Sequence record: NC_028829.1 | Length of the DNA: 64,000 bases | Reading direction: 5' to 3' (one strand) | In this document: positions 1 through 64,000 of the stretch, piece by piece | How the letters are laid out: each line of letters opens with the position of its first letter | Numbering within the stretch: the stretch's first letter is position 1 | The notes under the pieces: model-generated | What the model was told of the DNA's origin: nothing | Database searches by the model: none | Seen by the model: the letters and a program-made list of their open reading frames with translations, nothing else | Translations under genes and position numbers: made by a program

Positions 1-331
1 GTTCGCGAGGCAAAAATCGACGTTCAATCTCTTCTTGCGCTTGTGTTTTTTTCGTTTTCATGCCGATTACAAACGCATCACGTAATTGTCGTGCTTGCGA
101 TTCAGTAAATACAATCTGCGAAGAACGACCTGCCCAGATACGTTTCATATCACTGCGCCACAATTCGATACCGTTATCGAATTCGACCGTGTGCGTTGAA
201 ACTGAAAAACGTTCATGTTCTTCTTTCATTATACGACACATTTCATCAACTGAGTCTTGCATTTTGTGACGATCAGGGTCTTTTGGCTTCGAGCGACCTT
301 CAAGCTCGTAATCAGACCAACCTTTAGTCAT
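1..331 (-). CDS. hypothetical protein (3' end truncated by window edge)
   Basis: ATG at 331 overlapping stop of 324..671; reads MTKGWSDYELEG... open to position 1. Confidence 0.65.
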   Translation of the reverse strand, partial: MTKGWSDYELEGRSKPKDPDRHKMQDSVDEMCRIMKEEHERFSVSTHTVEFDNGIELWRSDMKRIWAGRSSQIVFTESQARQLRDAFVIGMKTKKTQAQEEIERRFLPRE

Positions 332-671
332 TTTTAACCTCTATTTTAATTTCGTGAAGATAATTACCTGGTGAACGATTATCTTTTGAACCGTAACCGA
401 GACGAACGTGCAATACATTTTCAGATGACTCAATCACAATGTGACGATTGAACTGGCGCATGTAAGAACCACTGCTTCGATCTAAAATCGACTGTTCGAC
501 GACTGCGACAATGTGTTCTAGATCGTCGTGCTCGTATTCGGGTAATTTTTCACCGTTTTTCTGAACGCCAGTCAGTAAGTACTTGCCTTCTTTAAGACAT
601 TCAGTTCTATTCCAGAATGTATCGTCTGTAATGTCGCCTACAGTAAGGCGACTAACGTCTTTTTTAATCAT
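324..671 (-). CDS. hypothetical protein
   Basis: Intact ORF in packed minus-strand operon. Confidence 0.8.
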   Translation of the reverse strand: MIKKDVSRLTVGDITDDTFWNRTECLKEGKYLLTGVQKNGEKLPEYEHDDLEHIVAVVEQSILDRSSGSYMRQFNRHIVIESSENVLHVRLGYGSKDNRSPGNYLHEIKIEVKND

Positions 672-674
672 AAT

Positions 675-1004
675 CTACTTCTTAAAAATTTGAAATGATG
701 CATGTGCATAACGACACCACGGCTTGTTGTACTCAGCAACGTATGCATCTGGCAGCATGTCGTTGAACTCGCGTAGAACCTTCTGTATCGTCTTCTCAGG
801 AACAGAAAGACGTATCCCGACGAATCGTACGCTCTTACCAGAAATGTTGCTACGATGCGTTGACGTGCGTTTCTCGCGATAAAGCTTGCCATAACCAACG
901 TTGTTACTACGCAGTACTTCTTTGAACAGCTTAGTTACTAAATCATTTGATGATACAGAAGCGTGACCGAAGTGAATATCGCTTGTCATAGTAATTTTTG
1001 TCAT
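675..1004 (-). CDS. hypothetical early protein (N-terminal SDIHFGH motif)
   Basis: First gene after promoter 1040-1068; start moved to MTKITM. Confidence 0.75.
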   Translation of the reverse strand: MTKITMTSDIHFGHASVSSNDLVTKLFKEVLRSNNVGYGKLYREKRTSTHRSNISGKSVRFVGIRLSVPEKTIQKVLREFNDMLPDAYVAEYNKPWCRYAHASFQIFKK

Positions 1005-1039
1005 AATTTTCTCGTTCTGTGTTTCGTTTTGATATACAC

Positions 1040-1068
1040 ATAATAGGTAAATTCTAAACACTCGTCAA
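1040..1068 (-). promoter_or_regulatory. sigma70-type early promoter
   Basis: TTGACG-17bp-TATTAT on minus strand, A-tract upstream. Confidence 0.8.
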
Positions 1069-1098
1069 GAACTTTTTTGATTAATTTTCTTCAGACCT

Positions 1099-1122
1099 AA
1101 AAAAAGCCCCGAACAAGGGGCT
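1099..1122 (-). terminator. intrinsic terminator
   Basis: AGCCCC/GGGGCT stem, T7 tract on minus strand. Confidence 0.85.
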
Positions 1123-1126
1123 GTTA

Positions 1127-1477
1127 TTAGCGCCAGTCTTTGAAAGACTCGTATGGTGTTTTCTCTATGGTAAAGACAGTTTTACCGTAAATGCGGTTGA
1201 TTTTATCGACTGACCAACCTTTCAAGAACTTTTGAACATACTCACGCGGGATTATTTGTTCGATCATTAAGTAGCGAGTATATGAATTATAATTCAATTT
1301 CGAATCGTCGAGCATGTCTAGCTCGTAATCTCGATTACCGAATTGGTCTTCTTTTAATAGCAAGCGACACTTCACTTGTGGTTTGCGATCTGTTACTGTC
1401 CACAGATCTATGTTTTCAGAACGGCCTACGACTTTCCAGTGCTTCTTCGAAAAGAATTGTGTTATCAAATTAATCAT
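1127..1477 (-). CDS. hypothetical protein
   Basis: Intact ORF ending just before terminator. Confidence 0.8.
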   Translation of the reverse strand: MINLITQFFSKKHWKVVGRSENIDLWTVTDRKPQVKCRLLLKEDQFGNRDYELDMLDDSKLNYNSYTRYLMIEQIIPREYVQKFLKGWSVDKINRIYGKTVFTIEKTPYESFKDWR

Positions 1478-1706
1478 AAGTCCCTACTACCTTTCTAAAC
1501 TTTCGCGCTTTTATGCGTTCTTTTTGCTCTTCTAGTTGCAAGAACTCAACAAGTGCTTCGACATTATCTCTCTCAACGACATAACTACCGCCGTAACCAT
1601 TCGGTTTAGTTACGGTTGTCCAGAATGGCCAATACCAAACCTTTTCTTGAATTTGATATACTTTTTTACCGTAGCCATTTTCTAGTTCAATAAATCTGAT
1701 TTTCAT
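1470..1706 (-). CDS. hypothetical protein
   Basis: Intact ORF, start moved to MKIRF. Confidence 0.75.
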   Translation of the reverse strand: MKIRFIELENGYGKKVYQIQEKVWYWPFWTTVTKPNGYGGSYVVERDNVEALVEFLQLEEQKERIKARKFRKVVGTYD

Positions 1707-2239
1707 CATGACTCCAACCATTTTAGCGTGCGTTCTAAACGCTTCGGGTTAAACCAATTGTTGATAAAGTCTTTGCAATTGCTCTGACCGCGTTTCTTCA
1801 CGCCACAGAAACGATGTTGGTAAGTTTTCTTGATGACTTTCTCACCACACCCAGGGCATTCAAACTCATCACCAATTGACATTTCATCGGCAATCATGTA
1901 ACGAGTCTTTGCAAGTTTCTTACGTTGCGCGTCTGACATACCAACATCTACCATTAGATGATTCTGATACACTTTGTGTCTCGCTACGTCAGGGTAGTTA
2001 TCAAATGTGATTTTTAGATAACGCTCTGATGGCTGTGTCATCTTTTGCAACAACTCGCGTTTGATTCTGAACATATCGAACATGTCATCGACGGGATGAA
2101 GAGAAATAAACTCTTCATCTTCGTCTAGTTCTGAAACGTTACGGGGTGTAACGTCACGTTGCATGAGAGTTTTCACTAGATCTTCAAGCTTGGATACTCG
2201 CCTTTTCAACGCGATGATTTCTGCTCTATGACTATTCAT
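1706..2239 (-). CDS. hypothetical protein with C-terminal Cys cluster (CPGC...C...C), possible Zn finger
   Basis: FECPGCGEKV...HRFCG...NCKD. Confidence 0.75.
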   Translation of the reverse strand: MNSHRAEIIALKRRVSKLEDLVKTLMQRDVTPRNVSELDEDEEFISLHPVDDMFDMFRIKRELLQKMTQPSERYLKITFDNYPDVARHKVYQNHLMVDVGMSDAQRKKLAKTRYMIADEMSIGDEFECPGCGEKVIKKTYQHRFCGVKKRGQSNCKDFINNWFNPKRLERTLKWLES

Positions 2240-2722
2240 TTACTCACCAAATGTAATTGCTTTGTTTTGTGTCGGCGATGCGAAACGAATCAAGTGGCTG
2301 AACTTCAGTAAGATTTCCTCTTGACTAAAGTAATACCCGCCAATGAAACAGCCGTTTTCATGATCTGGTCGTAGTGAAACGCTCATCAACGGCCCACCTG
2401 CAAGTTCCATGCACTTTTGTAAACCCGCAGCGGTATCCCAAAGATTACCTTTGAATTCTTCATAGTGATAACCTTTGTTCTTGAATACAGTACCACCTTT
2501 CATTCGGAGCTTGAATGTGCGCCCCGCAAACCCACCTTGCTCGCCGATTGTAAAGTGACGCCAAACACCGTCTGTGTTACTGATCAGAAAACGACCGTGG
2601 CGTTCATATACTGCTTCGGCTGGAAGTCGATCTACAATTAGATTGAAACTACCTTGTGCGATTGATGAACCGCACATCATACCAGTTGTTAAATTGTTAA
2701 TGTGAATTGCATATACTTTCAT
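2240..2722 (-). CDS. hypothetical protein
   Basis: Intact ORF abutting neighbours. Confidence 0.8.
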   Translation of the reverse strand: MKVYAIHINNLTTGMMCGSSIAQGSFNLIVDRLPAEAVYERHGRFLISNTDGVWRHFTIGEQGGFAGRTFKLRMKGGTVFKNKGYHYEEFKGNLWDTAAGLQKCMELAGGPLMSVSLRPDHENGCFIGGYYFSQEEILLKFSHLIRFASPTQNKAITFGE

Positions 2723-3546
2723 TACGCACCTACAATGTGTTTTAAGTCACGAGCAATTTTCTCGTAACGTTCTGCCATGATTTCGTTCGTTACGCTTTCG
2801 CGCATTGAAACAAGCGTGTCACCTCGCAATGCATTCGCTTCTTTCTCAAGCTGCTCGATGTACATGCGAATGTTATTAACCAACCCATCTGCAACATCGT
2901 GATTCCATGCCATTCGCTTATTGCTAAATCGCTTATCTTCTGTCACTTCACGAATGAACTCAAAAGGCGCGACGAATGCATCTGCATCTTCTTCGTTATT
3001 GAATTCAGCTTCGATGATGTAAAACGGGCGATTGGTGAATCGATCAGCGTCATAATGCACATCGTCAACATCGCCTGACCAACGAACTTTTTTAATCAAA
3101 CCAGTTGGTGTCACTTCAGTTGTATTGTGATTGAGCTTGTCATCTTTCTCAATCGCATCAACGATCAAATCTGTATAACCAGACTCTAGTGGAATGTTGA
3201 TTTCACGCTTTGAAATTCCGTCACCGTGAGGTAACTTGATAGTGAATTCAAGACTTTCAGATGAATCTTCATGCACAGTTCGACGCATACGAGCACCGAG
3301 CTTACGTAGATTCACGCCAGTTAAGTCAGGGCAATCTTTCGGTGCTTTGATTAGATAACCGCGATGTGCCTTCACTCGACTGTTGATATAAAACGAACCA
3401 TCAATAAAAGCGATTTCATTTTTCTTGAAATAACGTTGATATATGTTCATTCCCGTGGTGTCGCTGTCACGATAGCTCAGCCAGTTTACAAATTCGCGAT
3501 ATTGTTCGCCAGTAACTAGCCATTTACGTTCGATTTCAATTTCCAT
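2722..3546 (-). CDS. CYTH/triphosphate-tunnel metalloenzyme-like protein
   Basis: N-terminal EIERKWLV (ExExK), RMRR, IEAEF and REVTEDKRFSN motifs. Confidence 0.75.
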   Translation of the reverse strand: MEIEIERKWLVTGEQYREFVNWLSYRDSDTTGMNIYQRYFKKNEIAFIDGSFYINSRVKAHRGYLIKAPKDCPDLTGVNLRKLGARMRRTVHEDSSESLEFTIKLPHGDGISKREINIPLESGYTDLIVDAIEKDDKLNHNTTEVTPTGLIKKVRWSGDVDDVHYDADRFTNRPFYIIEAEFNNEEDADAFVAPFEFIREVTEDKRFSNKRMAWNHDVADGLVNNIRMYIEQLEKEANALRGDTLVSMRESVTNEIMAERYEKIARDLKHIVGA

Positions 3547-3833
3547 TAGTCTGCCGCTCGTGTAATAAAGTTGTCGTTTTCATCAAGTCCGTGATGTACA
3601 CGGTAGTGCTCATCAACTAATTGCTTAACAGTCGTTGCGTTTAACCCGCGTGAAGCTTCGATAAGTTTAATATCGTGCTCGATTGATGTAATCTGTACTG
3701 CAATGTCAGAAATGATTTTCTGAACAACTGCAATTTCACCACCTTGTTTGTGAGGCAATGCTACAACCCACCCGAATTGTTTTTTCTTCAGAGATTCGAG
3801 CTTTTCATTTAGTAATTCTAACGTGTACTGCAT
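3546..3833 (-). CDS. hypothetical protein
   Basis: Intact ORF, coupled stop/start. Confidence 0.8.
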   Translation of the reverse strand: MQYTLELLNEKLESLKKKQFGWVVALPHKQGGEIAVVQKIISDIAVQITSIEHDIKLIEASRGLNATTVKQLVDEHYRVHHGLDENDNFITRAAD

Positions 3834-4102
3834 TAGATAGTCTCCACTGTTTTGTCTATCTTACCACATTTCACGCACGTCATAATGATAATACGCTTGC
3901 GTGACGTGAGTTCTTGCATGTGATATGAGTTACGAGGTGTTGGGACGTTGCCTGTCATTTCGCCGTATACTTCACCACTTGATTTCGTTGTTTCGTCTTT
4001 GACGATCATCCAGTCATGCTTGCAGTCTTTTTTGCAAGTCAGATATATGGCAATACAAGCACATACTCCCGAGAAAATAAGCCATTCCATGATTAACCCC
4101 AC
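3833..4102 (-). CDS. hypothetical membrane-anchored protein with Cys/His motifs
   Basis: N-terminal hydrophobic stretch, CKHDW and CVKC. Confidence 0.75.
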   Translation of the reverse strand: MGLIMEWLIFSGVCACIAIYLTCKKDCKHDWMIVKDETTKSSGEVYGEMTGNVPTPRNSYHMQELTSRKRIIIMTCVKCGKIDKTVETI

Positions 4103-4545
4103 TTACGGTCAAATGTCACTGTGTTGATGATGTAGTCTTGACTAGCACTGCACCACTCGATTGTGTAACGCTGCTCGTGCGTGCATAGACGATCTTCATT
4201 CCATCTTTCAGCACAATTGTTGATAAGTTCTTCAACGTCAGCGATTGTACGTTCGCTTGCACGCTCTGAGAAAAGCACATCAAATGAATCTTCTGTAATG
4301 ATAACAATCGTGTAGCTGTTTTTATGAAAGTTGATTGTCGCATCTAGCGGTTCGAGTACATTAAAGTGATCACATAGCGGTATGCTAGGGTGAACTGCAT
4401 CAAAAACAAATTGATTGTACTTCGCAGCAAACAAACGAATGCCAGTGCCTTCGACGTTAGAGATCATTTCTTCCCAAATTCGAAGACCGGTTTGTCGCTC
4501 AACATCTTGAAAAGACCAAAGTACAGGTGATAATGAGTAAATCAT
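4093..4545 (-). CDS. hypothetical protein
   Basis: Intact ORF, start moved to MIYSLSP. Confidence 0.7.
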   Translation of the reverse strand: MIYSLSPVLWSFQDVERQTGLRIWEEMISNVEGTGIRLFAAKYNQFVFDAVHPSIPLCDHFNVLEPLDATINFHKNSYTIVIITEDSFDVLFSERASERTIADVEELINNCAERWNEDRLCTHEQRYTIEWCSASQDYIINTVTFDRKWG

Positions 4546-4555
4546 AATGCGCTCC

Positions 4556-4864
4556 TTATAGTGCGATACCGTGAACAGATTCTGTGTCGTTTTCTTCGTA
4601 GATTTCAAAAAGCATTTCTGACATTGATTCGTTGAAGATAAGACCGATTTCATCGACGTGATCGAAGTCACTTGCTTGAACTGCTTTTGCTAATGCAAGA
4701 ACATCTTCGCGTGACAACTCAAGATGGTACAACAACTCAAGTTCATACACAGTAGAGTCTAGAACTGTCTTTGTTTTAACAAAGTTCATGATTGGAGCAC
4801 TTAGTGCTGAATCAAGTACGCAGAAGATAGCTAGTTGTTCTTTGTTTGTAGATAGTGTAATCAT
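4556..4864 (-). CDS. hypothetical early protein
   Basis: AGAGAACATTATG start after promoter cassette. Confidence 0.8.
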   Translation of the reverse strand: MITLSTNKEQLAIFCVLDSALSAPIMNFVKTKTVLDSTVYELELLYHLELSREDVLALAKAVQASDFDHVDEIGLIFNESMSEMLFEIYEENDTESVHGIAL

Positions 4865-4937
4865 AATGTTCTCTTTAGTCGTTGTCGTTTCGATGTAGCT
4901 ATAATACAAAAAAGGGCTGACATCTGTCAACCCTTTT
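4862..4937 (-). promoter_or_regulatory. early promoter cassette with -35 inside terminator hairpin
   Basis: TTGACA(4925-30)-18bp-TATTAT(4901-06); GGGTTGAC-AGAT-GTCAGCCC-T6; conserved AGCTACATCGAAACGA leader and RBS. Confidence 0.8.
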
Positions 4938-5106
4938 CGAAAAGTTTTTTGATTTTGTCTATAAGTGACGGTGGCACGATGACTGGCTTTTCTTCTTCAG
5001 TGTAGCTAATAAATGGTCTGCGTGCTAAACTGTAGCAGTCATTGCACAGAATCATACCAACACCATCACTGTACCCGTCAGGGTGTCCGCAGATTTCACA
5101 CTTCAT
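4927..5106 (-). CDS. small hypothetical Zn-ribbon protein, 59 aa (not in ORF track)
   Basis: MKCEICGH...LCNDC; ATGA overlap with upstream gene; TGA stop lies in the next -35 box. Confidence 0.65.
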   Translation of the reverse strand: MKCEICGHPDGYSDGVGMILCNDCYSLARRPFISYTEEEKPVIVPPSLIDKIKKLFEKG

Positions 5107-5381
5107 AGAACAACCCCGACATCTTTCAAGAAAACTTTATTACCTTTGTATTCGAAGTATTTTCCGCGCTTACGATCTTCATGAATCGGTTTAAAGCGAA
5201 CAATACCAATACGACCTGTATCGTTGTTTCGTAATGCATACGCGATGCGTTTTACATTACGTGAAATCTCAGCAATCACCAATTGCTTGTTACCGAGATT
5301 CACTTTTGTATAAGCAAACGGTACGTGAAACCATTGATAGCTCATTTCATTTCCCGATGCATTAAAGAACGTAGTTTTCAT
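5103..5381 (-). CDS. hypothetical protein
   Basis: Intact ORF in operon. Confidence 0.75.
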   Translation of the reverse strand: MKTTFFNASGNEMSYQWFHVPFAYTKVNLGNKQLVIAEISRNVKRIAYALRNNDTGRIGIVRFKPIHEDRKRGKYFEYKGNKVFLKDVGVVL

Positions 5382-5741
5382 CTATACCTCTGATAGCGTC
5401 TGTGCGTCGATTTGAGACATTTTAAGTTGAACGGGACCACATACAAAGCCTACGTCTGTTCCGCCCCATATGCCTACGCTACGTTCGTTAGAGCCGCACA
5501 TACAGAACATATATGCTTTGCCTTCGATTAATTTCGGAGGTGGCTTGCGAATTGTACCGAATACGGCATGAACTTCTTCGACTGTATGATAGGCAAAATC
5601 GAAATTAGGAACCATCTGTACGATTCTAGATTCTCGAAATCCCCAATTGGGTTCAGTCTCAGTGACTTTATAATACGCGCCGATCTGATATTCGTTACCA
5701 GAAGCGTCTTTGATTATTTCTTCGGGTTGATAATTTGACAT
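5382..5741 (-). CDS. hypothetical protein
   Basis: Intact ORF in operon. Confidence 0.75.
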   Translation of the reverse strand: MSNYQPEEIIKDASGNEYQIGAYYKVTETEPNWGFRESRIVQMVPNFDFAYHTVEEVHAVFGTIRKPPPKLIEGKAYMFCMCGSNERSVGIWGGTDVGFVCGPVQLKMSQIDAQTLSEV

Positions 5742-5743
5742 GA

Positions 5744-6118
5744 TTAATCTTCACAATTTTCAAGTTCAATTCGAAGCTCGTTTGTTAGAACGACATCTTC
5801 CCAATTTGTTTCAGGACAACATACAAACCATTTACCGTCTTTAAACATGTAGTTGTATTCTTGCTCGGGGATGTTGTCGATGTAAATCGTAAGGTCTTCA
5901 CCACGATCACGAGCGTAGAAAACGCTATCTTCGATTGTACCACTAAGTGAGCTACATTCACCTTGATCGATAAGTGCATTGATTTCGTTTTCTGTACGGT
6001 AGAACTGAAGTAGATTGTCAGCTACACCACCACCCCATAAACCACCATCCCAGTGACAGTAGATTGAACGAACTTGACCGTTTTCTTGTGTAATGCTAAT
6101 GCTTGAATTTGTGCTCAT
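5744..6118 (-). CDS. conserved phage hypothetical protein (IYCHWDG type)
   Basis: SIYCHWDG motif; start moved to MSTNSS. Confidence 0.75.
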   Translation of the reverse strand: MSTNSSISITQENGQVRSIYCHWDGGLWGGGVADNLLQFYRTENEINALIDQGECSSLSGTIEDSVFYARDRGEDLTIYIDNIPEQEYNYMFKDGKWFVCCPETNWEDVVLTNELRIELENCED

Positions 6119-6480
6119 TAAATTGCTTCCCATGTTGTGATTGTTACTTCGCGTGCTGGTTCCCATTCATACTGCTCTAAGCATTCTTGAACTGAGTACC
6201 AATAAGGGTCGATTGCGTCTGATAAGATCCAATAACCGACTAGCTCTGGGTCAATATCTCGCTCTTCGCATGAATCTTGACTTAACCAAGATGTTTTGAA
6301 TTTAGTATACGTGCCTTGTCGTATCTCTATGACATACTTCGCTTGTGGCACGCCCTTTCTATCTGCAAGATTGACAGTATCAATATGCGAGTAGTTGTGC
6401 TTGATTTGATCGAGCTGCTCTTCAGTGAATACCATAAGTACCTCAATATCCCAAGGAGCTGAAACAGTGTCGCCAGACAC
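6118..6480 (-). CDS. hypothetical protein
   Basis: Intact ORF in operon. Confidence 0.75.
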   Translation of the reverse strand: MSGDTVSAPWDIEVLMVFTEEQLDQIKHNYSHIDTVNLADRKGVPQAKYVIEIRQGTYTKFKTSWLSQDSCEERDIDPELVGYWILSDAIDPYWYSVQECLEQYEWEPAREVTITTWEAI

Positions 6481-6509
6481 TCAGCTCCGCAGGAACGCCG
6501 ATTTTTGTA

Positions 6510-7244
6510 CTATTTTTGTACAATATATTCAATCTTGCCGTCTACTTCTTGTGGGATTGCTTTCTCAACAACGCCACTGAAGTTAAATTGCTCAAGCGAG
6601 ATTGCCGCTTGCTGTTCGTCGCCAGTGCCGAATTCATTCACCGGTTTCACGTCAACCTTGATGATGTCTTCGCCAGCTACCGGCTCATTTTCAGGAATCG
6701 TGTAGAAAACACCACCCGTGTGATACAGAAGCTTCCACTTACCCCAGCCGTCCTCGGTAAACGTCTGAACACGGAAGATAGCGTCGCGCCTTGGCATCTG
6801 AATAGTGTAGCGAGTGTCGCACTCAGGGCAATGACGTACCGAACGACCTCTGAAGTCTTGCGAACGCACACTAAGCAATCTGTGGTCTTCAGTATGACAT
6901 AGACATTTATCGTCTGGTGTTTGGTAGTGGTAGCGCATAATCTCAACTGAAGTCGCAATACCGCAGAAGTATGGCGCGTGAATTGCTTCTTTCGGCACAC
7001 GCTCGTCAATAACGTAGGCATAAACGTAGTTCTGTTGCATATTGTCTCTAAACAACAGCACTTCGATTTGCCCGTCAGGCAAGTAATCGTTAGCTACTAG
7101 ATGTTTAAGATTCTCTGCCCATAAGTTGACAAAGTAATAACCTTGTGAGTTGCTACAGTAATTTCCGTGTGCGAACGGGAATGAACCTGATACACCACAA
7201 AGAGACGACATCCCGATTCTTGCGTCGATTTTAGTTTTTTTCAT
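6510..7244 (-). CDS. hypothetical Cys-rich protein
   Basis: 244-aa ORF, CLCH and HCPEC motifs. Confidence 0.8.
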   Translation of the reverse strand: MKKTKIDARIGMSSLCGVSGSFPFAHGNYCSNSQGYYFVNLWAENLKHLVANDYLPDGQIEVLLFRDNMQQNYVYAYVIDERVPKEAIHAPYFCGIATSVEIMRYHYQTPDDKCLCHTEDHRLLSVRSQDFRGRSVRHCPECDTRYTIQMPRRDAIFRVQTFTEDGWGKWKLLYHTGGVFYTIPENEPVAGEDIIKVDVKPVNEFGTGDEQQAAISLEQFNFSGVVEKAIPQEVDGKIEYIVQK

Positions 7245-7393
7245 TTGATACTATATCCGTCATTAGTGAAACACCGAAGCCGATTACAACCATCGCAGGT
7301 GCGATGAGCATCATTGGGCTGTGTGCGTATAAAGAAGGTGTCATTACACCAACTGCATAGATTGCGACTATTCGAAATAGCGTGAATATTGCT

Positions 7394-7672
7394 TTAGGCA
7401 TTTTTCTTACTCATTTTTTCATTGAGGTAAGTAATCAGGTGTTTTACTGGCGCCTGCACATCTTTAACGAATGTTTTTCTATTATCGAACCACATTTCAA
7501 AAATTAGCCATGAACTGACACCAATCGCCATCCCAGGTAGCAACCCGATGATTGTCGGTACTGCATGTTCATACATTGACGATGCAATGAATACATTGAA
7601 CGTGATTATAAACGCATGATAGTAAGTTAAACATACGTGACGTTTCCATATCATTTCTTTTTGTACTGTCAC
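7394..7672 (-). CDS. hypothetical membrane protein
   Basis: Two hydrophobic segments. Confidence 0.75.
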   Translation of the reverse strand: MTVQKEMIWKRHVCLTYYHAFIITFNVFIASSMYEHAVPTIIGLLPGMAIGVSSWLIFEMWFDNRKTFVKDVQAPVKHLITYLNEKMSKKNA

Positions 7673-7674
7673 TA

Positions 7675-7914
7675 CTATTCTCCAAGCTCAAGTTCTTCAA
7701 TGATTTCTGAAATTGCCATGCCAGCCGCAACATCTGCGCCTAGACGAGCAACAGCCATACCTCTGATTTCGCCTTCAGTTAGACCGTCGATGATCTCAAC
7801 TGCGTCGCGAATCGGTGATGTTGCATGATGCACAGTCTGACCAATCGGGTCGTTGATGAAGTCGTCTACTGTGTTAACTGCACTGTCAAATATATCTTCT
7901 ACAAAACCAAACAT
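7675..7914 (-). CDS. small acidic hypothetical protein
   Basis: AGGAAAA RBS; D/E-rich. Confidence 0.8.
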   Translation of the reverse strand: MFGFVEDIFDSAVNTVDDFINDPIGQTVHHATSPIRDAVEIIDGLTEGEIRGMAVARLGADVAAGMAISEIIEELELGE

Positions 7915-7925
7915 GATGTTTTCCT

Positions 7926-8156
7926 TTAAATGTGTGTTAGTGTTGCGTTGTCAGCTAGACGAAACAGCTCAGTTTCATCTAAGCGAGTACCATCGGTGAA
8001 AATGTAAATGCTGTCATCGTCATACACGGCAACGAAGTGACCGCGAATCAACCCGACATGAGTCGTAAATACTTCTTCAGTGCGAATATTCTGTACGCGA
8101 ATTGGCATACCGACTTGAACAACTTGTTCAACGTCAAAAACAGTTAGTTTCAACAT
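7926..8156 (-). CDS. hypothetical protein (paralog of 8158..8520)
   Basis: YIFTDGT..ETELFRL resembles YAFLDNG..ETGMYKF of neighbour. Confidence 0.7.
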   Translation of the reverse strand: MLKLTVFDVEQVVQVGMPIRVQNIRTEEVFTTHVGLIRGHFVAVYDDDSIYIFTDGTRLDETELFRLADNATLTHI

Positions 8157-8157
8157 A

Positions 8158-8520
8158 TTATTTCCCTTGATTGAATAATTCATTCGTACTGTCAATGTAC
8201 AGTGAACGATACTTAGCAGGTCGCTCGAATTTGTACATGCCAGTTTCCATTAACTCACCGTTGTCGAGAAACGCATATGTTTCATTTTCAACGTCGATTC
8301 GACACAAGCTAGTGCGATCATCGTTCATAACGCGATACACATTTGAGTGGTCGATTGATGCATTCTCAAGAAACGCTTTTTCGAACTCGTCTAGTGCAAC
8401 AATCACCCAACCGTCAGCTTGATTGAATTCATTATTGAACCAACCTAGTACTTCAGTTGTGATTTCAAGTTCGATGTGAGTTGTGCTTGTTACTGCGTTG
8501 TCGCGTAGATGAGTTTTCAT
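8158..8520 (-). CDS. hypothetical early protein
   Basis: AGAGAACATTATG start after promoter. Confidence 0.8.
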   Translation of the reverse strand: MKTHLRDNAVTSTTHIELEITTEVLGWFNNEFNQADGWVIVALDEFEKAFLENASIDHSNVYRVMNDDRTSLCRIDVENETYAFLDNGELMETGMYKFERPAKYRSLYIDSTNELFNQGK

Positions 8521-8551
8521 AATGTTCTCTGTATCTCGTTTCGATATAGCT

Positions 8552-8580
8552 ATATTAGGGGTATTCGTCATTTAATGCAA
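8552..8580 (-). promoter_or_regulatory. early promoter
   Basis: TTGCAT-17bp-TAATAT then AGCTATATCGAAACGAGATAC leader. Confidence 0.75.
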
Positions 8581-8609
8581 CCGTTTTTTGAATTATTTTC
8601 TTCAAACCG

Positions 8610-8631
8610 AAAAAAGACGCCGAAGCGTCTT
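8610..8631 (-). terminator. intrinsic terminator (UUCG loop)
   Basis: AAGACGC-TTCG-GCGTCTT plus T tract on minus strand. Confidence 0.85.
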
Positions 8632-8848
8632 AGAAGTATGATGGTTCATAGAAAACCCACATGTACGGTATGAATATCATCATTGACATGAAGAACAAAA
8701 ACATACATACGGCGATTCCGATTTCTGATTCATCTGACTCAGGTATCCACTCCATTGCTCCCGCTGTGAATAGAATAAGAAATGATTCTAACACAGTGAA
8801 CAAGATAGGCGACTTGATGATAGTGAAGTGAATCGCATCTAACATCAC
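8630..8848 (-). CDS. small membrane protein
   Basis: Two hydrophobic segments. Confidence 0.7.
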   Translation of the reverse strand: MMLDAIHFTIIKSPILFTVLESFLILFTAGAMEWIPESDESEIGIAVCMFLFFMSMMIFIPYMWVFYEPSYF

Positions 8849-9114
8849 TCACCTCTTGTTGGTGCGAGATCTGGTAAATGACTCATTACAGTTTCTTTTG
8901 ACCATACCATGCCATATGCCTCGACATAATCCCACTCAACACCTTTCTTCATAGTGCCGTTTAGAATCGCGCTGTGTTCGATGTCGTCTGCAAGATCAGC
9001 CAAGAAGTGTTCTTCACGGAAGACCCAACCACAGTTGCAGAAAATATAACCTAAATGTTCTCGCTCGCCGTCTTCATGAACAGCGAAGAAATGTGCAGTA
9101 CTAGGTGCGCTCAT
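8845..9114 (-). CDS. hypothetical protein
   Basis: Intact ORF, start moved to MSAPST. Confidence 0.7.
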   Translation of the reverse strand: MSAPSTAHFFAVHEDGEREHLGYIFCNCGWVFREEHFLADLADDIEHSAILNGTMKKGVEWDYVEAYGMVWSKETVMSHLPDLAPTRGE

Positions 9115-9115
9115 A

Positions 9116-9310
9116 TTAGCCTCCCATAGGCGTATAGAATAAGGCAACAAACGTCATGATGCCGTGAATAAATGATGAAAAGAATAACACAGCGCACTTT
9201 CTAAACGTAATTGCGTGCATTATCACGAGTGTTAGAGCAACAATGAAACACATTGTGATGATTTCATTGTCGTTCATTAGATGGAAGATTAAATCTGGTA
9301 CTTGGTTCAT
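9116..9310 (-). CDS. small membrane protein
   Basis: Hydrophobic; AAGGAG RBS. Confidence 0.7.
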   Translation of the reverse strand: MNQVPDLIFHLMNDNEIITMCFIVALTLVIMHAITFRKCAVLFFSSFIHGIMTFVALFYTPMGG

Positions 9311-9349
9311 GTGATACTCCTTTTTTAAGAGTATACACGAATCAAAACA

Positions 9350-9853
9350 CTACATCAAGTATCTTCTTTCAAGTTTTTCACGTACTACATCAAAAACATT
9401 CATCATCGTTTCGAGGTGATAACGATCACGGGTCATAAAGCGACCTTCACTATAGCGACTTTTCACAAGAGCAGCTTCGATATTTTCGATATCTTCATCA
9501 CAATACTCAATCCACCATAGTGCTTTGACTTTGTATTCGTCATCTACAAGATGGTGTGGGTAGTACAAATATAACTTCGATACATCACCGTTGTAAAGCC
9601 GATCAGCTTCTTCTTGACGTAATCGTTCCATGATTTGATGTCGTTCACGATCAATGATAATGTTTCTTAACGTCTGAACAACCGCCATTGTATGACACTG
9701 AGCTAACCGATAACGCTGTTCTTCGCTTAGCATCTTGCAATCACGCCAATAAGGTTCGACTTTCTCAAATACGAAATGCAAATTCGTCATTTGCTCGTCA
9801 GTACAGTGCTCGAAGTTCTCACGTAAGTCGAACTTTCGATATGTCATGCCCAC
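9350..9853 (-). CDS. hypothetical protein
   Basis: Intact ORF in operon. Confidence 0.75.
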   Translation of the reverse strand: MGMTYRKFDLRENFEHCTDEQMTNLHFVFEKVEPYWRDCKMLSEEQRYRLAQCHTMAVVQTLRNIIIDRERHQIMERLRQEEADRLYNGDVSKLYLYYPHHLVDDEYKVKALWWIEYCDEDIENIEAALVKSRYSEGRFMTRDRYHLETMMNVFDVVREKLERRYLM

Positions 9854-10137
9854 GCCCCTCGAATCTTGTAAATGATACCCGTGTTCGGGATTTCTGCATA
9901 ATGATCAACGTCGTACAAGTATAGTGCAGTTGCACCTTCTAGAATCGCGCCGTCAGCGAGTTCTTCAAGTACTTTCTCAAGCCACCAGTTCGGCTTGCTC
10001 AAGAAGCTTCGAATTTCCAATACTTGCTTTTCGACATCGCCTTCCGTGCCATTTAGTGGAGCTTTAGTTTGCGCATCGATCATGATGACAGGTGCGCCGA
10101 CTAGATAAACAGGTAACCCTTTAACAACCATCGCCAA
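9844..10137 (-). CDS. hypothetical protein
   Basis: Intact ORF in operon. Confidence 0.75.
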   Translation of the reverse strand: MAMVVKGLPVYLVGAPVIMIDAQTKAPLNGTEGDVEKQVLEIRSFLSKPNWWLEKVLEELADGAILEGATALYLYDVDHYAEIPNTGIIYKIRGAWA

Positions 10138-10534
10138 TCCAACCTTTTGTTTTCAATTGCTCGTAACCGTTTAGCATGACTTGACAATCAGCACTGTTAC
10201 GGTCGAGATCGTGAATGAATGCAAGCTGCAATGCTTTGTCTAGTGCTTGCGGTAGTGCGTTATCAAAGACAACTGCTACAACGTCTGTGTCTGGGAAACG
10301 CTTCGTGAATTCACCAGTGGTTTTGAAAACACCGTTTACGGCATCTTTCACTTCGTCCCATGTGCTATCGTCGATAACACCAAGGCAATTATCTGCATCA
10401 ACCAAGAACGTGGTATTTGCTTTGTAGTACTTGCCGTTGAATTTGATTTCACCTTCTTGTGGGATATATTCAAGCCCGTTGTGAAATTCTTCAACTTCTT
10501 TGCCGTTGTAGCCGTTGAATATGATTTGTCTCAT
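10121..10534 (-). CDS. hypothetical protein
   Basis: Intact ORF, GAGG RBS. Confidence 0.75.
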   Translation of the reverse strand: MRQIIFNGYNGKEVEEFHNGLEYIPQEGEIKFNGKYYKANTTFLVDADNCLGVIDDSTWDEVKDAVNGVFKTTGEFTKRFPDTDVVAVVFDNALPQALDKALQLAFIHDLDRNSADCQVMLNGYEQLKTKGWIGDGC

Positions 10535-11205
10535 GAATTCACCTCAATGTATTCGTTTTTCATGCCTTCTTTATGCCAGATTGCGATAGCATACGCAGCG
10601 TTTGCCAAGAAAATGCAGTACTCGGCAGCAACTACAATAACGCCTTGTGTGCTGTAGTTAACAATGCACACTACATTGACGGCAACCCAGTACCACCATG
10701 CTTCGACTTTACGCTGAATCATAAGCATGAATGCCATGATACTTGCTACAGTCGTGAATGCATCTTGTACAGCGAGTTCGGCAGGTACGTGTACGTAATC
10801 ACTAACAAGTAGTGAACCACTAAAGTGCATAATCGGGTCAATGAAGTAAGCTAGTGCAGCAGTACCGAATAACGTCGCGACAATTGAACCAACGAATTTT
10901 CGCATTTTCAAATATCTGATCTTGACTTCGTTCTCACCTTGCTTATTCCACTGATAGAAGCCGAAAATCGACATCGCAATGAAGAATCCTTGTAAGAGCA
11001 CGTCGCTATACAACTGAATCTGGAAGAACAGAATTGCAAACCCGATGCAGTTGACAATACCGACTGTGAAGTTGTGCTTCATGTTCATTCTCGCCATGAT
11101 AACACAGATTAAACCTGTAAGTGTCGCCCACAGCTCTAAACCAGACACTGCATAATCACCGATAGAAAACACAGTGTGGTTAATGTTAAACAATAAATCA
11201 AACAT
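10531..11205 (-). CDS. pnuC: nicotinamide riboside transporter PnuC
   Basis: Multi-TM; LE..A..TGL.CV, YSDVLLQ.FF, G.YQW, QDAFTT..S, RKVEAWWYWVAVN motifs. Confidence 0.92.
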   Translation of the reverse strand: MFDLLFNINHTVFSIGDYAVSGLELWATLTGLICVIMARMNMKHNFTVGIVNCIGFAILFFQIQLYSDVLLQGFFIAMSIFGFYQWNKQGENEVKIRYLKMRKFVGSIVATLFGTAALAYFIDPIMHFSGSLLVSDYVHVPAELAVQDAFTTVASIMAFMLMIQRKVEAWWYWVAVNVVCIVNYSTQGVIVVAAEYCIFLANAAYAIAIWHKEGMKNEYIEVNS

Positions 11206-11229
11206 AATATATTTCTCTCAAAGTAGTTG

Positions 11230-11496
11230 TTAGCGACGTAGGCGATTTATTTTGCTGAAGATATCTTGCCCAAACACGAGCTGCATTATTTCTTCATACG
11301 CCCATTGCGTGTCTATTTCTCGATCTTTTAATTCATCTTCGAGGTAAGATTGAGCTAGGCTAGTAAGTCGTGCTTCTACATCTTGAACTGGTGTATTGCC
11401 AAGAACTACTTGAATACTATCACGTAGTTCGCGTTCAGCTTCGCGACGTTGTAGTTCTTCACGCAAATCGTTTTCTGTGTAATTTGATAAACTCAT
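11230..11496 (-). CDS. hypothetical protein
   Basis: Intact ORF in nadR-pnuC operon. Confidence 0.75.
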   Translation of the reverse strand: MSLSNYTENDLREELQRREAERELRDSIQVVLGNTPVQDVEARLTSLAQSYLEDELKDREIDTQWAYEEIMQLVFGQDIFSKINRLRR

Positions 11497-11837
11497 TTTT
11501 TAATCAACCCTGTGATAAATCGGACAATGAATGGGATGGCAATCATAAACCATATGACGGCGCTTTGCTCTAACAGCCACAAGCTGATTAATGTTACTAT
11601 GAATCCCACAATCAAGTCAAACATTAAGTACGCGACGACGTGATCATCATTGTGCATAAACCCATTTGTGGCCCATTCATACTTGAATTCTTGATAAGCT
11701 CTAGCCCAATCTACGAACGGGATTTCACTGCGAAACATGAAGTTTACCAATGTCCCACCCACTGAAAGTACAATAGGGATGGCTAAGTTAATCAGCCACA
11801 TCAGGATCAGTATTGTGCCGACCGTTTTTATTAACAT
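11493..11837 (-). CDS. membrane protein (paralog of 11831..12166)
   Basis: Three hydrophobic segments, MFDLIVG. Confidence 0.75.
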   Translation of the reverse strand: MLIKTVGTILILMWLINLAIPIVLSVGGTLVNFMFRSEIPFVDWARAYQEFKYEWATNGFMHNDDHVVAYLMFDLIVGFIVTLISLWLLEQSAVIWFMIAIPFIVRFITGLIKK

Positions 11838-12166
11838 TTTTTCACCTTAATAACGATGATTCGAATCAGAATCAGAATGAGTATGATAAATGCGATTACA
11901 GGAAACGCAACGCTCAGTAACCATAACAAGCCCAATATAACAACGTCAAACACCATGAATGTAAACGCCCAGAACGCCATATCGTCTTTATCTTTAGTAA
12001 TTTCATGCATCATTTTGTTGGTGAATATGTGACGATATTTGAAAAGTTGTAGCTTATCGAGGTATCGATTGAACTCGATGTCCATCATAAACACACACTT
12101 CATGATTATTGTAGCTAACAACGTAGCAACAACAATACCGATATTACAAATCCATATTAATCCCAT
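11831..12166 (-). CDS. membrane protein
   Basis: Three hydrophobic segments, VFDVVILG. Confidence 0.75.
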   Translation of the reverse strand: MGLIWICNIGIVVATLLATIIMKCVFMMDIEFNRYLDKLQLFKYRHIFTNKMMHEITKDKDDMAFWAFTFMVFDVVILGLLWLLSVAFPVIAFIILILILIRIIVIKVKKC

Positions 12167-13137
12167 TTTACTTTATCTCTTAGTAGTGAAACATGACTTG
12201 CTGTTTCGTGTAAACGTTCTTCCCAATTGTTACCTTTCTGAACAATCATGAATGGCTTATTCAAACGACGAAGCATGGCATGAGCAAGTTCAAACCAACG
12301 TTCGCGGTCTTCTTGTGACTGCGTACGAGTCCCGTCTTGAACAAATTCACAGTTCGGTCGAAACAACACGTAAGCATCAATGCTTTCAAATGCAGCTAAG
12401 GCATTAAGAAGAAACGATGATTGATTGAACTGAAACTGACTGTAAACAGCCGACGTGATTGCAGAAGAATCAACGATTACAGTGTCACTTTCTTTACCAG
12501 TTGCTTCAATTCGTGCAGTCTGAGCAATTGCGAACTCTAGAACGTCATGTTCAGTGTAATGATTGTCGCTCATGATGTCGCGTGCTGCTTCAAGTACAAG
12601 CTCGTAACCATTTGCTGCCGCGATTGATGCTGCGTTCCATGACTTACCACAAGACTCGGGACCGATGAATGCAATTCTCTTTACGCGATCTTGCTGTGCG
12701 CTCGGGCTGTAAAACTCGTGTGAATTGTTCTCACGAACCGATGTACTTGAACAAGGCGTGATCTCGCGTGCTTCATCGTAAATAATTCCATCAAAGTTAC
12801 CGTACTCAGCACAGTAATTGATGTATTGCTCAGAACCAACGAATGCATCAATCTCTGGGAAATGCTCGTCGATGTACTCAGCCCATTGCTTTGATACTTC
12901 GCGATCTGATTCAGATTTATTAGATAGACCTTCATCACTCGGGCAAATTACTTTGATACAAATTCGATTACCGAAGTCTTGATGCATCCATTTCATGCGT
13001 GTTTCAACTGGAATCGGGTCAGTGTTTTCAGTGCAAAGCAAAACAGTTACTTTGTCTGCAAGCGATAGCGCGAACTTAATCAGCTTGAAATGACCTTGAT
13101 GATAGTTATTAAACTTTCCAATTACACCTGCGTGCAT
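12157..13137 (-). CDS. nadR: NadR-type NMN adenylyltransferase / ribosylnicotinamide kinase (no HTH)
   Basis: GKFNNYHQGH (HxGH), SSTSVR, Walker A GPESCGKS, FVQDGTR. Confidence 0.9.
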   Translation of the reverse strand: MHAGVIGKFNNYHQGHFKLIKFALSLADKVTVLLCTENTDPIPVETRMKWMHQDFGNRICIKVICPSDEGLSNKSESDREVSKQWAEYIDEHFPEIDAFVGSEQYINYCAEYGNFDGIIYDEAREITPCSSTSVRENNSHEFYSPSAQQDRVKRIAFIGPESCGKSWNAASIAAANGYELVLEAARDIMSDNHYTEHDVLEFAIAQTARIEATGKESDTVIVDSSAITSAVYSQFQFNQSSFLLNALAAFESIDAYVLFRPNCEFVQDGTRTQSQEDRERWFELAHAMLRRLNKPFMIVQKGNNWEERLHETASHVSLLRDKVKWD

Positions 13138-13307
13138 GATGCCTCCAGTTCTTTAATTTTATCTAATACTTGTGGGTTGACGCGAGCCATTACATCTGCT
13201 AGATGTTTCACTCTGCGAATGTCGCTCGGGTTTGTGCGTAACAATTTCAATGCACTTTCTAACAAGTCGATGTCGGCTGGCAAGCCTTTGCGTTCGTTGT
13301 CGTTCAT
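13122..13307 (-). CDS. hypothetical protein
   Basis: Intact ORF in operon. Confidence 0.7.
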   Translation of the reverse strand: MNDNERKGLPADIDLLESALKLLRTNPSDIRRVKHLADVMARVNPQVLDKIKELEASCTQV

Positions 13308-13528
13308 TTGAATACTCGCTTGTTTGCTTCATCAACGGTTTTGCTAGAATGACCTACAACGAAATCATTGGCGTAAACTTTTTCACCGCGCTTAACTTTA
13401 CCGTTGAACGATACACCTCGTTGAACTTTACCGTTTTTGCCAACGCGATATTCAGTTTCGTCATTGAAACGCAAGAAAACTAACAAGCCTTTTTCGTGCT
13501 TCGTCGCGTTTTCGTATACTACTTTCAT
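13304..13528 (-). CDS. hypothetical protein
   Basis: Intact ORF with GAGGAAGAG RBS. Confidence 0.75.
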   Translation of the reverse strand: MKVVYENATKHEKGLLVFLRFNDETEYRVGKNGKVQRGVSFNGKVKRGEKVYANDFVVGHSSKTVDEANKRVFK

Positions 13529-13753
13529 AATTCTCTTCCTCTAATTCTTCCCTGACTTTATCGACTGCTTTGCTAAACTCGTCGAATCCCATTGGTGAAA
13601 AGTCTTTTAGGGATAGCGTGAAATGCATACCATCCCTTTTGTGTTAGAAGCTGCGCGAGACCGCAACTAATAGATTGTAAGTGAACATCACGATTGAACG
13701 TGAAGCGCGCCAAATTTGTACTCGTGTTTTAAAGCTCATATCTCTTCCCTCGA

Positions 13754-14167
13754 TTACTTGTTATCATATTTGTCAAAGCATGGCATCCATGAGTAACATA
13801 CAGAAGACCTTACCGTATAACCGTTACGACCTTTGCGTGTTTCAACACGATCTTCGTATACGCGACGCTCTAGAAAGATTTTGTCGCCGACGTATATCAT
13901 ATCATCACCTGGGTAATCTGTCACGCGAATTCTACCAAGATTGTATTTGTCAGTTCTAACTAAACAATCTATTGAATGCTTTCGACTATCACATGATGAT
14001 ACTGACACGACTTTACCGTAATCTGTAGTCAGCGTTCTTAGAACTGTGTCAGACTTCGATAACGAAGAGTAAGTCAGACACGCGATAAATGCAATCCCGA
14101 TTACGCACGCTGCAATTAATAAATTCAAAACCCATTTCAAATCGTTGTCGATGCTTGTGTTTTTCAT
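13754..14167 (-). CDS. hypothetical membrane-anchored protein
   Basis: N-terminal TM; start moved to MKNTS after GAGAGA RBS. Confidence 0.75.
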   Translation of the reverse strand: MKNTSIDNDLKWVLNLLIAACVIGIAFIACLTYSSLSKSDTVLRTLTTDYGKVVSVSSCDSRKHSIDCLVRTDKYNLGRIRVTDYPGDDMIYVGDKIFLERRVYEDRVETRKGRNGYTVRSSVCYSWMPCFDKYDNK

Positions 14168-14226
14168 AATGATTCTCTCTTCAGTTGATGAGTTCATTAT
14201 ACGCATCTGATTCGACAATGCAACCA

Positions 14227-14526
14227 CTTTTTACATATTCCACACGCCAATATCTTCAGGCATCAATCCGTTCTCGACTGCTTTGTGATAATAGTTCTCG
14301 TGCTTGACAATACCACGCTGTAGATAATGACGATTCGCTTTGATGAACTGGTCGGCAGCTTCAATCGAATCTTCGTCTTTTTACATATTCCACACGCCAA
14401 TATCTTCAGGCATCAATCCGTTCTCGACTGCTTTGTGATAATAGTTCTCGTGCTTGACAATACCACGCTGTAGATAATGACGATTCGCTTTGATGAACTG
14501 GTCGGCAGCTTCAATCGAATCTTCGT
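14227..14526. repeat. exact 150-bp tandem duplication (14227-14376 = 14377-14526)
   Basis: Direct comparison of both copies; duplicates 3' end and stop of ORF 14381..14605. Confidence 0.95.
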
Positions 14527-14605
14527 GTGGGTGCTTGAGTTCAAACGGCGCGCCGTTGTCAATAAGCAAGTTACATAGTTCGATCTGCTTGTCTGTTGCT
14601 TTCAT
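14381..14605 (-). CDS. hypothetical protein
   Basis: Intact ORF; 3' part duplicated. Confidence 0.75.
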   Translation of the reverse strand: MKATDKQIELCNLLIDNGAPFELKHPHEDSIEAADQFIKANRHYLQRGIVKHENYYHKAVENGLMPEDIGVWNM

Positions 14606-14924
14606 GATTAATTTTCTCGTAGTTGCGATATATGTGACGCTTTTTCATTTTCCACTGATATTGCTGGTCGTCGTTATACGCCTTATTGTCTATCATTTTG
14701 TAAATGTAACGAACATCTTCGCCGTCTTTGCTGATTTCAGTGATTTCGATTTGCGTCACTTCGTCGGGGTCGCTTGCGAATTCTGATACCTTGACAGTTT
14801 GATAAACATCACCGACTTTAATATCAGGTTTGAATATCGAATATCCCGACATGTGGATCATCAAGAAAATAAGAATGACAATCCATGTAGTTACAATTAA
14901 ACCTACGAATCTCGGGGCGGTCAT
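14571..14924 (-). CDS. membrane-anchored hypothetical protein (family with 14921 and 15784 ORFs)
   Basis: TM then IKVGDVY...ITEISKDGEDVRY. Confidence 0.75.
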   Translation of the reverse strand: MTAPRFVGLIVTTWIVILIFLMIHMSGYSIFKPDIKVGDVYQTVKVSEFASDPDEVTQIEITEISKDGEDVRYIYKMIDNKAYNDDQQYQWKMKKRHIYRNYEKINHESNRQADRTM

Positions 14925-15358
14925 TTTGTTTTCTCCGTTGTAGTATTGATGTCAACGCTGTCTTCATGCACATAAGAATACTTTAGCGCCGTAAACGACA
15001 TTTCTTTCTCAGGTAGCGCATCCAATCCAATGTACTTGTAACGTATTCTCTCAGCATTGTAATTCACGTCAGTTACAACAATGCCAAAATCAACACTCTG
15101 ACTGCGCTCCCATCCCACATTGTTTAGAAGATAATAACGGTCACCGATTTCAATCTTATTCGACAGTAACCCGAAGCAAGCTGACAATGCGATACCTGCT
15201 ATAGACACGAAGAACCAAATCATAATGATTTTGAGTATTTTCTTATCTTCTTTTTCTTCAGTTACTTTACAGCGTGTCTTACGAATCGGTGGCTTTTCTG
15301 GCACTTTAAAATCAGAACGCTCGTATAATTCATCTTGTTGAAACTGTGCTATTGTCAT
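14921..15358 (-). CDS. membrane-anchored hypothetical protein
   Basis: TM then IEIGDRY...VTDVNYNAERIRY. Confidence 0.75.
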   Translation of the reverse strand: MTIAQFQQDELYERSDFKVPEKPPIRKTRCKVTEEKEDKKILKIIMIWFFVSIAGIALSACFGLLSNKIEIGDRYYLLNNVGWERSQSVDFGIVVTDVNYNAERIRYKYIGLDALPEKEMSFTALKYSYVHEDSVDINTTTEKTK

Positions 15359-15368
15359 GATACTTTCC

Positions 15369-15791
15369 TCAGTTTAATGTTAATGCTTCAGATTTCGCGG
15401 CGTCAAAGTTGCTGCGCTTTACAAGACGCGCCATATTCAAATACATGTCTTCTGGTCGCGGTGTCCAATAATTCCAATACGGCGTGTCAACGAACGTACG
15501 TTCAATCCATTCGCATATATCATCGAACTGTTCAACGTTGATATTCACACCACGATGTAATAACTCTTCGCAAAGGTCACGATAACGAACGTAAAGATAA
15601 TGCAACTTATCAAAAAAGAACGTTTCATGACCTGCACCAAGTACATAATGACAAGGAATGACCACATTACTCATTGTATGCGCTTGTATGCGCTTCTCCA
15701 CCTTGTTAAAGGGACGAGTTATCTCTTTGTACTCTGCAAGCAAATGCTTGTCTGAGAGCGTTTCAACCGGCATACAATTGATTCTAGTCAT
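15369..15791 (-). CDS. denV: endonuclease V, pyrimidine-dimer DNA glycosylase
   Basis: MTRIN...L.DKHLLAEYKE..R and Y.LGAGHETFFFDKL.YL..RY match T4 DenV. Confidence 0.93.
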   Translation of the reverse strand: MTRINCMPVETLSDKHLLAEYKEITRPFNKVEKRIQAHTMSNVVIPCHYVLGAGHETFFFDKLHYLYVRYRDLCEELLHRGVNINVEQFDDICEWIERTFVDTPYWNYWTPRPEDMYLNMARLVKRSNFDAAKSEALTLN

Positions 15792-16053
15792 TATGTTTCT
15801 CGAAATAGTTATAAAGGTGGTGTGTTGACATTTCGTATGTAGTTCTAGCCGATATCGACATCTCTTTGCCCTCGATGCACACCCAATCATATTGTATGTG
15901 CTTACCGTCTTTCGATACATTCACGACTTCGATTATATTCGCTCCTACGCTCGTGTCAACCCAATCTTTGCCAATTTGAAGATATCTTTCACCGATTTCA
16001 GGTGGTGTAATCGTTGGGAAAAGAAAATCTTTGATTTTAGTCAGTAGTTTCAT
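15784..16053 (-). CDS. hypothetical protein (IGERY family)
   Basis: PEIGERY...VVNVSKDGKHIQY. Confidence 0.75.
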   Translation of the reverse strand: MKLLTKIKDFLFPTITPPEIGERYLQIGKDWVDTSVGANIIEVVNVSKDGKHIQYDWVCIEGKEMSISARTTYEMSTHHLYNYFEKHND

Positions 16054-16331
16054 GCTAACTCCAATTTCTCAAGCTCTTGTTTGAAGTGTTGTTTGTATTC
16101 GTCAGAAGAACCGTACATCGGCCAACCATTTTCGAGACCAAGTTCTGAGGCAATCATATCGAATACTTGATCGCGATCAGCAGTGTCTAGTGACGTGCAA
16201 CCATGTGTGTAAAACGTTGCCCAATATTCTTGCTCACACGCACGAGCGACTTTCTCTGCGATTTCAGAAGGCAGTACGCGATCTGTATAGCTCGTGAACT
16301 CACTATTAACTGCTTTTAAAAGACTAACCAT
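16050..16331 (-). CDS. hypothetical protein
   Basis: Intact ORF in operon. Confidence 0.75.
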   Translation of the reverse strand: MVSLLKAVNSEFTSYTDRVLPSEIAEKVARACEQEYWATFYTHGCTSLDTADRDQVFDMIASELGLENGWPMYGSSDEYKQHFKQELEKLELA

Positions 16332-16332
16332 T

Positions 16333-16623
16333 TTACACCTCTAGTACTTCACGTGAAAAACCAACACAACCCGGGATTGTACGCCAATCAAAGTTCAAGT
16401 AAGATTCAGCACACTTGCTCATTGCAGGACGATTCGCTGCTTTGCGGTCTAAATGACGCTCTGCAATCGAACAGATAGAAGACATAGCAATTGACACTTC
16501 TTGATCTTGCTGTGCGCGATATGCAGCGCGAAGCTTCTCAACATTACCTTTTGTAATCTTGTCTGATTTCAATGTAGCAACTAGATTCATGCAAGCTTTG
16601 ATTGTTTCAGTTGTGTAGTTCAT
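16333..16623 (-). CDS. hypothetical early protein
   Basis: GAGAGAACATTATG start after promoter cassette. Confidence 0.8.
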   Translation of the reverse strand: MNYTTETIKACMNLVATLKSDKITKGNVEKLRAAYRAQQDQEVSIAMSSICSIAERHLDRKAANRPAMSKCAESYLNFDWRTIPGCVGFSREVLEV

Positions 16624-16695
16624 AATGTTCTCTCTGTATCTCGTTTCGATGTAGCTATAATACGCAAAAAGGGTCGCCGAAGCAACCCTTTTTTT
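16621..16695 (-). promoter_or_regulatory. early promoter cassette with -35 inside terminator hairpin
   Basis: TTGCTT(16680-85)-17bp-TATTAT(16657-62); GGGTTGC-TTCG-GCGACCC-T5; conserved leader. Confidence 0.8.
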
Positions 16696-16697
16696 AA

Positions 16698-17351
16698 TTA
16701 AATTGATAATTCGCTGAAAATGTATTTCTGCATGAGACGTTTAAGCTCTTTTTTCTCTTGCGTTTCATTTTCTTTCATTTCGCGCTCTTGTTCGAGTTTC
16801 ATTTTCTTGTCTCGTTCTGTCGCCTCGTCAATGTAACCTTGAATCGTTTTTACAGTGCTTTCAGCGTCCCAGAAGTCTTGAATGTTATGAGAGTACGTAA
16901 TTACACCCTCATCACCACCCGCATACATTTCATCAAAGCGAATACATACATCACCATCTTCGTCTAACACTACACTTGTCAGCGTGAATTCAGAACAATC
17001 GAATTGTTCAAATTCTGACAAGTTGTATTTGATGCGATTGGCAAACTCAGTCGCGTTGTGAAGAACATTTTGAACTTTATTCTGGAAGAACGTCATCGTT
17101 TCTTCGCGTTCTTCGTCAGTTGTCTGACCCATTTCAAGTAGATGTTTAGCACGCGCAATAGCTTTCTTGTCAGGGCAGTCGTTGGTTTGAATTGAGATTG
17201 CATTATCGGACTTATGATAATGATGCAACTCATCAACACTAAACCAATACACGTAGACGTAATTTTCTTCATCCTCGTGTGCGAGTAAACCAATGTCACC
17301 AGTCGGGATGTGACTTGAGTTGCGGCTTTCTTCTTTCAATACGTATTTCAT
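16698..17351 (-). CDS. hypothetical protein (C-half paralogous to 17360..17761)
   Basis: DEDGDVCIRF...HNIQDFWDAEST, charged coiled-coil tail. Confidence 0.8.
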   Translation of the reverse strand: MKYVLKEESRNSSHIPTGDIGLLAHEDEENYVYVYWFSVDELHHYHKSDNAISIQTNDCPDKKAIARAKHLLEMGQTTDEEREETMTFFQNKVQNVLHNATEFANRIKYNLSEFEQFDCSEFTLTSVVLDEDGDVCIRFDEMYAGGDEGVITYSHNIQDFWDAESTVKTIQGYIDEATERDKKMKLEQEREMKENETQEKKELKRLMQKYIFSELSI

Positions 17352-17359
17352 GTTGACCT

Positions 17360-17761
17360 CTATTGGTATTTTTCAGAAAGACGTTTTAACTCAGCGCGTT
17401 CTCGCGCTTCAATTGCGGCTTTCTCATCTTCTTTTTTCTTTTCGTTTCGCGCTTCGCGTTCAAGCTTTCTTTTTTCTGCTTGTTCGATGTATGAAGCAAT
17501 CTCTGCGTCTGTCGATTCAGCGGTAAAGAAATCACCTATATCGTGCGTGTAACCGATGTCGTCAAACACTTCACCACGGAAACGATCTTCAAATAGAACA
17601 CAGATATCACCTTCTTCGTCGATTGTAGCACTGACAAATCGCATAGAACCATGAATCTTTCGGTTTTCATAATCACTCAAATAAGGGTGAATCGCATTCG
17701 CATAACGTTCAGCGTTTTCTAAAATTTCTTCGCACTTTGCTCGGTATTCTTCTAATTTCAT
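17360..17761 (-). CDS. hypothetical protein
   Basis: DEEGDICVLF...HDIGDFFTAEST, charged tail. Confidence 0.8.
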   Translation of the reverse strand: MKLEEYRAKCEEILENAERYANAIHPYLSDYENRKIHGSMRFVSATIDEEGDICVLFEDRFRGEVFDDIGYTHDIGDFFTAESTDAEIASYIEQAEKRKLEREARNEKKKEDEKAAIEARERAELKRLSEKYQ

Positions 17762-17762
17762 G

Positions 17763-18356
17763 TTAACCTCGAATTAAAGGAAAGTCATCTTTCCATAATG
17801 TTAGATAAGAGTTGCATTGTCCAACCCCACCGCCCGAACCACAGTTAACACCTGGTATGTGTCCCAGATACTTGCGGTACAAATCAAACGATTTTCTACT
17901 ACCTTGCTGTTCCCAATGACAACGAATATTGCAAGCTAGACCGCGCTTAATATCTTCGTTGTTTTCTGACCACATCGAGCAAGTCTTCTCACCAACTGGC
18001 GCACTGTGTGTCATACGCGCTTCGATAAATGGCTTGTGTTGAGTACTGAAAAGACAATATTCCCATCTGACATTCATCATTCGCGGCGTCTTGCGTGCAT
18101 CGCCGTAGTAGTGTAACACGTGAACCGCTTCGATAATCATGTCTTCTTCGTCTTGAATGATTTCAAACAAGTGCTTGAATGAACATGCACGCAATCGAAT
18201 CGTGTCGAGATATTTGCTTGCTTGTGCTTGCTGAATCGCTTTGACCTTTAAAAACGTATCGTGTTGACGACAACGCTTTTCATGAGCTGCAACTTCGCCT
18301 TGCAATATGCTTTGAAAGTCGCAGTAGTCGCATACGTGTACTGTCATTTGATGCAT
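17763..18356 (-). CDS. hypothetical protein with N-terminal Zn-finger-like motif
   Basis: CDYC...HEKRC. Confidence 0.75.
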   Translation of the reverse strand: MHQMTVHVCDYCDFQSILQGEVAAHEKRCRQHDTFLKVKAIQQAQASKYLDTIRLRACSFKHLFEIIQDEEDMIIEAVHVLHYYGDARKTPRMMNVRWEYCLFSTQHKPFIEARMTHSAPVGEKTCSMWSENNEDIKRGLACNIRCHWEQQGSRKSFDLYRKYLGHIPGVNCGSGGGVGQCNSYLTLWKDDFPLIRG

Positions 18357-18736
18357 TTTGTAGCTCCGTGTTCAATTTTTTCCCAGCCGCCAGTGATTTC
18401 ATCTGGGTCAATACCACGACTGCTAAGTTCTGCAATCATATAGTCTTTGAAATCGTGACCACTCATGTGATTCTCGGGTGCTTCGAACCAATAAATCACT
18501 TTACCGAAATTAGTACGCCAGTATTTCTCTGCGTTAGTCAGTTCACAGTAACGCTTAACACCACCGCCACCACCATTCACGTGACTTAGAGAATCAAACC
18601 ATCTTGGCTCTTCGTCTAGTTGTTCATCGCCCGCATCGAATTCAATTGGCTCTGGTTTATACGGCATACCGTATCTGATACAGAGATAAGTGCCGCTTTC
18701 ACGCGGCAATCTTTCTCTTACGTCTATCGGTTGCAT
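18344..18736 (-). CDS. DUF551-like phage protein
   Basis: IDVRERLPRESGTYLC...VIYW. Confidence 0.6.
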   Translation of the reverse strand: MQPIDVRERLPRESGTYLCIRYGMPYKPEPIEFDAGDEQLDEEPRWFDSLSHVNGGGGGVKRYCELTNAEKYWRTNFGKVIYWFEAPENHMSGHDFKDYMIAELSSRGIDPDEITGGWEKIEHGATKCIK

Positions 18737-19296
18737 TATGCACCCTTCTGCAAGTCGCGAATTTGAACCCCGTGGTCGTCGAGAACACCAAGATGATTTT
18801 TCACAACATAGTTTACATTCTTTTCGTATGTGTTCGCGTGACTGCTCAAGATCTTTTTCGCTGCGTCTGTCTTAGCTTCGTGAATGTATTGAAGTACTGT
18901 CGCTTTTCCAACCTCAATTGAAGTGAACTTCTTATGACGGTACGACTTATCGACAATCATTTCAGCGATACATTGTTCGATTAATGCAATGATACCGGTT
19001 TTCGGGACTGCTTTGCGACCATCTTTATATGGAACAGATACGATGCCTAGTTTGTCTGCTTCTTTACGACATAGGTAGCGAAAAACAGAAACATTTTCTA
19101 CTAAGTTTTTCTTACCGACATATCGAGACAACAACCCTTTCTCTACACCTTCTCGCAGTTCATCATGAACTCGGCGGCGAATTGAGTCGATGTAAAACGG
19201 ATCCAATGAGTCGTCATAACGATCTTGTGCAATCTCATATGTGCTAAGATTGTATACGCCTTTAAATGAAAGTGCTAAATTTACTGCTTGGTTCAT
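18736..19296 (-). CDS. hypothetical protein
   Basis: GAGAGAAATATTATG start. Confidence 0.8.
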   Translation of the reverse strand: MNQAVNLALSFKGVYNLSTYEIAQDRYDDSLDPFYIDSIRRRVHDELREGVEKGLLSRYVGKKNLVENVSVFRYLCRKEADKLGIVSVPYKDGRKAVPKTGIIALIEQCIAEMIVDKSYRHKKFTSIEVGKATVLQYIHEAKTDAAKKILSSHANTYEKNVNYVVKNHLGVLDDHGVQIRDLQKGA

Positions 19297-19328
19297 AATA
19301 TTTCTCTCAGAATTTTGAATTGTGAAGA

Positions 19329-19964
19329 TTAACGGTTGTTTACGAATTTTGCGATATCTTCAATGGTCAGACCATTTTCTGACATATTATTGACAACGCA
19401 TTCAAGTGCTTTGCATTTATCGTGTTGTTCAACAATTTCTTCTGCTTGTCGAACTGTTGTACACGATTTACCGCTTAATTTTGATACTAATTTTACAAAC
19501 TTTTCGTCTGAACGTTTTCGACCCTCTATAACTTTTGACATTTCATCCATTGTTACGTCGCCGCGATTGACTGCGATTTGCGAGCCTAATGGCGTGTTAA
19601 GTCGAAGATCTTGACTCTCAACTGAGTTTATTTTGCTCGTCTTGCAGTTTTTTCTCTTTTCTCGATTTTTGATCTGTTCGATTCGCTTTTCTTCTTTATA
19701 ACGACGGTGTAACTCAAGTGCTTCTTCGTAATGTTCTTTGATGCAGTAGTAGCAATTCTCAACCGTATCGCCAGTCATTTCTACAAATTCATCAAATGTG
19801 ATCGGAGTATACTTGCTTATATACTTCTTAGTAACGATTTTAATCTTAGTGGCACTTCCATCAGTATAGTTCAGAAAGTATTGAGATGGTGTTAAGTGAG
19901 CAGCTACAAAAAAAAGCCCGTTACAAGTGAAGATTTTCACGTCTTTAATATCATTGATGTTCAT
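19329..19964 (-). CDS. hypothetical protein
   Basis: AAGGA RBS, 211 aa. Confidence 0.8.
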   Translation of the reverse strand: MNINDIKDVKIFTCNGLFFVAAHLTPSQYFLNYTDGSATKIKIVTKKYISKYTPITFDEFVEMTGDTVENCYYCIKEHYEEALELHRRYKEEKRIEQIKNREKRKNCKTSKINSVESQDLRLNTPLGSQIAVNRGDVTMDEMSKVIEGRKRSDEKFVKLVSKLSGKSCTTVRQAEEIVEQHDKCKALECVVNNMSENGLTIEDIAKFVNNR

Positions 19965-20145
19965 AATATGTCCTTAAAATGTATCAGATAGTGTTGTAAT
20001 CAGTTCGAAAGATTCTAGCTCATGAACTTCGTACGTGTCAAGAACTAATTCAGCATGTGAAAGTTTTTGTACTTCACACTTGTTATCTCGATGAGATTTC
20101 ACAATAAAATCTTCACCGTTAATACGTCTGATTTGATTTACCATT

Positions 20146-20391
20146 TTATCTGCCTTTTAGCTTGTTTACAACCATTATGAATAACTTTTCTACAGCAATT
20201 GCCGACCCAATCACAATTATAAAGATTAAAATAAAGGGCCATAACATACCAATCAATAGAACACGTTGAGCAAAATCACTCGTTGTCTTCTCTTTGTTGT
20301 TTTTAACTTCGTAGTAAATGTAATACGCGATAATCAACAACATAACACCGAAGTACGAACCGAAGTATACGATATCTGTAATATCAGACAT
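20146..20391 (-). CDS. small membrane protein
   Basis: Two TM segments, LWPF motif. Confidence 0.75.
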   Translation of the reverse strand: MSDITDIVYFGSYFGVMLLIIAYYIYYEVKNNKEKTTSDFAQRVLLIGMLWPFILIFIIVIGSAIAVEKLFIMVVNKLKGR

Positions 20392-20695
20392 TTATCACCT
20401 CCCAATACTTCTTGTAATTCTCTTGAAAGTGTGTCAGTGCATCATCGTATGTCTCACCGTCGAAATCAACATCTGCCGCTTTGACAAAACACAGACGCTT
20501 AACCATACCTGGCTTACCGCACGGGTAGAACAAGTCTAATTCGTCATTGAACATGCGAACATCAGTAATGTTATCGCGAAGCTCTTCAGCAGTGTTAATC
20601 GGGATTCTGTCGTATACAACTCGCGATTTAATTAACGCTAACATGTTGTGCCTCACCTTGATAATGCTCCAATGATACGCTCGTATGATCTGCAA
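20384..20695 (-). CDS. hypothetical protein
   Basis: Intact ORF; true start possibly further downstream. Confidence 0.65.
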   Translation of the reverse strand: MQIIRAYHWSIIKVRHNMLALIKSRVVYDRIPINTAEELRDNITDVRMFNDELDLFYPCGKPGMVKRLCFVKAADVDFDGETYDDALTHFQENYKKYWEVINV

Positions 20696-20864
20696 GCGTG
20701 ATTAAACCTTTCTTGAGTAAAGCACGACACGTAATTGTCATCGGCAATACACACGGTCTGTTTTGCTGCTCATGAAAGCATAGCTTGTTATTGCTAGTAT
20801 AAGCGTATGCAATCATTGTGCCGTTGCGTAGACCTTCTAGAATGCGCTCTTGTTGTCTTGTCAT
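20628..20864 (-). CDS. hypothetical protein
   Basis: Start moved to MTRQQE. Confidence 0.65.
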   Translation of the reverse strand: MTRQQERILEGLRNGTMIAYAYTSNNKLCFHEQQNRPCVLPMTITCRALLKKGLITLADHTSVSLEHYQGEAQHVSVN

Positions 20865-21163
20865 AGTCCCAACGCCCATCGTTCTTCTTTGCTTAGTTTC
20901 GCTAACGCAGATTGCTTTAGACTCTCTCTATGCGCGGCTGTGCTTTCGTCAAGTGACTCGTACACTGTAATTTCTTTAACATCCCAATCAGGATACGTTT
21001 CATTTCGCCAGTCGCCTTTTGCAGGCTTGCGACCCATGACACCAGTCTTACCTTTAGTACAAGCCCATGCATCATCTTCGTTTGTGAAATACGCGGTTGG
21101 TTTCATCATACCGCGACCTTCAGTCATGTCAGTTTGATAGCGTACAACATAAATCTTTTGCAT
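20861..21163 (-). CDS. hypothetical protein
   Basis: Intact ORF, GGAG RBS. Confidence 0.8.
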   Translation of the reverse strand: MQKIYVVRYQTDMTEGRGMMKPTAYFTNEDDAWACTKGKTGVMGRKPAKGDWRNETYPDWDVKEITVYESLDESTAAHRESLKQSALAKLSKEERWALGL

Positions 21164-21747
21164 TACAGTGCTCCCATTACTACTAGTTTCTTCTTGAATA
21201 CGTCTAGACGTTGCTCAAATGCATTGCCTTCAGAGTCGTTGCTCATGATGTACCAATCTTTGTACTTGCCACGCTGCTCAAATGTGATGTCAGTCATACC
21301 AAGAATCTCTATTGCTTTCTCAGCTACTAAATCACGTGCTGCTTGACCACGTACGTTAGTTTTCTTTGGCGCTTCAGTTTTCTCAACTGCCTTCGCTTTC
21401 GGCTCAACTGCTTTCTCAACTTTTGGCGCAGTGACTTTCGCAACTAGCTCTTCGTATTGACCAACGAAGTCATTTTGTGCAATCGCCATTTCAGCAATTT
21501 GACCCGCAGTGTGCTGAACATCATTCAACTCAGCTTGCAAGTAAGCTTTCGCTTCTTTAAGTGTGTCACCGCATACTTCAGTCACTGATACGTGTGCGTC
21601 TGAGTTTTCGTCGTAACATACAGCAGCGCGTAGTACAATCTCATCTGCTTCTTCAGTAGCAAAGATAGTGAAATCTTTGTATAAAATAGTGCTGATACCG
21701 AATTCGCGAATGTCTTTGATTTTGATGTTGTTTAGATTGCTTGGCAT
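21163..21747 (-). CDS. hypothetical early protein (Lys/Ala-rich linker)
   Basis: First gene after promoter 21803-21831; strong RBS. Confidence 0.85.
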   Translation of the reverse strand: MPSNLNNIKIKDIREFGISTILYKDFTIFATEEADEIVLRAAVCYDENSDAHVSVTEVCGDTLKEAKAYLQAELNDVQHTAGQIAEMAIAQNDFVGQYEELVAKVTAPKVEKAVEPKAKAVEKTEAPKKTNVRGQAARDLVAEKAIEILGMTDITFEQRGKYKDWYIMSNDSEGNAFEQRLDVFKKKLVVMGAL

Positions 21748-21802
21748 AATGTTCTCTCTTAGTTAAGTCGTTTAAGATTGTGTATCTCGTTTCGATGTAG
21801 AT

Positions 21803-21831
21803 ATAATACTAAATCACCATTCACCACGCAA
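21803..21831 (-). promoter_or_regulatory. early promoter
   Basis: TTGCGT-17bp-TATTAT, ATCTACATCGAAACGAGATAC leader, A-tracts upstream. Confidence 0.8.
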
Positions 21832-21882
21832 CCACTTTTTGCAAAAAACTTAAACTTTTTTCTTTTATTTTTCTTCAGACCT

Positions 21883-21908
21883 AAAAAAGCCCCAATTAAG
21901 GGGCTTTT
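21883..21908 (-). terminator. intrinsic terminator
   Basis: AAAAGCCCC/GGGGCTTTT stem plus T tract. Confidence 0.85.
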
Positions 21909-21909
21909 A

Positions 21910-22203
21910 TTAACGGCTAATTAAATCTTCACCGCTTTTTATCTTTTCAATCTGACCACGATCTAATCGAGAACCGCGTTTAGTTACAAGAGAAGTAAAC
22001 TGCGCGACGCTTGCTGTTTTCACTTCACTTACACTCACACCTGTATACTCAACATAATGAACTGTATCACCTGATACATTCCAATTACCAGAATCATCAG
22101 TTACATCTAACACAACTAGATCGATGTTTCGATTCGGCGTGTTGTATATGAAATTTTTCGATACGCGCATGACCGACTCGTTGAATTCTTTAAAGCTTTT
22201 CAT
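21910..22203 (-). CDS. putative internal head protein (capsid-targeting-like N-terminus)
   Basis: MKSFKEFNE resembles T4 CTS MKTYQEFIAE; own late-like promoter and terminator. Confidence 0.6.
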   Translation of the reverse strand: MKSFKEFNESVMRVSKNFIYNTPNRNIDLVVLDVTDDSGNWNVSGDTVHYVEYTGVSVSEVKTASVAQFTSLVTKRGSRLDRGQIEKIKSGEDLISR

Positions 22204-22232
22204 TGTTGTTCCTTATTTGATGACTTACGTAT

Positions 22233-22240
22233 TACTTATG
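22233..22240 (-). promoter_or_regulatory. late promoter-like CATAAGTA
   Basis: Variant of T4 TATAAATA 30 nt upstream of ATG 22203. Confidence 0.45.
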
Positions 22241-22520
22241 ATAGATCAATTGTCACTGGCGGTTCAAGACCTATACTTCTGTAATACGCATGTTTTATCG
22301 GACGACTGAATTCACGCTCTGCGTCGATAGTCGTTATATCGTTTTCAATACACACTGTGATAATGTGCTCTAACCAACCACCAATCTTTAGATCGGGCCA
22401 ATGTGAATTAGCTAGTAGCACATCAATCATAGATAGACAACGGTCACGCTTCTCAACTGGTAAGTGAACAGACAACAAAGCCGCCCGCTCACATAACGAA
22501 GTTAATGTACATTTGTCCAT
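22236..22520 (-). CDS. hypothetical protein
   Basis: Intact ORF in operon. Confidence 0.75.
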   Translation of the reverse strand: MDKCTLTSLCERAALLSVHLPVEKRDRCLSMIDVLLANSHWPDLKIGGWLEHIITVCIENDITTIDAEREFSRPIKHAYYRSIGLEPPVTIDLS

Positions 22521-22843
22521 TACTTGTAAACAGTCATTGTCACTTGATGCGGGTGTACTTCTGTTACATCGTCAAGTGTCGGCATGTCTAAATCCATGTC
22601 ACTGGCACAGTTATCACCAGTAATGTGATAATCGAATGTCTGGAAGTAACGCTCTACGCCGTCGATGTCAACAGCATGTACGACAGAACGAACGTCATAC
22701 CAACGATGCTCAGAATCGGTTTCTTCTTGGACGACTCGCTTGCTCAAACATTCTACAAATGTTTCATACATCGAATCTGGCTCGTTTGAATAACCATGTT
22801 CGTCGTTGTACGCTTTTACTGCGTCATATAGTGCTTGGCTCAT
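22520..22843 (-). CDS. acidic hypothetical protein
   Basis: Start moved to MSQALY. Confidence 0.75.
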   Translation of the reverse strand: MSQALYDAVKAYNDEHGYSNEPDSMYETFVECLSKRVVQEETDSEHRWYDVRSVVHAVDIDGVERYFQTFDYHITGDNCASDMDLDMPTLDDVTEVHPHQVTMTVYK

Positions 22844-23187
22844 TTTGCCCACCCCATTTTGTATAGTAGTTCGCAAGTTGCTTCAACGTCATTTTCGACA
22901 TCGGCAACCCATTCGAATAGCTTTTCGTTAATATTACATACGGCATACACGTCCATGTAACCGCTCATATACGTACTTTCTTCTTCAAGAACTTTCACGT
23001 ATGATTCGTCGTATTGAACAACTTTACCGTCGGCATCGACTTCAATCGAATACGATTCTTCGGGATCATCTTCAACTAGCTTCATGACATCTAGAAACTT
23101 GTCTAAACACGGGTCTGTCATCGGTATAAAACGATGCCATGTTTCACCTTCGTGATCGTTATATTCTGTATAACGTACGTATTTCAT
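22840..23187 (-). CDS. acidic hypothetical protein
   Basis: Intact ORF in operon. Confidence 0.75.
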   Translation of the reverse strand: MKYVRYTEYNDHEGETWHRFIPMTDPCLDKFLDVMKLVEDDPEESYSIEVDADGKVVQYDESYVKVLEEESTYMSGYMDVYAVCNINEKLFEWVADVENDVEATCELLYKMGWAK

Positions 23188-23486
23188 CCCAACACCCTTT
23201 TCACTTTCAAATATGTTTCGTAATCGGTCTTCTGAATTTGCGCTTCAGAACCGATTACACCTTTAAGACGATAATTTATATTGTCATCGTCTGAATCAAA
23301 ATGCATACGAGTACCACAGTCAATGCATTTCACTTCATTCCAATAACAATCACACGTCGGGTCGTAATTGCCCGTGTTAGACTTGAGTTCATAAGCCACA
23401 CGAGTATGTTGGCAACGACTGCGCTCTTGTTCTAACTTATGTTGAAGCTCGGCAATCTGCGCTTCTAATTCAAATACGCTGTCCAT
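23184..23486 (-). CDS. Cys-containing hypothetical protein (paralog of 24065..24397)
   Basis: ELEAQ...RCQHTRV.Y...EVKCIDC. Confidence 0.75.
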   Translation of the reverse strand: MDSVFELEAQIAELQHKLEQERSRCQHTRVAYELKSNTGNYDPTCDCYWNEVKCIDCGTRMHFDSDDDNINYRLKGVIGSEAQIQKTDYETYLKVKRVLG

Positions 23487-24056
23487 CTAAATCCCCTTTA
23501 GAAAATGCTTACGACACATACTACGGTAATCAGTATCACCGATATGTGTCTGCTCGCCTTCTGTTACGCGCTCACCCTCGATGTACAAGCCGATATGAGT
23601 TGCTTTCTTATGACAACCATCAACTGAACACATTGCTTTGATTTCGCGAATCTCATCGGCATGACACATCAACGCAGCAGACCCCGCAAACAAATTACCC
23701 ATGTAATCATTACGTATGCCATAACAAAGCACTGGTATGTTGTATTGATCAACCAGAGTAGCAAGCTGAAGTACTTGTTTCTCAGTTAGAAACTGACATT
23801 CGTCAACGAAAATCGCAGCAGGAACTAGTTCAAATAACGCATAGTCAATGAAGTCGAAGTCCTCAGAGTACAATACTGCATCATGCTCAAGCCCAATACG
23901 ACTTGAGATCTTACCAGTTCCACCAAAACGATTGTCTTGATAGTAGTTAAAATACCACACAGTAGAACCAGTCTGTTCATAGTTATGAGCAGCTTGTAAT
24001 AGCTGTGCAGATTTGCCCGCGTTCATAGCGGAATAATTGTAGTAAAGTTTTGCCAT
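23487..24056 (-). CDS. tk: thymidine kinase
   Basis: LYYNYSAMNAGKS, ISSRIG, VDECQFL, YGIRNDY, C...C and YRSMCRKH. Confidence 0.96.
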   Translation of the reverse strand: MAKLYYNYSAMNAGKSAQLLQAAHNYEQTGSTVWYFNYYQDNRFGGTGKISSRIGLEHDAVLYSEDFDFIDYALFELVPAAIFVDECQFLTEKQVLQLATLVDQYNIPVLCYGIRNDYMGNLFAGSAALMCHADEIREIKAMCSVDGCHKKATHIGLYIEGERVTEGEQTHIGDTDYRSMCRKHFLKGI

Positions 24057-24064
24057 GTTAGCCC

Positions 24065-24397
24065 TTAATATGGATATGGTGGAACTGGCTCACCGTCAAT
24101 CGCTGCTTTAACTTGCAAGTAGATTTTGTACTTCTCTTCTTCAATACTCAAATCACTACCAATCTCACGTTGCATATGATAGTTTAATATATCAACATGA
24201 GAGTAGAAACGATGTACGGTCTTGCAGTCAATACAACGAACATCACGCCAATTCATACCGCCATCTGAGCCATTCGTATAAGTGACTCTTGTATGACGAC
24301 ATTTATCACGCTCTTCGTCAATCTCTTTCTGAAGAGCTTTCATTTGCGCTTCTAATTCAACTATTCTCATTAGATAATCACCATTGACAACCATCAA
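24065..24397 (-). CDS. Cys-containing hypothetical protein
   Basis: ELEAQ...KCRHTRV.Y...DVRCIDC. Confidence 0.75.
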   Translation of the reverse strand: MMVVNGDYLMRIVELEAQMKALQKEIDEERDKCRHTRVTYTNGSDGGMNWRDVRCIDCKTVHRFYSHVDILNYHMQREIGSDLSIEEEKYKIYLQVKAAIDGEPVPPYPY

Positions 24398-25317
24398 TTA
24401 TCTTCATTTTTCTCATAATCACTTAGTTCATACGGCTTCATGTTCGTATAACCTGTATCTGATTCTTTGAATTTCGTCTGTGGCTGTGCATTAACAACAA
24501 ATGAACCGAACTTCTTCGTTTCAAGCCAGTCGATGATCTCATCTAACCACGTCTCAATACCGAAGTAATCACTCCATACTTGTAGACGACGAAACTTACG
24601 AATCGCATCGGCAACGCTGTCTTCATCTACGTCAGTTAGCTTACACTTAGGGCCAGGTAAATCAACATGTTTAACATCGATGAAATCAGGGTGTGACAAG
24701 CTCTTCATTTCACGCCATTTACCATGTACGTCGCGCATATGACGATCATTGGCATACAGATCAGTTGTAATACGACCAATCGAGTATCTAATACCCTCTT
24801 TGAATTGCTTCTCTGTTACATGACCTTGAGCATGACCCGCAGGTGAGATGAAACGTATGATTTCGAAATCACATGAGAACGGTTGACCATAATCACCTTG
24901 TAATACGAAATTGTGAATATCACAACGACCTGTCATACTGACATTACGACATGCATTCGGCTTTAATGTTCTATTCGTGTAATCTTTTTCTTGAGTGTCA
25001 GAAAGTAAAACTACGTCTTTCCCGTTGACATTGATTACACGCTTTTCGTATAAGTCAGATTGAGCTTCTAACGGAGCGCGTGTCTCTACACCATGCGTGT
25101 CATGTTCATCGAGATAGTCATTTGGTAGATAATCTAAACTCCAACGACCGCAACATGAACCACAAGACGCTGGACATAAAAATCCCTTGCGTATGTTCTC
25201 TTGAATGCGCATGGTCTTAGGTACATATAGATTACCCTTATATCGAAAGGGTGTTTTACTCACCATCGACATATACATGGCAATCTTGTCTACTGAATCA
25301 ACTTTCACGCAATGCAC
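24394..25317 (-). CDS. YkgJ/CxxCxxCC-like cysteine-cluster (Fe-S or Zn) protein
   Basis: CPASCGSCC ... ACRNV...GRCDIH ... PFSC. Confidence 0.65.
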   Translation of the reverse strand: MHCVKVDSVDKIAMYMSMVSKTPFRYKGNLYVPKTMRIQENIRKGFLCPASCGSCCGRWSLDYLPNDYLDEHDTHGVETRAPLEAQSDLYEKRVINVNGKDVVLLSDTQEKDYTNRTLKPNACRNVSMTGRCDIHNFVLQGDYGQPFSCDFEIIRFISPAGHAQGHVTEKQFKEGIRYSIGRITTDLYANDRHMRDVHGKWREMKSLSHPDFIDVKHVDLPGPKCKLTDVDEDSVADAIRKFRRLQVWSDYFGIETWLDEIIDWLETKKFGSFVVNAQPQTKFKESDTGYTNMKPYELSDYEKNEDN

Positions 25318-25618
25318 CTTCTACTACTTCAGTCCAGTGAGCACCACCGTTATAGTGATACGTCTCGAAATGAATATCACCGTTTTCTTGCACGTCAGCG
25401 CGTGCAATATGATATAGGTCTTCGCGCTCGGCTTCAAAAGTGACAGTGTAAGGTTTGTCACAAACCAAAACTAGCCCATAATCGACGTGATTATCCAAGA
25501 GATATTCGACTTTAGAATCGTAATAGCTTGGTAAATCTGTTACGAGTTCTTCAGCTAGTTCTTCAATCGACTTTCTAGTGGGATGCAATACCCCTTTATT
25601 ATATTCCATCTGGCTCAT
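25298..25618 (-). CDS. hypothetical protein
   Basis: GAGGA RBS; ends YNGGAHWTE. Confidence 0.8.
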   Translation of the reverse strand: MSQMEYNKGVLHPTRKSIEELAEELVTDLPSYYDSKVEYLLDNHVDYGLVLVCDKPYTVTFEAEREDLYHIARADVQENGDIHFETYHYNGGAHWTEVVEGALRES

Positions 25619-25766
25619 TGTCTTTCCTCGTTTAGCTTACGACATAACTCATAAGCCCCGTTGTAAGTGAAATGATATGAAACAGTTCTTCGGTCGTAGT
25701 TGTCTGAGAATATAACGACTTTCCATAACAACCCGTATAGAGAAGAACGAACGGCGTACATTTTAT

Positions 25767-25952
25767 TCATCGCTTAAACCCGTGCTCTAACATTGCCCCA
25801 TAACCAGTCCCGTTCTGACCACCATGAAAGAACACGTATAACGGCTTGCTATCATGTTCAGTAATAGCAATTATAGTCACTGGCTGACCGTCTATGTTGT
25901 GATAACGACTAGCAGGAGCAGCAGAGACTTTAACAACGTCACCTACGTTCAT
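25767..25952 (-). CDS. hypothetical protein
   Basis: Intact ORF in operon. Confidence 0.7.
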   Translation of the reverse strand: MNVGDVVKVSAAPASRYHNIDGQPVTIIAITEHDSKPLYVFFHGGQNGTGYGAMLEHGFKR

Positions 25953-26383
25953 AGCTCAACCCCTTGCATAGACAACCACGTTTCAAGCTCACGTTTAGCA
26001 TCGACTAGATTGTTTCTCAGTGCATGAAAATCTTTAGAGTGAACTCGATTGCGCTCGACTGTGTGATAATCACTGTAATCGAACATGGCGTAATCAAACC
26101 CCTCTTTATCAATACAACGCTGTAAGATAGATTTATCTTGAGCTGATAAAGTAAGATCTTGTGTTTCAATAGAGCCGAGACAACGTAACTCGCGAATATC
26201 GTAAGTACTAAAGTCAATAGTACCCCAAGCGTGAACATGACCGAGTAGAATATAACGACCATGTTCTTCTTTGTATAGATCATTCATGTCAGTCATATAC
26301 GCTCGTTTGCCTTCGTTGGCATGGTCGTCTGTCATTTCAATAAGACAGATATCATTTGATGTTTGCCAGAAACGGTAAATCAT
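25949..26383 (-). CDS. hypothetical protein
   Basis: GAGG RBS. Confidence 0.8.
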   Translation of the reverse strand: MIYRFWQTSNDICLIEMTDDHANEGKRAYMTDMNDLYKEEHGRYILLGHVHAWGTIDFSTYDIRELRCLGSIETQDLTLSAQDKSILQRCIDKEGFDYAMFDYSDYHTVERNRVHSKDFHALRNNLVDAKRELETWLSMQGVEL

Positions 26384-26547
26384 GTTAATAACCTCGCTTT
26401 GCTCGTTTCGCTTTAATGGCGCGCTTTACACGACGGGAATATTCAGAGTTGTCATTACTCTTCAGTAGGAAATCCTCGTACGATTCTGAACGCTTGTCTA
26501 AGTCTATTCCCGCGGGAGTGTTCATATTACCATTATACATTTGCTTC

Positions 26548-26754
26548 TCACTTTATTACTTTAAATCGACTAGACGTTTTGTTAATGGTCATGTTTGCAC
26601 GATAACCATTAACGATTTTCTTACCAGCTACACTTATAACTTGCATTACAAATGAATACTTGTCTTTCCGAACCGTCACTGGCGAGACAATTTCATAGTT
26701 GAACGCATCGCCGAGCAAAGTCTCTTCTAAAACACTACCTTTTTTGAGTTTCAT
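26548..26754 (-). CDS. hypothetical protein
   Basis: Start moved to MKLKKG. Confidence 0.65.
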   Translation of the reverse strand: MKLKKGSVLEETLLGDAFNYEIVSPVTVRKDKYSFVMQVISVAGKKIVNGYRANMTINKTSSRFKVIK

Positions 26755-27070
26755 TATCAACCCCATACACGTCTGGGAAGTACGTCTTGTATTCTTCAAA
26801 TTGACATGGTTTATGTTCGCGTAGATATTCACCATGTTCAATAATTGCCTTTTCACTCGACCAGAAATCTTCAATACAACCACCACATTCACACTCAGGG
26901 CATTGAATTTCAGTATAAGGTGGCATTTCCCAGCCGTCGTGATGGTCGTAATCATGAATACAATCAGCAACTGCGAAGTCTTTATGACATACAGTACAGC
27001 GACATTCATCTAATACAGGGCCATCACGCTCTTGTTTGACTCTAGCAAGCAATGATCTTAGATTAATCAT
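26735..27070 (-). CDS. Zn-ribbon hypothetical protein
   Basis: CRCTVC ... CPECECGGC; start moved to MINLRS. Confidence 0.7.
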   Translation of the reverse strand: MINLRSLLARVKQERDGPVLDECRCTVCHKDFAVADCIHDYDHHDGWEMPPYTEIQCPECECGGCIEDFWSSEKAIIEHGEYLREHKPCQFEEYKTYFPDVYGVDNETQKR

Positions 27071-27284
27071 TGTTCTTACGTTTGAAAGCTTTATGAGCTT
27101 CAACGAATGGCCATGTGATTGCTGCTAAAAACGCCCCGAGTATAGTCGCAACAATACCGATAATGACAGCACCTAATAGTACCACCAGCCCGACGAAGAA
27201 TTCAATTATCGACCAGATAACCCCAACAATCGCCATAAACACGACTACGAAAACAGTCGCAACACCTACAATTAAATCTTTCAT
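27063..27284 (-). CDS. small membrane protein
   Basis: Long hydrophobic stretch. Confidence 0.75.
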   Translation of the reverse strand: MKDLIVGVATVFVVVFMAIVGVIWSIIEFFVGLVVLLGAVIIGIVATILGAFLAAITWPFVEAHKAFKRKNND

Positions 27285-27592
27285 TATTCACCCTTTGGTT
27301 TAAAACCGTCTTTACCTTCGATAGTCTGAGCAACCCATATGCTTTCGATATCGTCAAAATCATTTGCGATTTGTAACGGCTCGTTCATCAACGCGATGTC
27401 TTGGCTAATGAGTTGTGAGCGAATTTCACTACTAGTATATGCATCACGAGCTTCGTCCCAATTAATCGATTTTCGACCGTATGACTCTTCGTAGTCCATT
27501 CGATAAACCCAAAACGCAAACGCTCTACCACTTTTATATGAAATAACTAATAAGTGTCGCGTATAGTCTAAGTCTTTCAAATCATCTTTCAT
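27284..27592 (-). CDS. hypothetical protein
   Basis: Intact ORF in operon. Confidence 0.75.
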   Translation of the reverse strand: MKDDLKDLDYTRHLLVISYKSGRAFAFWVYRMDYEESYGRKSINWDEARDAYTSSEIRSQLISQDIALMNEPLQIANDFDDIESIWVAQTIEGKDGFKPKGE

Positions 27593-27831
27593 TTTTTATT
27601 TCCCGTGAAATAGTTGATCGTATTCAGCACACGGTCTCTGATAAAGAATAGCACAAGTGCGAACCAGATTAAACTAAAGAAAGCAATGCACTTATGCGTT
27701 TCGATTGATGTAATCGGGAACTTGTTGTCTAACTTGCCTTTGAGTTTGTACATGGCATAATCACCACCAGCAACATACAGATAAGCACCAAGCGCGACAA
27801 GTAGATAAAACGCTAGAATATTAATGATCAT
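27589..27831 (-). CDS. small membrane protein (paralog of 27828..28064)
   Basis: TM-DNKFPIT-TM. Confidence 0.75.
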   Translation of the reverse strand: MIINILAFYLLVALGAYLYVAGGDYAMYKLKGKLDNKFPITSIETHKCIAFFSLIWFALVLFFIRDRVLNTINYFTGNKK

Positions 27832-28064
27832 TTTTCTCTCATTTGTTCAATGTGACATTTAGTTAGAAGAATCAACAACGGTAACCACAATGCTGCAATG
27901 CCCATGTACATCGTATGAGTTCCGACGTGTGTAATCGGGAACTTGTTGTCTGCATAACACCCGTTTTTGAAGTACAAAAACCAGTCGTGTGCTTCACAGT
28001 AAAGAAAGTACACAAGTGCAATACCGAAATACCACGATAAAATAGTTAGCATAGTGGCTGCCAT
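27828..28064 (-). CDS. small membrane protein
   Basis: TM-DNKFPIT-TM. Confidence 0.75.
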   Translation of the reverse strand: MAATMLTILSWYFGIALVYFLYCEAHDWFLYFKNGCYADNKFPITHVGTHTMYMGIAALWLPLLILLTKCHIEQMREK

Positions 28065-28399
28065 AGTTGTTTCATTGTTTTCTGGTGGACTTTCAAGTAC
28101 TCGACAAAGCGCGGTACTTCGTCTTCAGTAATAGAACGAATGAAGAACGGAGCGAAAATACCTTTACGTTGATGCATAATAAAGATCTCGGCGTAGTACG
28201 TATCAAGCGGCGTTTCGCAGTCTTCAGACAAGTTCGGTTTGACATCCCAACGGAATACTAGATTATAATCAACGTCAGCGTCTTCGAACTCGTCTAAAAA
28301 CTCTGTCATTGTCTCAAATACACCACCAGACTCGTTACTATGGTAATTACTATCAGCACAGTAATACGGATGTTCTACTGCTAGTTCAGCTAAAGTCAT
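28046..28399 (-). CDS. conserved phage hypothetical protein
   Basis: HPYYC...DYNLVFRWDV; start moved to MTLAEL after GAGG. Confidence 0.75.
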   Translation of the reverse strand: MTLAELAVEHPYYCADSNYHSNESGGVFETMTEFLDEFEDADVDYNLVFRWDVKPNLSEDCETPLDTYYAEIFIMHQRKGIFAPFFIRSITEDEVPRFVEYLKVHQKTMKQLWQPLC

Positions 28400-28869
28400 T
28401 TGATACCCTCTATATTGGCGATTATAAATTCTAGCCATTGTACACGATACTCATGCAATTTCGACTTGTCATCCCTTGTAATAAAGCTCAAGAATGCAGA
28501 CAAATGACTTGCAGCTTTTTTGTCTTGAGGCGGAATATCAAGCGAATCTAAGAATGGTACTTTGATTTTATCCAGTTCTTCGTATGTTGTTCTAAGCTCA
28601 TGTGCATTACGCTTGTCATTAAACAAGGTTTCAGCAATCTGGCAACAAGTGTAATCGTTTAACACTCTACTGTCAGTTTTCGATTCAGCGAGTAGATTCT
28701 CAGCAGCCGCTTTGATATGTTCTTGTAACGTCATAGGGAAATTCTCTGTGAATTCTTCTACAGTTGGACCAATGGCGGGATACGAATGCAATTCAGCTAG
28801 TATCTCATCTGGTGTTTTAGAGCTTAGTATATCATCGAGAATACCAAGCCGTTCATCTAGACTAAGCAT
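28396..28869 (-). CDS. paralog family member (YTC...RxxWL)
   Basis: HIKAAAENLL...YTCCQIA...YRVQWLEFI. Confidence 0.8.
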   Translation of the reverse strand: MLSLDERLGILDDILSSKTPDEILAELHSYPAIGPTVEEFTENFPMTLQEHIKAAAENLLAESKTDSRVLNDYTCCQIAETLFNDKRNAHELRTTYEELDKIKVPFLDSLDIPPQDKKAASHLSAFLSFITRDDKSKLHEYRVQWLEFIIANIEGIK

Positions 28870-29284
28870 TTCTACGGTTCTCGTATTCGCTTGGTTGAGT
28901 CAAGATAAACTCTAGCCATTGGCGACGATATTCAGTAAATAACTCAATGTCAATTTTACCATCGTCTTTAATTGCAATATCGTGAATAAACGTACCGCGA
29001 TAATAATCGACGTTTAGGCATGCTTTGAGCTTAGACAGTGCTGCTTCAGACAAGTCGATTTTGCCTTGTAATGCATTGTCATAAACTCGCTTAACAAAAG
29101 GCGCTGCAATCTCGGATAACGTGGTTTTCACGTCAACGTAAGACGAATATTTTTCCAATGGATCTTTTGTAGAACGTACAAGAAACGCAATTTCATTACA
29201 CGTATAACCATACATATCGGTTAAAATATCACCATCTTCTAGCAGTTCAGCAGCGGCTTTTTTGATTTCACTTAAATGTTTCAT
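28862..29284 (-). CDS. paralog family member (YTC...RxxWL)
   Basis: IKKAAAELL...YTCNEIA...YRRQWLEFI. Confidence 0.8.
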   Translation of the reverse strand: MKHLSEIKKAAAELLEDGDILTDMYGYTCNEIAFLVRSTKDPLEKYSSYVDVKTTLSEIAAPFVKRVYDNALQGKIDLSEAALSKLKACLNVDYYRGTFIHDIAIKDDGKIDIELFTEYRRQWLEFILTQPSEYENRRNA

Positions 29285-29661
29285 TACACATTCTCCACGA
29301 TATGTTTCAGCCATGCTTTGCGTGCAGCTACGAAACACTCACTGGCAACGTCTTTACCGCGCATAGAAATCACGTGAATGAAAGCAGACGAATAGAAATT
29401 ATCAGCTACAATAGACTTTAGTTCAGAGCGTGATGACTCTTCTAGATCGAAGCCAAGTGTTTCGACTGGATTACGCAATACCGCATATAAGAACGACTTA
29501 GCGAGTTCACGAATAACTGCTTTAACCTCGTTATGAGTGTAAATGCTACTAGATGAAATATCATCGGCAATGCGATTGCACGTATAGCTATTGATGTTTG
29601 AAGTGATGTCATCTTCAAGTAATTCAGACGCGGCTTGGCGAATGAGTTCGTGTAGATTCAT
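29284..29661 (-). CDS. paralog family member (YTC...RxxWL)
   Basis: IRQAASELL...YTCNRIA...ARKAWLKHI. Confidence 0.8.
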   Translation of the reverse strand: MNLHELIRQAASELLEDDITSNINSYTCNRIADDISSSSIYTHNEVKAVIRELAKSFLYAVLRNPVETLGFDLEESSRSELKSIVADNFYSSAFIHVISMRGKDVASECFVAARKAWLKHIVENV

Positions 29662-29662
29662 T

Positions 29663-30097
29663 TTATTTTCCCTCGTACTGTGACAAGAATTTCAACCATG
29701 CTTTACGTGCTGCTACGAAATGTTCTTTATTCAACGGCCCGTATGCACGAGCAATCGCGTGTACAAAAGCACCTGCTAGACCCCAATCAAAATCGTCTTG
29801 TAGTTCATCGATTGTATCTTCTGGTAGAATAAAACCAAGTACACCGTAAGAGTCTGCAATGACAGTTTTAACAAACTCAAGACCTGCTTCTTCTACATGT
29901 TCATTACATGGTGCATAAAGTCTTGCTTTTTCTCTTTTCGACAAGTCATATCGAGCTTCAAACAAATCTGAAACACGATTCACGACAGTACAACAGCTAT
30001 ACTCGTAAGAATCTGCAAGCAAAGCATTGTCATTAGACATTTCAGTAGCCATTGCGCGAATTTCTTTGATGATTTCTGATTTCTCAATTGCTCTCAT
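29663..30097 (-). CDS. paralog family member (YSC...RxxWL)
   Basis: IRAMATEM...YSCCTV...ARKAWLKFL. Confidence 0.8.
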   Translation of the reverse strand: MRAIEKSEIIKEIRAMATEMSNDNALLADSYEYSCCTVVNRVSDLFEARYDLSKREKARLYAPCNEHVEEAGLEFVKTVIADSYGVLGFILPEDTIDELQDDFDWGLAGAFVHAIARAYGPLNKEHFVAARKAWLKFLSQYEGK

Positions 30098-30100
30098 ATC

Positions 30101-30352
30101 TTATCCCTTGTAAGCTGCTTCAATTTTCTCGATGATTTGACCGTAAGGCAAACCGCTATTGTATAGCTCATTGAACATTTTGTTTACGTTGTTCGCGACT
30201 TCACGCATAACATTAGCTGAAGCAGCAGTCGTTTTGTGACTGATTTTAACACCAGTACGACCGATGAATAGCTTTACTTCGCTCTTATCAGCAGTCAAGA
30301 TTTTAAGCCAAAGTGAATCGTGATTGATTTTGCTGCGTGTGATTAAGTTCAT
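30101..30352 (-). CDS. hypothetical early protein
   Basis: GAGAGAACATTATG start. Confidence 0.8.
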   Translation of the reverse strand: MNLITRSKINHDSLWLKILTADKSEVKLFIGRTGVKISHKTTAASANVMREVANNVNKMFNELYNSGLPYGQIIEKIEAAYKG

Positions 30353-30379
30353 AATGTTCTCTCTCGTTTCAATGAATAT

Positions 30380-30409
30380 ATTATCGGCTATTGCTGGTGG
30401 AAGTGTCAA
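30380..30409 (-). promoter_or_regulatory. probable early promoter
   Basis: TTGACA-18bp-GATAAT upstream of conserved RBS. Confidence 0.55.
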
Positions 30410-30413
30410 GCAC

Positions 30414-30587
30414 TTAGTAGTTAATTTTACCAGCGCGACGTAAGTCAGATTGAGCTTTCATGACTTTTGCAGAAAACGCGAAATCACCATTTGCATTTGA
30501 TTCAGCAATAAGGTCGTAGAACTGGTCTTCTGTCATTGACATAACAAGTTCAATTGCGTCGATTTTAGTAGCGTTTGCGTAAGTCAT
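30414..30587 (-). CDS. small early protein, 57 aa (not in ORF track)
   Basis: MTYANATKIDAIEL...; canonical GAGAGAACATTATG start. Confidence 0.8.
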   Translation of the reverse strand: MTYANATKIDAIELVMSMTEDQFYDLIAESNANGDFAFSAKVMKAQSDLRRAGKINY

Positions 30588-30620
30588 AATGTTCTCTCTG
30601 TATCTCGTTTCGATAAGAGA

Positions 30621-30655
30621 ATAATACAGTAAGTGGCTACATCACGCAACCACTT
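30621..30655 (-). promoter_or_regulatory. early promoter with overlapping hairpin
   Basis: TTGCGT(30644-49)-17bp-TATTAT(30621-26); AAGTGG/CCACTT inverted repeat spans -35. Confidence 0.75.
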
Positions 30656-30673
30656 TTTGTACTTTTTTTGCTT

Positions 30674-31081
30674 TTATAGTGAATTAATCAAGAATTTTAA
30701 CCATGCTTTACGCACAAATACAAAATCAATATCATCGGCATCTTCAAATACACGCGATACGCTATGTACAAATGCACTAAGCTTGTTTTGAAAAATCTCG
30801 TTGAGATATTCAGCTTCAGTTGAAGTCAATTCACGACCAAATACAGCTACTGGATTAGTTTGCAAATGGTCACAGAAAGCTTCGCCTTTATCTTTAATGA
30901 TACGCATAGCTTTTTGTTGAGCAAGAACACCAAGCTTGATTTCGACGTGATCATCTAAAATATGACACGTGTAAGCGTCTTCATCGCTTAAAATCGCGGT
31001 ATTTTGACGTAATTCCAGTGCTTTTTCGCTAATTACACGGCGAATTTCAGTGTTATCAAGGAAATCTGGTAGAATTTTCAT
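30674..31081 (-). CDS. paralog family member (YTC...RxxWL)
   Basis: ISEKALEL...YTCHIL...VRKAWLKFL. Confidence 0.8.
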   Translation of the reverse strand: MKILPDFLDNTEIRRVISEKALELRQNTAILSDEDAYTCHILDDHVEIKLGVLAQQKAMRIIKDKGEAFCDHLQTNPVAVFGRELTSTEAEYLNEIFQNKLSAFVHSVSRVFEDADDIDFVFVRKAWLKFLINSL

Positions 31082-31085
31082 AGTT

Positions 31086-31403
31086 TTATCCCTTATCTTG
31101 GTACATACGTACAGTGTTAGAAGCAAAATCGATGTCTAAATCGTAGTATTCGCCGACTTGAAAGAAATTATTCTTGGCATTAATCTCGTTAACACGCTCA
31201 ATTCGTAGCAGAGTATAAGTCATACCACTGTCAATTGTGTAGTCTTGACCTTCAATCATACCGTATTCAGCAGCTAGATAAATGCGAACTGAAGACAAAG
31301 CATTACCGTTTTTCGCGTACATGCTTTTATCAAGCTCATGACGCATACCCGCAATTGGGTGACGTGAAACAGTAAATGACTTAGTTTCGTTGATGATTTG
31401 CAT
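31086..31403 (-). CDS. hypothetical early protein
   Basis: AGAGAATATTATG start after cassette. Confidence 0.8.
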   Translation of the reverse strand: MQIINETKSFTVSRHPIAGMRHELDKSMYAKNGNALSSVRIYLAAEYGMIEGQDYTIDSGMTYTLLRIERVNEINAKNNFFQVGEYYDLDIDFASNTVRMYQDKG

Positions 31404-31475
31404 AATATTCTCTTTAGTCGTTGTCGTTTCGATAAAGCTATAATACAAAAAAGGGCTGCATAGCGCAACCCTTTT
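31401..31475 (-). promoter_or_regulatory. early promoter cassette with -35 inside terminator hairpin
   Basis: TTGCGC(31463-68)-17bp-TATTAT(31440-45); GGGTTGC..GCAGCCC-T6; leader nearly identical to the 4862 cassette. Confidence 0.8.
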
Positions 31476-31589
31476 CTTCAACTTTTTACATTTGACATTT
31501 AGCACATAACTTATTGCCAGTCGGAGAACCTACAAATGGATAATTACAATACTTGCAAAACACCCACGTTGAGATTGCAACAATATTCA

Positions 31590-32198
31590 TCACGAATGAA
31601 GCTCTTCATCGTACTGACTAGCAGCATATCGACCATCAATACGATAATCACCACAATCAGATACTAGTTCATCTGTATCAGAACCAACCGTAAACACTAC
31701 TAGTTTACCATACGTCTCAACAGCAATTTGTGTCGGACGTGATACAACAACTGTCGCGTCATGTGCATATGACGATGTACTATCGCTTGCGGCATAAATG
31801 TCTAGTATCTCACCGACAACTAGCTCGTGTTCTTCATCGACAAAATCAGTTTCTTTATACGCATATACAAGACGACCACTCTTCCACTTACAAGGGTACC
31901 AATCCCAATCTTTCGCTGACAACTTCAATCGAGCATGTACAAGTACCAACTGACCATCGTATTTTGTCTGTGTCTGCTTGTTACCATTTACTTTATCTTC
32001 TTCAACTGAGTAAAAAGCACCATTGTCAGATACTAGCATATAAGTCGGTTGCTCTATACCACGTATACCATCACCCGAGTCAAGGCAATTCAAATAACCA
32101 GACCATGTGTTGTAGTACGTCTCAACTCGTACCATACTACCGCTCGGCATAATCGCTTTCTTGTCTACTACTTTCTTATGTCTTTCAATTCGTTTCAT
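31590..32198 (-). CDS. hypothetical protein
   Basis: 202-aa ORF. Confidence 0.75.
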   Translation of the reverse strand: MKRIERHKKVVDKKAIMPSGSMVRVETYYNTWSGYLNCLDSGDGIRGIEQPTYMLVSDNGAFYSVEEDKVNGNKQTQTKYDGQLVLVHARLKLSAKDWDWYPCKWKSGRLVYAYKETDFVDEEHELVVGEILDIYAASDSTSSYAHDATVVVSRPTQIAVETYGKLVVFTVGSDTDELVSDCGDYRIDGRYAASQYDEELHS

Positions 32199-32208
32199 CT
32201 TATAACCC

Positions 32209-32517
32209 TTAGAAAAATTCTACATCACTGCAACGCTTGTAATCGTCTGCCGTTACTGGCACTCGTTCGTTCATATAGAACACACCGTTCTTACAACAAG
32301 CCCAATCTAATTGACCATACTTGTTCTCTTCTTGAACATACATATACACAGTACGACCACCGTCTTCGTTGATAGACATACCAATGTCTTTCTCCCATTT
32401 CTCACACGGAAATGATAGTAGAAAACGCGAACCTAACTGAACCCACGCCTCTTCTAAACTGGCAAACTCACCAGACCAACCACCACGCAACAAATTACCC
32501 AATCTGTACTTCTTCAT
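32209..32517 (-). CDS. hypothetical protein
   Basis: Intact ORF in operon. Confidence 0.75.
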   Translation of the reverse strand: MKKYRLGNLLRGGWSGEFASLEEAWVQLGSRFLLSFPCEKWEKDIGMSINEDGGRTVYMYVQEENKYGQLDWACCKNGVFYMNERVPVTADDYKRCSDVEFF

Positions 32518-32837
32518 ATCTTAACCTTATTAATGTTCTCTATAATGTATTTCAACCACGACTTACGCTCATATTCACGCAACTTACGATGTTCACAAGG
32601 CGGGTGATACGCACAGATAAAAGAATAACAATCTTCTAAATCATTCGGCAAATCACTCTGCCGTACGTACATACGCTGCAAATGCTTTAGTTTAAGCTTA
32701 ATCAAACTAACCATCTCGTCACTCACACCACGATGTAACTCTAAACAAGTATACACGCGATGCAACTCACCACAATTCAATAACTCTATAGCACGAGCAC
32801 GAACATGGCGATTCGCTCTGTAATTCTTAAACAACAT
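32514..32837 (-). CDS. paralog family member (YTC...RxxWL)
   Basis: VRARAIELL...YTCLEL...ERKSWLKYI; start moved to MLFKNY (TAATG overlap). Confidence 0.7.
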   Translation of the reverse strand: MLFKNYRANRHVRARAIELLNCGELHRVYTCLELHRGVSDEMVSLIKLKLKHLQRMYVRQSDLPNDLEDCYSFICAYHPPCEHRKLREYERKSWLKYIIENINKVKI

Positions 32838-32983
32838 TACCAATTCCCTGTGAACATCATTACACCACAGAACATCGTGGCGATTAATGCAAAGTCTAAA
32901 ATACATGTACCAAGGTACAAGTCACTTGGTCGCTCACTGTATTGCATGTCGCGACTCATATAAAATAACGCCAATGTAATCAC
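32837..32983 (-). CDS. small hydrophobic protein, 48 aa (not in ORF track)
   Basis: GGAGGT RBS, GTG start, stop overlaps next ATG. Confidence 0.6.
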   Translation of the reverse strand: MITLALFYMSRDMQYSERPSDLYLGTCILDFALIATMFCGVMMFTGNW

Positions 32984-33153
32984 AATTACCTCCGTAGGCA
33001 GTTCAAATCTCTTTGCATTCTCTCACATAATGCCGCTGGCTGTCAAGCAAGAAGATGCGAAGCGAATTAGATTTTCATAAATGGTGTAAGGTTTTAGACA
33101 GCCGCGTACCACACAGGAGCCGATGAGACTTTCACCAATTTTTCACTAAAAAG

Positions 33154-33262
33154 TTATCCACATTATCCACAGACTTATGCACAGTCAAATCATGTTTTTA
33201 TACACAGATTTCAGACACTTATGCACAATCTCATACACATATTATCCACAGACTTATGCACA
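33154..33262 (+). promoter_or_regulatory. cluster of co-oriented DnaA boxes (candidate replication origin or DnaA-titration site)
   Basis: TTATCCACA at 33154, 33163, 33242; TTATGCACA at 33175, 33219, 33254; TTATACACA at 33198; near-match TCATACACA at 33231; lies in ~360-bp noncoding gap. Confidence 0.8.
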
Positions 33263-33278
33263 TGTACATTTAAACGAG

Positions 33279-33320
33279 GCATGGTGCGATATATTAAAAA
33301 CAATACTATATGTACCATGC
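33279..33320. repeat. inverted repeat with AT-rich centre (candidate unwinding element)
   Basis: GCATGGT ... ATATATTAAAAACAATACTATATGT ... ACCATGC immediately downstream of the boxes. Confidence 0.6.
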
Positions 33321-33353
33321 TCTGAGACGCTGTGAGAGAGATTCTAAGCGTTT

Positions 33354-33470
33354 TTAGTCATCGTTTGATATATCGCTCAGGCACCATCCTGCTATTGCTG
33401 CTAGAGCACATAGAAGCAGCATGAGGTAGCCGATGGGTATATCGTTTAGTAGATTGATTAATGTTTGCAT
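33354..33470 (-). CDS. small membrane peptide, 38 aa (not in ORF track)
   Basis: MQTLINLLNDIPIGYLMLLLCALAAIAGW...; coupled to upstream stop. Confidence 0.55.
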   Translation of the reverse strand: MQTLINLLNDIPIGYLMLLLCALAAIAGWCLSDISNDD

Positions 33471-33471
33471 G

Positions 33472-33639
33472 TTACTTTAGACTGAAGCTCAATGTTAGAA
33501 TATCGATTAGGTAATACTGCATGATAGCATTAAAAGCAGTTGCTATTAGCAGAGCCACGAATGGAACTGTTCGTTTTGTTTTATCGGTTACGAACAGATA
33601 TACAGTGAGAATCAAGATTAAGATTGATAGTGCGAACAT
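33472..33639 (-). CDS. small membrane protein, 55 aa (not in ORF track)
   Basis: MFALSILILILTVYLF...; two hydrophobic segments. Confidence 0.6.
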   Translation of the reverse strand: MFALSILILILTVYLFVTDKTKRTVPFVALLIATAFNAIMQYYLIDILTLSFSLK

Positions 33640-33643
33640 GAGT

Positions 33644-33859
33644 TTACCCTACTATTAGATTAAAGCGTGCAGCGACATAGCTTGCTCGTTGGTTGTTGTC
33701 ATTAGTAATACGAATCATAGGTGGTTTGTTTGTATGTTCGTTTACGTTATACATGTGAACGACATATTCTTTGCCGAATGTCAAGCCGCTAGGTGGTTCT
33801 GGTTTGTCTATACGAGTTGAAGTATTGTCGATGCATATTGCTTTGATAGTTTGATTCAT
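33644..33859 (-). CDS. hypothetical protein
   Basis: LTFGKEYVV...ITNDN motif. Confidence 0.75.
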   Translation of the reverse strand: MNQTIKAICIDNTSTRIDKPEPPSGLTFGKEYVVHMYNVNEHTNKPPMIRITNDNNQRASYVAARFNLIVG

Positions 33860-34016
33860 ATTGCGCCTGCCGTTACGTTTAGTAGAACATATGAAACAAA
33901 GCCTAGAACAGCAGTGATTACTAGTTTCACGAAGCTAGGTTTGTTAATGAAGCTGAAGATACTCATGCCAGTTAGTATTGTACAGCATAGAAGTGTCATT
34001 AGTAGTATTGTCAAGC

Positions 34017-34190
34017 TCATAGTGTTACTCCGTATTTGTGAATCACAATCATGTTAGCTAGATTAACGACAGCGCATATGACAAGGAAGATACAGATGAA
34101 AGTTTTGTATTCTTTGCTCATGATGTTTTCAACTGAGTCGAACGTCAAGACTACAGTGAACACAAGTATAATAATAGATAGTCCGATCAT
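34017..34190 (-). CDS. small membrane protein
   Basis: AAGGA RBS; start moved to MIGLSI. Confidence 0.7.
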   Translation of the reverse strand: MIGLSIIILVFTVVLTFDSVENIMSKEYKTFICIFLVICAVVNLANMIVIHKYGVTL

Positions 34191-34200
34191 AATGTTTTCC

Positions 34201-34440
34201 TTACAGTTCAAAAACTTCATTTAGATGTAGAGCATTCTTTGCTGCTTCTACTACATTAGCAGATTGACTCATGATAACGCGCACTGAGTTTTGAATGCTC
34301 ATCATACGAGTTGTTGAGATTCTTCCGTATATGCCATATGCATTATTTTTAATCGTAATTTCTTGTTCTAATATTTCTATTGCATTACGCGCTGAGGTGC
34401 TTAGAGTTTCGTTCGCAGCTTTCTCGATGGTGTCAATCAT
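34201..34440 (-). CDS. hypothetical early protein
   Basis: First gene after cassette; AAGGA RBS. Confidence 0.75.
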   Translation of the reverse strand: MIDTIEKAANETLSTSARNAIEILEQEITIKNNAYGIYGRISTTRMMSIQNSVRVIMSQSANVVEAAKNALHLNEVFEL

Positions 34441-34470
34441 AGTGTTTTCCTTTCTTGATTTGATATGTGT

Positions 34471-34507
34471 ATGATACGCGAAAGGGCTGACATCTGTCAA
34501 CCCTTTT
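34471..34507 (-). promoter_or_regulatory. early promoter cassette with -35 inside terminator hairpin
   Basis: TTGACA(34495-500)-18bp-TATCAT; hairpin identical to 4910-4937. Confidence 0.8.
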
Positions 34508-34509
34508 CT

Positions 34510-34839
34510 TTAGTACATTTCGCAATCTGAGTGTTTAGACATATCGAAGATATAGAAGTCTCTGCCGCCACTTCCATCATCAGCTACAATCAGTAGGTAT
34601 TGTTTATCATCTGATAGCCACACGCTTGTGCCGTACACTTCAACGCCATAACAGTTGCCTTCTGTGATTGCCTTTTCACAATCGCCGTATTGGAATTCGT
34701 GTGCTTTCAGTAGGTCTTGTTCATCAGCAGCGAATACGCTATCGGTGCAGTCTACGAGTCCGTGCCATAGATGATCGAGACCAAACTTAGCTGCGATTGC
34801 TTCTTCTGTTTCTTTCATTGTTTTAAGTAGTTCTTTCAT
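34510..34839 (-). CDS. hypothetical protein
   Basis: Intact ORF ending at cassette hairpin. Confidence 0.8.
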   Translation of the reverse strand: MKELLKTMKETEEAIAAKFGLDHLWHGLVDCTDSVFAADEQDLLKAHEFQYGDCEKAITEGNCYGVEVYGTSVWLSDDKQYLLIVADDGSGGRDFYIFDMSKHSDCEMY

Positions 34840-35014
34840 GATTAAGCTCTCTTCACGTGGATTTTGCAGCGGCTAACTGTCTTTTGGACAATATGGAATC
34901 GTGCTTTAATTGATTGTAAGTAATCGATGACCAATGCTTTATCGCGTGAGCTGTCAACAGTGATTACGTTTTCGTTTACTTTGACGTGTTCTAGGTATTT
35001 TGGTAATTTCATTG

Positions 35015-35227
35015 TCAAGCCTTATAGTAGTTTTCTACTAATTGCAGAGTGATTTTACATTCTATGTATTCAGTGCCGTTTTGAGTTTCTTCAGCGATGG
35101 TGACATAGAATATTTGTTTGTCTTCATCGTACTCGATGTCATCAATGAATTCATATGATTTGAGACGGCATAACTCAGTGATTATGTTCATTATGCGACG
35201 ATGTTCGATGATTATGTCATGAATCAT
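35015..35227 (-). CDS. small acidic protein (paralog of 35224..35439)
   Basis: IEYDEDKQIFYV. Confidence 0.7.
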   Translation of the reverse strand: MIHDIIIEHRRIMNIITELCRLKSYEFIDDIEYDEDKQIFYVTIAEETQNGTEYIECKITLQLVENYYKA

Positions 35228-35439
35228 TTGTTCTTATGCATCCATGCTTCAAGCGCGACTGTAGTTACAATTACTTCTTGTACTGTTTCACCATCGAAGT
35301 ATTGCACTTCCCATAGTTGTTCATCATCGAAGTAATCTGCATATTCGATATGACCTTTGCCATTGAATTCGTCGTCGAGCATTGCAATTAGTGCATCTTG
35401 AATTTCAGCGTGTTGTGACATTACATTTGATACGTTCAT
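35224..35439 (-). CDS. small acidic protein
   Basis: IEYADYFDDEQLWEV. Confidence 0.7.
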   Translation of the reverse strand: MNVSNVMSQHAEIQDALIAMLDDEFNGKGHIEYADYFDDEQLWEVQYFDGETVQEVIVTTVALEAWMHKNK

Positions 35440-35633
35440 AGTTTCTTTTCCAATGGTTGTAGTTCAATTACGCGAAAGCCTTGCTTATCGAAATCATATT
35501 TGTACAGCACACGATTTGCATCTTCGATTTCAGAAAAGATTGCCATGACTTTTATATCATTGTCAATGTCTAGCACAAGTAGATATCTGCCTTCTCGGTC
35601 TATAATGGCGAAGTTTTTCATTTGCGTCTCCAT
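35436..35633 (-). CDS. hypothetical protein
   Basis: Intact ORF in operon. Confidence 0.7.
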   Translation of the reverse strand: METQMKNFAIIDREGRYLLVLDIDNDIKVMAIFSEIEDANRVLYKYDFDKQGFRVIELQPLEKKL

Positions 35634-36244
35634 TCATCACGAATAGTATTAGTCAGTTGGAGATAGAAAGTATCAAGACCTTCGAAGGTTTTAGCATACG
35701 TTGGTGAGTCATCGATCATGATATTGATTTGATTCTCACGGCAGTATTCAGCTTTCTTGTTGTTCCAGATTTCGTCATCGACCCATGGGCGACCTTTCTC
35801 GTCGTACAAGATTTCAACGCCGTCGTCTTCACATGATTGATGAATGCTAAACCAGTGGTCATACTCTAAGTCATCTGGTACATCAGTATCGAGTTCTTCT
35901 TTAATGCCAGTGATGATATGCACTTCAACTGGTAGTTTGCTTAACAGCGCGAAGAACTCTGGTGATTGATCAATTACGCCATGAATATCGATGCCGACTT
36001 TGATAACGCCAGTTTCGATAGCGTTCATGCCACGAGTATCAGACAACTCAACAATCTTATCGGTGATTCGCTCATCGAGGTTTTGAACTTCAACCATGAT
36101 AGTAGTGATGTAGCTATCATTGCCGCCATCTAGTGCATAGTCTTGACAGCGCATGAGGTACTTTCTTGCATTGCGTAGTTGTTCAATTGTCTCGCAAGAC
36201 TCAACAACCTTTTGCATTTTTCTTACTAAGTCATATGCGTGCAT
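35618..36244 (-). CDS. protein with C-terminal HAD-like (phosphatase/nucleotidase) domain
   Basis: VGIDIHGVID, VHIITG, K, MIDDSP motifs; start moved to MHAYDL. Confidence 0.6.
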   Translation of the reverse strand: MHAYDLVRKMQKVVESCETIEQLRNARKYLMRCQDYALDGGNDSYITTIMVEVQNLDERITDKIVELSDTRGMNAIETGVIKVGIDIHGVIDQSPEFFALLSKLPVEVHIITGIKEELDTDVPDDLEYDHWFSIHQSCEDDGVEILYDEKGRPWVDDEIWNNKKAEYCRENQINIMIDDSPTYAKTFEGLDTFYLQLTNTIRDEWRRK

Positions 36245-36245
36245 A

Positions 36246-36596
36246 TTACTCTCCGAACTTTTCACGTAATTGTTCAATGGTAGATGTAGTTTGTTTGATT
36301 TGTTCATCAATCGATTGGCGCTGTTCGATTAGTGATTGGCGAAACATATTCAATGCTTCGGTTCGTGTTTTGAATTGATTCTTCCATTCTAGAACCAATT
36401 CAGCGATTTCGTCATCAGTAGCAGTCGTTTCATTATAAAGATGATGAAACTGAGTAATCAAGTCGATATGCATTGGTGGTCGTTGAGGTTGACGAGCCAT
36501 TTTATATTCATGTTCATTAAATGGACTTTGAACAAACAAATCGCCTTTTACTATTGCTAGATCTTCGATTGATGTGTTGATTCGGTATGCGTTCAT
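36246..36596 (-). CDS. hypothetical protein with coiled-coil C-terminus
   Basis: Intact ORF in operon. Confidence 0.75.
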   Translation of the reverse strand: MNAYRINTSIEDLAIVKGDLFVQSPFNEHEYKMARQPQRPPMHIDLITQFHHLYNETTATDDEIAELVLEWKNQFKTRTEALNMFRQSLIEQRQSIDEQIKQTTSTIEQLREKFGE

Positions 36597-36865
36597 ACAA
36601 AGTTCTCTAGTGAATTGCTTTTCACTCGTTGATACAATAGACGACCAGAATCAGTCTTAGCAACTTTATTCCAATCACTAGAATTATCAAGAGCGCGACA
36701 GATTTCACGACGTAATGTACAGTTTTTCATAGTACCATCGCCGCGTTCAACACATGCACGAGCAGCAGAGTACTTTGCAATCATATCTTCACGAATTTTG
36801 TATACATCTACGTATGCAGTGTTGTAATTGTTTACTTCAGTTTTTGCTAATTGTTTAATGCTCAT
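36593..36865 (-). CDS. hypothetical protein
   Basis: GAGGA RBS. Confidence 0.8.
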   Translation of the reverse strand: MSIKQLAKTEVNNYNTAYVDVYKIREDMIAKYSAARACVERGDGTMKNCTLRREICRALDNSSDWNKVAKTDSGRLLYQRVKSNSLENFV

Positions 36866-36877
36866 ATTAATTTCCTC

Positions 36878-36896
36878 AAAGGGGCATTACTGCCCC
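36878..36896 (-). terminator. probable terminator hairpin after natV
   Basis: GGGGCA/TGCCCC stem, short T tract. Confidence 0.5.
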
Positions 36897-36902
36897 CATT
36901 AG

Positions 36903-37928
36903 TTAGATGCCAGTGAAATACTGAATGATTTGGTAGTGATCGTCATACAAACGTTCTTGCATGTCCATTACTTCACTCAGTGAGTACCATTTCGCTGATA
37001 CAGCATCATCGGCTGGCTTCACTTTCGGGAAAGTGTTGTCAGGGTTTGGCTGCACTTTGAAGTGATATGCCATTGTGATGCGAGTGTGTGGGTAAGAGCG
37101 ATTTGGGTTATCGAACATCTTCTCATCTTTGAGCGAGCCACGCAAGACTTTCTCTGGGACTTTGATGTTAGTTTCTTCTTGTAGTTCACGAATCGCAGCA
37201 GTTAAGAATGTTTCTTTCTCATGCTTATGACCGCCAGGTAATGCTAAACAGCCTTTGCCTGGGTTGAACTTACGCTCGACAAGAAGAACATGACCTGCAC
37301 ACATCACAACGCTGTCAGCACACGCGATATTCAAGTGACCTTGGTATGGATAATCTTTAAACTTCTCGATTTCGCGCACTGAGCTATCGTATTCAGCTTT
37401 CATTTCAGTGAAATGCTCTGTTTTGCTCCAATCGTCAAGAAACATCATTGTTTGCTTGGGAATCAGACCAGACATTACAGGGTGATTCAGTAGAATCTCG
37501 CTGAAGTACAGTTCTCTGAAGTCAGTTGCAGAGATAACTCTGTTATACATCTTCACTGGTTCAGGTTGAAATAGTTTTAACTCAGGGAATAGCTTGAGAT
37601 AGTAGCTGCTTTCGTCTTTGTCGTAACCGACGATATGAGTGGCGCCTTTCGTACTAGCACGAACATTTGACTGCCAAACGTCGTCTTTAGCGTAATCACC
37701 TAGTGGTACAAATCGAACTTTGCTTCGAATGTCATCAGGTAAAGCAACACCCATCATATCGCGTACTTCTTCGAACGTGAAAGGGTTTTTAACTGAACGA
37801 TGTCGATTAGAGCTACCGATTAAGATAGTCATCTTGTCTAGTTCAAGCGCGTCGAATGCTTGTGTGATTGCAGATAGATGACCGTTGTGGAATGGACGAA
37901 AGCGTCCGATAAAGATTGCGTGTGACAT
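36903..37928 (-). CDS. natV: bifunctional NMN adenylyltransferase / Nudix (ADP-ribose pyrophosphatase), NadM-Nudix
   Basis: IGRFRPFHNGH, KNPFTFEE, ISATDFR; Nudix GG.....ETFLTAAIRELQEETN; DDA, DH..I. Confidence 0.93.
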   Translation of the reverse strand: MSHAIFIGRFRPFHNGHLSAITQAFDALELDKMTILIGSSNRHRSVKNPFTFEEVRDMMGVALPDDIRSKVRFVPLGDYAKDDVWQSNVRASTKGATHIVGYDKDESSYYLKLFPELKLFQPEPVKMYNRVISATDFRELYFSEILLNHPVMSGLIPKQTMMFLDDWSKTEHFTEMKAEYDSSVREIEKFKDYPYQGHLNIACADSVVMCAGHVLLVERKFNPGKGCLALPGGHKHEKETFLTAAIRELQEETNIKVPEKVLRGSLKDEKMFDNPNRSYPHTRITMAYHFKVQPNPDNTFPKVKPADDAVSAKWYSLSEVMDMQERLYDDHYQIIQYFTGI

Positions 37929-37963
37929 ATTGGGCTCCCCATTTTGTCATTGATTGAGATTAG

Positions 37964-37992
37964 ATTATTACATCTATTATTGTTTGTGTCAA
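37964..37992 (-). promoter_or_regulatory. probable promoter of natV
   Basis: TTGACA with TAATAAT at about 17 bp. Confidence 0.5.
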
Positions 37993-37997
37993 ATACT

Positions 37998-38513
37998 TTA
38001 AAACTCTTGACCTGCATCAGAACAAATTGCGTTATTAAGTATTGCCACGGCTTTTGCGACTACACGATCAGTTAAGCCGATCTCAGGGTCGCAGTTTACA
38101 TAGTTATGACGTTGCCATAACAACATATCAGTGTCATCATCTAAGATGACATAGCTTCGAAAGTCGTATCGCTTACCAAGCAACTCTTCATTGTCTTGAA
38201 TCCATTTAAGAATCTCATTACCACGAAAAGCCCATGAGTATTGATGGTCGAGCATATCTGTTTTGCCGATACATTCACCATTAACACCCATATCATTAAG
38301 CACTGTATTGATCTCATCGATACTAAGACCACAACGCCACACACTTGTAAGAACAATGCGTGCGTCAGTTCTTTTAATGAGATCATTTAAACGGTCGACA
38401 CATCGCGGCGAATAAATCCCTTGATACTCGCCATTCAATAGCACGTCCATGTGCTCATCGGCTTCTAAAGCGTTGTTTAGAACGCCGTCTATGTCCAAGA
38501 ATATAACTTTCAT
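37998..38513 (-). CDS. HAD phosphatase, Swiss-army-knife RNA-repair-like family
   Basis: MKVIFLDIDGVLN, IVLTSVWR, RGNEI..W, YVILDDD. Confidence 0.8.
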   Translation of the reverse strand: MKVIFLDIDGVLNNALEADEHMDVLLNGEYQGIYSPRCVDRLNDLIKRTDARIVLTSVWRCGLSIDEINTVLNDMGVNGECIGKTDMLDHQYSWAFRGNEILKWIQDNEELLGKRYDFRSYVILDDDTDMLLWQRHNYVNCDPEIGLTDRVVAKAVAILNNAICSDAGQEF

Positions 38514-38517
38514 TATG

Positions 38518-38979
38518 TTACCACTTGCATAATTCACCGAGTGCGTCATATGCATCATTCATGCCGTGTAGACTAAAATGATACGAGTATGACACACCGT
38601 GCCCGTTGTTTACAACATATTCGAGCATATTTCCTGTTTTGAGCGTATCGATAACATCATCACTATTACCAAGATAAGTCGTGACAGATGATTGTTGTTG
38701 TAACTGATTACTCTCGACTCGCACGTATGGGTTCCCATCTAGTGAATACCAGATTTCGTCCGGTTTTGCAGCGGTCAGGTATGCTCTCGTTTCATACAAC
38801 GTGATTGCTTTATCACAGTCAATTGTGAGCACAGCAAGACGATTGACTGAGTTCGTGCTTGCAGTGTGTATTGGCTCATGTGTGCGAACATCAACACGAT
38901 GAACAGTCATCCAATCATCGTGTACGTGTGCGTTCGCAATCAATGGCATTATTGCCAAGCTTAACAATGCGAACTTCAT
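38518..38979 (-). CDS. secreted/periplasmic hypothetical protein
   Basis: Signal peptide MKFALLSLAIMPLIANA; C-terminal FSLHGMNDAY..L...C. Confidence 0.75.
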   Translation of the reverse strand: MKFALLSLAIMPLIANAHVHDDWMTVHRVDVRTHEPIHTASTNSVNRLAVLTIDCDKAITLYETRAYLTAAKPDEIWYSLDGNPYVRVESNQLQQQSSVTTYLGNSDDVIDTLKTGNMLEYVVNNGHGVSYSYHFSLHGMNDAYDALGELCKW

Positions 38980-39030
38980 ATTGTGCTTCCTTGTGCTTGT
39001 TGCACACGTGCAAATATGGCGCTGTTAGTT

Positions 39031-39792
39031 TTACACTGTATGCATACCACTGCGTCGCAATGAAGACAGTTCATGGGAGCGCAGTGAGCCACTTTTCTTG
39101 AGCTTTGTCTCTTTAGGTTGAACGATTTTCTTTGCTTCTTCAGTGATGATTTCGACTAATTCAATATCGGTATAATGAGTATCGAGTAGTCGACCTTCTT
39201 TACTCACGGGTTGAATACCAACCGAGATTGTCCCGTTTGCTTGATTGAAAATGGCAGTGACTAAGCCAGTTGCGCCAGTTGCCATGCATCGAGCTTTTTG
39301 CAGCAATTCCACTTTAAGCTCATCACGCTCACGCTTTTGACGATTGTTGATGATCTTATCGTGAATCGAGTGACCTGTTTGCTTACAGCTAATGACCCGC
39401 GCAGATGCATAAATATTCGTTTCATGCTCTGCGTATGGCTTAATCAAAAGCACATTAGGTGCTGCGTTCACTGAGTATTGAATTTCAGTTACGATACCTT
39501 TCGCTTCTGAAACTGTGTCTTCAACTTCATCACCAAGACGAATTGGCATTGTAGTATTTGTCTCTGCGAAAATAGCTTCATACTCTTCAACTCGATTAGA
39601 ATTGACGATTTCGACTAATTTCGAGCTAAAAACATGAGTTTTCACTTCATTTTTAGCGTCTTTTGCTCGAACTTCAAGCAATTCACACCCTGCGATGCAC
39701 TGTGTGATACCGATTACCGTACCTTCGATACCAGTTGTGATTGATTTAACAAGCATGCCGAAGCGATGCCCAGATGTAGTTGCAATACTCAT
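39031..39792 (-). CDS. hypothetical protein with three tandem ~75-aa repeats
   Basis: Three copies of (D/S/C)..(T/S)G(I/A).G.V..I motif. Confidence 0.75.
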   Translation of the reverse strand: MSIATTSGHRFGMLVKSITTGIEGTVIGITQCIAGCELLEVRAKDAKNEVKTHVFSSKLVEIVNSNRVEEYEAIFAETNTTMPIRLGDEVEDTVSEAKGIVTEIQYSVNAAPNVLLIKPYAEHETNIYASARVISCKQTGHSIHDKIINNRQKRERDELKVELLQKARCMATGATGLVTAIFNQANGTISVGIQPVSKEGRLLDTHYTDIELVEIITEEAKKIVQPKETKLKKSGSLRSHELSSLRRSGMHTV

Positions 39793-40032
39793 AATATATC
39801 ACTCTTATTTATTGGAATTTAACACATTATTCACATGATTTCATATGAATTTGCTATTAATCTCGCTTTTGATTCAAATTGTAGATTGTTTTACCGTCTA
39901 CGTTTGCTAATGCTTCTGCATATGCCGTACGAGCAACAGACTTACAATCGTTGAACATTCTACCAGACGGCGTGCATAACCATGCACGCGCTTTGTCTAA
40001 GTATTCTTGAACTTCTTCAGCAGTTGCTAAGA

Positions 40033-40356
40033 TCATAGAGCCAATTCCTCTAGTTCTTCAGCAGAACCTGCGCCAACGTCCATGACTTTCTCTAATGCAA
40101 TCCAACGAGTGCCATTGTAGTATTGACAGTTATTGTTCCACATGTTGTGACGCCACAAATCCCATGGTACAGATTGGTCGATTACAGCAGTCCATGTACA
40201 CGATGCAATTGCAGGTACACGAGTATAACTGACATAACCAAGTGCTAATACAGCTACAAGAACAGCAGCAGTGATACGAGGGTGTGATTTAGCTTCTTGA
40301 GCGAGAATCACAGTGTTGTCAAGCCAGTTAGGCATTTTCGGCATTTTGAATTTCAT
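40033..40356 (-). CDS. membrane-anchored hypothetical protein
   Basis: TM segment; first gene after promoter 40393-40421. Confidence 0.75.
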   Translation of the reverse strand: MKFKMPKMPNWLDNTVILAQEAKSHPRITAAVLVAVLALGYVSYTRVPAIASCTWTAVIDQSVPWDLWRHNMWNNNCQYYNGTRWIALEKVMDVGAGSAEELEELAL

Positions 40357-40392
40357 GATTTTGTTCTCTTGTTTCGTTAGGCGTTGAGTGAC

Positions 40393-40421
40393 ATATTACT
40401 GCCACTCACACGTTTTGTCAA
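40393..40421 (-). promoter_or_regulatory. early promoter
   Basis: TTGACA-17bp-TAATAT. Confidence 0.7.
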
Positions 40422-40434
40422 CTACTTTTTGAAA

Positions 40435-41700
40435 TTAATTGTACAATGCCCAATCTGTTGGTCGAGTTAGTGCAACATAAGCAAGTTGCTGAACAATCTC
40501 TGGCTCGGCGTATCCCATGTCTTGAGTGTAGATACACACACCTTTAACAGTCGTACCTTGTGACTTGTGAGTTGTTGATGCACCAAGAGACTTAGTTTCA
40601 ATCATCTGCTCTTTCAAGCCCCAGAAAGCACGCCAGTAGCGTTTAGTATTACCACGCATCGACTTGTAAGTACCAGCAGCAACCATCAAGTAACGCGCAA
40701 AGCGTTCTTTCTGTAGGTCATCCCACAGAACAGTGAACTCATACACATTACCATCGTCTTTCTCAACAGTTAGCACAGCAACATCAAACGATTCGTTGTC
40801 TACTTTTGGTAACATACCATCGATTGTTTTCTGACGAACATCAAGAATCTTAACGATTTCACCATTGTCAATGACACAAACAGGGTACTTCCCGTTTGAC
40901 TGCATAACTGGCATTTGTGTTACAAGATACTCATTCGGGATAAATGGTTCGCTCGTGTTGTAAATGTGCTCACGAATAATACCATTGAACGTATCAACAC
41001 AATCGTTTGTGTAAGCAAGAATACGATAGTCAAGCAAGTCTTCAGGTGTGTTGATTTTACTCAAGTAAGTGTCTAGCATTTTATTCACGTTCGGAACGTG
41101 CAAAACGCCTTGACGCAGCTCTTTTGACCAGTTAGTGCGTAGCCATTCACCTTGACGTACTTCAGTTGCGACTTGAATCAACGGGTTGTCTTTTGCTTGT
41201 CGTACAACTTCAGTCATTTCATAAGTGTTGAACTTAGTGAACATCGGTGAGATAATACCAGGCTCATGTTTCACTGGTTGAAGCTGATACTTATCACCAA
41301 CACCTAGAATGCGACACTTGCGTGGCATTGTTTTACCCATGATGTCGTATAGCTCATTGTCGATCATACTTGCTTCTTCGACCACAAGCACATCAATTTC
41401 GTCTAGACCTTCAACATCACCAGCTTGCTTGAAGTGCTTCTGATCTTCATACGTGTCTGGGTGAATTTTCAGTAGACTGTGAATCGTTGATACATCACGA
41501 CCTGTCATTTTGTGTAGCACGTTCTTTGCTTGGTGAGTTGGTGCTACCATTGCTACGTTCTTGCCTTTTGCGTCAAGTGCCGCGAGAATAGACTTCATTA
41601 AGAATGTCTTACCAGAACCCGCGGGACCAGAAATAGTCATATGCCCATCAGAGTCGAGAAACGCATTCATTGCACCTTGTTGGCAATTAGTTAAACCCAC
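40435..41700 (-). CDS. dda: Dda-like SF1B DNA helicase
   Basis: GPAGSGKT, APTHQA, TIHSLL, EEASMI, GDKYQL, EVVRQ, HKSQGTT, YVALTR; GTG start after GAGGA preferred. Confidence 0.95.
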   Translation of the reverse strand: MGLTNCQQGAMNAFLDSDGHMTISGPAGSGKTFLMKSILAALDAKGKNVAMVAPTHQAKNVLHKMTGRDVSTIHSLLKIHPDTYEDQKHFKQAGDVEGLDEIDVLVVEEASMIDNELYDIMGKTMPRKCRILGVGDKYQLQPVKHEPGIISPMFTKFNTYEMTEVVRQAKDNPLIQVATEVRQGEWLRTNWSKELRQGVLHVPNVNKMLDTYLSKINTPEDLLDYRILAYTNDCVDTFNGIIREHIYNTSEPFIPNEYLVTQMPVMQSNGKYPVCVIDNGEIVKILDVRQKTIDGMLPKVDNESFDVAVLTVEKDDGNVYEFTVLWDDLQKERFARYLMVAAGTYKSMRGNTKRYWRAFWGLKEQMIETKSLGASTTHKSQGTTVKGVCIYTQDMGYAEPEIVQQLAYVALTRPTDWALYN

Positions 41701-41710
41701 TATCTTTTCC

Positions 41711-42085
41711 TCATCTATATTTCCAATTGATCGTATGCACTTTGATTGAACGCTCTCGACAAATGTCAATCATGTTCTGAGTGCCGCGACCGCCTTTGAA
41801 TGCCAAACATATGTCTGGCTTGAGATCAGCCATGTCGGAGTTGCGTTTAAAACCCGCAGAATCGCCATATTTGTCCCACTCAGCTTCGCACGTGATTAAA
41901 TCAACATCGATGTGCGCTTGATTCGCCCAATCTTGCGCAAGTCGATCAGCACCAAGTGCGCCGCCTTCTATAATAGTCATTCGCCCTATATAGAAGCTAT
42001 TGTATAGCTTATCTAACGCAGCATAAACAAGTTTTCTATCCCTGAACTTACGACCACCACAGACGAGTACTCTCGGTGACATCAT
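41711..42085 (-). CDS. SLOG/DUF2493 (YspA-like) protein
   Basis: VLVCGGR, IIEGGALGADRLA..WA, AG..RN..M, AF.GGRGT.NMI. Confidence 0.8.
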   Translation of the reverse strand: MMSPRVLVCGGRKFRDRKLVYAALDKLYNSFYIGRMTIIEGGALGADRLAQDWANQAHIDVDLITCEAEWDKYGDSAGFKRNSDMADLKPDICLAFKGGRGTQNMIDICRERSIKVHTINWKYR

Positions 42086-42537
42086 TGGTCAATTAACCAA
42101 CCATATAGACAGAACTCAAGTAGTTGATGAGGCATGAGCGATGTGCTATCACCAAAATGTCCGTCGAAATGAAACTCAAGTTCTTTACCAGTCTCTTGGT
42201 TGAATATGTTTGTTGTGGTATCATGAACCCCACCGCAGCATTCACAATGCCAGTGATGTTCTTCTTGAGTCACATCGACGTGAGGGAATAGGTCTGTGAT
42301 TAACTCGAACTCGTCTGGTTCTAGTTCGCGTGTTTTAAGCAGTGTTTCGATTATATTACGAGCGTCGTATTTTTCGCGTACGACAGTGCAGCCAATTGAA
42401 GGGATTTCAACCATAGCTGTCTTGTACATTTCACAGTTGTAGTTTTGATCGATGTATGATTCCCATGTTGCAGATAGCAAAAGGTCATCATTGAACATGA
42501 ATTGAAGGGAGTTTTGGTCTTGAATTAGTGTAATCAT
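42082..42537 (-). CDS. hypothetical protein
   Basis: GAGAGAAATATATG start; HCECCG. Confidence 0.8.
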   Translation of the reverse strand: MITLIQDQNSLQFMFNDDLLLSATWESYIDQNYNCEMYKTAMVEIPSIGCTVVREKYDARNIIETLLKTRELEPDEFELITDLFPHVDVTQEEHHWHCECCGGVHDTTTNIFNQETGKELEFHFDGHFGDSTSLMPHQLLEFCLYGWLIDQ

Positions 42538-42551
42538 ATATTTCTCTCAAT

Positions 42552-42574
42552 AAAAAAGCGCCCGTAGGCGCTTT
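42552..42574 (-). terminator. intrinsic terminator
   Basis: AAAGCGCC/GGCGCTTT stem plus T6. Confidence 0.85.
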
Positions 42575-42579
42575 GTGTT

Positions 42580-42831
42580 TTACGGTAAACGTAAGTCTTT
42601 TGCAGTGATGTAGATGTCTGTGTCAGGGTCGTAGTACATACCCTCACGTGCATCGTAGTAATAAACTTTACCATTCAGGTCAGTATATGGACCCTCTAGA
42701 CCTGAATTAGACAAGTCTGGGTAACGGCTATCATCTACTTTACGATGTTTGACAACACGCTCGTGAAACTCTTGTTCAGTTTCTTGCAGTTTGACTTCAC
42801 CTTTTTTGAAAAAATCGTTAAAACTTTTCAT
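42580..42831 (-). CDS. putative virion internal protein, CTS-like N-terminus, Tyr-rich C-terminus
   Basis: MKSFNDFF...KLQE; GLEGPY..NGKVYYYD..EGMYYDP; late promoter 26 nt upstream. Confidence 0.65.
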   Translation of the reverse strand: MKSFNDFFKKGEVKLQETEQEFHERVVKHRKVDDSRYPDLSNSGLEGPYTDLNGKVYYYDAREGMYYDPDTDIYITAKDLRLP

Positions 42832-42856
42832 GTTAAACCTCTTTATTTGTTTAACG

Positions 42857-42864
42857 TATTTATA
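42857..42864 (-). promoter_or_regulatory. T4-type late promoter
   Basis: Exact TATAAATA upstream of GAGG RBS and ATG 42831. Confidence 0.8.
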
Positions 42865-42865
42865 A

Positions 42866-43879
42866 TCAATTGTAACTATATACTGAAGGGAAGTAGAATT
42901 CGTCAAGCCAGTCATCATACCACTCGTAGAAATCATTAACCAATTCAGGTGTGTGATTCGGAAGTGACGTTGTATCTTTTGCATTTTCTAGCACTTCAAG
43001 ACGTTCTTGCAGCACTTCAGACACATATTCCCACTTGTACTTACCTTGTTTCACGTCACGATAGAACGCTGCGTTCTTCAAAGGGAATTCCAACTTACCT
43101 ACTGTTAGTATATCGATTGCTTGATCGATTACACGCATGGCATGTGATATCGCTTTCCAATCTGAACCACTTGCAGCACGCGCTTGATATGCACGAGCAC
43201 CATATTTGCTCATCATCTTCTCAAGACGACCCGCAGCTTCTTCAAACGTTATCTCAAGACCGAATACTTTCTCAAGCACACTGAATGCAGGGTCTTTCAA
43301 ATCGCTCGCGTCTTTAGTTTTAGGCCCATGATACCACTGAAAACGCACGTGAGCGTCTTCTGCACACAGTTCCCATAGTTGTTTGCACAACTCAGGGCTT
43401 GAACCCAACTTCGCTTTAGAATCGACGTTGTGCGTCTCTACAGCACGGGCGAATTGCATAAGGCTGTTTAGTCGCGTACCTTTGATGCCGTACTTCTGTG
43501 CTTGATTGAGCGCGTAACCAGTCATTGCTTTAACGTTTGATGTCAAATACGTACTTGTTAACTCACGACACATAGCAGAGAATGCAGGGTTGCAGTCATC
43601 TGGGTTCTGTAGTGCATTAAATGCCAATTCAATTGCATACGACTGACCTGCAAGAAAGTCACGCATGAACACTTGAACTGGTATATATTCAAAGTCTTCA
43701 TCGTCTGCACCGTTCTTCTCAAACGATTTGCCAGTCGTGTGTACTGAGTTCTTTATTGCAACACCGCGCAACAGTTTACGTATTTCAGGTTGAAAGACAG
43801 CTTTGTAGTCTGTATCTGACTCTGGCGTGTCTGTGCCATAGAGTTTCGAGCCGAATAGACTCGTGAATAGTACATTCAT
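42866..43879 (-). CDS. DNA-pol-beta superfamily nucleotidyltransferase (T4 NrdC.11/RlaP-like)
   Basis: FGSKLYGTDTPESDTDYKAVF (GS..x.D.D), DWKAISHAMR. Confidence 0.8.
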   Translation of the reverse strand: MNVLFTSLFGSKLYGTDTPESDTDYKAVFQPEIRKLLRGVAIKNSVHTTGKSFEKNGADDEDFEYIPVQVFMRDFLAGQSYAIELAFNALQNPDDCNPAFSAMCRELTSTYLTSNVKAMTGYALNQAQKYGIKGTRLNSLMQFARAVETHNVDSKAKLGSSPELCKQLWELCAEDAHVRFQWYHGPKTKDASDLKDPAFSVLEKVFGLEITFEEAAGRLEKMMSKYGARAYQARAASGSDWKAISHAMRVIDQAIDILTVGKLEFPLKNAAFYRDVKQGKYKWEYVSEVLQERLEVLENAKDTTSLPNHTPELVNDFYEWYDDWLDEFYFPSVYSYN

Positions 43880-44151
43880 TGTACACTCTCCCGCATAGCG
43901 ATCATTGCGGTGTAGTTCATTACACTCACGTGATCATTATCTTCAAGTGCTTTATCGCGCAACTCATAGAGATAGTCGATAGAGCACACATTAGGGTCGA
44001 ACCAACCATGACGACCTTTCTTGCGTGCATCAGCAAGTTTTCTAGCCATTTCGTGACTAGAAGCAATGATCAATTGCTTATCAGCCCACTCTTCGTCTGG
44101 TTCAATTGATGGGTCAATAGCTAAATTCATGCTTATTTGAAAGAAGTTCAT
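43876..44151 (-). CDS. conserved phage hypothetical protein
   Basis: KLADARKKGRHGW...DHVSVMNY. Confidence 0.7.
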   Translation of the reverse strand: MNFFQISMNLAIDPSIEPDEEWADKQLIIASSHEMARKLADARKKGRHGWFDPNVCSIDYLYELRDKALEDNDHVSVMNYTAMIAMRESVQ

Positions 44152-44153
44152 AA

Positions 44154-44618
44154 TTACCCCAGTGTCAATGTATTCATCATTTGTGTTTTATAGTTATCAC
44201 CTAGACCGCAACTGCGTGCAGATTGAACACCGATGTAGATGCGCTTGTTGAATGGTTTCACGATTGACTCTAGAATTTCAACGATGTCGTGACCTAGCAT
44301 AGGTTGCACGTGCTCGATGAAGATGTGTTCACGATCTTGAGTACATGCAAATGAAACTGCCTCAATGAGTTTTTCAAGATTCAGTCCACCACATACAACC
44401 AATGCACCAACACCAATTTTATTAGCCATATTAGCGTGATGTGTTTCTGTAACGATCATTGTACAGTTGTCGATGCCACGTTGCATCATCATACCCAATA
44501 GCATAGTGTTTTTACCACTTGCAGGTGAGCCTAGAACAACTGTGCTGTACTCGCCATTTAAAATACTCAGCTTAGAAACAGTAGTGTTCGCAGCGCGTAG
44601 AATGTCTTTTGGTGTCAT
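44154..44618 (-). CDS. P-loop-containing hypothetical protein
   Basis: GSPASGKNT Walker-A-like; start moved to MTPKDI. Confidence 0.6.
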   Translation of the reverse strand: MTPKDILRAANTTVSKLSILNGEYSTVVLGSPASGKNTMLLGMMMQRGIDNCTMIVTETHHANMANKIGVGALVVCGGLNLEKLIEAVSFACTQDREHIFIEHVQPMLGHDIVEILESIVKPFNKRIYIGVQSARSCGLGDNYKTQMMNTLTLG

Positions 44619-44670
44619 AATATAAATCTCTTTTTGTTGGATTATTGAACGTTTAATCAGAATATGCCTT

Positions 44671-44699
44671 ATGATAAGCATTTTTTACACTTTAGTCAA
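44671..44699 (-). promoter_or_regulatory. early promoter
   Basis: TTGACT-17bp-TATCAT. Confidence 0.7.
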
Positions 44700-44751
44700 C
44701 AATTATTTTGTCTTTTTTATGAGAAAATTGTAAATCAAGTAGTGTTGTAGC

Positions 44752-44759
44752 ACTAAATA
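44752..44759 (+). promoter_or_regulatory. late promoter-like ACTAAATA
   Basis: Variant of TATAAATA upstream of the structured leader and + strand gene. Confidence 0.45.
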
Positions 44760-44786
44760 TATCATACACAATATTTTATTCAGTTT

Positions 44787-44860
44787 CGAGGGTCGTGACT
44801 ATGTATCGCATTGGTCACTGCGAGTATTGGTTCCAACTATAGTCGCTTCCCTCGTTTTTT
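44787..44860 (+). ncRNA. structured leader or small RNA (long stem with internal branches, then T6)
   Basis: CGAGGG/CCCTCG plus GTGACTAT/ATAGTCGC stems enclosing TCGCA/TGCGA hairpin; followed by TTTTTT. Confidence 0.45.
44801..44842 (+). CDS. possible leader peptide MYRIGHCEYWFQL
   Basis: GAGGG RBS 8 nt before ATG; stop lies in 3' arm of the stem. Confidence 0.3.
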   Translation: MYRIGHCEYWFQL

Positions 44861-44883
44861 ATTACTGACAACAAAGGAATACC

Positions 44884-45444
44884 GTGATGGAACTTAAAAC
44901 ATTTGATGAATATAAAGAAACAGAGCTTAAAGAAGCTACAATAAAGCAATGGGCTGGTCGTTCTGCATTAGCTGGTGCATCTCTCGGTGCTGCATTTGGC
45001 TTCATGACCGCAGCAGCGGGTGCGACAGCAACAGGTGGTTTGGCAGTCGCTGTACCACTTGCAACATGGGGTGCAATTAGTCTCGGTATTCATGGTCTTA
45101 TTGGTGGTGCGTTATTTGCAGGCGGTCAAGCACGCAAAGACTACAGCGAACTCAAAAAGACTATGAAGAAAATCGAGAAGTATCGCTCACTGAAACAAGA
45201 CGATATCACTGAGAAGAAAGTAGCAGCATTTGAAAAAGACTTAGAGCGTTCGTTGTTCTTAGTTCGTAAGCTTCGCACAAGTCTCAACAGTGACATTGAT
45301 ATTGCAACAGCGAAAGGCGTATTTCGTAGCGACATCAAGCAATCTGATCAATATCTTCAAGGTCTTGAGAAGATGGAAGCAGAGCTGATAAAGATTGAAA
45401 AGGCTACTAAACGTGCTAAAAAAGCCGCTAAGAAGTCAAAATAA
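44884..45444 (+). CDS. putative internal virion protein with glycine-zipper hydrophobic segment
   Basis: AAGGA RBS; MELKTFDEYKE..LKE CTS-like; Gly/Ala-rich ~55-aa hydrophobic core; Lys-rich tail. Confidence 0.75.
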   Translation: MMELKTFDEYKETELKEATIKQWAGRSALAGASLGAAFGFMTAAAGATATGGLAVAVPLATWGAISLGIHGLIGGALFAGGQARKDYSELKKTMKKIEKYRSLKQDDITEKKVAAFEKDLERSLFLVRKLRTSLNSDIDIATAKGVFRSDIKQSDQYLQGLEKMEAELIKIEKATKRAKKAAKKSK

Positions 45445-45445
45445 C

Positions 45446-45474
45446 AAAAAAGGGAGCAATTAGCTCCCTTTTTT
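45446..45474. terminator. bidirectional terminator between convergent genes
   Basis: A6-GGGAGC-AATTA-GCTCCC-T6. Confidence 0.9.
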
Positions 45475-45964
45475 ATCTGCGACGTTTTTTAAACTTCGAT
45501 TTTTTCACTTTTTTGACTGCTCGATTTAAAAAGCTTTCTTTTTTCTGTTTCTTCTTGACTACAGTCTTTGTTATCTTCTTCGCTTCTACCTTTTTAGGTT
45601 CAACACGTTTAATCACTGGCGCTTTCTTTACAGGCTGCTTGATTACAACTTGCTTAACGTGCGTCTTCTTCGACTCAAAAGAATCACCTACTTCGTCGAT
45701 TAACTCAGCAGCAACAAAACCAATCGCTGCATCACCTAAATCAAACCCGTCATCTTGCTGTACAACGACTGTCTGTGGTTGTTGCGGTTGTTCTTCAACA
45801 ACAGGCGGCGTCACATCAAACTTTTCAGTAGTTGGTGCGTCAACTAGTAGCTGTTCATCTTCTTGTTCAGCATAGTAAGCGTTAGTATCAAGCGTCGCAG
45901 GTTTGTTGTCACATGCGGCAAGTGTCAGTGTTGCTAGTGCAACGAGTATAATTTTACGAATCAT
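45473..45964 (-). CDS. lipoprotein
   Basis: Signal peptide with lipobox LAAC; acidic middle, Lys-rich tail. Confidence 0.8.
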   Translation of the reverse strand: MIRKIILVALATLTLAACDNKPATLDTNAYYAEQEDEQLLVDAPTTEKFDVTPPVVEEQPQQPQTVVVQQDDGFDLGDAAIGFVAAELIDEVGDSFESKKTHVKQVVIKQPVKKAPVIKRVEPKKVEAKKITKTVVKKKQKKESFLNRAVKKVKKSKFKKRRR

Positions 45965-46644
45965 AATAGCTCCGTGTGAAATAATTCACTAGTTTCTTCA
46001 AAGAATTTAACAGCATCTTTTTCATTGATGAAAGTATGCCACTTCATTGATGTATGTTGCGTTTCGACCATTAGTTGATTTATTGCTACGACATATCGAC
46101 CGCTATCATCTTGACCAAGTGTGACGATTCTATCGGCTTTCTCGTTGCTGTCAAAATACTGGTCAATTATTGTATCTATACCATGTGCATCTTTATCAAA
46201 TCGAACTTCTTGATCGATGCCTAAATGCGTCTCAAGACGGTCTAGTTTGTGCAATAATGCATCGTTCTGACTCTTCAACACGCGATTCTGAATGCTTTTA
46301 TCAAACTTAGACACAACCCATGAGTTGATAATACCAATAGTCAAACCAAGTAACGATGTACCAACAACAAACATACACCCGATGACATATCGACCACCCG
46401 TAGTGACAGGGTACTTGTCACCAAAACCGATTGTACTCATTGCCATCCATACTGTCCAGAACGAATCACCCGGTGTTTTGATGTTCGCGTCAGGGTTTTG
46501 TATTTCGAATGAAAATAGTATATTTGCCGCAGTAAGTGCTATTGATAGAGCGATTACTATCATCAAACCGAATATCATCAGCATATTATACTGAGCAACT
46601 CCATGCTCATCGTATTTTCGAATATGTTTCTTAAATCGTTTCAT
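45961..46644 (-). CDS. potassium channel (2TM-1P, Ion_trans_2-like)
   Basis: TM1, pore helix DSFWTVWMAMS, filter TIGFGD, YPVT..GR, TM2. Confidence 0.88.
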   Translation of the reverse strand: MKRFKKHIRKYDEHGVAQYNMLMIFGLMIVIALSIALTAANILFSFEIQNPDANIKTPGDSFWTVWMAMSTIGFGDKYPVTTGGRYVIGCMFVVGTSLLGLTIGIINSWVVSKFDKSIQNRVLKSQNDALLHKLDRLETHLGIDQEVRFDKDAHGIDTIIDQYFDSNEKADRIVTLGQDDSGRYVVAINQLMVETQHTSMKWHTFINEKDAVKFFEETSELFHTELL

Positions 46645-46975
46645 TGTCGTTCACCGCCAGTGCAATTGTGAATTGAAAGTATTCTTTAAGTTCTGCATAA
46701 TCAGAATCACTTAGAGTTTCTTTGATGAATTTGATAGTTGCCTTCAATGCACCGTGAGGCAAGATAACTTGATCATCGTTGCAGTACTCAATGTCATAAC
46801 GCTCGGCTAACACATTCAGATGATAATCGCGATATACTGAACGTTGAATACTGTTCATGCAGCCATATGCGAAAGCAAGAGCACTGCGGTATTTTTCTTT
46901 ATTAACGACCGCTGCGTCATTCTGTTCGACAAGTGCTTCAACAGCGCGTAAGTCAGTAGCGTTCATAACTTTCAT
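46631..46975 (-). CDS. hypothetical protein
   Basis: GAGGAAAACATTATG start. Confidence 0.8.
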   Translation of the reverse strand: MKVMNATDLRAVEALVEQNDAAVVNKEKYRSALAFAYGCMNSIQRSVYRDYHLNVLAERYDIEYCNDDQVILPHGALKATIKFIKETLSDSDYAELKEYFQFTIALAVNDNETI

Positions 46976-46987
46976 AATGTTTTCCTC

Positions 46988-47245
46988 TTATAAGCAATCA
47001 ATGTGAACTTCGATAGAATTTAGGTCATCAGACGAGAACCACGTAATATCATACGGTTGAACTTCGTCTGTGTCGTCATCATGAACATAACCAACACCAA
47101 TACTACCTCGACGCGGTGAAATTACAAGACATCCGATGATTTCACGATACTCAGTGATTGTGTGAACTTCACCATCAGTAGTTGTACAAGCATAGTCGAT
47201 GTCATATGTTGATTCTAGTGAAGCGATAATTTGTTGTGCAGTCAT
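46988..47245 (-). CDS. hypothetical early protein
   Basis: First gene after cassette. Confidence 0.8.
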   Translation of the reverse strand: MTAQQIIASLESTYDIDYACTTTDGEVHTITEYREIIGCLVISPRRGSIGVGYVHDDDTDEVQPYDITWFSSDDLNSIEVHIDCL

Positions 47246-47280
47246 AATGTTCTCTTTCGTTGTTTCGTTTCAGTAGTTGT

Positions 47281-47320
47281 ATAATACACAAAAGGGCTGA
47301 CCGAAGTCAACCCTTTTTTT
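47281..47320 (-). promoter_or_regulatory. rIIB terminator fused with early promoter
   Basis: GGGTTGAC-TTCG-GTCAGCCC-T4; TTGACT(47305-10)-18bp-TATTAT(47281-86). Confidence 0.8.
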
Positions 47321-47324
47321 AAAA

Positions 47325-48356
47325 TTATTTCAAAGTATTTTTGTCTAGCTCTTTCAGAACTAGATATTCGCTACAGCGCAACTTGGTGTTGTTGTAATCA
47401 GATGGTACAGACACAACATCACGTGGGTTGACTTTACAAAGCACGACGCGATTACCAGCAGCTCCACCGAAGTGTGGCAAATAACCCTTAGAACATACGT
47501 GCAGACCAGCAGAACACGTTTGATCTTTGTTGTCGTTCACTTGGTGACGCAACATCCATACACGTGTACCTGGCTTATTGCACATTTTGTTACTGTGAAT
47601 GTCTTTGTAGTTGTCGCGAATCTTTTTGTACGCTAAGAAGTGACCATCATCGGTTAGTTCGATGTCAGCAGCTTCTAAGAAGCCGTAAAGCTCTTCGACA
47701 GCGCGACGCGATGGGTTCTCGATTAGATTCTCGAAGAACTTCACAAGCTTAGTAACTTGAGTCTTGTCACCATTTTCCATTGCTTCGAGAATGCGACCCG
47801 TCATACCACCATCGATATCAAGATCTTTATACTTAACTACGCCACCTTTCACGACGACATTACCAAGCATGAACTCTTCAAGACCTTTCGCTACATCTAG
47901 AAGTTCAACAGCAAGCGCGCCGTCACCATCGATCAATGCAGCAACGATTTTAGAGTAGTTCGGTGCTGTAATGTCAGCAGAGTATGCTTCACCATGGTAT
48001 GTGAATGATACATTCACTGGTGTAATCACGTAAGCAAATTCTTCAATTGCTTCATCAAGCTTTTGCTCGATTGTTTTATCAGGTGTTTTTGCTTTCGGCT
48101 CTTCTGCCGTACCAGTTTCATTAATCAGAGCGTTCAGATTTTCTTTGAACACGTCTTGGCAATGCTGTTTTCGACGTGGGCGTTTCACAACTTGCTTTGC
48201 AGTGTTCAAACTGAATTTGCCTTCACGATGTTCAGCAAGAACACGTCGCAGAGTAGTCGGCGAAGTATTATGCTTCGCCGCGTTGTCTTTCTGTGTCATA
48301 CCATTAGCAGATGCTTTAACGATAGACTGTTTTGTTTCGAGTGGCAAATTAACCAT
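47325..48356 (-). CDS. rIIB: RIIB protector from prophage-induced early lysis
   Basis: N-terminal HTH; LYGFL, DG.FLAYKK, Y.DIHS, CSAGLHVCS..Y, VNPRDVVSVP.DYNNTKLRCSEY. Confidence 0.93.
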   Translation of the reverse strand: MVNLPLETKQSIVKASANGMTQKDNAAKHNTSPTTLRRVLAEHREGKFSLNTAKQVVKRPRRKQHCQDVFKENLNALINETGTAEEPKAKTPDKTIEQKLDEAIEEFAYVITPVNVSFTYHGEAYSADITAPNYSKIVAALIDGDGALAVELLDVAKGLEEFMLGNVVVKGGVVKYKDLDIDGGMTGRILEAMENGDKTQVTKLVKFFENLIENPSRRAVEELYGFLEAADIELTDDGHFLAYKKIRDNYKDIHSNKMCNKPGTRVWMLRHQVNDNKDQTCSAGLHVCSKGYLPHFGGAAGNRVVLCKVNPRDVVSVPSDYNNTKLRCSEYLVLKELDKNTLK

Positions 48357-50418
48357 TTCGTTTTCCTCTCAAGAGTTTAATAAGTTTTGTAGTCGATTCT
48401 TCACATGTATTAGAACCAACAAGTTTGAATAGCAATTCATATTTCGATTCATTTTGAATCTTTTTCAACTTCTCTAAGTGCTTTTCTTGCTCTTGCGTTC
48501 GAATCTCGCGAATAGCAGAGAAGTGGTCACACAATCGGTCAATCGTCTGATTGCACGTGTGATAAGAACGAGCGTAACCAAAGTAATTACGAACCGCATC
48601 GTTATTCCACGTCATTGGCAGAACACTGCGATAACCATACAGATTGTTATCAACTGTGTATGATTTCCAATCAATTTTACTACGCAATTCACGCTTGTTA
48701 AACTTAATATCGAAGATATTTACAGCTTTTTCATTACCTTTGATGTGAACGTACTCAGGACGTCGAGCAATGTAAACAACATCAATCCCTTTGATACGCA
48801 TAATAGTCTCGATCATACCCAACGAACGATGATAATCAAGACCGTGACCACACTCTGGCACTTTCTCAATGTAATCACGGAATAAACTGACATAATGAAA
48901 TGAACCACTCTTCAGTACTTCGCGTTTAACATCAGATGCTTTAACTGTGCGCTCACCTTTATCATTAATTCGCATTTCATATAGACGAATTGTAGTTGGC
49001 GCTGGTTTTTTCTTGACGCTCTTCTTCTGAGGGGTGTAGTTCGCCTTCAAATCAGATGTTTTCAACACACGATATTCACAATCACGAAGACGTTCTTTAA
49101 AGAATGCCAACGGTGCAGTCGTAGACGGCTTATCATCGTGATGATAGTAAATACTCACGCTTTCTTGGCGAATGTATTCTTTCGTGATTGCAACACCACC
49201 AGACTTCAAATCATCAACAATAATCGTAATCGGGTTTTTCGAGTAATCGTTACGAGGGTTGACCAAGTCGTACGGACGAGCAGCGCGTGTATTACGTTGA
49301 ACACCTTCTTTATTGCTGTGCTCAGGGCGCATACGTACAGTTTTACCCATAATCGGGAAATCTTTCAACATACGACTTGCATACGTAACCACAAGCTCAT
49401 CGTTGAACTTCAGTTTCTTCAGCACAACGTCATTGAATCGTCTGTCACAAGCGCGATACGCATCACCAATGTAATCAAAGTTCTGATCATCAACCCACTT
49501 CTGTGCTTCAGCTAGGAACTTAGAGTTAATCTGTTTAACACGCTTATTGATGTTATCAATCGTATAGTCATCGTAGTGAAGTTCTTCACGCGACGCGCTA
49601 ACATCAAGTTCACCAATCGGGAATTCGATGAATAAATCTGAGTCTTTAAAATAGTTTCGAATCAGATGAATTTCTTGAATGTGACCTTCACTCAATGGGT
49701 AACAAACATTGCCCATAACTGCATACACATCACCAGAACGCCATGTATTTCTTTTACTTTCAGTAAAGTAACCGTCCATATGTGTGAAGTTACGCTCAGG
49801 AAGCGTCATGTTCGTTTCAACCGATGGCGATTTGAAGTACGGCATAACGTTTTGAGCCGCGTCTTTGAAACGGTCGAAGTCTTCTTTTCGAACAGGGACG
49901 ATTACTTCTACACCATCTGGTTCATCAGTCGGTGCAGGTTCTGACATACAAGTGATTGCAGGTTCACCTTTGTCGAGATATGCTGAATACACAGCTTTAA
50001 GACCGTTTTTAGTTGACTTAACAGTGAACGACTGACCATTGTTGTAGCTAAACGGTGTCTTTGAACCAAGACCCATCGCACCAATCACATCGTTCGAATC
50101 GTCTTTCGTTGAGTCAAAAACAGTAGTGTATACACCGAAGATCTCATCATCGCTCATACCGCAGCCGAAGTCTTTGACGCTAAACCAAGGTTCGAACTGA
50201 TTCGGCAAGTGTACTTCGATTGATTTATCGATATTTTTGTTCATTTGATGAGCATCCCAGCCGTTACACGTCAATTCACGTACAATAGCTAGAATAGGGT
50301 CTTTGTATAGTGTAGTCGAAATAATACGAAAGCCTTTTGCACTTGCTTTCATATTAAAGCCAGCCGTTCGCATCTTACCAGATGTCTGGACTTTACTTTC
50401 AGGGGTATGAATAATCAT
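48349..50418 (-). CDS. rIIA: RIIA protector from prophage-induced early lysis (GHKL ATPase N-domain)
   Basis: LYKDPILAIVRELTCNGWDA, DFGCGMS, FDSTK, GAMGLGSKTPFSY, SASREEL; adjacent to rIIB. Confidence 0.94.
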   Translation of the reverse strand: MIIHTPESKVQTSGKMRTAGFNMKASAKGFRIISTTLYKDPILAIVRELTCNGWDAHQMNKNIDKSIEVHLPNQFEPWFSVKDFGCGMSDDEIFGVYTTVFDSTKDDSNDVIGAMGLGSKTPFSYNNGQSFTVKSTKNGLKAVYSAYLDKGEPAITCMSEPAPTDEPDGVEVIVPVRKEDFDRFKDAAQNVMPYFKSPSVETNMTLPERNFTHMDGYFTESKRNTWRSGDVYAVMGNVCYPLSEGHIQEIHLIRNYFKDSDLFIEFPIGELDVSASREELHYDDYTIDNINKRVKQINSKFLAEAQKWVDDQNFDYIGDAYRACDRRFNDVVLKKLKFNDELVVTYASRMLKDFPIMGKTVRMRPEHSNKEGVQRNTRAARPYDLVNPRNDYSKNPITIIVDDLKSGGVAITKEYIRQESVSIYYHHDDKPSTTAPLAFFKERLRDCEYRVLKTSDLKANYTPQKKSVKKKPAPTTIRLYEMRINDKGERTVKASDVKREVLKSGSFHYVSLFRDYIEKVPECGHGLDYHRSLGMIETIMRIKGIDVVYIARRPEYVHIKGNEKAVNIFDIKFNKRELRSKIDWKSYTVDNNLYGYRSVLPMTWNNDAVRNYFGYARSYHTCNQTIDRLCDHFSAIREIRTQEQEKHLEKLKKIQNESKYELLFKLVGSNTCEESTTKLIKLLRGKRNG

Positions 50419-50587
50419 GTATTTCTCACATATCGTTAATTACCTCGTTTAGAGCGTCCACTGCTTCTATATGAGGCATCTTGTATTGCTTTTCAAGACA
50501 ATGAATGATGTCATCGAATTCATATTCAGACTCAATCATGTCGCGTATCATGTTGTCAATCATAGTAGTTCTCCTATTTTCAAGCAA

Positions 50588-50615
50588 ATTATACATGACT
50601 GACAATACATGTCAA
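50588..50615 (-). promoter_or_regulatory. promoter upstream of rII operon
   Basis: TTGACA-16bp-TATAAT. Confidence 0.65.
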
Positions 50616-50618
50616 CAT

Positions 50619-50915
50619 TTATCGAGGGATTGTCGTGCGAAGATTTGCAGCTTCGACTAACGCAGCGCGATAAGCATCTGGGTACTTTTGCTCTACGATT
50701 TCAGGTTCGACAATCGTCGCTGAACTACCGCAAGGTAATTTGGCATTGTTGCTAACACCACCATAAGTTCTGAGTTCTAGGTATTTACGACGACCATCAG
50801 GCAAGTCAACAACGAGCAGTACGTTCATTGAGTAAGAACGACCTGAGTTCTTTGCACGCAATACAAAGTCACCGTCTTTAATTTCTCGACCGAAAAAATC
50901 TGTTTGTCTAGTCAT
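50619..50915 (-). CDS. hypothetical protein
   Basis: DFFGREIKDGDFV motif; start moved to MTRQTD. Confidence 0.75.
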   Translation of the reverse strand: MTRQTDFFGREIKDGDFVLRAKNSGRSYSMNVLLVVDLPDGRRKYLELRTYGGVSNNAKLPCGSSATIVEPEIVEQKYPDAYRAALVEAANLRTTIPR

Positions 50916-51180
50916 CACATGCCTCACTCAGTGTTGATTGACCGAAATACCAGCTACCTGCAAATGTAAGTTTCTTGCAGCCGTCTTTGGTGAAATCTTG
51001 CCAGAAGTCTACTTGCCAACCGTTTGTCTCAAGATCATGAGCTTCGTAGCCAATTTCTTGTAAGTAGTTGACAACATCAAACGGCGTAAACTCTTGCACG
51101 CTGTGTGCAATATTTGAACCTGCTTCAATTTTTTCAATCGCGAGGTCAATTACTTCTTTGATTCGAGTTTTATCTACCAT
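50908..51180 (-). CDS. hypothetical protein
   Basis: ETNGWQVDFW...GSWYFG. Confidence 0.75.
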   Translation of the reverse strand: MVDKTRIKEVIDLAIEKIEAGSNIAHSVQEFTPFDVVNYLQEIGYEAHDLETNGWQVDFWQDFTKDGCKKLTFAGSWYFGQSTLSEACDD

Positions 51181-51530
51181 TTTCGAATAATATCCCCGTT
51201 GTTTGTGCTTACATTACCAGCAACATCACCACATTTGATATCACCGTTTGTTGATGATACTGAACCATCAACATCGTCACATTCAATATCGCCATTAGTC
51301 GTTGTCACGTCACCTTGTACGTTACGACATGCAATATTGCCGTTCTCGTTTTGAACAAGAGTACAGTCACCATCAATGTACACGTTTACCACGCGGTCAT
51401 CAATATCACCTTGCAAACGACCGTCAACGACGACTTTGCCGTTCTTAACTGTCACACTTGTACCGTGATACTCAGTGCCATTGATCTTAATCGTACTACG
51501 ACTTGCTAGATTTGCTTTAAAATTGGACAT
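51174..51530 (-). CDS. beta-solenoid repeat protein (T.NGDI repeats)
   Basis: ENGNI, TTNGDI, STNGDI, TNNGDI repeats. Confidence 0.75.
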   Translation of the reverse strand: MSNFKANLASRSTIKINGTEYHGTSVTVKNGKVVVDGRLQGDIDDRVVNVYIDGDCTLVQNENGNIACRNVQGDVTTTNGDIECDDVDGSVSSTNGDIKCGDVAGNVSTNNGDIIRKW

Positions 51531-51547
51531 AGATTCCCTTATTTTTC

Positions 51548-51763
51548 TCATTTTCGTAAACGACATGCCACTCTCCACATGTAAACATCACCGAGCGTAG
51601 ATTCAGTTGAAACCAAGTAGGTCTCTAGCAATAGTTCGCTTTTGCGACTAAACAACTGAGTGCCGAATAGTGAATAATGAACATCACCATCTACGATTTT
51701 CATTTGTTGTGGTTTGTCGAATGTGTCTAGTAGACCTTCATAAGTTTCAACTGAAGTAATCAT
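51548..51763 (-). CDS. hypothetical protein
   Basis: Intact ORF in operon. Confidence 0.65.
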   Translation of the reverse strand: MITSVETYEGLLDTFDKPQQMKIVDGDVHYSLFGTQLFSRKSELLLETYLVSTESTLGDVYMWRVACRLRK

Positions 51764-52338
51764 ATTACTATAATCTCTGCTTTACCTGCGTAACCTTTTT
51801 GAAATACAAAGTGCGCATACTCAATCGAGTCTGTGCCTTTTGTACCGTGAAAAGATGGTCTTCGATGATGAACCATCACTGCTCTCAGGGGTGCTTCATC
51901 CCAGAAAGGCTTTCGTTTGATACTACCTAGCCAGTTAAGACGTTGTAGCATGACAACATAACCACCATTCTTGACTTCGCTCAGTGCTTTCTCTGCAAAA
52001 TCAACTGATAAGCTGAACGGTGGGTTAGTCATGATCATATCGTAGTAATTCACTTGAACATCAGCTTCAAGATAGTTCGCGATAATTTGCGCGTGACTGT
52101 CTTCGCGAATGTCCATTGTGTCAATATCAACATGATACAGTTTCTTGTAAGCTACGGGATATGCTGCTTTGTGTTCTGAACAACCACCGCATGATGGGTC
52201 AAGAACGTGCATAGCAGACATACTCAAATGATGAGTTGTATGTATGCGACGCTCGAAATGTTCAAGAAACTCTTCAACAATCCAGTCTGGCGTAGCGTAG
52301 TAATCGTCTTTGTTGACTTTACCTTTTGTGCTACTCAT
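51760..52338 (-). CDS. amino (N6-A/N4-C) DNA methyltransferase
   Basis: DYYATP, VLDPSCGG (SAM motif I), MTNPPF (motif IV), YAHFVF. Confidence 0.85.
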   Translation of the reverse strand: MSSTKGKVNKDDYYATPDWIVEEFLEHFERRIHTTHHLSMSAMHVLDPSCGGCSEHKAAYPVAYKKLYHVDIDTMDIREDSHAQIIANYLEADVQVNYYDMIMTNPPFSLSVDFAEKALSEVKNGGYVVMLQRLNWLGSIKRKPFWDEAPLRAVMVHHRRPSFHGTKGTDSIEYAHFVFQKGYAGKAEIIVI

Positions 52339-52339
52339 T

Positions 52340-52876
52340 TTAACCGTGTACTGTTAAGTATTTGTCGCGACCAATTTCGTAGATATTACCTTCTGCGTCA
52401 AGGTCGGTGAATACATCACGCCAGTTGATGTTGCTGCTTACAATGACAGGCATATCTTCTAAGCGAATACCCATTAGCTCAGACGTTACATGTCTTGCAT
52501 AGTCTTCGCTTGTGCCTTCGAACACCCAACAGTCACTGATTTTCTCGGCTGCATCTTCGAATGACATACAAACGTTGTTATCATACAATGCTTCGCAGAT
52601 TTCACGTTCTTGTTCATCGAGATTAAACCAAGCAAGTAGACCGTCGAAGTCTAATTCTTCTTCTTGTAAATCACATGGCATGTTGTGCCATTCAAATGCT
52701 ACATAAGCTGTTCCCTCATGGTTGTCCAAAAAGTCTTTGAACTCTGACGGGCAAACAGTGTAGTAATCACTCATACCAGCACATGAAATAGTGACAGCAA
52801 CTTCACCATCATACACATGGTCGATAGCTAATGCTTTTAGCTCTTCTTCACGTTCACTCAAGCTCATAGTCTTCAC
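52340..52876 (-). CDS. ArdA-like antirestriction DNA-mimic protein
   Basis: Very acidic 178 aa; FEGTSEDYARH...MP..V...INW..V..DL pattern like ArdA C-domain; first gene after early promoter. Confidence 0.55.
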   Translation of the reverse strand: MKTMSLSEREEELKALAIDHVYDGEVAVTISCAGMSDYYTVCPSEFKDFLDNHEGTAYVAFEWHNMPCDLQEEELDFDGLLAWFNLDEQEREICEALYDNNVCMSFEDAAEKISDCWVFEGTSEDYARHVTSELMGIRLEDMPVIVSSNINWRDVFTDLDAEGNIYEIGRDKYLTVHG

Positions 52877-52901
52877 TCACATAATTTGTTTCAAGGACTG
52901 T

Positions 52902-52930
52902 ATAGTACGATCAAAAAAGGGGACTGTCAA
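52902..52930 (-). promoter_or_regulatory. early promoter
   Basis: TTGACA-17bp-TACTAT. Confidence 0.75.
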
Positions 52931-52957
52931 CAACTTTCTCAAGTTATTTTCAATCCC

Positions 52958-53011
52958 CTAATATTACTAATATCTCTAACTTCACTAAAACTACTAATAC
53001 TACTAAGATGA
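52958..53011. repeat. six degenerate 9-bp repeats (CTAA every 9 bp)
   Basis: CTAA at 52958, 52967, 52976, 52985, 52994, 53003. Confidence 0.75.
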
Positions 53012-53036
53012 TGCCCAATTTTTGGGCCTCAGCTGG

Positions 53037-53588
53037 TTATTTCGCTTCGCTCTTCTTGTTCTTTTTAACCAGATTCCAGAATCGAAAGCCCAATTTCTTG
53101 ATTTGCTTTAACTGCTCTTCGATTGTCATCTTTCCACCGTGTAGACGTTTTGGCATTCTTACTTCTCTTGCATTGAGAAAACCATCTACTTCGATTATAC
53201 CAGCCCACTCAGGTACATCAGCATGGTCGACAAGACCTTTCGGGAATGCATACCAGAAGTAATTGCTCATTTTACCATCTTGCAATGCATCACGTTTTGG
53301 TGTTTTGGTATACTTGTCACGCCAGTGATCGTAAGACTCATTTTCGATTAGAACAGTTTTCTGCTCGTCAACTCGATAATCTGCTTTCGATACTTTGATT
53401 TCAATCTCATCACATAAACCACTTGGTCGAATACCAAATAAATCAGCTTCATTATCGAACTTGGTGTAACAGTTTGGTATAACCGCTGTGTATCTCTTGT
53501 GAATCCATACGCTTTGTACGGCAATTGCGTACTGTACATCTGCTTCTGTAATGTCTTTTGTGTCTTTCTCTTTTTTCATAAATGCCAT
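53037..53588 (-). CDS. PD-(D/E)XK-like protein (MmcB-like)
   Basis: EADLFGI...DEIEIKVSKADYRVD; NYFWYAFP...VPEWAGII. Confidence 0.6.
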   Translation of the reverse strand: MAFMKKEKDTKDITEADVQYAIAVQSVWIHKRYTAVIPNCYTKFDNEADLFGIRPSGLCDEIEIKVSKADYRVDEQKTVLIENESYDHWRDKYTKTPKRDALQDGKMSNYFWYAFPKGLVDHADVPEWAGIIEVDGFLNAREVRMPKRLHGGKMTIEEQLKQIKKLGFRFWNLVKKNKKSEAK

Positions 53589-53617
53589 GATAAGTCTCAC
53601 TCATATACTGTTATGAG

Positions 53618-53625
53618 TACTTATG
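53618..53625 (-). promoter_or_regulatory. late promoter-like CATAAGTA
   Basis: 30 nt upstream of ATG 53588, just after terminator. Confidence 0.4.
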
Positions 53626-53640
53626 TCATGTTTCAGATAC

Positions 53641-53664
53641 AAAAAAAGCTCCCGAAGGAGCTTT
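53641..53664 (-). terminator. intrinsic terminator (UUCG loop)
   Basis: AAAGCTCC-TTCG-GGAGCTTT plus T7. Confidence 0.85.
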
Positions 53665-53774
53665 ATCTATCGCGATAATTATCATCGCCGCAGTCAGGAC
53701 ACGACCAGAATATAATGCCACATACACTTGTTTCATTCCTGTTCGTGTGCTTGCAGTATAGTTTACGAAAGTGT

Positions 53775-54782
53775 TTAAAAAGTACCATCAACGATATTCA
53801 ACCAGTTCTTACGCAAGATCTCGTTGGCTACATTGACTAGAGAACGCTTGATAACATCCCAATCATCACGAGGGATTGCTACTTCGTCTCGTTCGTCACG
53901 TTCAAACTCATCTTTCGCGTCTTTGACAAACAAACCACTTACCATACCGAACTGCTTCGCTTCAACTTTGCCGATCTTACTCAGTACATTGCGCAAGCGG
54001 TTTTCAGTTAGATAACAACTAAATGCAGCGTGCAGTTTTTCTTGTTCTTCTGTAAGAACAACTTTAGCTCGCGGCGTTTTTCCCTGCTTATTCTTTTTCT
54101 CTTTGAATTTCTCATTCTTAACCTTCAAGATTGCACGAGAACCGTTGTGTAAGCGTTTCTCCGCTTTCAATTGCTTAACTACGAACCCTTCTGCTACGTT
54201 TTCACTATCAACGGCAGCGGGCGTGTGAAAGCTTCTGAAGAGGGGATCGATTTTAAGTAGTTCATCAAGTGTACCGCGTGCGATTTCGTGAGTCGTCTTG
54301 ACTCCAGCAAACTTACATGCTTTGAGCACAACATCCCAATCTAGAAACTCACCGGTTTCTGGACATAAGATATCGTAAGCCCAGAAATCTTTATCACCGT
54401 AGTTGACTTCTTTTTGAATGCCTTTACCTGCAAGTTCACCATAGACGATGATCGTTTCATCGTTTTTGATAAAATCATTGGCAAATAGCCAATTTGAGAT
54501 ATCTTGCATTTTTTCGATGTGAGCTTCTACAACGCTCGTACAACCGTAGAAGTCGTAATCACCCATAGCATTAGCGCCAATAGTAGAAGTGCGTTTAGCG
54601 GGCGTTACAGACATCTCTCCAGGTACTTGCTCAGTGCTTGGTTTGAATTCGACGATAAAGCTGAAGTTGGCACCGTGGATCTTCTCAAGAGCTACCCATT
54701 CTTTGACGCCAAGCATGTCACATTTGTCTACGAATGCTTGACGGTAGCTGTTTTCTAATGATGTGTATTTCACAAAGCTCAT
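53775..54782 (-). CDS. rnlB: RNA ligase 2
   Basis: F.KYTSLEN, EKIHGANFS (motif I), YGELAG, FWAYDI, EGFVVK, ILKVKN.KF.E. Confidence 0.95.
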   Translation of the reverse strand: MSFVKYTSLENSYRQAFVDKCDMLGVKEWVALEKIHGANFSFIVEFKPSTEQVPGEMSVTPAKRTSTIGANAMGDYDFYGCTSVVEAHIEKMQDISNWLFANDFIKNDETIIVYGELAGKGIQKEVNYGDKDFWAYDILCPETGEFLDWDVVLKACKFAGVKTTHEIARGTLDELLKIDPLFRSFHTPAAVDSENVAEGFVVKQLKAEKRLHNGSRAILKVKNEKFKEKKNKQGKTPRAKVVLTEEQEKLHAAFSCYLTENRLRNVLSKIGKVEAKQFGMVSGLFVKDAKDEFERDERDEVAIPRDDWDVIKRSLVNVANEILRKNWLNIVDGTF

Positions 54783-54791
54783 AATTTTACC

Positions 54792-55046
54792 TTAAATTCC
54801 TAAAAAACGTTCACGATGTGCAAGCTCTTCATGACTTGCGATTTCTTTTTCTATTTCGTTCTCATTGTAAGAGATTCGACCTTTTGAATCTGACAACATG
54901 ATGATTGTCACTTCTGGGTTGAATTCGATTTCGAACTCTGGCGTGATATAACGCTCTCGACCATCTTCAAAGTATCGAACTTCGACGACGCTGAATTCAC
55001 ATATCGCAAGAGTTTCGAGTCGTTGTCTTAAATGTCTCATTGTCAT
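54792..55046 (-). CDS. hypothetical early protein
   Basis: AAGGA RBS after promoter 55072-55100. Confidence 0.75.
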   Translation of the reverse strand: MTMRHLRQRLETLAICEFSVVEVRYFEDGRERYITPEFEIEFNPEVTIIMLSDSKGRISYNENEIEKEIASHEELAHRERFLGI

Positions 55047-55071
55047 ATTCCTTATATGAATTTACCTTCTC

Positions 55072-55100
55072 ATTGTACATATAAACAATAGCATAGTCAA
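55072..55100. promoter_or_regulatory. overlapping divergent promoters: minus-strand early and plus-strand late-like
   Basis: Minus: TTGACT-17bp-TACAAT; plus: TATAAACA at 55080-87, 33 nt before gp49 ATG. Confidence 0.6.
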
Positions 55101-55119
55101 TAACTTTTTTGAGAAAAAC

Positions 55120-55626
55120 ATGAGCAAACAACTTAAACAATCAGAACTGACAGAATGCCGTAATGAACTAATCATGGATCAATTGGACAGATGTGTGTTG
55201 TGCGGTACTAAATTGAGTGAAGAGAAAAGCACGCCACATACTGACCACGACCACAACACGGGGCATATTCGAGGCGTTCTGTGTCGAGCGTGCAATACTT
55301 ACGAAGGCGTTGTGATTCATAAGTTTACAAGAAGTGGTTTGAAAGGTCGTGGAATTGATTACATTCAGTGGCTTAAAAATCTAGTAGAATACCTAGAAGC
55401 TGATTACTCAGATAATGATTATCACCCTCAGCACCCAAAAGACCAAACTAAGATCTTCAGTCGATTAAAACTGCAAGAACAAAAAGAACATTTAGACAGT
55501 CTAGGTATTAAGTACCCAGATGGTGCGAAGAAAAGCGAATTGGAAAAGATTTACAGAAAGAGTTTCTTGAATAACCCGCGTTGTGATTTTGACAACAACA
55601 AGTATGGTTATGGAGATGACGAATAG
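55120..55626 (+). CDS. 49: recombination endonuclease VII (Holliday junction resolvase)
   Basis: CVLC, DHDH.TGHIRGVLC.ACN..EG, WL.NLV.YL.ADY...YHP.H. Confidence 0.95.
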   Translation: MSKQLKQSELTECRNELIMDQLDRCVLCGTKLSEEKSTPHTDHDHNTGHIRGVLCRACNTYEGVVIHKFTRSGLKGRGIDYIQWLKNLVEYLEADYSDNDYHPQHPKDQTKIFSRLKLQEQKEHLDSLGIKYPDGAKKSELEKIYRKSFLNNPRCDFDNNKYGYGDDE

Positions 55627-55627
55627 C

Positions 55628-55656
55628 AAAAAGGGAGCAATTAGCTCCCTTTTTTT
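55628..55656. terminator. bidirectional terminator
   Basis: A5-GGGAGC-AATTA-GCTCCC-T7; identical core to 45446-45474. Confidence 0.9.
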
Positions 55657-56044
55657 ATACAATGATAGTTTCAGTACCGATTGTAATGACTGTTTGTGTC
55701 TTGACTTCAATCGTGTTGTTCATGTCTTCGTTCAAGCTGATCATTTCTTCAATGTCATCGCTCTCGAATGCTTCATGGTCGAACATGATTTCAGTGATTG
55801 ACCAATCTTCACCTTGAGACTCACTCCAAGCCAGTGCCATGTCGCGCTGTTCTTCATGTATGCAAACTTCAGCTTCTGTTTCAGAATGCTTACCGTCTAG
55901 GTCACTGAAAGAAAAGCTAAATGCGCAAATCGCATCTTCATATTTCTCAACGAACTCAGCCGTAACCCAGCACGTGTGTGCTGCGGTCGCGTTGCTATAG
56001 TAGCCAGTTGCTGATACTTCAATTAGTCTAAGATTGTCGTTCAT
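55655..56044 (-). CDS. acidic hypothetical protein
   Basis: GAGG RBS; start moved to MNDNLR. Confidence 0.75.
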   Translation of the reverse strand: MNDNLRLIEVSATGYYSNATAAHTCWVTAEFVEKYEDAICAFSFSFSDLDGKHSETEAEVCIHEEQRDMALAWSESQGEDWSITEIMFDHEAFESDDIEEMISLNEDMNNTIEVKTQTVITIGTETIIV

Positions 56045-56046
56045 TG

Positions 56047-56385
56047 TTATGCCTCGTCGTCGCGATATACAGCCGCGATGTTTTTGTAGTGTGTATGCAC
56101 CCATAGCGCACGATCTTGATCGTCTGGCTTCATGATACCTTCGATAATGCGTGGGTCAGGTACGTTTTTGATATTACCTAGTGGTAATAGAACTTTGTCA
56201 CCTACTTTGATGACCTTTTGGTCTACGTCTTCGCCGACAGAAATCACAATACCGTGAAGCGGAACTTCGGGTTGAGTAGCACGCCCGAGAACGATACCAC
56301 CTTCAGATTTGATTTCTTCACCTTCTTTAACTGCTTTAGTGTCGATGATGATTTGTTCGCCCATTGCGTGTGCTTTAAGTGTCAT
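56047..56385 (-). CDS. 31: GroES-like co-chaperonin for capsid assembly
   Basis: GEQII, mobile loop KSEGGIVLG, G.VISVG..V, KVGDKV.LP, VPDP, HYKNI.AVY. Confidence 0.9.
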   Translation of the reverse strand: MTLKAHAMGEQIIIDTKAVKEGEEIKSEGGIVLGRATQPEVPLHGIVISVGEDVDQKVIKVGDKVLLPLGNIKNVPDPRIIEGIMKPDDQDRALWVHTHYKNIAAVYRDDEA

Positions 56386-56591
56386 TATTTCTCTCGTCTT
56401 TTGTATTTGTTTCGTGTTGCTTCAAATGCTGCAATGCGTTCGTCTGTAGCTTTCTTTCGCTCTTCAAACTCACGACATTTCTTGCGCATATTACCATCTT
56501 CGATGTCATAATCTCGACTCTCAGGACCACGTTGGTCCCAACCAATCCAGAAGTTATTCACGTCATCGAGTAATTCTTTTTCTGTAGCCAT
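56385..56591 (-). CDS. hypothetical protein
   Basis: Intact ORF coupled to gene 31. Confidence 0.7.
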   Translation of the reverse strand: MATEKELLDDVNNFWIGWDQRGPESRDYDIEDGNMRKKCREFEERKKATDERIAAFEATRNKYKRREK

Positions 56592-56685
56592 TATATAGAT
56601 CTCACGAAAGTTGATGATTTGATGAGTTAGGGCCCATCACTCCTATTTGTTGATCGCTGTTTTATCAGCGCACTGCGACCGTCTC

Positions 56686-56895
56686 TCAGTGCGGACTATT
56701 TAGTTCAAACCCGCGGAAGTCGTCGTATGTTCTTGTGTATACGTCGCCTAGTTCGCTCGTGTAAGTGATAGCATTGTACCACTTACCGTCGAACTTGAGT
56801 TTGCCTTTACTCGTTACTGTATACACATTGCCCGTCTTCTTGTGAATAATCCACTGTCCGACGCGCAAGTGTTCAGCAAACGGGTCATTAGTCAA
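56686..56895 (-). CDS. DUF1653-like small SH3-fold protein
   Basis: W.HKKTGNVYTV...AITY......YTR..DDF..F. Confidence 0.6.
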   Translation of the reverse strand: MTNDPFAEHLRVGQWIIHKKTGNVYTVTSKGKLKFDGKWYNAITYTSELGDVYTRTYDDFRGFELNSPH

Positions 56896-57163
56896 ACGAT
56901 TTCACTTCGCGTAAATTAGCTCGTTTGAATGAACGCCAGCCATTAGCTTCAAGATCGAAGTAACCGCATGTCGCTTTTTGCTTTTCTGTTTTCTCTGGCT
57001 TTGTCTCACCTTCAGCTAAAGGCTTTTCTTTCGGGTGAAACTCAGCAGGGATGAAGTCGAGATTGCGCGTACCAGTTACAGTCTTAATAGAACCATCTGC
57101 TTTCTCAAATTCAAATGTGACTTTACCATTTTTCAGCAAGTCGTCGATATTCACTTCAATCAT
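56888..57163 (-). CDS. WYL_2-like SH3-fold protein
   Basis: F.F.KADGS....GT.N...YFDLEANGWRSF. Confidence 0.7.
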   Translation of the reverse strand: MIEVNIDDLLKNGKVTFEFEKADGSIKTVTGTRNLDFIPAEFHPKEKPLAEGETKPEKTEKQKATCGYFDLEANGWRSFKRANLREVKSFD

Positions 57164-57172
57164 GTTTTAACC

Positions 57173-57781
57173 TCACATAAAGAAATAGGGATTTTCAAGA
57201 GTCTTGAACTCGTTTACGACTGTCATCTTAAACGTCTTCAAGTCGATGTTAAACACTTTATTTGGCTCAATATGCTCTGGAGTTAAAATCGTTCGCGTGC
57301 TGCTAAACGATGTACCGTCTTCGCTCATGAACAACGGGCTAATTTCATTACGAAATACACGCAAATTGCCGTTAATGAAGTGAAAACAAGCAAACGTACC
57401 GTCAAGTTCGTTTAATTTGCCGTAGCAAATCGCTTCAGCGATGTGTGCAGTATCCCATTCTTGAGTCTGTTTTTTCATGTAATGATCTTTAAGAATGCCA
57501 TTATGCCACACGTGTGAATCATGCAACTGACCGTTCTCTTCAATTGTTACAATGGCGGGATGTGCTTGAGCACTTGTTCCCGTTGGTGCTTGTACATGAC
57601 AGATATAAAAATCTGCACTATCAGGCACATTAGTTGTATTGAACGCCCCTGTAAACTTGTGAACCGTCACGTGACCGTTCTTAAACGTACTCACAGAGTG
57701 AGTACGCGAACCACGATGAATGTTACTCTTTGACAATTCAATAAGCTCTTGCTTGCTTCTAGCAGCAAATAGTCCACACAT
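57173..57781 (-). CDS. stand-alone class II (Ntn) glutamine amidotransferase domain
   Basis: Met-Cys-Gly N-terminus, HRG, H.QAPT, AHP, WHNGIL, DT..IA, DGTFAC; ATG overlaps queC stop. Confidence 0.8.
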   Translation of the reverse strand: MCGLFAARSKQELIELSKSNIHRGSRTHSVSTFKNGHVTVHKFTGAFNTTNVPDSADFYICHVQAPTGTSAQAHPAIVTIEENGQLHDSHVWHNGILKDHYMKKQTQEWDTAHIAEAICYGKLNELDGTFACFHFINGNLRVFRNEISPLFMSEDGTSFSSTRTILTPEHIEPNKVFNIDLKTFKMTVVNEFKTLENPYFFM

Positions 57782-58497
57782 CAATGACCTGCCTTAGCAA
57801 ATACTTGTTCCCATGGGATGTCAATCGAGTAAGGTGCTGGGTCTTTAATACCCGCCTTACCGAAGTTCATGATGCGTTCAGCACATGACGGACATTTACC
57901 ACAGCTTTCACCTGCTTCGTTAGGGTCGTAACACGTTAGACTATCTTCAAACGGTACACCGAGCTTAACACCAATAGCGATTTCATCTGCCTTTGACATT
58001 CGAGCGAACGGAGCAAGTAATGCAATCTCGTGTTGACGATTCAGTGCAGATATATTGTTCATGCCGTCAAGAAAGTCTTGTGTGCAGTCCCAGTAACCGT
58101 ATGCGTCATGCACTTGAATGCCAGTAAACACCGCTGCACAGCCATTTGCTTGCGCGAATGAGAACGCGATTGTGTTCAATAGCATATTACGATATGGAAC
58201 TTCAGTTGGCGGTTGAGGGTCGCCTAGAACGTCTTGAATAGTTGGCATAGCAACATCTGAACCAGCGATATTTGCACATACAGGTGCTACCACTTCACCT
58301 AAGAATGAGATGTCGATTAGACGATGCTCGATACCGAGCTTTTGACAAGTCAATTTAGCTTTTTCTAGCTCAATTGACTGTTTTTGACCGTAGTAGAACG
58401 ATAATGCAAACACATTGTCTTTGCCGTATTCATCTACTAGTTTGTACGTAAGGATTGTTGAGTCCAAGCCACCGCTTAGAACAGATACTACTTTCAT
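57781..58497 (-). CDS. queC: 7-cyano-7-deazaguanine (preQ0) synthase
   Basis: LSGGLDS, F.YGQK...E, VPYRN, D..GYWDC, K, TCY......CGKCPSC.ER. Confidence 0.96.
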   Translation of the reverse strand: MKVVSVLSGGLDSTILTYKLVDEYGKDNVFALSFYYGQKQSIELEKAKLTCQKLGIEHRLIDISFLGEVVAPVCANIAGSDVAMPTIQDVLGDPQPPTEVPYRNMLLNTIAFSFAQANGCAAVFTGIQVHDAYGYWDCTQDFLDGMNNISALNRQHEIALLAPFARMSKADEIAIGVKLGVPFEDSLTCYDPNEAGESCGKCPSCAERIMNFGKAGIKDPAPYSIDIPWEQVFAKAGH

Positions 58498-58552
58498 TTT
58501 TAACCTCTCAAGTATATGAGTGCTCACAATTGAACACTCATCATAGCTCTTA

Positions 58553-59461
58553 TTACTGACGGAATAAACAACTTCCGTTAGTGTGCGAGACAACTTCACT
58601 ACCAAGTGCTTCTGGTAGTAGTTCTTCATGCGTTGCACGTGCTGGGCAGATATTCCAACCACCGCGACGTGTGTATAACGCTGTTACCATAAGCTCTTGT
58701 GGGTCGAACTTATCAAGTAACGCTTTGTAAATCATTTCAACACATTCTTCATGGAAATGATTCTCTTTACGGAATGACACAATGTATTGCATGAGACTGT
58801 CAATAGTTGGTGTTTTATCACCTTTCATGTACACATACAGATCGCCGAAATCTGGTTGATGCGTCACGCGACAGTTAGAACGTAGATTCGGTGTGAACAC
58901 TTTCATGCGCTTCACGTGAGATTCTTGCAGTAAATCAGCATCTGCACCGCTTTCTGAGTCGAATACAGTGTCTTCAGATACAAATTTGTCAAGTTCTACG
59001 TAACCTGTCATACCGTGCGGCTGCGTTGATCTGATTGTGAAGAAGCTCACTTGTACTTCAGCACCGATGACTTCAGATAGATCACGCGACGCGATAGCTT
59101 CAATTGCACCTTGTACTTCAGCACGAGTCGCAGCGACTTTAGCCATGTTGAAGCTGTTCCAATACAGTTTCATTGATTTACTTTCAACGATATTCGGTGA
59201 ATCGCTTGGGTACACGACTTTAGCCATACCAGATACAGGCAGACCTTGTTCAGTCAGTGCCGATACTTCGAAGCCATGCCATGTATCAAACCCTGCAAAG
59301 TCTTCGTTTGTGATACCGTAATCAGTTCGATTTAGCTCACGCGGGATTGGTACAAGTAAATCTGGTCGAACGTCTACGATATTAACGAAATCGCTGTAAT
59401 CGCCAGCTTTTTTACCTAAATGCTCAGCCGCAATAGCTGATACTTCATCATAATTGCTCAT
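58553..59461 (-). CDS. queF: NADPH-dependent preQ0 reductase, bimodular type
   Basis: D.W..FE.S.L, IVESKSMKLY.NSFN, LRSNCRVTHQPD (catalytic Cys), FHEECVE, YTRRGG. Confidence 0.93.
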   Translation of the reverse strand: MSNYDEVSAIAAEHLGKKAGDYSDFVNIVDVRPDLLVPIPRELNRTDYGITNEDFAGFDTWHGFEVSALTEQGLPVSGMAKVVYPSDSPNIVESKSMKLYWNSFNMAKVAATRAEVQGAIEAIASRDLSEVIGAEVQVSFFTIRSTQPHGMTGYVELDKFVSEDTVFDSESGADADLLQESHVKRMKVFTPNLRSNCRVTHQPDFGDLYVYMKGDKTPTIDSLMQYIVSFRKENHFHEECVEMIYKALLDKFDPQELMVTALYTRRGGWNICPARATHEELLPEALGSEVVSHTNGSCLFRQ

Positions 59462-59476
59462 GTATACCTCATAAAG

Positions 59477-59492
59477 AGCGCCCGTAGGCGCT
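59477..59492 (-). terminator. hairpin or weak terminator between tgt-like gene and queF
   Basis: AGCGCC-TACG-GGCGCT, same core as terminator 42552-42574. Confidence 0.5.
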
Positions 59493-60867
59493 ATTCTTGT
59501 TCTTTGAAAGCTGGGAATTCAGCAGTTGTGCCGCGACGAATACGCATAGATGGTAGCTTGTCAATATGACTTGCGTGCCATCGCTGATATGCAGCAACGT
59601 CTTTCACATCAAGTAGTTTGTCTAAAACGTCTAGACGACGAATCGCAGACCATTTCTTAAACCCTTCTTGCGGTTCTTTTTCTTCTACAACCCCGCCGAA
59701 GAATGATGATAAGTCAACTGCTTTCGGTGTATTCAAGTCAAGAGTTTCGGAGATGATTGCTTGGAAATTATTGACTTGTGATAAGATTATACACATATTA
59801 CAAGCAACTTCAAACACAATATCTTCGTCTGTCATCGTTTCTTTGTCGAGTTCTTTCAACCACAATCGTGTTGCGAACTCCTTGAACTCTTCTTTACCCC
59901 GCGGTAATACATGACCGAAACGACCCCACACTTCATCTAGCATTTCATCTAGTTCACGCGACGGTAATTTCTTACCATCTTTAAAGATACCGTGACCTGA
60001 GATCTTACGACGACGACCGAGCTTATCTGTGTATTCACGATTGGTTAAACAACCAGTGTGAGTTGATGAGTCGTAGCTAATGTGAAAATCGTCACCGAAA
60101 TAACCGCTTCTGATAAGAGCTACAGCAGGCAACAATCGCTTAACAGAACCGACACCTAGCATATGCACAGATTTTTTTGCTTTATCTGGGATATTGAGCT
60201 TCGGAATGACACTCATCATGTCAATAGACTCACGTACGCCGTTACCAATACATGTATCGGCAGCAGCACAACCAGCAATGTGATGCTCAACGCCTTCAAG
60301 TTGTGACATTATACCATCACTGAATGCCTTAAAGTCATCGTCTGAGTTGCCTTGTAAGATTATGTACGGTTTACAATCGCTTTCTTTCTCAAGATATGTT
60401 TCAATCTGAGCGCGTATGTTCTTACCTGTTTTAACACCGTATTTGTACGCTAGATCATACATGAAGACCTTGTCTTTCGTGTTGATACGAGCAGAACCAC
60501 CACCTTGTGCTTCATTGTGCAACGGGATTTCATCGAAACACATGCCAATATCACCAGACTCTGCTTGATTCTCGTAAACTGCTTTACGAAGTTCTGGTGT
60601 ATTCTCTAGACCTAAGTTAACAATCTGAAGACCGCCAGAATCGACATGAATCTTGTATACAGAATCACCGAACAATTCTTTAATTTGCTTACCGACTTTC
60701 TTTTCAGTGTATGCGTTATACAACATACTGATTTTATGAACACCGTCGAGATCTTGTGCTGTGTCTAGTATTTTACGCAAATAGGACGTGTCAACCACGT
60801 CCATTAGTTTATGTGCTGCACCAAGACGAGCATGACCCGTCGCAGACATAACGTATTCAATTATCAT
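59491..60867 (-). CDS. TGT-fold transglycosylase, DpdA/DpdA2-like (7-deazaguanine insertion)
   Basis: DSGGLQI, MCFDE, ILQG, HMLGVG, SYDSS motifs; no CxCxxC Zn site; embedded in Q-gene cluster. Confidence 0.8.
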   Translation of the reverse strand: MIIEYVMSATGHARLGAAHKLMDVVDTSYLRKILDTAQDLDGVHKISMLYNAYTEKKVGKQIKELFGDSVYKIHVDSGGLQIVNLGLENTPELRKAVYENQAESGDIGMCFDEIPLHNEAQGGGSARINTKDKVFMYDLAYKYGVKTGKNIRAQIETYLEKESDCKPYIILQGNSDDDFKAFSDGIMSQLEGVEHHIAGCAAADTCIGNGVRESIDMMSVIPKLNIPDKAKKSVHMLGVGSVKRLLPAVALIRSGYFGDDFHISYDSSTHTGCLTNREYTDKLGRRRKISGHGIFKDGKKLPSRELDEMLDEVWGRFGHVLPRGKEEFKEFATRLWLKELDKETMTDEDIVFEVACNMCIILSQVNNFQAIISETLDLNTPKAVDLSSFFGGVVEEKEPQEGFKKWSAIRRLDVLDKLLDVKDVAAYQRWHASHIDKLPSMRIRRGTTAEFPAFKEQE

Positions 60868-60870
60868 CAA

Positions 60871-61539
60871 TTACCCTCGTGCTAGAGACATGAATTCGGC
60901 GCGTGCTTCTGGTTCGGTACGAAATGCACCTGATAGGTGACTTGTAACAGTGCTTGAGTTGTTGTCTTCAACACCGCGTGCCTTGACGCAATAGTGTTTT
61001 GCGTCGATCAATACTGCCACGTCTTCAGTTTCAAGAATGAACTTCAGTGCTTCAGCGATTTGAACAGTCAAACGCTCTTGAATCTGTGGGCGTCGAGCAA
61101 AGTACTCGACGATGCGATTCATCTTAGAAAGACCAAGTACTTTCTTATTTGGGATATATGCAACTGTTGCAAAGCCGTCGATTGTTACGATGTGATGCTC
61201 ACATTGTGAAAGAACAGTAATGCCTTTTTCACAAACCATCTGATCGTAGTTCATTTTGTTGTCTACAGCAGTACATTTAGGGAACATATCTGGTGATAGA
61301 CCGCTCATGAGTTCATTGACCATCATCTTAGCCCAACGCTTCGGTGTATCAACAAGTGAATCGTCAGTAAGGTCAAGACCTAGAGCTTGCATGATGTCAG
61401 TGAATCGATCTTCAAGAATTACTTTCTTTTCATCATCAGTTAGACCGTTTTCAACAGTCGGCGTGTGCATTCCGATTTCACGAAGATGCGCTTCAACTTT
61501 TTGTCCAAGAATTGGATCTACTTTATTTTTGTCTAACAT
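60871..61539 (-). CDS. folE: GTP cyclohydrolase I
   Basis: DTPKRWAKM, SQCEHH, GLSKMNRIVE.FARRPQIQERLT, H.C...RG. Confidence 0.97.
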   Translation of the reverse strand: MLDKNKVDPILGQKVEAHLREIGMHTPTVENGLTDDEKKVILEDRFTDIMQALGLDLTDDSLVDTPKRWAKMMVNELMSGLSPDMFPKCTAVDNKMNYDQMVCEKGITVLSQCEHHIVTIDGFATVAYIPNKKVLGLSKMNRIVEYFARRPQIQERLTVQIAEALKFILETEDVAVLIDAKHYCVKARGVEDNNSSTVTSHLSGAFRTEPEARAEFMSLARG

Positions 61540-61568
61540 TCTATTTCCTCTTAGTCAGAAAACAATAA

Positions 61569-61615
61569 TAGCACGCCGAAGCGTGCTACTAAACATTAAT
61601 TGTTGATTACTTATA
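61569..61615 (-). promoter_or_regulatory. late-like TATAAGTA (61608-15) followed by UUCG hairpin (61569-88) before folE
   Basis: TAGCACGC-TTCG-GCGTGCTA then TTATTGTTTTT. Confidence 0.55.
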
Positions 61616-62539
61616 GAGTAATTCTTTGTTGATTTTGATGTCAACGACTGCGCCTTTCGAAAGACCTTCAGATACCCATACACGCTGTACACCCATACGC
61701 TGAAACTCGTCTTCGTATGTTTTTGCAATGTAGTTCGCGAGATTTTCAACTGTAGTTTCAGTGTTGATTACGATTGTTTCCTCTGAATCGATGTTCAAAT
61801 AGAAATTACCACGCTGTGAACAATATGCTACCGCACCTTCCGCAGTTAGATTGTCGTCCCATACGATGTAGCCGCTCATTTCTTCAGCAATGCGCTTCAG
61901 TACTTTGCGACCACGACTGTTTAACATGGCATCAACTGCAATGAACGAACGATGCCCATGCGCAATGTTCTGACACCCGTAAGAAGAGCTAGAACGCAAG
62001 CCATGAGCGTAATGAAATGAAACGTGCGTGTTTGCCCATGATGGCAAGTCAAAGCTCTCTGAAAGCTCTACAGTGACGTGTGTGACCGGATAGCCTTGTA
62101 GTTTAAGCTGCTTCAGCAACATATTTTCAAGATACTCGGTTAGATAGTTCATGTACAGCGTATCCGACGGGATGTGAAGATCAGTATCGAATAGCGATAC
62201 ATCGACGATCTCTTGATACCAGTCATTGACAGACGAAACAGCAGTGAATAACGGAGAGTCGATTTGTGTACGGTCACGATTTTCAATATCGCTTAACACA
62301 TATTCACTGTATCCGTTGACAAGAACTAGACGGTGATCAATTGCGTGTTCAGATTCGTCTACTAACTGCTTGATCGCTTTCTTGCAACCGCTGAAGTCAA
62401 TTACGACTTGCTCAGTTTCATCTACTTCGCCGGTGATTTCAACACATAGATTGTAACTCATACCGTTAATTTTACCGTTTTCATCAACGTATGCGTGATC
62501 GATGCATGTGATGTTGTTTAAAAACATTGTACTTTTCAT
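61607..62539 (-). CDS. queD: 6-carboxytetrahydropterin synthase, tandem two-domain QueD-like
   Basis: VIDFSGCKKAIK...DH.L in N-half; HYAHG...GCQNIAHGHRS, TTVENLA, SEGLSKG in C-half. Confidence 0.82.
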   Translation of the reverse strand: MKSTMFLNNITCIDHAYVDENGKINGMSYNLCVEITGEVDETEQVVIDFSGCKKAIKQLVDESEHAIDHRLVLVNGYSEYVLSDIENRDRTQIDSPLFTAVSSVNDWYQEIVDVSLFDTDLHIPSDTLYMNYLTEYLENMLLKQLKLQGYPVTHVTVELSESFDLPSWANTHVSFHYAHGLRSSSSYGCQNIAHGHRSFIAVDAMLNSRGRKVLKRIAEEMSGYIVWDDNLTAEGAVAYCSQRGNFYLNIDSEETIVINTETTVENLANYIAKTYEDEFQRMGVQRVWVSEGLSKGAVVDIKINKELLYK

Positions 62540-62578
62540 ATGTTTCTCTCTTGTTAAAGCTCTATTATAAGTCCGAAT

Positions 62579-62586
62579 TACTTATA
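62579..62586 (-). promoter_or_regulatory. late promoter-like TATAAGTA upstream of queD
   Basis: One mismatch to TATAAATA, 40 nt before ATG. Confidence 0.55.
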
Positions 62587-62593
62587 TTAAACA

Positions 62594-63046
62594 TTATTCG
62601 TCTTCGAACATAATAACTTTCACACCACGAGCATCTAGCCAATGCCACCAATCGGGTTGTGAACCGCTGTAAATCGAACCTACAATGAGAATTTTGATAC
62701 CAGCCGCGACTATCAGCTTGGCACAGTTATGACACGGCGACGTTGTAACATACATAGTCGCGCCTTCAGTAGAAATGCCAGCGCGTGCAGCGTAGCAAAT
62801 CGCGTTTTGTTCCGCATGTATCTCGTGAATTTCTGACCATTCGCGATGTGATAAATCGCCATAGTCTTCGATTTTGTTACAGTGTGTCACACCCGCAGGA
62901 ACACCATTGTAACCGTGTGAGATAATACGATCATTCTTGACGATGACAGCACCTACTTGCTTCTGCTTGCAGGTGCTTTTCTTAGCAAATGACTTGGCGA
63001 TGTCAAGATACACCAAGTCATAATAGCTTTTATTCTTCGGGTACAT
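62594..63046 (-). CDS. cd: dCMP deaminase
   Basis: STC...QVGAVIV, GYNG, HAEQNAI, SPCHNC. Confidence 0.94.
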   Translation of the reverse strand: MYPKNKSYYDLVYLDIAKSFAKKSTCKQKQVGAVIVKNDRIISHGYNGVPAGVTHCNKIEDYGDLSHREWSEIHEIHAEQNAICYAARAGISTEGATMYVTTSPCHNCAKLIVAAGIKILIVGSIYSGSQPDWWHWLDARGVKVIMFEDE

Positions 63047-63363
63047 TACGATAACAGAGCAGATTTAACTAGTTCATCAAACTGCGCATCAGCTTTTTTT
63101 ACGTAAACTGGTGCGTTGATTGTGTTGAAGTCAGCAAGAGCAACAGCAGATAGGTTACGAATGTGATATACTGCGTTGCGCGTCTCTGCGTATACTTTGT
63201 TGTCGATTACTTTGAATGATTCAATCGGCGCAGTTAATGCGTGCTCGCCTTGCTCATGACCAACCATTGAATTGAAGAAACGACCTTTGATGCGATTCGT
63301 CTCAACGAATTCTTTAGAAGTAAGTTCGATTGCAGCAGTGAAGTTAACGTTGAATGTAGTCAT
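63046..63363 (-). CDS. hypothetical protein (similar to 63425..63724)
   Basis: Shared G.....T......VYA.T....Y pattern. Confidence 0.75.
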   Translation of the reverse strand: MTTFNVNFTAAIELTSKEFVETNRIKGRFFNSMVGHEQGEHALTAPIESFKVIDNKVYAETRNAVYHIRNLSAVALADFNTINAPVYVKKADAQFDELVKSALLS

Positions 63364-63424
63364 AATATATTTCTCTCAAAAAGTAATCAAAAATAGTGAA
63401 TTCGTTTGTATTAAAGCAGAATTT

Positions 63425-63724
63425 CTAGTTGTTGTAAAGCGGAATGTTAATACCGCGTTCAGCAGCGTCTTTAATCATTTGCGTAATCTCGTCAAAAGAC
63501 ACGTTGGTTAGTTGATAACGACTCTTAGAGTGCGTCACAGCATACACAATACCGCCATTGATTTCAACATACATGACATTAGAAGTCATGATTTCGCCTG
63601 CGTCATTGAATCGCTCGATTGAGTGACCGCTTGCTTGACCAACTAGAATGTGAGTTTTATTCGGGTTGAACCCTGTGTTCACAAACTGCTTAATTGATAG
63701 TTCTAGCTTACCAGTAATATCCAT
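63425..63724 (-). CDS. hypothetical protein
   Basis: GAGG RBS. Confidence 0.75.
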   Translation of the reverse strand: MDITGKLELSIKQFVNTGFNPNKTHILVGQASGHSIERFNDAGEIMTSNVMYVEINGGIVYAVTHSKSRYQLTNVSFDEITQMIKDAAERGINIPLYNN

Positions 63725-63736
63725 GTTTGTTACCTC

Positions 63737-63931
63737 TTAAAATTCGATGTTTGATGCTTGAACTGTCTGAACAGCACCGATTTTAGCAGGTTTGCCGAAA
63801 CAGTCAACACCGCCTGTGATTCTAACAGTGTAGTTGTCTTTGTTACCAAGACGGTTTACTGAGTTTTCGTCGTGTGAAACGATTTCAACTTCAGTGTATT
63901 TGCCAAAACCTTGATTGATGCGTGCTTTCAT
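63737..63931 (-). CDS. hypothetical early protein
   Basis: GAGAGAACATTATG start. Confidence 0.8.
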   Translation of the reverse strand: MKARINQGFGKYTEVEIVSHDENSVNRLGNKDNYTVRITGGVDCFGKPAKIGAVQTVQASNIEF

Positions 63932-64000
63932 AATGTTCTCTCTCTTTGTTAGTAGTCGATGTCGTTTCGATGTAGCTATAATAGGCGTTTCGTGAAATTC
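63932..64000 (-). promoter_or_regulatory. early promoter cassette (-35 beyond window)
   Basis: TATTAT(63978-83)-AGCTACATCGAAACGAC leader plus GAGAGAACATT RBS. Confidence 0.7.

Follow-up and report, generated by a model that had tools for sequence, protein, structure and literature searches.

In T4, the capsid-targeting sequence (CTS) is the textbook route for loading proteins into the head and delivering them with the DNA, and the anti-restriction protein IPI is an example of how such cargo acts. Three small genes of the vibriophage ValKK3 begin with leaders of this kind, raising the question of whether their products also travel in the head. All three are in the window analysed here, bases 1-64000 of Vibrio phage ValKK3 (NC_028829.1), a T4-like phage of the KVP40 group, where they are present as the annotated genes ORF56, ORF109 and ORF112 (Table 1). 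The T4-like leaders proposed by an earlier sequence-only reading were borne out, as the N-termini agree with the internal-protein leaders in the T4 genome (NC_000866), which read MKTYQEFIAE/A for ipII and ipIII and MKTFKEFTSTTTPVSTITE/A for ipI. ORF56 starts with MKSFKEF and ORF109 with MKSFNDF, while ORF112 carries KTFDEY behind two additional residues, placing the aromatic targeting positions at F4/F7 in the first two proteins and, with equal spacing and a shift of two, at F6/Y9 in the third. BLASTP against T4 IPI, IPII and IPIII returned matches in the leaders only (best E 0.016) and the mature parts are unrelated, confirming that none of the three otherwise resembles a T4 internal protein. 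PHROG places each in a separate small family, searches of Pfam, PHROG and the ESM Atlas suggested no function for any of them, and the family scan found no recognisable enzymatic domain. The models of ORF56 and ORF109 had no convincing fold match in the PDB (Foldseek E > 0.2, VIA-align best Z 4.4).

The leader motif is confined to N-termini. Among six-frame ORFs of at least 40 codons, K[TS][FY]x[ED][FYW] occurs eight times in the ValKK3 genome, always no more than six codons from a start codon and in 7/8 cases after ATG, a restriction with P ~3e-6, or P ~1e-3 (by hand, same rates) without the three seed ORFs. Similar leaders are found in at least 11 further ValKK3 genes, nearly all downstream of NNTAAATA, and a TAAATA core is common to 11 other leader genes. 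One of the further genes encodes the ValKK3 homolog of Alt (at 99853), with a nine-residue leader of the form F4...L7-N8-E9; T4 Alt is a packaged ADP-ribosyltransferase and a known gp21 substrate. The idea that the leaders are copied blocks of DNA was rejected, as those of ORF56 and ORF109 are identical at 17/24 bases, a level that fits selection acting on the protein and not copied DNA. Gene callers sometimes begin such genes at an internal Met, D479 being an example, and the leaders should be useful for annotation where start codons are misplaced in this way.

ValKK3 also encodes a gp21-type prohead protease (PF03420, 153823-154362, E 2e-99) and a gp22-type scaffold (PF25623 T4_CASP, E 5e-71), and its capsid protein retains an L-N-E/A site at the position where T4 gp23 is cut. 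For cleavage we looked for L/I-x-E about 10-19 residues from the N-terminus; experiments on the T4 CTS showed that this motif matters for cutting and residues 4 and 7 for targeting (PMC9026906). The motif is present in ORF109 (L-Q-E17) and ORF112 (L-K-E16/A) and is conserved in their relatives, whereas ORF56 has F-N-E9 where L/I-x-E is expected and lacks L/I-x-E in its whole sequence. The predicted ORF109 propeptide, residues 1-17, would leave a 66-aa acidic mature part (pI 4.8), modeled as one helix and a four-stranded Tyr-rich sheet with the leader disordered as far as residue 18. In 10 relatives F4 is invariant and L15, Q16 and E17 are nearly so, and a distant relative, P0010, is without the first helix yet retains a canonical leader ending in L-T-E. 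An assignment of ORF109 as an OCRE domain was rejected, being sub-threshold (23.6 bits vs a 24.7 cut-off) with no backing from the fold search. For ORF112 the predicted propeptide is residues 1-16 and the mature part 169 aa, basic (pI 10), and arranged as a Gly/Ala-rich hydrophobic, membrane-like hairpin (~residues 23-80) followed by a coiled-coil-like region and then a tail rich in Lys. M1, K4, T5, F6, E8, L14, E16, A17, T18 and I19 are invariant in six relatives with identity as low as 43%.

Table 1. Positions of the three leader genes and their associated elements in the ValKK3 window.
Feature	Position	Strand	Remarks
Early promoter TTGCGT-17-TATTAT for ORF55	21803..21831	-	With the stem-loop, a PeSL-type composite element
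Stem-loop terminator 3′ of ORF56	21883..21908	-	-14.8 kcal/mol
ORF56, 97 aa	21910..22203	-	Annotated gene; leader MKSFKEFNE
CATAAGTA, earlier proposed late promoter of ORF56	22233..22240	-	Overlaps the ORF57 TAA stop
ORF109 intrinsic terminator	42549..42574	-	-13.7 kcal/mol, z -5.0; conserved at orthologous loci
ORF109, 83 aa	42580..42831	-	Annotated gene
ORF109 leader, codons 1-17	42781..42831	-	F4, F7 at T4 targeting positions; cleavage motif L15-Q16-E17
Late promoter TATAAATA of ORF109	42857..42864	-	Exact match, 25 nt upstream of ATG
ACTAAATA, Aeh1-type late promoter variant of ORF112	44752..44759	+	127 nt upstream
Structured element, ORF112 5′ UTR	44787..44860	+	Conserved; outer stem around two hairpins
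ORF112, 185 aa	44887..45444	+	Annotated gene
ORF112 leader, codons 1-16	44887..44934	+	K4-T5-F6-x-E8-[YF]9, then L14-x-E16/A17-T18-I19
Bidirectional terminator, ORF112 and convergent ORF113	45443..45477	.	-17.2 kcal/mol, z -5.3

The three genes had also been read as monocistronic, each with its own late-type promoter and terminator, and here they part ways. As a late (gp55) promoter we counted a conserved TATAAATA upstream of the gene, or one of its accepted variants, with a loose -13 or with the CTAAATA of Aeh1. ORF109 has one of the 14 exact copies of TATAAATA in the genome, kept in KVP40, 6E35.1a, F86 and 1.081.O. Ahead of ORF112 is CTAAATA, the late promoter consensus of Aeh1 (PMC1524935, PMC2988020), which is invariant in 5/5 genomes; the same variant, as NCTAAATA, is found in ValKK3 ahead of several late genes, that of the tail tube among them. 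ORF112 is the sole plus-strand gene in 20-47 kb, among 67 annotated features, and in T4 either polarity is taken only by late transcripts (PMC2988020). The structured element in its 5′ UTR has 19 pairs, three with compensatory changes, and had no family match in Rfam. The proposed ORF56 promoter, CATAAGTA, was not supported, having a G inside the TAAATA core of the other leader genes. However, the T4 ip genes also have no TATAAATA in the 70 nt upstream, and for this reason early-only expression would not refute packaging. All three terminator hairpins fold, and that of ORF109 is its own, but the ORF112 hairpin is common to ORF113 and the one behind ORF56 is older than the gene. ORF109 and ORF112 may thus plausibly be monocistronic units, whereas for ORF56 this is unsupported.

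Evidence from particles comes from the published proteomics of the sister phage 6E35.1a, for which the sample was PEG-precipitated only. The orthologs of ORF109 (VP6E351A_0192, 86.6% identical) and ORF112 (VP6E351A_0188, 66% identical) were detected with 6 and 13 and with 7 and 21 spectra, respectively, and that of the Alt homolog was abundant (122 and 233 spectra). Ten ValKK3 leader proteins were tested for 6E35.1a orthologs and seven had one; six of these were looked up and all six are in the particle proteome, which overall holds 94/444 proteins (21%). Since spanins, PnuC and metabolic enzymes turn up in this PEG-only sample at similar counts, finding a protein there is no specific sign of packaging, and it is least specific for ORF112 with its membrane-like character. 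ORF56 has no ortholog in any phage that has a particle proteome. Capsid targeting, as the sequence-only reading had proposed it, thus finds good support for ORF109 and reasonable support for ORF112, given conserved leaders with L/I-x-E, late-type promoters, the gp21 and gp22 genes and the detected orthologs, while for ORF56 the leader is the evidence. We consider it likely that ORF109 is packaged in the head, and somewhat less firmly favor the same for ORF112.

A sweeping alternative is that the leaders arose by chance or are starts favored for translation (ATG AAA...), that they do not target anything and that all three proteins stay out of the head. MK starts are common among genes of AT-rich phages and the 6E35.1a preparation was crude, but the confinement of the motif to N-termini, the conservation of the leaders as protein and not as DNA, the conserved L/I-x-E site in the ORF109 and ORF112 relatives and the recovery of every looked-up ortholog against the 21% background make this improbable. 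A narrower doubt concerns ORF112, which could instead be a late inner-membrane protein (holin, antiholin, superinfection-exclusion or similar) whose ortholog reached the particle list through co-precipitated membrane debris, as the spanins and PnuC in the same preparation would allow. Its 55-residue Gly/Ala-rich hydrophobic stretch (Kyte-Doolittle 1.1-1.45 in 19-residue windows), charged basic C-terminus and predicted late expression fit such a protein, the ortholog lies ~1 kb from rIIB in 6E35.1a and F86, and it weakly matches families of holins and of LapA (E 0.03). ValKK3 also has no match to the T-type holin family (PF11031), a weak point since controls were likewise unmatched. On the other side, the N-terminal motif and L-x-E/ATI are invariant despite variable flanks and the motif is exclusive to N-termini in the genome, the stretch is only borderline hydrophobic for a helix that would span the membrane stably, and the 6E35.1a curators assigned lysis to other genes. 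As a holin specifically, ORF112 has a single match (PF07332, E 0.031), under the family cut-off, its hydropathy is marginal, it is 185 aa long and no endolysin is adjacent. We regard a membrane protein as unlikely. We speculate that ORF112, if packaged, might be gp21-trimmed cargo with a weakly hydrophobic glycine-zipper-like hairpin, soluble in the head and, once ejected, entering the inner membrane of the new host; there it could assist the DNA in getting in or modify that membrane. This version is itself doubtful; such cargo would be conserved in the KVP40 group and would be expressed from behind a conserved structured 5′ UTR, and we know of no class of T4-type head cargo with a membrane-inserting hairpin.

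ORF56 is an orphan confined to the ValKK3/VH7D species group (model pLDDT 69.6, pTM 0.65). A word search found no relatives, and five weak phmmer matches from an exhaustive search were rejected as homologs, since each aligned in 4-8 separate stretches; the strongest owed its score to a 20-residue repeat and two others are known multi-repeat proteins. The gene is inserted behind the stop codon of ORF57, ahead of a stem-loop and early promoter that were there before it. That stem-loop is also in KVP40 and XZ1, both without ORF56, indicating that it is older than the gene, and it marks the indel boundary relative to these phages. The stem-loop is followed by a promoter fitting the consensus TTGYVH-N17-TAWWAT reported for PeSLs in nt-1/KVP40 (Comeau et al. 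2014, PMC4122927), although the stem sequence is off consensus. ORF56 may be no more than an unpackaged accessory gene in the tk-region operon, early or middle in its expression, with a leader that is a relic of its source cassette. It lies 32 nt downstream of ORF57 with no intervening terminator, its CATAAGTA has a broken TAAATA core and is overlapped by a weak sigma-70-like site, its leader ends in F-N-E, and 11 bases of its 5′ UTR are identical to the UTR of a late gene at 70972 with the promoter core gone. Against this, F4 and F7 are the T4 targeting determinants, the first seven residues are 6/7 identical to T4 ipI, the Alt homolog has a leader of the same build, the T4 ip genes share the absence of a nearby TATAAATA, and in T4 targeting persists when processing is impaired (PMC9026906). 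We hold the unpackaged accessory gene to be a credible reading at somewhat short of even chances, and packaging of ORF56 to be nearly a toss-up.

The reading we favor, with modest confidence, is that all three proteins carry a T4-type capsid-targeting sequence, ORF109 and ORF112 being late cargo that is trimmed by gp21 and ejected and ORF56 an acquired accessory. By analogy with T4, the leader of ORF109 and ORF112, whose genes belong to the KVP40-group core and appear to be transcribed late, would bind the gp22 scaffolding core during prohead assembly through aromatics three residues apart. The gp21-type protease would then cut after L-Q-E17 and L-K-E16, and the mature proteins, acidic in the case of ORF109 (66 aa) and basic in that of ORF112 (169 aa), would be kept in the head and exit together with the DNA when a cell is infected. 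ORF56 shares the targeting residues and would be a recent acquisition just upstream of the terminator/early-promoter element, probably transcribed by read-through from the upstream tk-region operon; it may be packaged, perhaps untrimmed.

KVP40-type vibriophages have a broad host range and are used in aquaculture phage therapy. In these phages a dozen or more unrelated proteins, ORF56, ORF109 and ORF112 included, bear one address tag, and the leader genes form a concrete, testable list of candidate delivered proteins. The sequence-only reading had also put the three forward as candidate injected anti-defence proteins. ORF109 and ORF112, however, belong to the conserved core of the genus and evolve under purifying selection (dN/dS 0.11 and 0.01; PMC12028318, Table S8), and a head or entry role therefore fits them better than that of an IPI-like arms-race inhibitor. 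Because they are conserved throughout the genus, their function is probably a basic one in the head or in entry. The strain-specific ORF56 alone has a profile that fits such an inhibitor, making it a candidate for host-range or anti-defence effects.

Among known systems, head-internal ejection proteins that leave with the DNA are described for phage P22 (gp7, gp16 and gp20) and for giant phages, SPN3US for example (PMC8402733, PMC7411985). The hydrophobic ORF112 might be compared with these by analogy, with no sequence or fold relation implied. No T4-type phage is known to require a conduit protein of this kind. The ORF56 site recalls the PeSL-mediated cassette shuffling described in hyperplastic regions of T4-like phages (Comeau et al. 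2014, PMC4122927), which include the polymorphic IP locus (Repoila et al. 1994, as cited there). Sister phages either have or lack the gene, and one edge of this difference coincides exactly with a stem-loop that has TTGCGT-17-TATTAT behind it, but the stem is AAAAGCCCC/GGGGCTTTT as opposed to the stated A3-4G3/C3T3-4, and because no second PeSL is found at the other flank of the insertion, this mechanism can only be inferred for ORF56. T4 Alt, packaged cargo with a short cleaved leader, and its ValKK3 homolog are another parallel to what is proposed for the three proteins, and the L-N-E9 leader of the homolog has the length and build of that of ORF56, although T4 Alt is a large enzyme of known activity. 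The closest counterparts are the T4 internal proteins. Their mature domains are unrelated to ours and all basic (computed pI 9.0-9.7), unlike the acidic ORF109 and unlike ORF112 with its membrane-like hairpin; they are hypervariable where ORF109 and ORF112 are conserved core genes; and the displaced ORF112 leader and the lack of L/I at P3 in ORF56 are further differences. Shared with IPI, IPII and IPIII are leaders of 9-19 residues with aromatics at 4 and 7 and an x-x-E end, small genes with their own regulatory signals dispersed among early genes near tk, and the presence of gp21 and gp22 homologs in ValKK3. ORF109 and ORF112 are thus probably additions to the known head-loading system of T4 and not a new system.

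The sequence studied matches the start of the Vibrio phage ValKK3 genome exactly (bases 1-64000 of NC_028829/KP671755; Straboviridae, Schizotequatrovirus, KVP40 group). A sequence-only reading had proposed three small ORFs there, ORF56, ORF109 and ORF112, and all three are real genes in that each is annotated in the record. They were also said to begin like the T4 capsid targeting sequence (CTS) while resembling none of the internal proteins IPI, IPII or IPIII, and both observations hold. Using T4 leaders taken directly from the T4 genome sequence, the N-termini of ORF56 (MKSFKEFNE), ORF109 (MKSFNDFFKKGEVKLQE) and ORF112 (MELKTFDEYKETELKE) match those of ipII and ipIII (MKTYQEFIAE/A, with the slash marking the cut) and of ipI (MKTFKEFTSTTTPVSTITE/A), and BLASTP similarity to the T4 internal proteins is limited to the leader. 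Work in T4 has established that the first 10 residues of IPIII are enough for packaging, that leader residues 4 and 7 serve targeting and residues 8 and 10 processing, and that the prohead protease gp21 cleaves after L/I-x-E, with propeptides of 10-19 residues (reviewed in PMC9026906). Phe is present at positions 4 and 7 of ORF56 and ORF109, and ORF112 has Phe6 and Tyr9, a spacing equal to that of T4 4/7. Cuts of the L/I-x-E type are predicted in ORF109 (L-Q-E17) and ORF112 (L-K-E16/A); in ORF56, only F-N-E9 stands in this place.

The motif K[TS][FY]x[ED][FYW] was searched in six-frame ORFs of at least 40 codons across the 248-kb genome. Each of the eight occurrences lies no more than 6 codons from a start codon, which in seven cases is a preceding ATG, and because an ATG is equally near at just 12% of positions, this N-terminal placement has P ~ 3e-6 (P ~ 1e-3 with the three seed ORFs removed, worked by hand from the same rates). 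Looser inspection found at least 11 more ValKK3 genes with similar leaders, nearly all with NNTAAATA 20-40 nt upstream. The gene at 99853 is an Alt homolog, and the gene at 227763 encodes 369 aa with a weak, sub-threshold match to a PARP domain (E 1.4e-5).

Leader genes and associated features of ValKK3
Feature	Position	Strand	Remark
ORF56	21910-22203	-	annotated, hypothetical protein
ORF109	42580-42831	-	annotated, hypothetical protein
Conserved P-loop ORF	44154-44618	-	absent from NC_028829 annotation
Conserved RNA structure, ~75 nt	44787-44860	+	between promoter and ORF112 start
ORF112	44887-45444	+	annotated, hypothetical protein
ORF113	45473-45964	-	convergent to ORF112
Extra CTS-like starts	70972, 99853, 146215, 197547, 201182, 207042	+	outside window
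Extra CTS-like starts	75527, 102398, 208195, 227763	-	outside window
39-codon remnant with CTS-like leader	147739	+	outside window

Each ORF had also been assigned its own late-type promoter, which the sequence supports for ORF109 and ORF112 and does not support for ORF56. The exact octamer TATAAATA has 14 copies in the ValKK3 genome where base composition predicts ~28, and nearly every copy lies 10-56 nt ahead of a start codon; genes preceded in this way include those for the capsid protein, scaffold and sheath. It seems to be avoided elsewhere. One copy lies 25 nt upstream of the ORF109 ATG and is kept in KVP40, 6E35.1a, F86 and 1.081.O. ORF112 has ACTAAATA 127 nt upstream, with a CTAAATA part that is invariant across five genomes and is the late-promoter form of Aeromonas phage Aeh1; in KVP40 promoters, position -13 is loosely specified (PMC1524935, PMC2988020). 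The same type of sequence is found upstream of the ValKK3 tail tube and fibre genes. For ORF56 we do not accept CATAAGTA as a late promoter; it overlaps the TAA stop of the neighbouring ORF57 and has a G inside the TAAATA core common to all other leader genes. The ORF56 5′ UTR shares 11 consecutive bases with that of the late gene at 70972, with the promoter core lost.

ORF112 is the sole plus-strand gene between 20 and 47 kb, where 66/66 other annotated features are on the minus strand. The RNA structure ahead of it has an outer stem and two hairpins with an invariant GGTCACTGCGAGTATTGGT core and some compensatory changes, is more conserved than the ORF112 protein in five phages, and matched no Rfam family. 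We read this structure as a 5′ UTR element and rejected it as a terminator, since its U-tract is not kept in nt-1 or 6E35.1a. In the same region, the P-loop ORF (GSPASGKNT motif) is orthologous to KVP40.0151 and 6E35.1a p0026, and the ORF113 protein carries a lipoprotein-type signal (…LTLAAC), with a C-terminal half that is extremely rich in Lys.

ORF109 occurs in 49 phage records at 65-100% identity, and ORF112 in 44 records at 41-100%. The order nrdC.11 - ORF109 - DUF2493 - dda is maintained, and among ORF109 relatives F4 is invariant, with L15, Q16 and E17 nearly so. In the ORF109 model (pLDDT 71), residues up to 18 form a disordered leader, residues 19-36 a helix, and a Tyr-rich sheet of four strands is modelled with confidence. 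The predicted cut would fall at the disorder/helix boundary and leave a mature form of 7.8 kDa and pI 4.8. P0010, a distant metagenomic relative of 82 aa, keeps the Tyr-rich C-terminal sheet without helix 19-36, has a C-terminal extension, and has a shorter canonical leader ending in L-T-E (…TFREFLTE/G). In Vibrio phage D479, the stop of the ORF109 ortholog is overlapped by a gene (L021:3746-4018, +) that starts MKTFAQFLTE/G, a near-perfect T4-type leader that is lost in the record, where the start is annotated at internal Met12; D479 thus has two leader genes in tandem.

ValKK3 has the machinery for such leaders: a gp21-type protease gene (PF03420, E 2e-99) adjoins those for a gp22-type scaffold (PF25623) and the capsid protein, which contains L-N-E/A at the place where T4 gp23 is cut. 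In the sister phage 6E35.1a, tandem mass spectrometry of PEG-precipitated particles listed 94/444 proteins (PMC12028318, Tables S4 and S8). These include the orthologs of ORF109 (VP6E351A_0192, PHROG 13298, 86.6% identical; 6 and 13 spectra) and ORF112 (VP6E351A_0188, PHROG 14713, 66% identical; 7 and 21 spectra), as well as four further leader proteins that we mapped to 6E35.1a (Alt, 0095; 0094 with its paralog 0154; 0357; and, weakly, 0377). That 6/6 orthologs looked up in these tables appear against a 21% background is unlikely to be chance. Since the same preparation lists spanins, PnuC, NAMPT, dUTPase and ligase (PMC12028318), we treat detection as suggestive only of packaging, least so for a membrane-like protein. 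The main rival explanation is that ORF112 is a late membrane protein contaminating particle preparations. Its predicted mature form (18 kDa, pI 10) includes a marginally hydrophobic stretch of 55 residues rich in Gly and Ala, followed by a charged helical region and a Lys-rich tail. Its relatives share invariant K4, T5, F6, E8, L14, E16, A17, T18 and I19 and vary at positions 2, 9-13 and 15, the pattern expected where a targeting motif is combined with a cleavage site.

ORF56 is found only in 10 records from one species group, all 100% identical. It has no ortholog in 6E35.1a, and searches of 5.8 billion clusters and of 1.84 billion representatives gave no credible relative; its model is a small alpha/beta domain (pLDDT 70, pTM 0.65) with no convincing PDB match. 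Hairpins following all three genes fold well, and the claim that each is the gene's own terminator is borne out for ORF109, where it is conserved. The ORF112 hairpin is common to convergent ORF113, and that of ORF56 is older than the gene, as KVP40 ORF57 leads straight into the same stem-loop. XZ1 lacks ORF56 and ORF57, KVP40 lacks ORF56 only, and both deletions (relative to window 21900-22520) end exactly at this stem-loop, a common boundary that would mark it as a recombination hotspot. Following it, TTGCGT-17-TATTAT fits the early-promoter consensus of PeSL in nt-1/KVP40; PeSL is a composite early promoter/stem-loop element reported to be a hotspot where cassettes are exchanged, a proposal originally made for the T4 IP locus (Comeau et al., PMC4122927).

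Family, fold and Atlas searches gave no assignable function for any of the three proteins. The low dN/dS of the core genes ORF109 and ORF112 (0.11 and 0.01; Table S8, PMC12028318) favours a conserved function, either in the head or during entry, over an arms-race inhibitor. Our preferred reading is that ORF109 and ORF112 represent new families of cargo for the T4-type CTS/gp21 system already known, and ORF56 is possibly a third such cargo, recently acquired and with weaker credentials. An early-gene setting is normal for CTS cargo: the T4 ip genes likewise sit among early genes, near tk, with no TATAAATA in the 70 nt upstream in the T4 genome, so early expression is compatible with packaging.

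Follow-up and report, generated by a model that had tools for sequence, protein, structure and literature searches.

Phages of the T4 type are the standard textbook example of DNA replication that does without the host initiator. What, then, is a dense run of boxes for the initiator DnaA doing in the genome of such a phage? The phage in question is Vibrio phage ValKK3, a virulent, T4-like member of the KVP40-like genus Schizotequatrovirus with a genome of 248,088 bp. A sequence-only reading of a 64-kb window of this genome (64,000 nucleotides, the whole stretch of DNA that was analysed) had already taken the source to be a T4-like phage, and had proposed that the phage either hijacks host DnaA or titrates it at this locus.

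A single cluster of DnaA boxes in ValKK3

The boxes lie in a 370-bp gap (32984-33353), the largest non-coding one in the window. The sequence-only reading had singled it out as such, and the region 32907-33471 is indeed the window's longest stretch without minus-strand ORFs of at least 50 aa. Its count of seven perfect boxes and one with a single mismatch proved exact when we re-read the sequence, as did the 22-mer ATTATCCACAGACTTATGCACA that it had found at both 33162 and 33241. The array is laid out as follows.

33154-33262 (109 bp), + strand: DnaA-box array, eight matches to TTWTNCACA
33154, + strand: box B1, perfect, TTATCCACA
33163, + strand: box B2, perfect, TTATCCACA
33175, + strand: box B3, perfect, TTATGCACA
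33198, + strand: box B4, perfect, TTATACACA
33219, + strand: box B5, perfect, TTATGCACA
33231, + strand: box B6, one mismatch, TCATACACA
33242, + strand: box B7, perfect, TTATCCACA
33254, + strand: box B8, perfect, TTATGCACA

From B1 to B8 the start-to-start spacing is 9, 12, 23, 21, 12, 11 and 12 bp, with two sub-clusters (B1-B3 and B5-B8) at a fixed 9-12 bp. No site with up to one mismatch occurs on the minus strand of 33100-33330. Position 5 of the box is C, G or A, matching the degenerate site of TTATNCACA; no other box position varies freely, and this one is not read by DnaA.

Across the 248,088 bp there are 35 boxes, against 27 expected from composition, and seven of them fall inside the 109 bp of the array. 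No two of the 28 boxes outside it come within 200 bp of each other anywhere in the genome, and the largest cluster in 200 shuffles contained two boxes. A Poisson estimate for the array is about 1e-13, and the shared strand of all eight sites has p = 0.008. The array is the only DnaA-box cluster in the genome and is far beyond chance.

We looked for a DnaA homologue in ValKK3 and found none (best tblastn match at E = 0.2), and a phage-encoded DnaA was rejected for this reason, leaving host DnaA as the only credible ligand; no Vibrio phage is among the phage DnaA matches listed. Binding of host DnaA to the array is a prediction from the boxes that we consider highly likely to hold. Each box would be bound by domain IV of the protein, and the tight head-to-tail spacing would bring adjacent AAA+ domains into contact, giving a filament of about eight protomers like those formed on datA or over the left half of oriC in E. 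coli. The sequence-only reading was not aware of such an array in this group, and we likewise found no published description of DnaA-box arrays in T4-like phages.

Conservation of the boxes and their surroundings

Conservation in related phages had been suggested as a check, and the outcome is favorable: the boxes are kept in VS1, QD01 and VS2 and in nt-1 and CZ01, and are absent from the KVP40 clade. Between ValKK3 and the divergent VS1/QD01/VS2 clade, 60 of the 64 specified box positions are identical compared to 21 of 37 spacer positions (p = 1.3e-5). Within that clade the array is identical throughout (108/108), whereas the flanks are 71-94% identical. The boxes of nt-1 and CZ01, which belong to a different genus (Mylasvirus), are in register and their spacing is unchanged. 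Judged from these substitution patterns, the boxes are held by purifying selection across two phage genera.

The KVP40 clade has no box at all and retains both conserved flanks and the length of the segment, which is 145-147 bp in all clades. Box positions are identical there at 25 of 64 sites and spacer positions at 22 of 37 (p = 0.06), and two to three CTTACC repeats stand where the boxes formerly stood. We searched this segment for a multi-copy repeat family and found none, which leaves the idea that new iterons replaced the boxes there unsupported.

The array is embedded among the following features.

31590-32837, - strand: ORF84-86, a cassette of atypical composition with G-rich third codon positions
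32837-32983, - strand: 48-aa small ORF (phrog_16778) at the left border of the gap, the first gene after the promoter, conserved at the DNA level in all relatives
33017-33046, - strand: sigma-70-type early promoter, TTGACA-18-GAGAAT with TG upstream, -35 and -10 invariant in 12 relatives
33054-33076, no strand assigned: invariant non-coding block, GATGCGAAGCGrATTAGATTTTC (invariant columns)
33111-33127, no strand assigned: invariant non-coding block, ACACAGGAGCCGATGAG (invariant columns)
33279-33320, + strand: conserved hairpin, the candidate DUE of the sequence-only reading, arms GCATGGTGC and GTACCATGC, loop 33288-33311
33328-33355, + strand: second small stem, CGCT...AGCG with an inner 3-bp stem, then TTTTT; pairs kept in 9-10 of 10 sequences
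33354-33470, - strand: 38-aa hydrophobic ORF at the right border of the gap, replaced by an ORF of about 180 aa in phiGrn1, phi-pp2 and VS2

Given that the array sits between invariant non-coding blocks in a segment of fixed length, the alignment suggests a nucleoprotein complex of set geometry. QD01 is annotated with an ORF over the array; a coding role was rejected for this stretch, as for the left blocks, because the frame is not conserved and because, in ValKK3, a stop follows 8 codons after the ATG at 33123.

The promoter remains recognisable in nt-1 and reads leftward into the 48-aa ORF and ORF86, with the array 108-245 bp upstream of it. A MotA-type middle promoter was rejected at this site, as the TGCTT motif beside the -35 element is not conserved. 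We found no late promoter (TATAAATA) near the gap, and within the gap no convincing + strand promoter and no intrinsic minus-strand terminator. The neighbors of the array are small proteins with no informative Pfam or PHROG matches and no DNA-binding domains that we could find; no replication genes lie near it, and ORF84-86 are not common to KVP40 at the DNA level.

In some respects the gap resembles the PeSL cassettes of nt-1 and KVP40, which are conserved intergenic units of the hyperplastic early region, each combining an early promoter with a stem-loop and surrounded by shuffled ORFan cassettes. PeSLs are compact, however, with an A3-4G3-loop-C3T3-4 stem beside TTGYVH-N17-TAWWAT, whereas the ValKK3 gap is 370 bp long and contains the box array. 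No PeSL stem occurs in 32984-33353, the promoter here is TTGACA-N18-GAGAAT, and the PeSL literature makes no mention of DnaA boxes.

Beyond these phages, a search of IMG/VR for further relatives returned KVP40 and VH7D only, and 14 matches to the array in a metagenome scan were unrelated and attributable to chance. The three-box module B1-B3 occurs in more than 120 bacterial genomes among the matches listed, mostly Clostridia and at a non-origin site; among these matches, the clostridial module lies within a hairpin that resembles a terminator, where a murC-like gene ends. Its recurrence in so many genomes among the matches listed points to a natural DnaA-binding arrangement. No host or plasmid source of the array was identified among the genome matches listed, a set that does not exclude Vibrio, and PLSDB gave two short Firmicutes matches only.

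GC skew and the A+T-rich hairpin

Part of the case for a bidirectional origin had been a local switch in GC skew. The hand counts behind it (C:G of 40:14 and 18:27) are exact, and the step is real: no other in the 64-kb window is as large (+0.34, above 5 SD). The interpretation of its polarity, however, fails. Cumulative skew over the whole genome, which had been proposed as a check, has no inflection at 33 kb: it declines steadily over the first 134 kb and changes direction only at about 134, 187 and 223 kb, where gene orientation turns, with its extremes at about 187 and 223 kb. Third-position skew is +0.35 to +0.59 (G-rich) in the 1.4-kb island of ORF84-86 (31590-32983), whereas the genes further to its left and all genes to its right are C3-rich (-0.1 to -0.6). 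The step arises because the edge of this cassette, with its G-rich third codon positions, falls here; it is a cassette boundary in the hyperplastic region and not a sign of diverging leading strands. As skew otherwise follows transcription, replication-type GC skew at the array was rejected.

The AT-rich inverted repeat at 33279-33320 has arms (33279-33287 and 33312-33320) that enclose a 24-nt loop of 87% A+T, and the earlier remark on its polarity is correct: it stands to the boxes as the DUE stands to R1. Within the gap, stability is lowest in the 30-mer that starts at 33288, about 24-25 bp past B8, which ranks among the least stable 0.04% of the window. Polarity and instability agree with a candidate DUE, but the element is a short hairpin loop with an A+T patch of 24-26 nt. 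The gap contains no repeated 13-mers and no GATC sites, and we found no DnaA-trios (runs of at least three, either strand) in the four clades. Moreover, the KVP40 clade, which has no boxes, conserves the hairpin just as well, and the T-rich strand of the patch is flipped in QD01 and VS2, from which we infer that its conservation is independent of DnaA.

The hairpin folds better on the + strand (-20.8 kcal/mol) than on the - strand (-11.4 kcal/mol), and all of its substitutions are G-C to G.U exchanges on the + strand that break pairs on the - strand; the alignment contains no double compensatory changes. The second stem is terminator-like on the + strand only and was not flagged by a simple terminator scan. 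We rejected the entire gap as a single structured RNA, as two local hairpins are predicted and no covariation was seen. A search of Rfam with 32500-33800 returned no family and one sub-threshold chance match.

Possible roles of the array

The claim that the phage draws on host DnaA survives in part. Recruitment is supported by boxes that are genuine, unique, co-oriented and footprinted among relatives, and by the lack of a DnaA of the phage's own, whereas the support from skew is lost. The phage very probably recruits host DnaA, to judge from the sequence comparisons, and the array would be a selectively maintained landing platform for it within a conserved 370-bp cis-acting control region in the early, hyperplastic part of the genome. 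An origin-type function is a tentative assignment, less likely than not, and on the sequence evidence it appears to have about the same standing as a DnaA-decoy role.

The case for an origin starts from oriC, where co-oriented, close-packed boxes define the left-half DOR that abuts the DUE (PMC5742627). By analogy, the ValKK3 array looks like a half-oriC DnaA-oligomerisation region aimed at a short AT-rich hairpin loop. It shares with the left half of oriC in E. coli and Vibrio the co-oriented boxes, a distance of 11-12 bp from start to start, a high-affinity consensus box nearest the A+T-rich meltable element, and the R1-DUE polarity. It differs in that nearly all of its boxes are full consensus, whereas oriC has three strong boxes and many weak ones, and in the lack of 13-mers, ssDUE-type repeats, DnaA-trios, a GATC cluster, an oppositely oriented right half and a conserved IHF site; an IHF-like site at 33188, between B3 and B4 (AATCATGTTTTTA, one mismatch to WATCAANNNNTTR), is confined to the ValKK3 clade and not conserved in the VS1 and nt-1 clades. 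Unlike oriC, too, the array is not beside replication genes and shows no skew inflection, and its A+T patch of about 25 nt is conserved independently of the boxes.

The function that we tentatively prefer is that of an origin, with a filament whose polarity points toward the A+T-rich hairpin loop as R1 points toward the DUE. Such a filament would destabilise the loop or mark it as an accessory early initiation site, where the phage loader and helicase (gp59/gp41, Dda) or host DnaB could enter. The array would then be one among several redundant T4-type origins, dispensable enough to be lost in the KVP40 clade, and not a genome-organising origin defined by skew. T4 itself has several origins that are individually dispensable; one of them, oriE, contains direct repeats at regular intervals and requires an early promoter (PMC3016281). 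Like the ValKK3 array, oriE is a non-genic cis element of the same phage family whose direct repeats are evenly spaced and close to an early promoter of the sigma-70 type. Its 12-nt repeats (GTTGAAGGTAAT) have a 24-nt period, however, and lie inside gene 5 near repEA/repEB, with no box cluster. Homology of the array to these repeats was rejected, since GTTGAAGGTAAT is dissimilar to the boxes and the genomic context is another.

The remaining T4 origins are further removed. T4-type phages have a complete replisome, published T4 origin mechanisms do without DnaA, and oriF and oriG use middle promoters and R-loops (PMC3016281). The sole supported promoter in ValKK3, in contrast to the MotA-box promoter of an R-loop origin, which supplies the transcript for an R-loop in an unwinding element downstream, is of the sigma-70 type, 108 bp off and pointing away from the array. 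That DnaA opens or marks an early origin in Schizotequatrovirus and Mylasvirus (minus the KVP40 clade) and phage helicase-loading machinery then takes over would be a hybrid of oriC- and T4-type initiation undescribed in the family; we hold this somewhat doubtful. The KVP40 clade thrives without any box, which speaks against an origin.

Alternatively, the array could work as datA does, titrating host DnaA and possibly promoting DnaA-ATP hydrolysis, so that multiplying phage genomes drain active DnaA, block host initiation and shift DnaA-regulated host transcription. Taken by itself this seems rather doubtful. Like datA and the box clusters of Bacillus and Streptomyces, the array consists of non-coding, co-oriented consensus boxes outside the chromosomal origin, and the number of copies present would be important; in datA, too, the essential boxes share one orientation, and additional copies of the locus inhibit both initiation and growth (PMC5742627). 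Seven of its eight sites are full-consensus boxes of the high-affinity type, DUE-specific motifs are absent, and the surroundings are small early genes in the hyperplastic host-adaptation region (PMC4122927); being accessory, such a function could be lost by one clade. But the array packs eight boxes into 109 bp, whereas the datA-type clusters have four to five in 262 bp to 1 kb; no conserved IHF site lies between its boxes, whereas datA has a single one at an optimised distance; and its carrier is a virulent phage. A simple sponge would need neither strict co-orientation, nor spacing fixed across genera, nor invariant flanking blocks. As one incoming genome brings just eight sites, any effect would be delayed to the final part of a short lytic cycle, with no evident gain for a T4-like phage that has its own replisome. 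With no minus-strand site (up to one mismatch) in 33100-33330, the array does not fit the definition of DARS either (PMC5742627).

The closest precedent is the eight-box cluster of T5-like phages, which bears on a decoy and also on a tether. The T5-like iss cluster has about eight boxes, in pairs 3 bp apart, away from mapped origins (bioRxiv 10.1101/866236). Its carrier, too, is virulent and has a replisome of its own, and the cluster occupies a large non-coding region amid the first genes of host takeover; it is conserved in relatives and has an unproven function. Its position in pre-early DNA, away from origins, favors a decoy. ValKK3 has three such pairs (B2-B3, B5-B6 and B7-B8, each 3 bp apart) among its eight sites. 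The T5 boxes, half of which deviate from the consensus, form two inverted-repeat sets (IRC/IRD) with 52-bp spacers over about 3 kb of the fixed terminal repeat (first-step-transfer DNA), whereas those of ValKK3 are all direct, within 109 bp and nearly all consensus. That membrane-associated DnaA anchors the phage chromosome, as in the injection-stop proposal for T5, or that the gap is a packaging or end-generating site with DnaA as an accessory, appears quite improbable. The paired boxes are consistent with it, and database records from three independent sources, for box-bearing and box-less phages alike, are cut within 270 bp of the gap, with record ends inside its left part at 33057/58 and 33087/88. 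An end-generating site is also favored by a PhageTerm call of 'headful (pac)' for one KVP40-like phage (PMC13373721). Yet these records are seamless permutations whose cut points may be arbitrary or due to curation, and published accounts of PVA23, PVA8 and pA3B5 give no reason for them. The genome of that KVP40-like phage is reported as headful-packaged and circularly permuted (PMC13373721), whereas the T5 boxes lie in inverted repeats of a fixed terminal repeat. The anchoring model for T5 is itself only a proposal, and the terminase genes are 128 kb off.

The position of the array between two transcription units, in a gap that has no intrinsic minus-strand terminator, raises another alternative: a barrier (roadblock or insulator) that separates the upstream minus-strand operon from the 33046->33017 promoter, or a gate on a + strand transcript ending at the hairpin and T-run, either of which could couple early expression to host DnaA status. 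The conserved promoter 108 bp downstream in the minus sense, the right-flank hairpins with their better + strand folds and the T-run that follows, and the terminator-like setting of the clostridial module among the matches listed all agree with such an element. Still, eight boxes far exceed the usage at known DnaA-regulated promoters, the + strand has no convincing promoter, an RNA is unproven by compensatory covariation (none was seen), and the KVP40 clade retains promoter and hairpins without boxes. We regard a transcriptional role as unlikely. Least probable, and in our estimation very unlikely, is that the boxes are iterons for a phage-encoded protein other than DnaA whose specificity resembles the DnaA box and which was changed or lost in the KVP40 clade. 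Box positions in that clade have changed more than the spacers and CTTACC repeats took their place, as iterons would allow, but the match to TTATNCACA is exact down to the degenerate position 5, the KVP40 segment has no multi-copy repeat family, bacteria use the same three-box module, and there is no candidate protein, the neighbors being without DNA-binding domains.

An array of the DnaA-binding type under purifying selection in two genera implies that T4-like vibriophages interact somehow with the master switch of host replication. If the array is an origin, it would represent a new mode of initiation for the family and a defined cis element for engineering phages relevant to aquaculture. 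If it is a decoy, it would be a natural trap for DnaA in compact form and a new strategy of host takeover, and the unexplained eight-box cluster of T5-like phages would become easier to understand. With a naturally box-less KVP40 clade and phages that grow on the laboratory host V. natriegens, the question is directly testable.

The box array and its setting

The window is 100% identical to positions 1-64000 of KP671755.1, the 248,088-bp genome of ValKK3, one of the KVP40-like "schizo-T4" phages (Straboviridae, Schizotequatrovirus). The array lies among small early genes of the minus strand with no assigned function, and this region is part of the hyperplastic region of nt-1/KVP40-type genomes, which takes up their first ~60 kb (PMC4122927). 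The sequence-only reading had called the gap that holds the array the largest noncoding one in the window, and it is indeed the longest stretch there without a minus-strand ORF of at least 50 aa. A motif scan confirmed seven perfect boxes and one 1-mismatch box in 109 bp, all on the + strand (B1-B8 from left to right). The repeated 22-mer, the hand counts of C:G and the inverted repeat spanning 33279-33320 also proved exact.

Features of the gap
32984-33353: the non-coding gap, between a 48-aa ORF (32837-32983) and a 38-aa ORF (33354-33470)
33046->33017, - strand: predicted sigma-70-type promoter (TTGACA-18-GAGAAT), invariant across relatives and recognisable in nt-1, pointing away from the array
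33054-33076 and 33111-33127: two invariant blocks of no recognisable function
33154, 33163, 33175, 33198, 33219, 33242 and 33254, + strand: seven perfect TTWTNCACA sites
33231, + strand: 1-mismatch box, TCATACACA
33279-33320, + strand: hairpin, right of the array
33328-33355, + strand: small stem followed by TTTTT, right of the array

Genome-wide there are 35 TTWTNCACA boxes against 27 expected; the 28 outside the array match the expectation, and none of these lies within 200 bp of another. Shuffled sequence gave at most 2 boxes per 109 bp (Poisson estimate ~1e-13). Start-to-start distances from B1 to B8 are 9, 12, 23, 21, 12, 11 and 12. B1-B3 thus form a triplet, B4 stands alone and B5-B8 make a quartet; in three pairs of neighbours the boxes are separated by exactly 3 bp.

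Five very small, hydrophobic, membrane-peptide-like ORFs (38-67 aa) run along the minus strand at 33354-34220. In phiGrn1 (L006:1455-2000), phi-pp2 (L010:1321-1860) and VS2, an ORF of ~180 aa directly right of the gap's T-run takes the place of the ValKK3 38-aa ORF; no Pfam domain in it passed the threshold. The site, next to a conserved non-coding region, is an indel hot spot.

Conservation and loss of the boxes

We aligned the gap from 13 relatives and added nt-1 and CZ01 afterwards. The array is almost invariant among the 7 phages of the ValKK3 clade. Between ValKK3 and the VS1/QD01/VS2 clade, whose flanks are 71-75% identical to those of ValKK3, 60/64 specified box positions are identical compared with 21/37 spacer positions (Fisher p=1.3e-5), and variation within the boxes falls on position 5 (C/G/A), which is N in TTATNCACA. 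Among VS1, QD01 and VS2 themselves, the array is identical at 108/108 positions while the flanks are 71-94% identical. Because nt-1 and CZ01, of another genus (Mylasvirus), keep its location and spacing (9, 12, 23, 21, .., 12), the array is ancestral. Judged from these alignments, the boxes are under selection: they are kept across two genera while the spacers diverge. A + strand CDS annotated over the array in QD01 (QD01_174, L011:1073-1378) is probably an artefact, since its frame is not conserved in relatives and the same ATG in ValKK3 opens only 8 codons.

The KVP40 clade (KVP40, phi-pp2, TCU-VP03, PVA8) has no site within 1 mismatch of the consensus in the homologous segment, which is 146-147 bp long compared with 145 bp and has recognisably homologous spacers. 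Former box positions there have diverged further than spacers (25/64 vs 22/37 identical, p=0.06), and no multi-copy repeat was found in this segment as a replacement. As read from the alignment, the boxes were completely lost in this clade, a derived state, with all their surroundings retained. The box-less segment (L002:2853-2922 in KVP40, L010:1152-1221 in phi-pp2) carries, at former box positions, 2-3 copies of CTTACC and an inverted repeat of 11 nt (AAAATCGTGTA / TACACGGTTTT, with 48 nt between them). The flanking elements are equally conserved without the boxes, which suggests that the gap has a DnaA-independent core role to which the array is an added module.

To the right of the array, the hairpins (33279-33355) fold well only on the + strand (-20.8 vs -11.4 kcal/mol on the minus strand), antisense to every neighbouring gene. 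Their substitutions are all G-C<->G.U on the + strand and pair-breaking on the minus strand; there are no double compensatory changes. A small + strand RNA might have its 3' end here. We found no convincing + strand promoter and no Rfam family in the gap region, and the gap as a single conserved RNA was rejected since it does not fold as one.

Host DnaA as the predicted ligand

ValKK3 has no DnaA-like protein of its own (tblastn, best E=0.2), and no Vibrio phage with a DnaA homologue was among the phage matches listed. Two 'Campylobacter phage' records, MG065686.1 and MG065691.1, contain a full-length dnaA with 99.8% identity to that of E. coli K-12; host DNA, through contamination or mis-assembly, is the probable explanation. 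In its sequence requirements, down to the degenerate position, the array matches DnaA. Vibrio oriC works in E. coli, so box specificity is common to both. Host DnaA is thus predicted with considerable confidence to bind the array, and its recruitment, proposed earlier, is well supported.

More than 120 bacterial genomes among the matches listed share the B1-B3 layout (a box, a second one abutting it, 3 bp, a third box), which argues that it is a natural DnaA-binding module. The exact module, TTATCCACNTWATCCACANNNTTATNCACA, was found chiefly in Lachnospiraceae, Blautia and Anaerostipes (L160-L279, the matches listed), mostly directly after the end of a murC-like gene in a hairpin resembling a terminator (ATCCACAGGG...CCCTGTGGAT, with a T-run), and near dnaA in only 3/110 of these loci. 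It is therefore not origin-specific; in Clostridia these loci look like a conserved DnaA-box cluster outside the origin.

Origin, decoy and other readings

The skew polarity had been taken as the sign of a bidirectional origin, and this we refute. Cumulative GC skew falls steadily over 0-134 kb and turns at about 134, 187 and 223 kb, where gene orientation turns; across the whole genome there is no inflection at 33 kb. Diverging leading strands would leave a skew persisting for tens of kilobases. In phiGrn1/phiSt2, skew follows transcription and a "putative origin" was assigned to another location (PMC5107563). The local step at 33.25 kb is real and, at +0.34, larger than any other in the window. 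Immediately on its left, ORF84-86 (31590-32837) are G-rich at third positions (+0.35 to +0.59); the genes at 30.1-31.4 kb are C3-rich (-0.18 to -0.40), as are 14/14 genes on its right (mean -0.34). The step is thus the edge of a shuffled cassette, and the positive + strand skew on the right arises partly because the five small hydrophobic ORFs have a C3-rich, G-poor coding strand. ORF84-86 have no DNA-level match in KVP40, and ORF85 has none in Va3/phiST2. The 1.4-kb island at 31590-32983 (GC3 skew +0.35 to +0.59 vs -0.1 to -0.6 in neighbours) is absent or different in KVP40, Va3 and phiST2, and resembles a cassette that is foreign in composition and was shuffled recently.

We tentatively regard the array as a possible accessory origin-like initiation site, a reading ranked first, narrowly, because of the conserved geometry and the embedding of the array in a multi-part cis element. 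Its co-oriented, close-packed boxes resemble the DnaA-oligomerisation region of the oriC left half (PMC5742627), and its fixed length between invariant blocks suggests a complex of defined geometry. The AT-rich element proposed as a DUE does lie on the correct side, with the polarity of DUE to R1, and is very unstable: the least stable 30-mer in the gap (33288, hairpin loop; top 0.04% of the window) begins 25 bp past B8. However, evidence for a DUE is weak. 13-mers, DnaA-trios, GATC and a conserved IHF site were not found, and the A+T patch is short, conserved independently of the boxes and strand-flipped in QD01/VS2. Replication genes are also absent nearby, T4 origins use RNA polymerase and R-loops rather than DnaA (PMC3016281), and the T4 oriE repeats (GTTGAAGGTAAT, inside gene 5) are unrelated.

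A datA-like decoy is only slightly less probable: box orientation is compatible with datA, but the ValKK3 array is denser and lacks a conserved IHF site. With no box in the opposite orientation, the array cannot be a DARS. We consider a transcriptional roadblock or regulator improbable. Non-DnaA iterons are the least probable reading.

A tether or DNA-end-related role seems slightly more doubtful than the roadblock. Three independent sources supplied database records or contigs that start or end inside the gap, within 270 bp (L003, L139, L140, L280 and L281 are the record ends).

Record ends near the gap
33057/58: cut of the R10Z/R11Z records
33087/88: cut of PVA23 and, at the homologous base, of box-less PVA8/PC-Liy1
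~33322: end of the partial contig TCU_VP02_YC

These cuts could reflect a pac/DNA-end site, a coverage anomaly or curation. The complete records cut here are seamless circular permutations, and the PhageTerm call reported for one KVP40-like phage is "headful (pac)". The nearest phage precedent for the array is the T5-like injection-stop region, a large non-coding stretch of pre-early DNA with about eight DnaA boxes, paired at a distance of 3 bp, and of hypothetical function (bioRxiv 10.1101/866236); its boxes, unlike those of ValKK3, are part of inverted repeats in a fixed terminal repeat. The gap does not match a canonical PeSL.

We found no published description of the array in the literature on DnaA boxes and KVP40, T4-like or virulent phages, nor does the nt-1 genome paper refer to it. 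The system lends itself unusually well to testing: box-less relatives exist naturally, and V. natriegens is a host for several members.

Follow-up and report, generated by a model that had tools for sequence, protein, structure and literature searches.

The deazaguanine cluster of ValKK3

This work concerns a phage 7-deazaguanine cluster in which a stand-alone amidotransferase-like protein is encoded directly after queC. The window (64,000 nt) corresponds to bases 1-64000 of the genome of Vibrio phage ValKK3, and the cluster occupies its minus strand in the order queD-folE-dpdA2-queF-queC-gat (Table 1). All six genes of this order, which had been proposed in a preliminary description (with a two-domain queD and a TGT/DpdA-like gene in the place of dpdA2), were found, and Pfam and NCBIfam confirmed QueD, FolE, QueF and QueC. 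The N-terminal half of QueD matches NCBIfam QueD, and QueC scores 169.5 bits against TIGR00364, over the cut-off of 150.3. QueF reaches 225 bits against NCBIfam TIGR03138, which is under the cut-off of 293, and its sequence shows the NADPH motif ESKSMKLY and the Cys/Asp motif CRVTHQPD. The hairpin between queD and folE is stable (RNA fold -21.9 kcal/mol, z = -3.84) and is a putative terminator-like or RNA-stability element. No queE lies within the 64-kb window; as the preliminary description had allowed, it is encoded elsewhere, at genome positions 229188-230072 (YP_009201467), and with this QueE from outside the window the preQ0 pathway (FolE, QueD, QueE, QueC) and QueF are complete in ValKK3. 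At the queC/gat junction, GGT CAT TGA runs over ATG TGT GGA in a TGATG, so that the stop codon of queC and the ATG of gat do overlap, by 1 nt. Compared with KVP40 and nt-1, dN/dS is 0.045-0.051 for gat and 0.041-0.065 for queC. Thus, purifying selection on gat equals that on queC, the QueF-less nt-1 included, indicating that the cluster genes are real and selected.

Table 1. Features of the ValKK3 locus, with positions in the window
Feature	Position	Strand	Basis
queD, two-domain 6-carboxytetrahydropterin synthase, 310 aa	61607..62539	-	Pfam PTPS, two stretches
Hairpin with a UUCG loop and a U-rich tract after it, in the queD-folE intergenic region	61566..61591	-	terminator scan
folE, GTP cyclohydrolase I	60871..61539	-	Pfam GTP_cyclohydroI, E = 1.7e-61
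dpdA2, DNA guanine/7-deazaguanine transglycosylase	59491..60867	-	Hutinet 2019 listing; identity to VH7D
queF, bimodular NADPH-dependent preQ0 reductase (giving preQ1)	58553..59461	-	Pfam QueF_N and QueF
queC, 7-cyano-7-deazaguanine (preQ0) synthase, GAT-paired clade	57781..58497	-	Pfam QueC, 1e-52
ORF135 (gat), stand-alone class-II Ntn amidotransferase-like, 202 aa	57173..57781	-	predicted fold, relatives
dpdM homologue, candidate preQ1 methyltransferase, YkgJ/DUF3109-like	24394..25317	-	motif scan, CxxxCxxCC

The cluster is an already published DpdA2-type 7-deazaguanine (dPreQ1) DNA-modification system of a KVP40-like vibriophage: Hutinet 2019 lists DpdA2, FolE, QueD, QueE, QueC and QueF of ValKK3 by name (DpdA2 as YP_009201241 and QueD as YP_009201243 in Suppl. 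Data 1). The preliminary description was unaware of this publication. ValKK3 DpdA2 carries predicted catalytic Asp motifs of the TGT type, with DSGGLQ, FD112, QG173, HxLGxG and SxD266S (SYDSS) as invariant motifs. A tRNA-TGT Zn site had been reported missing, and DpdA2 indeed has no CxCxxC...H cluster; across 16 homologues we found no invariant Cys or His after Asp266. Neither Pfam nor PDB sequences nor sequence profiles matched DpdA2, and its AF2 model has a pLDDT of 83. The proposed DNA target agrees with published work on VH7D DpdA2, to which the ValKK3 protein is 97.8% identical: in E. coli the VH7D enzyme put preQ1 > preQ0 > CDG into DNA (PMC10516641 Table 2), and in this reconstitution DpdA2 alone sufficed, the preQ1 coming from the host. 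Moreover, phi-Grn1, with a cluster 99.5% identical to that of ValKK3, has dPreQ1, a little mdPreQ1 and no dG+ in its DNA (PMC10516641 Table 1).

A dpdM homologue lies 32 kb from the cluster. By tblastn it is 99.7% identical to VH7D (PMC10516641 includes a test of the VH7D DpdM), and it matches the 'YkgJ family cysteine cluster protein' of Pan1 (5e-34) and Cellulophaga phiSM (2e-3); it has no Pfam match. FolE, QueD, QueC and QueE, whose gene is 170 kb away, would convert GTP to preQ0, and QueF would turn preQ0 into preQ1. DpdA2 would exchange guanine in the phage DNA for preQ1 after replication, and DpdM would methylate a small fraction of this DNA preQ1. These steps have been shown in near-identical sister phages, and by analogy the products expected in ValKK3 are dPreQ1 and traces of mdPreQ1.

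Fold, active site and family of ORF135

ORF135, the product of gat, begins with Met1-Cys2-Gly and contains His93-Asn94-Gly95, the two motifs on which its first reading as a GATase had been based. Its AF2 model (pLDDT 93, pTM 0.90) has the class-II Ntn alpha-beta-beta-alpha fold, and the top Foldseek matches were the glutaminase domains of PurF, GlmS/GFAT and EgtC (E 1e-8 to 1e-5, TM 0.6-0.69). ORF135 itself had no Pfam, NCBIfam or PDB sequence match, with GATase_6 and GATase_7 not matched even at E = 10, while 14/22 of its relatives matched GATase_7 and 11/22 matched GATase_6. We assign ORF135 to the GATases because its relatives match GATase_7, its family profile matches GlmS and PurF, and its predicted fold agrees. 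Cys2, Arg23-Gly24, His-Asn-Gly93-95 and Asp110 are invariant across 244 relatives, and the Cys nucleophile follows Met in every relative with an intact N-terminus (239/239). N94-G95, R23-G24 and D110 align to the GlmS/PurF motifs, that is, to the oxyanion Asn-Gly, to Arg26-Gly27 and to the alpha-amino-binding Asp (PurF numbering). As judged from its modelled fold, ORF135 is a class-II (N-terminal Cys) amidotransferase-type enzyme, and its catalytic residues are intact.

In PurF, and also in GlmS and AsnB, Arg73 (PurF numbering) binds the alpha-carboxylate of glutamine. Where this canonical Arg stands, the ORF135 family has Gln64 (242/244), its motif being HxQAPT as compared to HVRYPT or HTRWAT, with Ala65 in place of the gate Tyr/Trp. 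The preliminary description had overlooked the change from Arg to Gln, which, near-invariant and set among otherwise canonical active-site residues, is enzymologically unusual. Together with the altered gate it suggests that the donor of ORF135 may not be free glutamine, or that glutamine may be bound differently. The family is essentially viral (287 contigs in IMG/VR, compared with 5 MAG contigs, all short, in 185,579 genomes). ORF135/gat is the new part of the locus, with no mention in the cluster literature or gene tables as far as these are accessible.

Pairing of gat with queC

Pairing with queC is obligate in our sample: gat lies directly downstream of it in 86/86 loci. The gap measures -16 to +11 nt in 78 of the 86 (31 with a 1-nt overlap and 31 with a 1-nt spacer), and a few loci have an insert of 480-740 nt between the two genes. 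When the search was seeded on QueC, gat was found downstream in 78 of the 80 best relatives. The phages in which gat adjoins queC are diverse (KVP40-like phages, pf16, a 349-kb jumbo vibriophage), and no further conjugating enzyme is conserved beside the pair. The pair co-occurs with QueF in 65 loci, with ArcS2 in 4 and with neither in 17, and in the QueC tree the three classes are intermingled. That the pair is kept whatever the tailoring gene points to the shared QueC step.

The GAT-paired QueCs form their own clade, and the Gat-QueC fusions form a separate one (support 99), which groups with solo QueCs; ValKK3 QueC is 25% identical to the QueC domain of 9g and 31% identical to the solo QueC of CAjan. 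In QueC the PP-loop SGGLDS and Cys189/199/202/205 are invariant, and the paired clade has a conserved loop specific to it, MPTIxDVLGDPxPxT. QueC belongs to the PP-loop ATP pyrophosphatases, resembling Asn_synthase and NAD_synthase in Pfam, and its relatives in that superfamily use glutaminase domains. The partners do not co-diverge tightly, as between ValKK3 and 6E35.1a QueC is 93% identical and GAT only 62%. Furthermore, about 295 of 344 QueC-bearing phage records are without such a GAT, indicating that QueC works without it.

Possible roles of ORF135 and known systems

We propose that ORF135 is probably the glutaminase subunit of a two-protein, glutamine-dependent preQ0 synthase with QueC; the interaction of the two proteins, the amide donor and the transfer of ammonia are what we infer. 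ORF135 would be made in step with QueC through the start/stop overlap, would bind QueC and hydrolyse glutamine or a closely related amide, and would deliver the ammonia to the QueC PP-loop site, where CDG would be adenylated and amidated to ADG and then dehydrated to preQ0. In architecture the enzyme would resemble asparagine synthetase B, except that its two parts would be separate proteins, encoded in the opposite order. Several observations count against this role: Gln64 and Ala65 in the glutamine site, the many phage QueCs without a GAT, the VH7D reconstitution with DpdA2 alone, the few loci with an insert between the genes and the loose co-divergence of the partners.

The preliminary description had offered two readings of the GATase. 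A feeder of ammonia to QueC fits the comparative evidence (86/86, 78/80, independent of QueF and ArcS2), whereas a split archaeosine synthase is disfavoured. In the latter case QueC and ORF135 would make the G+ base from preQ0 or activated ADG, and the phage could hold dPreQ1 and dG+ together. For this there is a precedent, since gat-queC of 9g together with dpdA gives dG+ in E. coli and a class-II GATase is combined with QueC in both 9g and ValKK3. Moreover, nt-1, whose gat is 90% identical to that of ValKK3, has 44 dG+ per 10^6 nt, nt-1 ArcS2 gave only 4-7 dG+ per 10^6 in E. coli, and 17 loci have the pair but neither QueF nor ArcS2. However, dG+ was 0 by LC-MS in phi-Grn1 and phi-ST2 (PMC10516641 Table 1), both with a gat 99.5% identical to that of ValKK3, and nt-1 has a G+ synthase of its own, ArcS2. 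QueF requires the nitrile preQ0, and in 6E35.1a dPreQ1 attains 15% of dG. The GAT profile met the 9g Gat domain with an hhalign probability of 48% over 42 columns, only around HNG, and 9g Gat retains the canonical Arg. With dG+ at zero in these two phages, queC and gat in the reverse of the fusion order, paired QueCs in a clade apart from the fusions (ValKK3 QueC being closer in identity to CAjan than to 9g) and this weak profile match, we regard a split archaeosine synthase as very unlikely.

It is also conceivable, if somewhat unlikely, that ORF135 is a QueC-linked Ntn amidohydrolase whose substrate is not free glutamine (asparagine, a gamma-glutamyl or peptide-bound amide, or a deazapurine amide such as ADG) and which tunes or diverts the QueC reaction. 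The replaced Arg and gate would suit such an enzyme; EgtC, a stand-alone class-II Ntn protein among the structural matches, cleaves gamma-glutamyl conjugates and not glutamine, and QueC homologues with altered nucleophile specificity exist (RoyL). In contrast, an amino-acid amide donor is what the invariant alpha-amino-binding Asp, oxyanion Asn-Gly and Arg23-Gly24 would lead one to expect, the pair has no conserved conjugating enzyme beside it, and the products of the sister phages are ordinary preQ1 and mdPreQ1. We consider it unlikely that QueC-GAT is a virus-specific two-subunit enzyme, not recognised before, in which the Arg to Gln site reflects a different amide donor or product (e.g. the G+ base made directly in pair-bearing phages with neither QueF nor ArcS2); if so, one QueC-GAT module would make different deazaguanines by genomic context. 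Phages do carry auxiliary nitrogen-metabolism genes, but a glutaminase serving general metabolism, or a hitch-hiker unlinked to the pathway, is hardly credible for a gene that follows queC in every locus of very different phages and in nearly all QueC-seeded ones, usually with a start/stop overlap.

The cluster itself is a catalogued anti-restriction DNA modification and nothing new, and the overlooked seventh gene matters modestly. A glutaminase subunit of QueC suggests glutamine-dependent, two-subunit preQ0 synthesis in a large group of T4-like and jumbo phages of marine and aquatic origin. If true, QueC would have acquired a class-II glutaminase twice independently, once in the Gat-QueC fusion and a second time in the pair described here. 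Phages might thereby keep up deazaguanine synthesis when free ammonium runs short, and about 300 protein clusters that are now 'hypothetical' or 'nucleophile aminohydrolase' would be better annotated.

Among known systems, EgtC resembles ORF135 in size (~200-230 aa), fold and N-terminal Cys and in acting in a small-molecule pathway as a protein of its own, but it is only 10-14% identical and cleaves a gamma-glutamyl conjugate, being no ammonia donor. AsnB, NadE and GuaA perform a chemistry like the first QueC half-reaction (carboxylate adenylation, then ammonia from a glutaminase module), and AsnB shares the class-II Ntn GATase fold with ORF135; AsnB has both parts in one chain, the GAT at the N-terminus, whereas the ValKK3 parts are split. 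The Gat-QueC fusion of phage 9g and Crenarchaeota (archaeosine synthase) likewise joins a class-II N-terminal-Cys GATase to a QueC PP-loop enzyme. However, it does so in one chain with the GAT N-terminal, whereas ValKK3 has two ORFs with queC first, and the ValKK3 GAT shows no specific kinship to the fusion, having Gln for the canonical Arg and a QueC of a separate clade. With the DpdA2-type clusters of nt-1, VH7D, phi-Grn1 and phi-ST2 (Hutinet 2019, Cui/Hutinet 2023), ValKK3 has the same cluster, its genes being 98-100% identical to those of VH7D and dpdM also present. The six published genes are without difference, and the seventh, ORF135/gat, comes in addition to the accessible published gene tables.

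The ValKK3 cluster and its published parts

The 5.4-kb region matched Vibrio phage ValKK3 (NC_028829), a Schizotequatrovirus with a 248-kb genome, at 100% identity and at equal coordinates, so that the window corresponds to bases 1-64000 of that genome. The region was present in 48 phage records, vibriophages without exception (identity to ValKK3 99.5% in phi-Grn1, 98.6% in VH7D, 98.5% in phi-ST2 and 86% in KVP40). ORFs, domain matches and the junction sequence confirmed the gene order of the preliminary description, together with the Met-Cys-Gly and HNG motifs of the last gene, gat (ORF135), and the overlap of its start with the queC stop (TGATG, a 1-nt overlap). A longer queC ORF with a GTG start (to 58662) was dropped since it overlaps queF, and the ATG at 58497 was kept as the start.

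Features of the ValKK3 cluster and associated elements
Feature	Position	Strand	Remarks
queE	229188-230072		beyond the window
queD	61607-62539	-	two PTPS-like halves
queD-folE hairpin	61566-61591	-	11 bp, UUCG loop, U-rich tail; -21.9 kcal/mol, z = -3.84
folE	60871-61539	-
dpdA2	59491-60867	-	458 aa, without Pfam match
queF	58553-59461	-
queC	57781-58497	-
queC loop	58203-58245		residues 85-98
ORF135/gat	57173-57781	-	Met-Cys-Gly start; His93-Asn94-Gly95
ORF134, ORF133	56686-57163	-	small; PHROGs of unknown function
dpdM homologue	24394-25317	-	CxxxCxxCC motif; 99.7% identity to VH7D; 32 kb from cluster

It is nearly certain that the cluster belongs to a known system. ValKK3 is named in Supplementary Data 1 of Hutinet et al. 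2019, with entries for DpdA2 (YP_009201241), FolE (ending in 242), QueD (243), QueE (YP_009201467), QueC (239) and QueF/QueF-L (240) (PMC6884629). The absence of queE from the window had been taken to mean that it might be encoded elsewhere, and a search of the genome indeed located it there. The DNA of phi-Grn1 and phi-ST2 contains dPreQ1 (816 and 668 per 10^6 nt) and mdPreQ1 (35 and 44 per 10^6 nt) but neither dPreQ0 nor dG+ (0 for each), and DpdM was shown to yield mdPreQ1 (Cui, Hutinet et al. 2023, PMC10516641). In the more distant relative 6E35.1a, dPreQ1 replaces 15% of dG (PMC12028318). An NADPH motif (ESKSMKLY) and a CxVTxQPD motif are present in the ValKK3 QueF, and because of them we assign it as a reductase, not QueF-L.

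DpdA2 of ValKK3 was 97.8% identical to that of VH7D. The latter, expressed in E. coli, inserted preQ1 at ~2800-3700 per 10^6 nt, preQ0 at a level ~5-fold lower and CDG at a level ~40-fold lower (PMC10516641), so that DNA as the target, which the preliminary description favoured, is established experimentally for the sister protein. The proposed lack of the tRNA-TGT Zn site was likewise borne out: DSGGLQ, FD, QG, HxLGxG and SYDSS were invariant among DpdA2 homologues and a conserved Cys/His cluster was absent. Neither the single sequence nor the profile of DpdA2 matched Pfam, NCBIfam or PDB, and hhalign against DpdA1 of phage 9g gave a probability of 1.5%; the presumed TGT fold is thus taken from the literature and the conserved motifs. 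Between ValKK3 and phage nt-1 (L010:4815-6209) DpdA2 was 61% identical, and the neighbouring QueC and GAT were 92% and 90% identical. The low DpdA2 identity fits the reported preQ0 to preQ1 specificity shift, or gene replacement.

The homologue of dpdM, the candidate preQ1 methyltransferase gene, had no match in KVP40 or nt-1. Two 'hypothetical protein' features lie beneath it in public ValKK3 records, in which its start may be miscalled; such a miscall was reported for phi-ST2 (PMC10516641). As the KVP40 QueC accession was apparently out of place in the published table, a second QueC was sought in ValKK3 by tblastn, and one QueC place only was found. No Rfam family, preQ1 riboswitches included, was matched in 55000-64000, and promoter matches were no more numerous than in shuffled sequence. 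The hairpin between queD and folE may be a terminator, an attenuator or an RNA-stability element within the cluster. Directly 3' of gat lie ORF134, which starts 9 nt past the gat stop, and ORF133, with synteny kept in nt-1.

ORF135 as a class-II Ntn amidotransferase-type protein

ORF135 is a real, strongly constrained gene, because its dN/dS was low (0.045-0.051 against KVP40 and nt-1) and equal to that of queC. Sequence searches of ORF135 against Pfam, NCBIfam and PDB gave no match, and its sole direct match was PHROG 12378, annotated 'unknown function'. Among its 27 close-to-moderate homologues (~200 aa), 22 were tested, and 14 of these matched GATase_7 and 11 GATase_6; the family profile matched the glutaminase domains of GlmS and PurF. 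The AF2 model (pLDDT 93, pTM 0.90) had its best PDB matches in the N-terminal domains of PurF, GlmS/GFAT, EgtC and beta-lactam synthetase. Cys2, Arg23-Gly24, His93-Asn94-Gly95 and Asp110 were invariant in 244 distinct family members. Sequence and model together identify ORF135 as a predicted enzyme of the class-II Ntn amidotransferase type.

The family departs from this type at one position. Its HxQAPT motif aligned to HVRYPT of PurF and HTRWAT of GlmS, so that Gln64 (in 242 of the 244 members) occupies the canonical Arg position and Ala65 the Tyr/Trp gate position. The replaced Arg binds the glutamine alpha-carboxylate in PurF and GlmS structures, and it is retained in the Gat domain of the fused Gat-QueC of phage 9g.

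Pairing of gat with queC

Members of the GAT family come from viruses and form an obligate pair with queC. When 1.84 billion representatives were searched with the family profile, 319 clusters reached E <= 1e-30; almost all were stand-alone proteins, 195-235 aa long, whose match began at residue 1. Relatives were found on 287 IMG/VR contigs, and across 185,579 prokaryotic species (one genome each) there were 5 matches, each on a short MAG contig. We called ORFs in 86 loci (80 from IMG/VR, nt-1, pf16, a 349-kb jumbo vibriophage and three metagenomic assemblies) and compared them by phmmer. In all 86, gat had queC as its immediate 5' neighbour and shared its strand. The distance from queC stop to gat start was -16 to +11 nt in 78 loci (a 1-nt overlap in 31, a 1-nt spacer in 31), and six or seven had a 480-740-nt insert. 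A search seeded with QueC found gat downstream in 78 of the best 80 relatives; of the two exceptions, one contig ended too early, and in the other an ORF was inserted and the 540 nt that followed contained no gat. Among isolate phage records, QueC occurred in 344 and this GAT in only 51. No queC-first QueC-GAT fusion was seen, and two longer relatives have unrelated C-terminal extensions.

The pairing is independent of the enzyme that follows. The pair occurred with QueF in 65 loci, with the separate G+ synthase ArcS2 in 4 (among them nt-1) and with neither in 17, and these classes were interspersed on the QueC tree. In nt-1, which has ArcS2 instead of QueF, gat was 90% identical and purifying selection was unchanged. 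Thus, gat pairing tracks the step of QueC rather than that of the tailoring enzyme.

Several loci had further peculiarities. The inserts of 480-740 nt between queC and gat were seen in L015, L019, L051, L063, L064, L089 and L167; the ORF in the L167 insert is 163 aa long and has an LDMDGV motif, which we read as HAD/NT5C-like, with no gat in the 540 nt up to the contig end. The GAT relative P0127 (349 aa) has DUF3310 fused at its C-terminus, and in L002 and L003 (7014-7256) DUF3310 is encoded by a small gene of its own just upstream of queC, which may reflect a recurrent association. Between ValKK3 and Vibrio phage 6E35.1a (MW824377), QueC was 93% and GAT 62% identical (57173-58497), suggesting that recombination occurred at the queC/gat junction or that GAT evolved much faster in that lineage. 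The commonest metagenomic arrangement was QueE-FolE-QueF-QueC-GAT-QueD (L030, L036, L039-L045 and similar loci), with no DpdA1 or DpdA2 detected within +-8 kb; among QueF-type loci flanked by >= 6 kb on either side, DpdA was missing in 21 of 27. Their transglycosylase may be encoded elsewhere, too divergent, or absent.

Proposed role in preQ0 synthesis

QueC belongs to the PP-loop enzymes, and its similarity to Asn_synthase and NAD_synthase is detectable. Relatives in this group commonly draw ammonia from a glutaminase module, and ammonia is consumed in the first QueC step. In the QueC reaction, two ATP-dependent steps lead from CDG through ADG to preQ0 (PMC5699537). We propose, as the reading with the best support, that ORF135 would join QueC in a heteromeric preQ0 synthase as its glutaminase subunit; the chance of this role is a little better than even.

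The preliminary description had offered two readings, a split Gat-QueC or an ammonia feeder for QueC. The feeder gained from the finding that pairing tracks the QueC step, whereas tree, gene order and the absence of dG+ spoke against the split. In a quick IQ-TREE of 83 QueC sequences, with long branches and thin outgroup sampling, a branch set apart the 70 GAT-linked QueCs (support 66; for 69 of these, 82), and the three Gat-QueC fusions formed a separate clade (support 99) grouped with solo QueCs. The identity of ValKK3 QueC was 25% with the QueC domain of 9g and 31% with the solo QueC of CAjan, the HNG region was the only part of the 9g Gat domain to which the GAT profile aligned, and the order queC-gat is reversed relative to the fusion. 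By these comparisons the pair does not appear to be a fission of Gat-QueC. A split archaeosine synthase is also disfavoured since phages whose gat is 99.5% identical had a dG+ level of 0, QueF requires the nitrile and nt-1 has ArcS2; it is possible in the phages with neither QueF nor ArcS2. With Gln in place of Arg, the amide donor may differ or the role may be modified, and a function unrelated to the deazaguanine pathway is very unlikely given the linkage to queC in every locus.

Paired QueCs share a near-invariant loop, MPTIxDVLGDPxPxT, just before VPxRN, which is variable in solo and fused QueCs, and GATs share an invariant C-terminal FxTxxNPYFF. Both are candidate contact elements, the loop perhaps serving in docking or as a tunnel element. 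The GAT-less locus L096 (Vibrio phage vB_VcorM_GR7B, 2974-4564) has two tandem QueC-like genes, one extremely divergent (branch length ~10).

Cluster identity and the glutaminase-subunit role of ORF135, taken as one statement, seem to us fairly probable. Because the cluster is published and ORF135 was neither listed nor discussed in the literature searched (Hutinet 2019, Cui 2023, the pf16, Tevenvirinae and 2025 Schizotequatrovirus papers; an incomplete coverage), this is a known system carrying one conserved accessory enzyme that is apparently unremarked so far. With ORF135 as glutaminase subunit, the enzyme formed with QueC would resemble AsnB, but split into two proteins.
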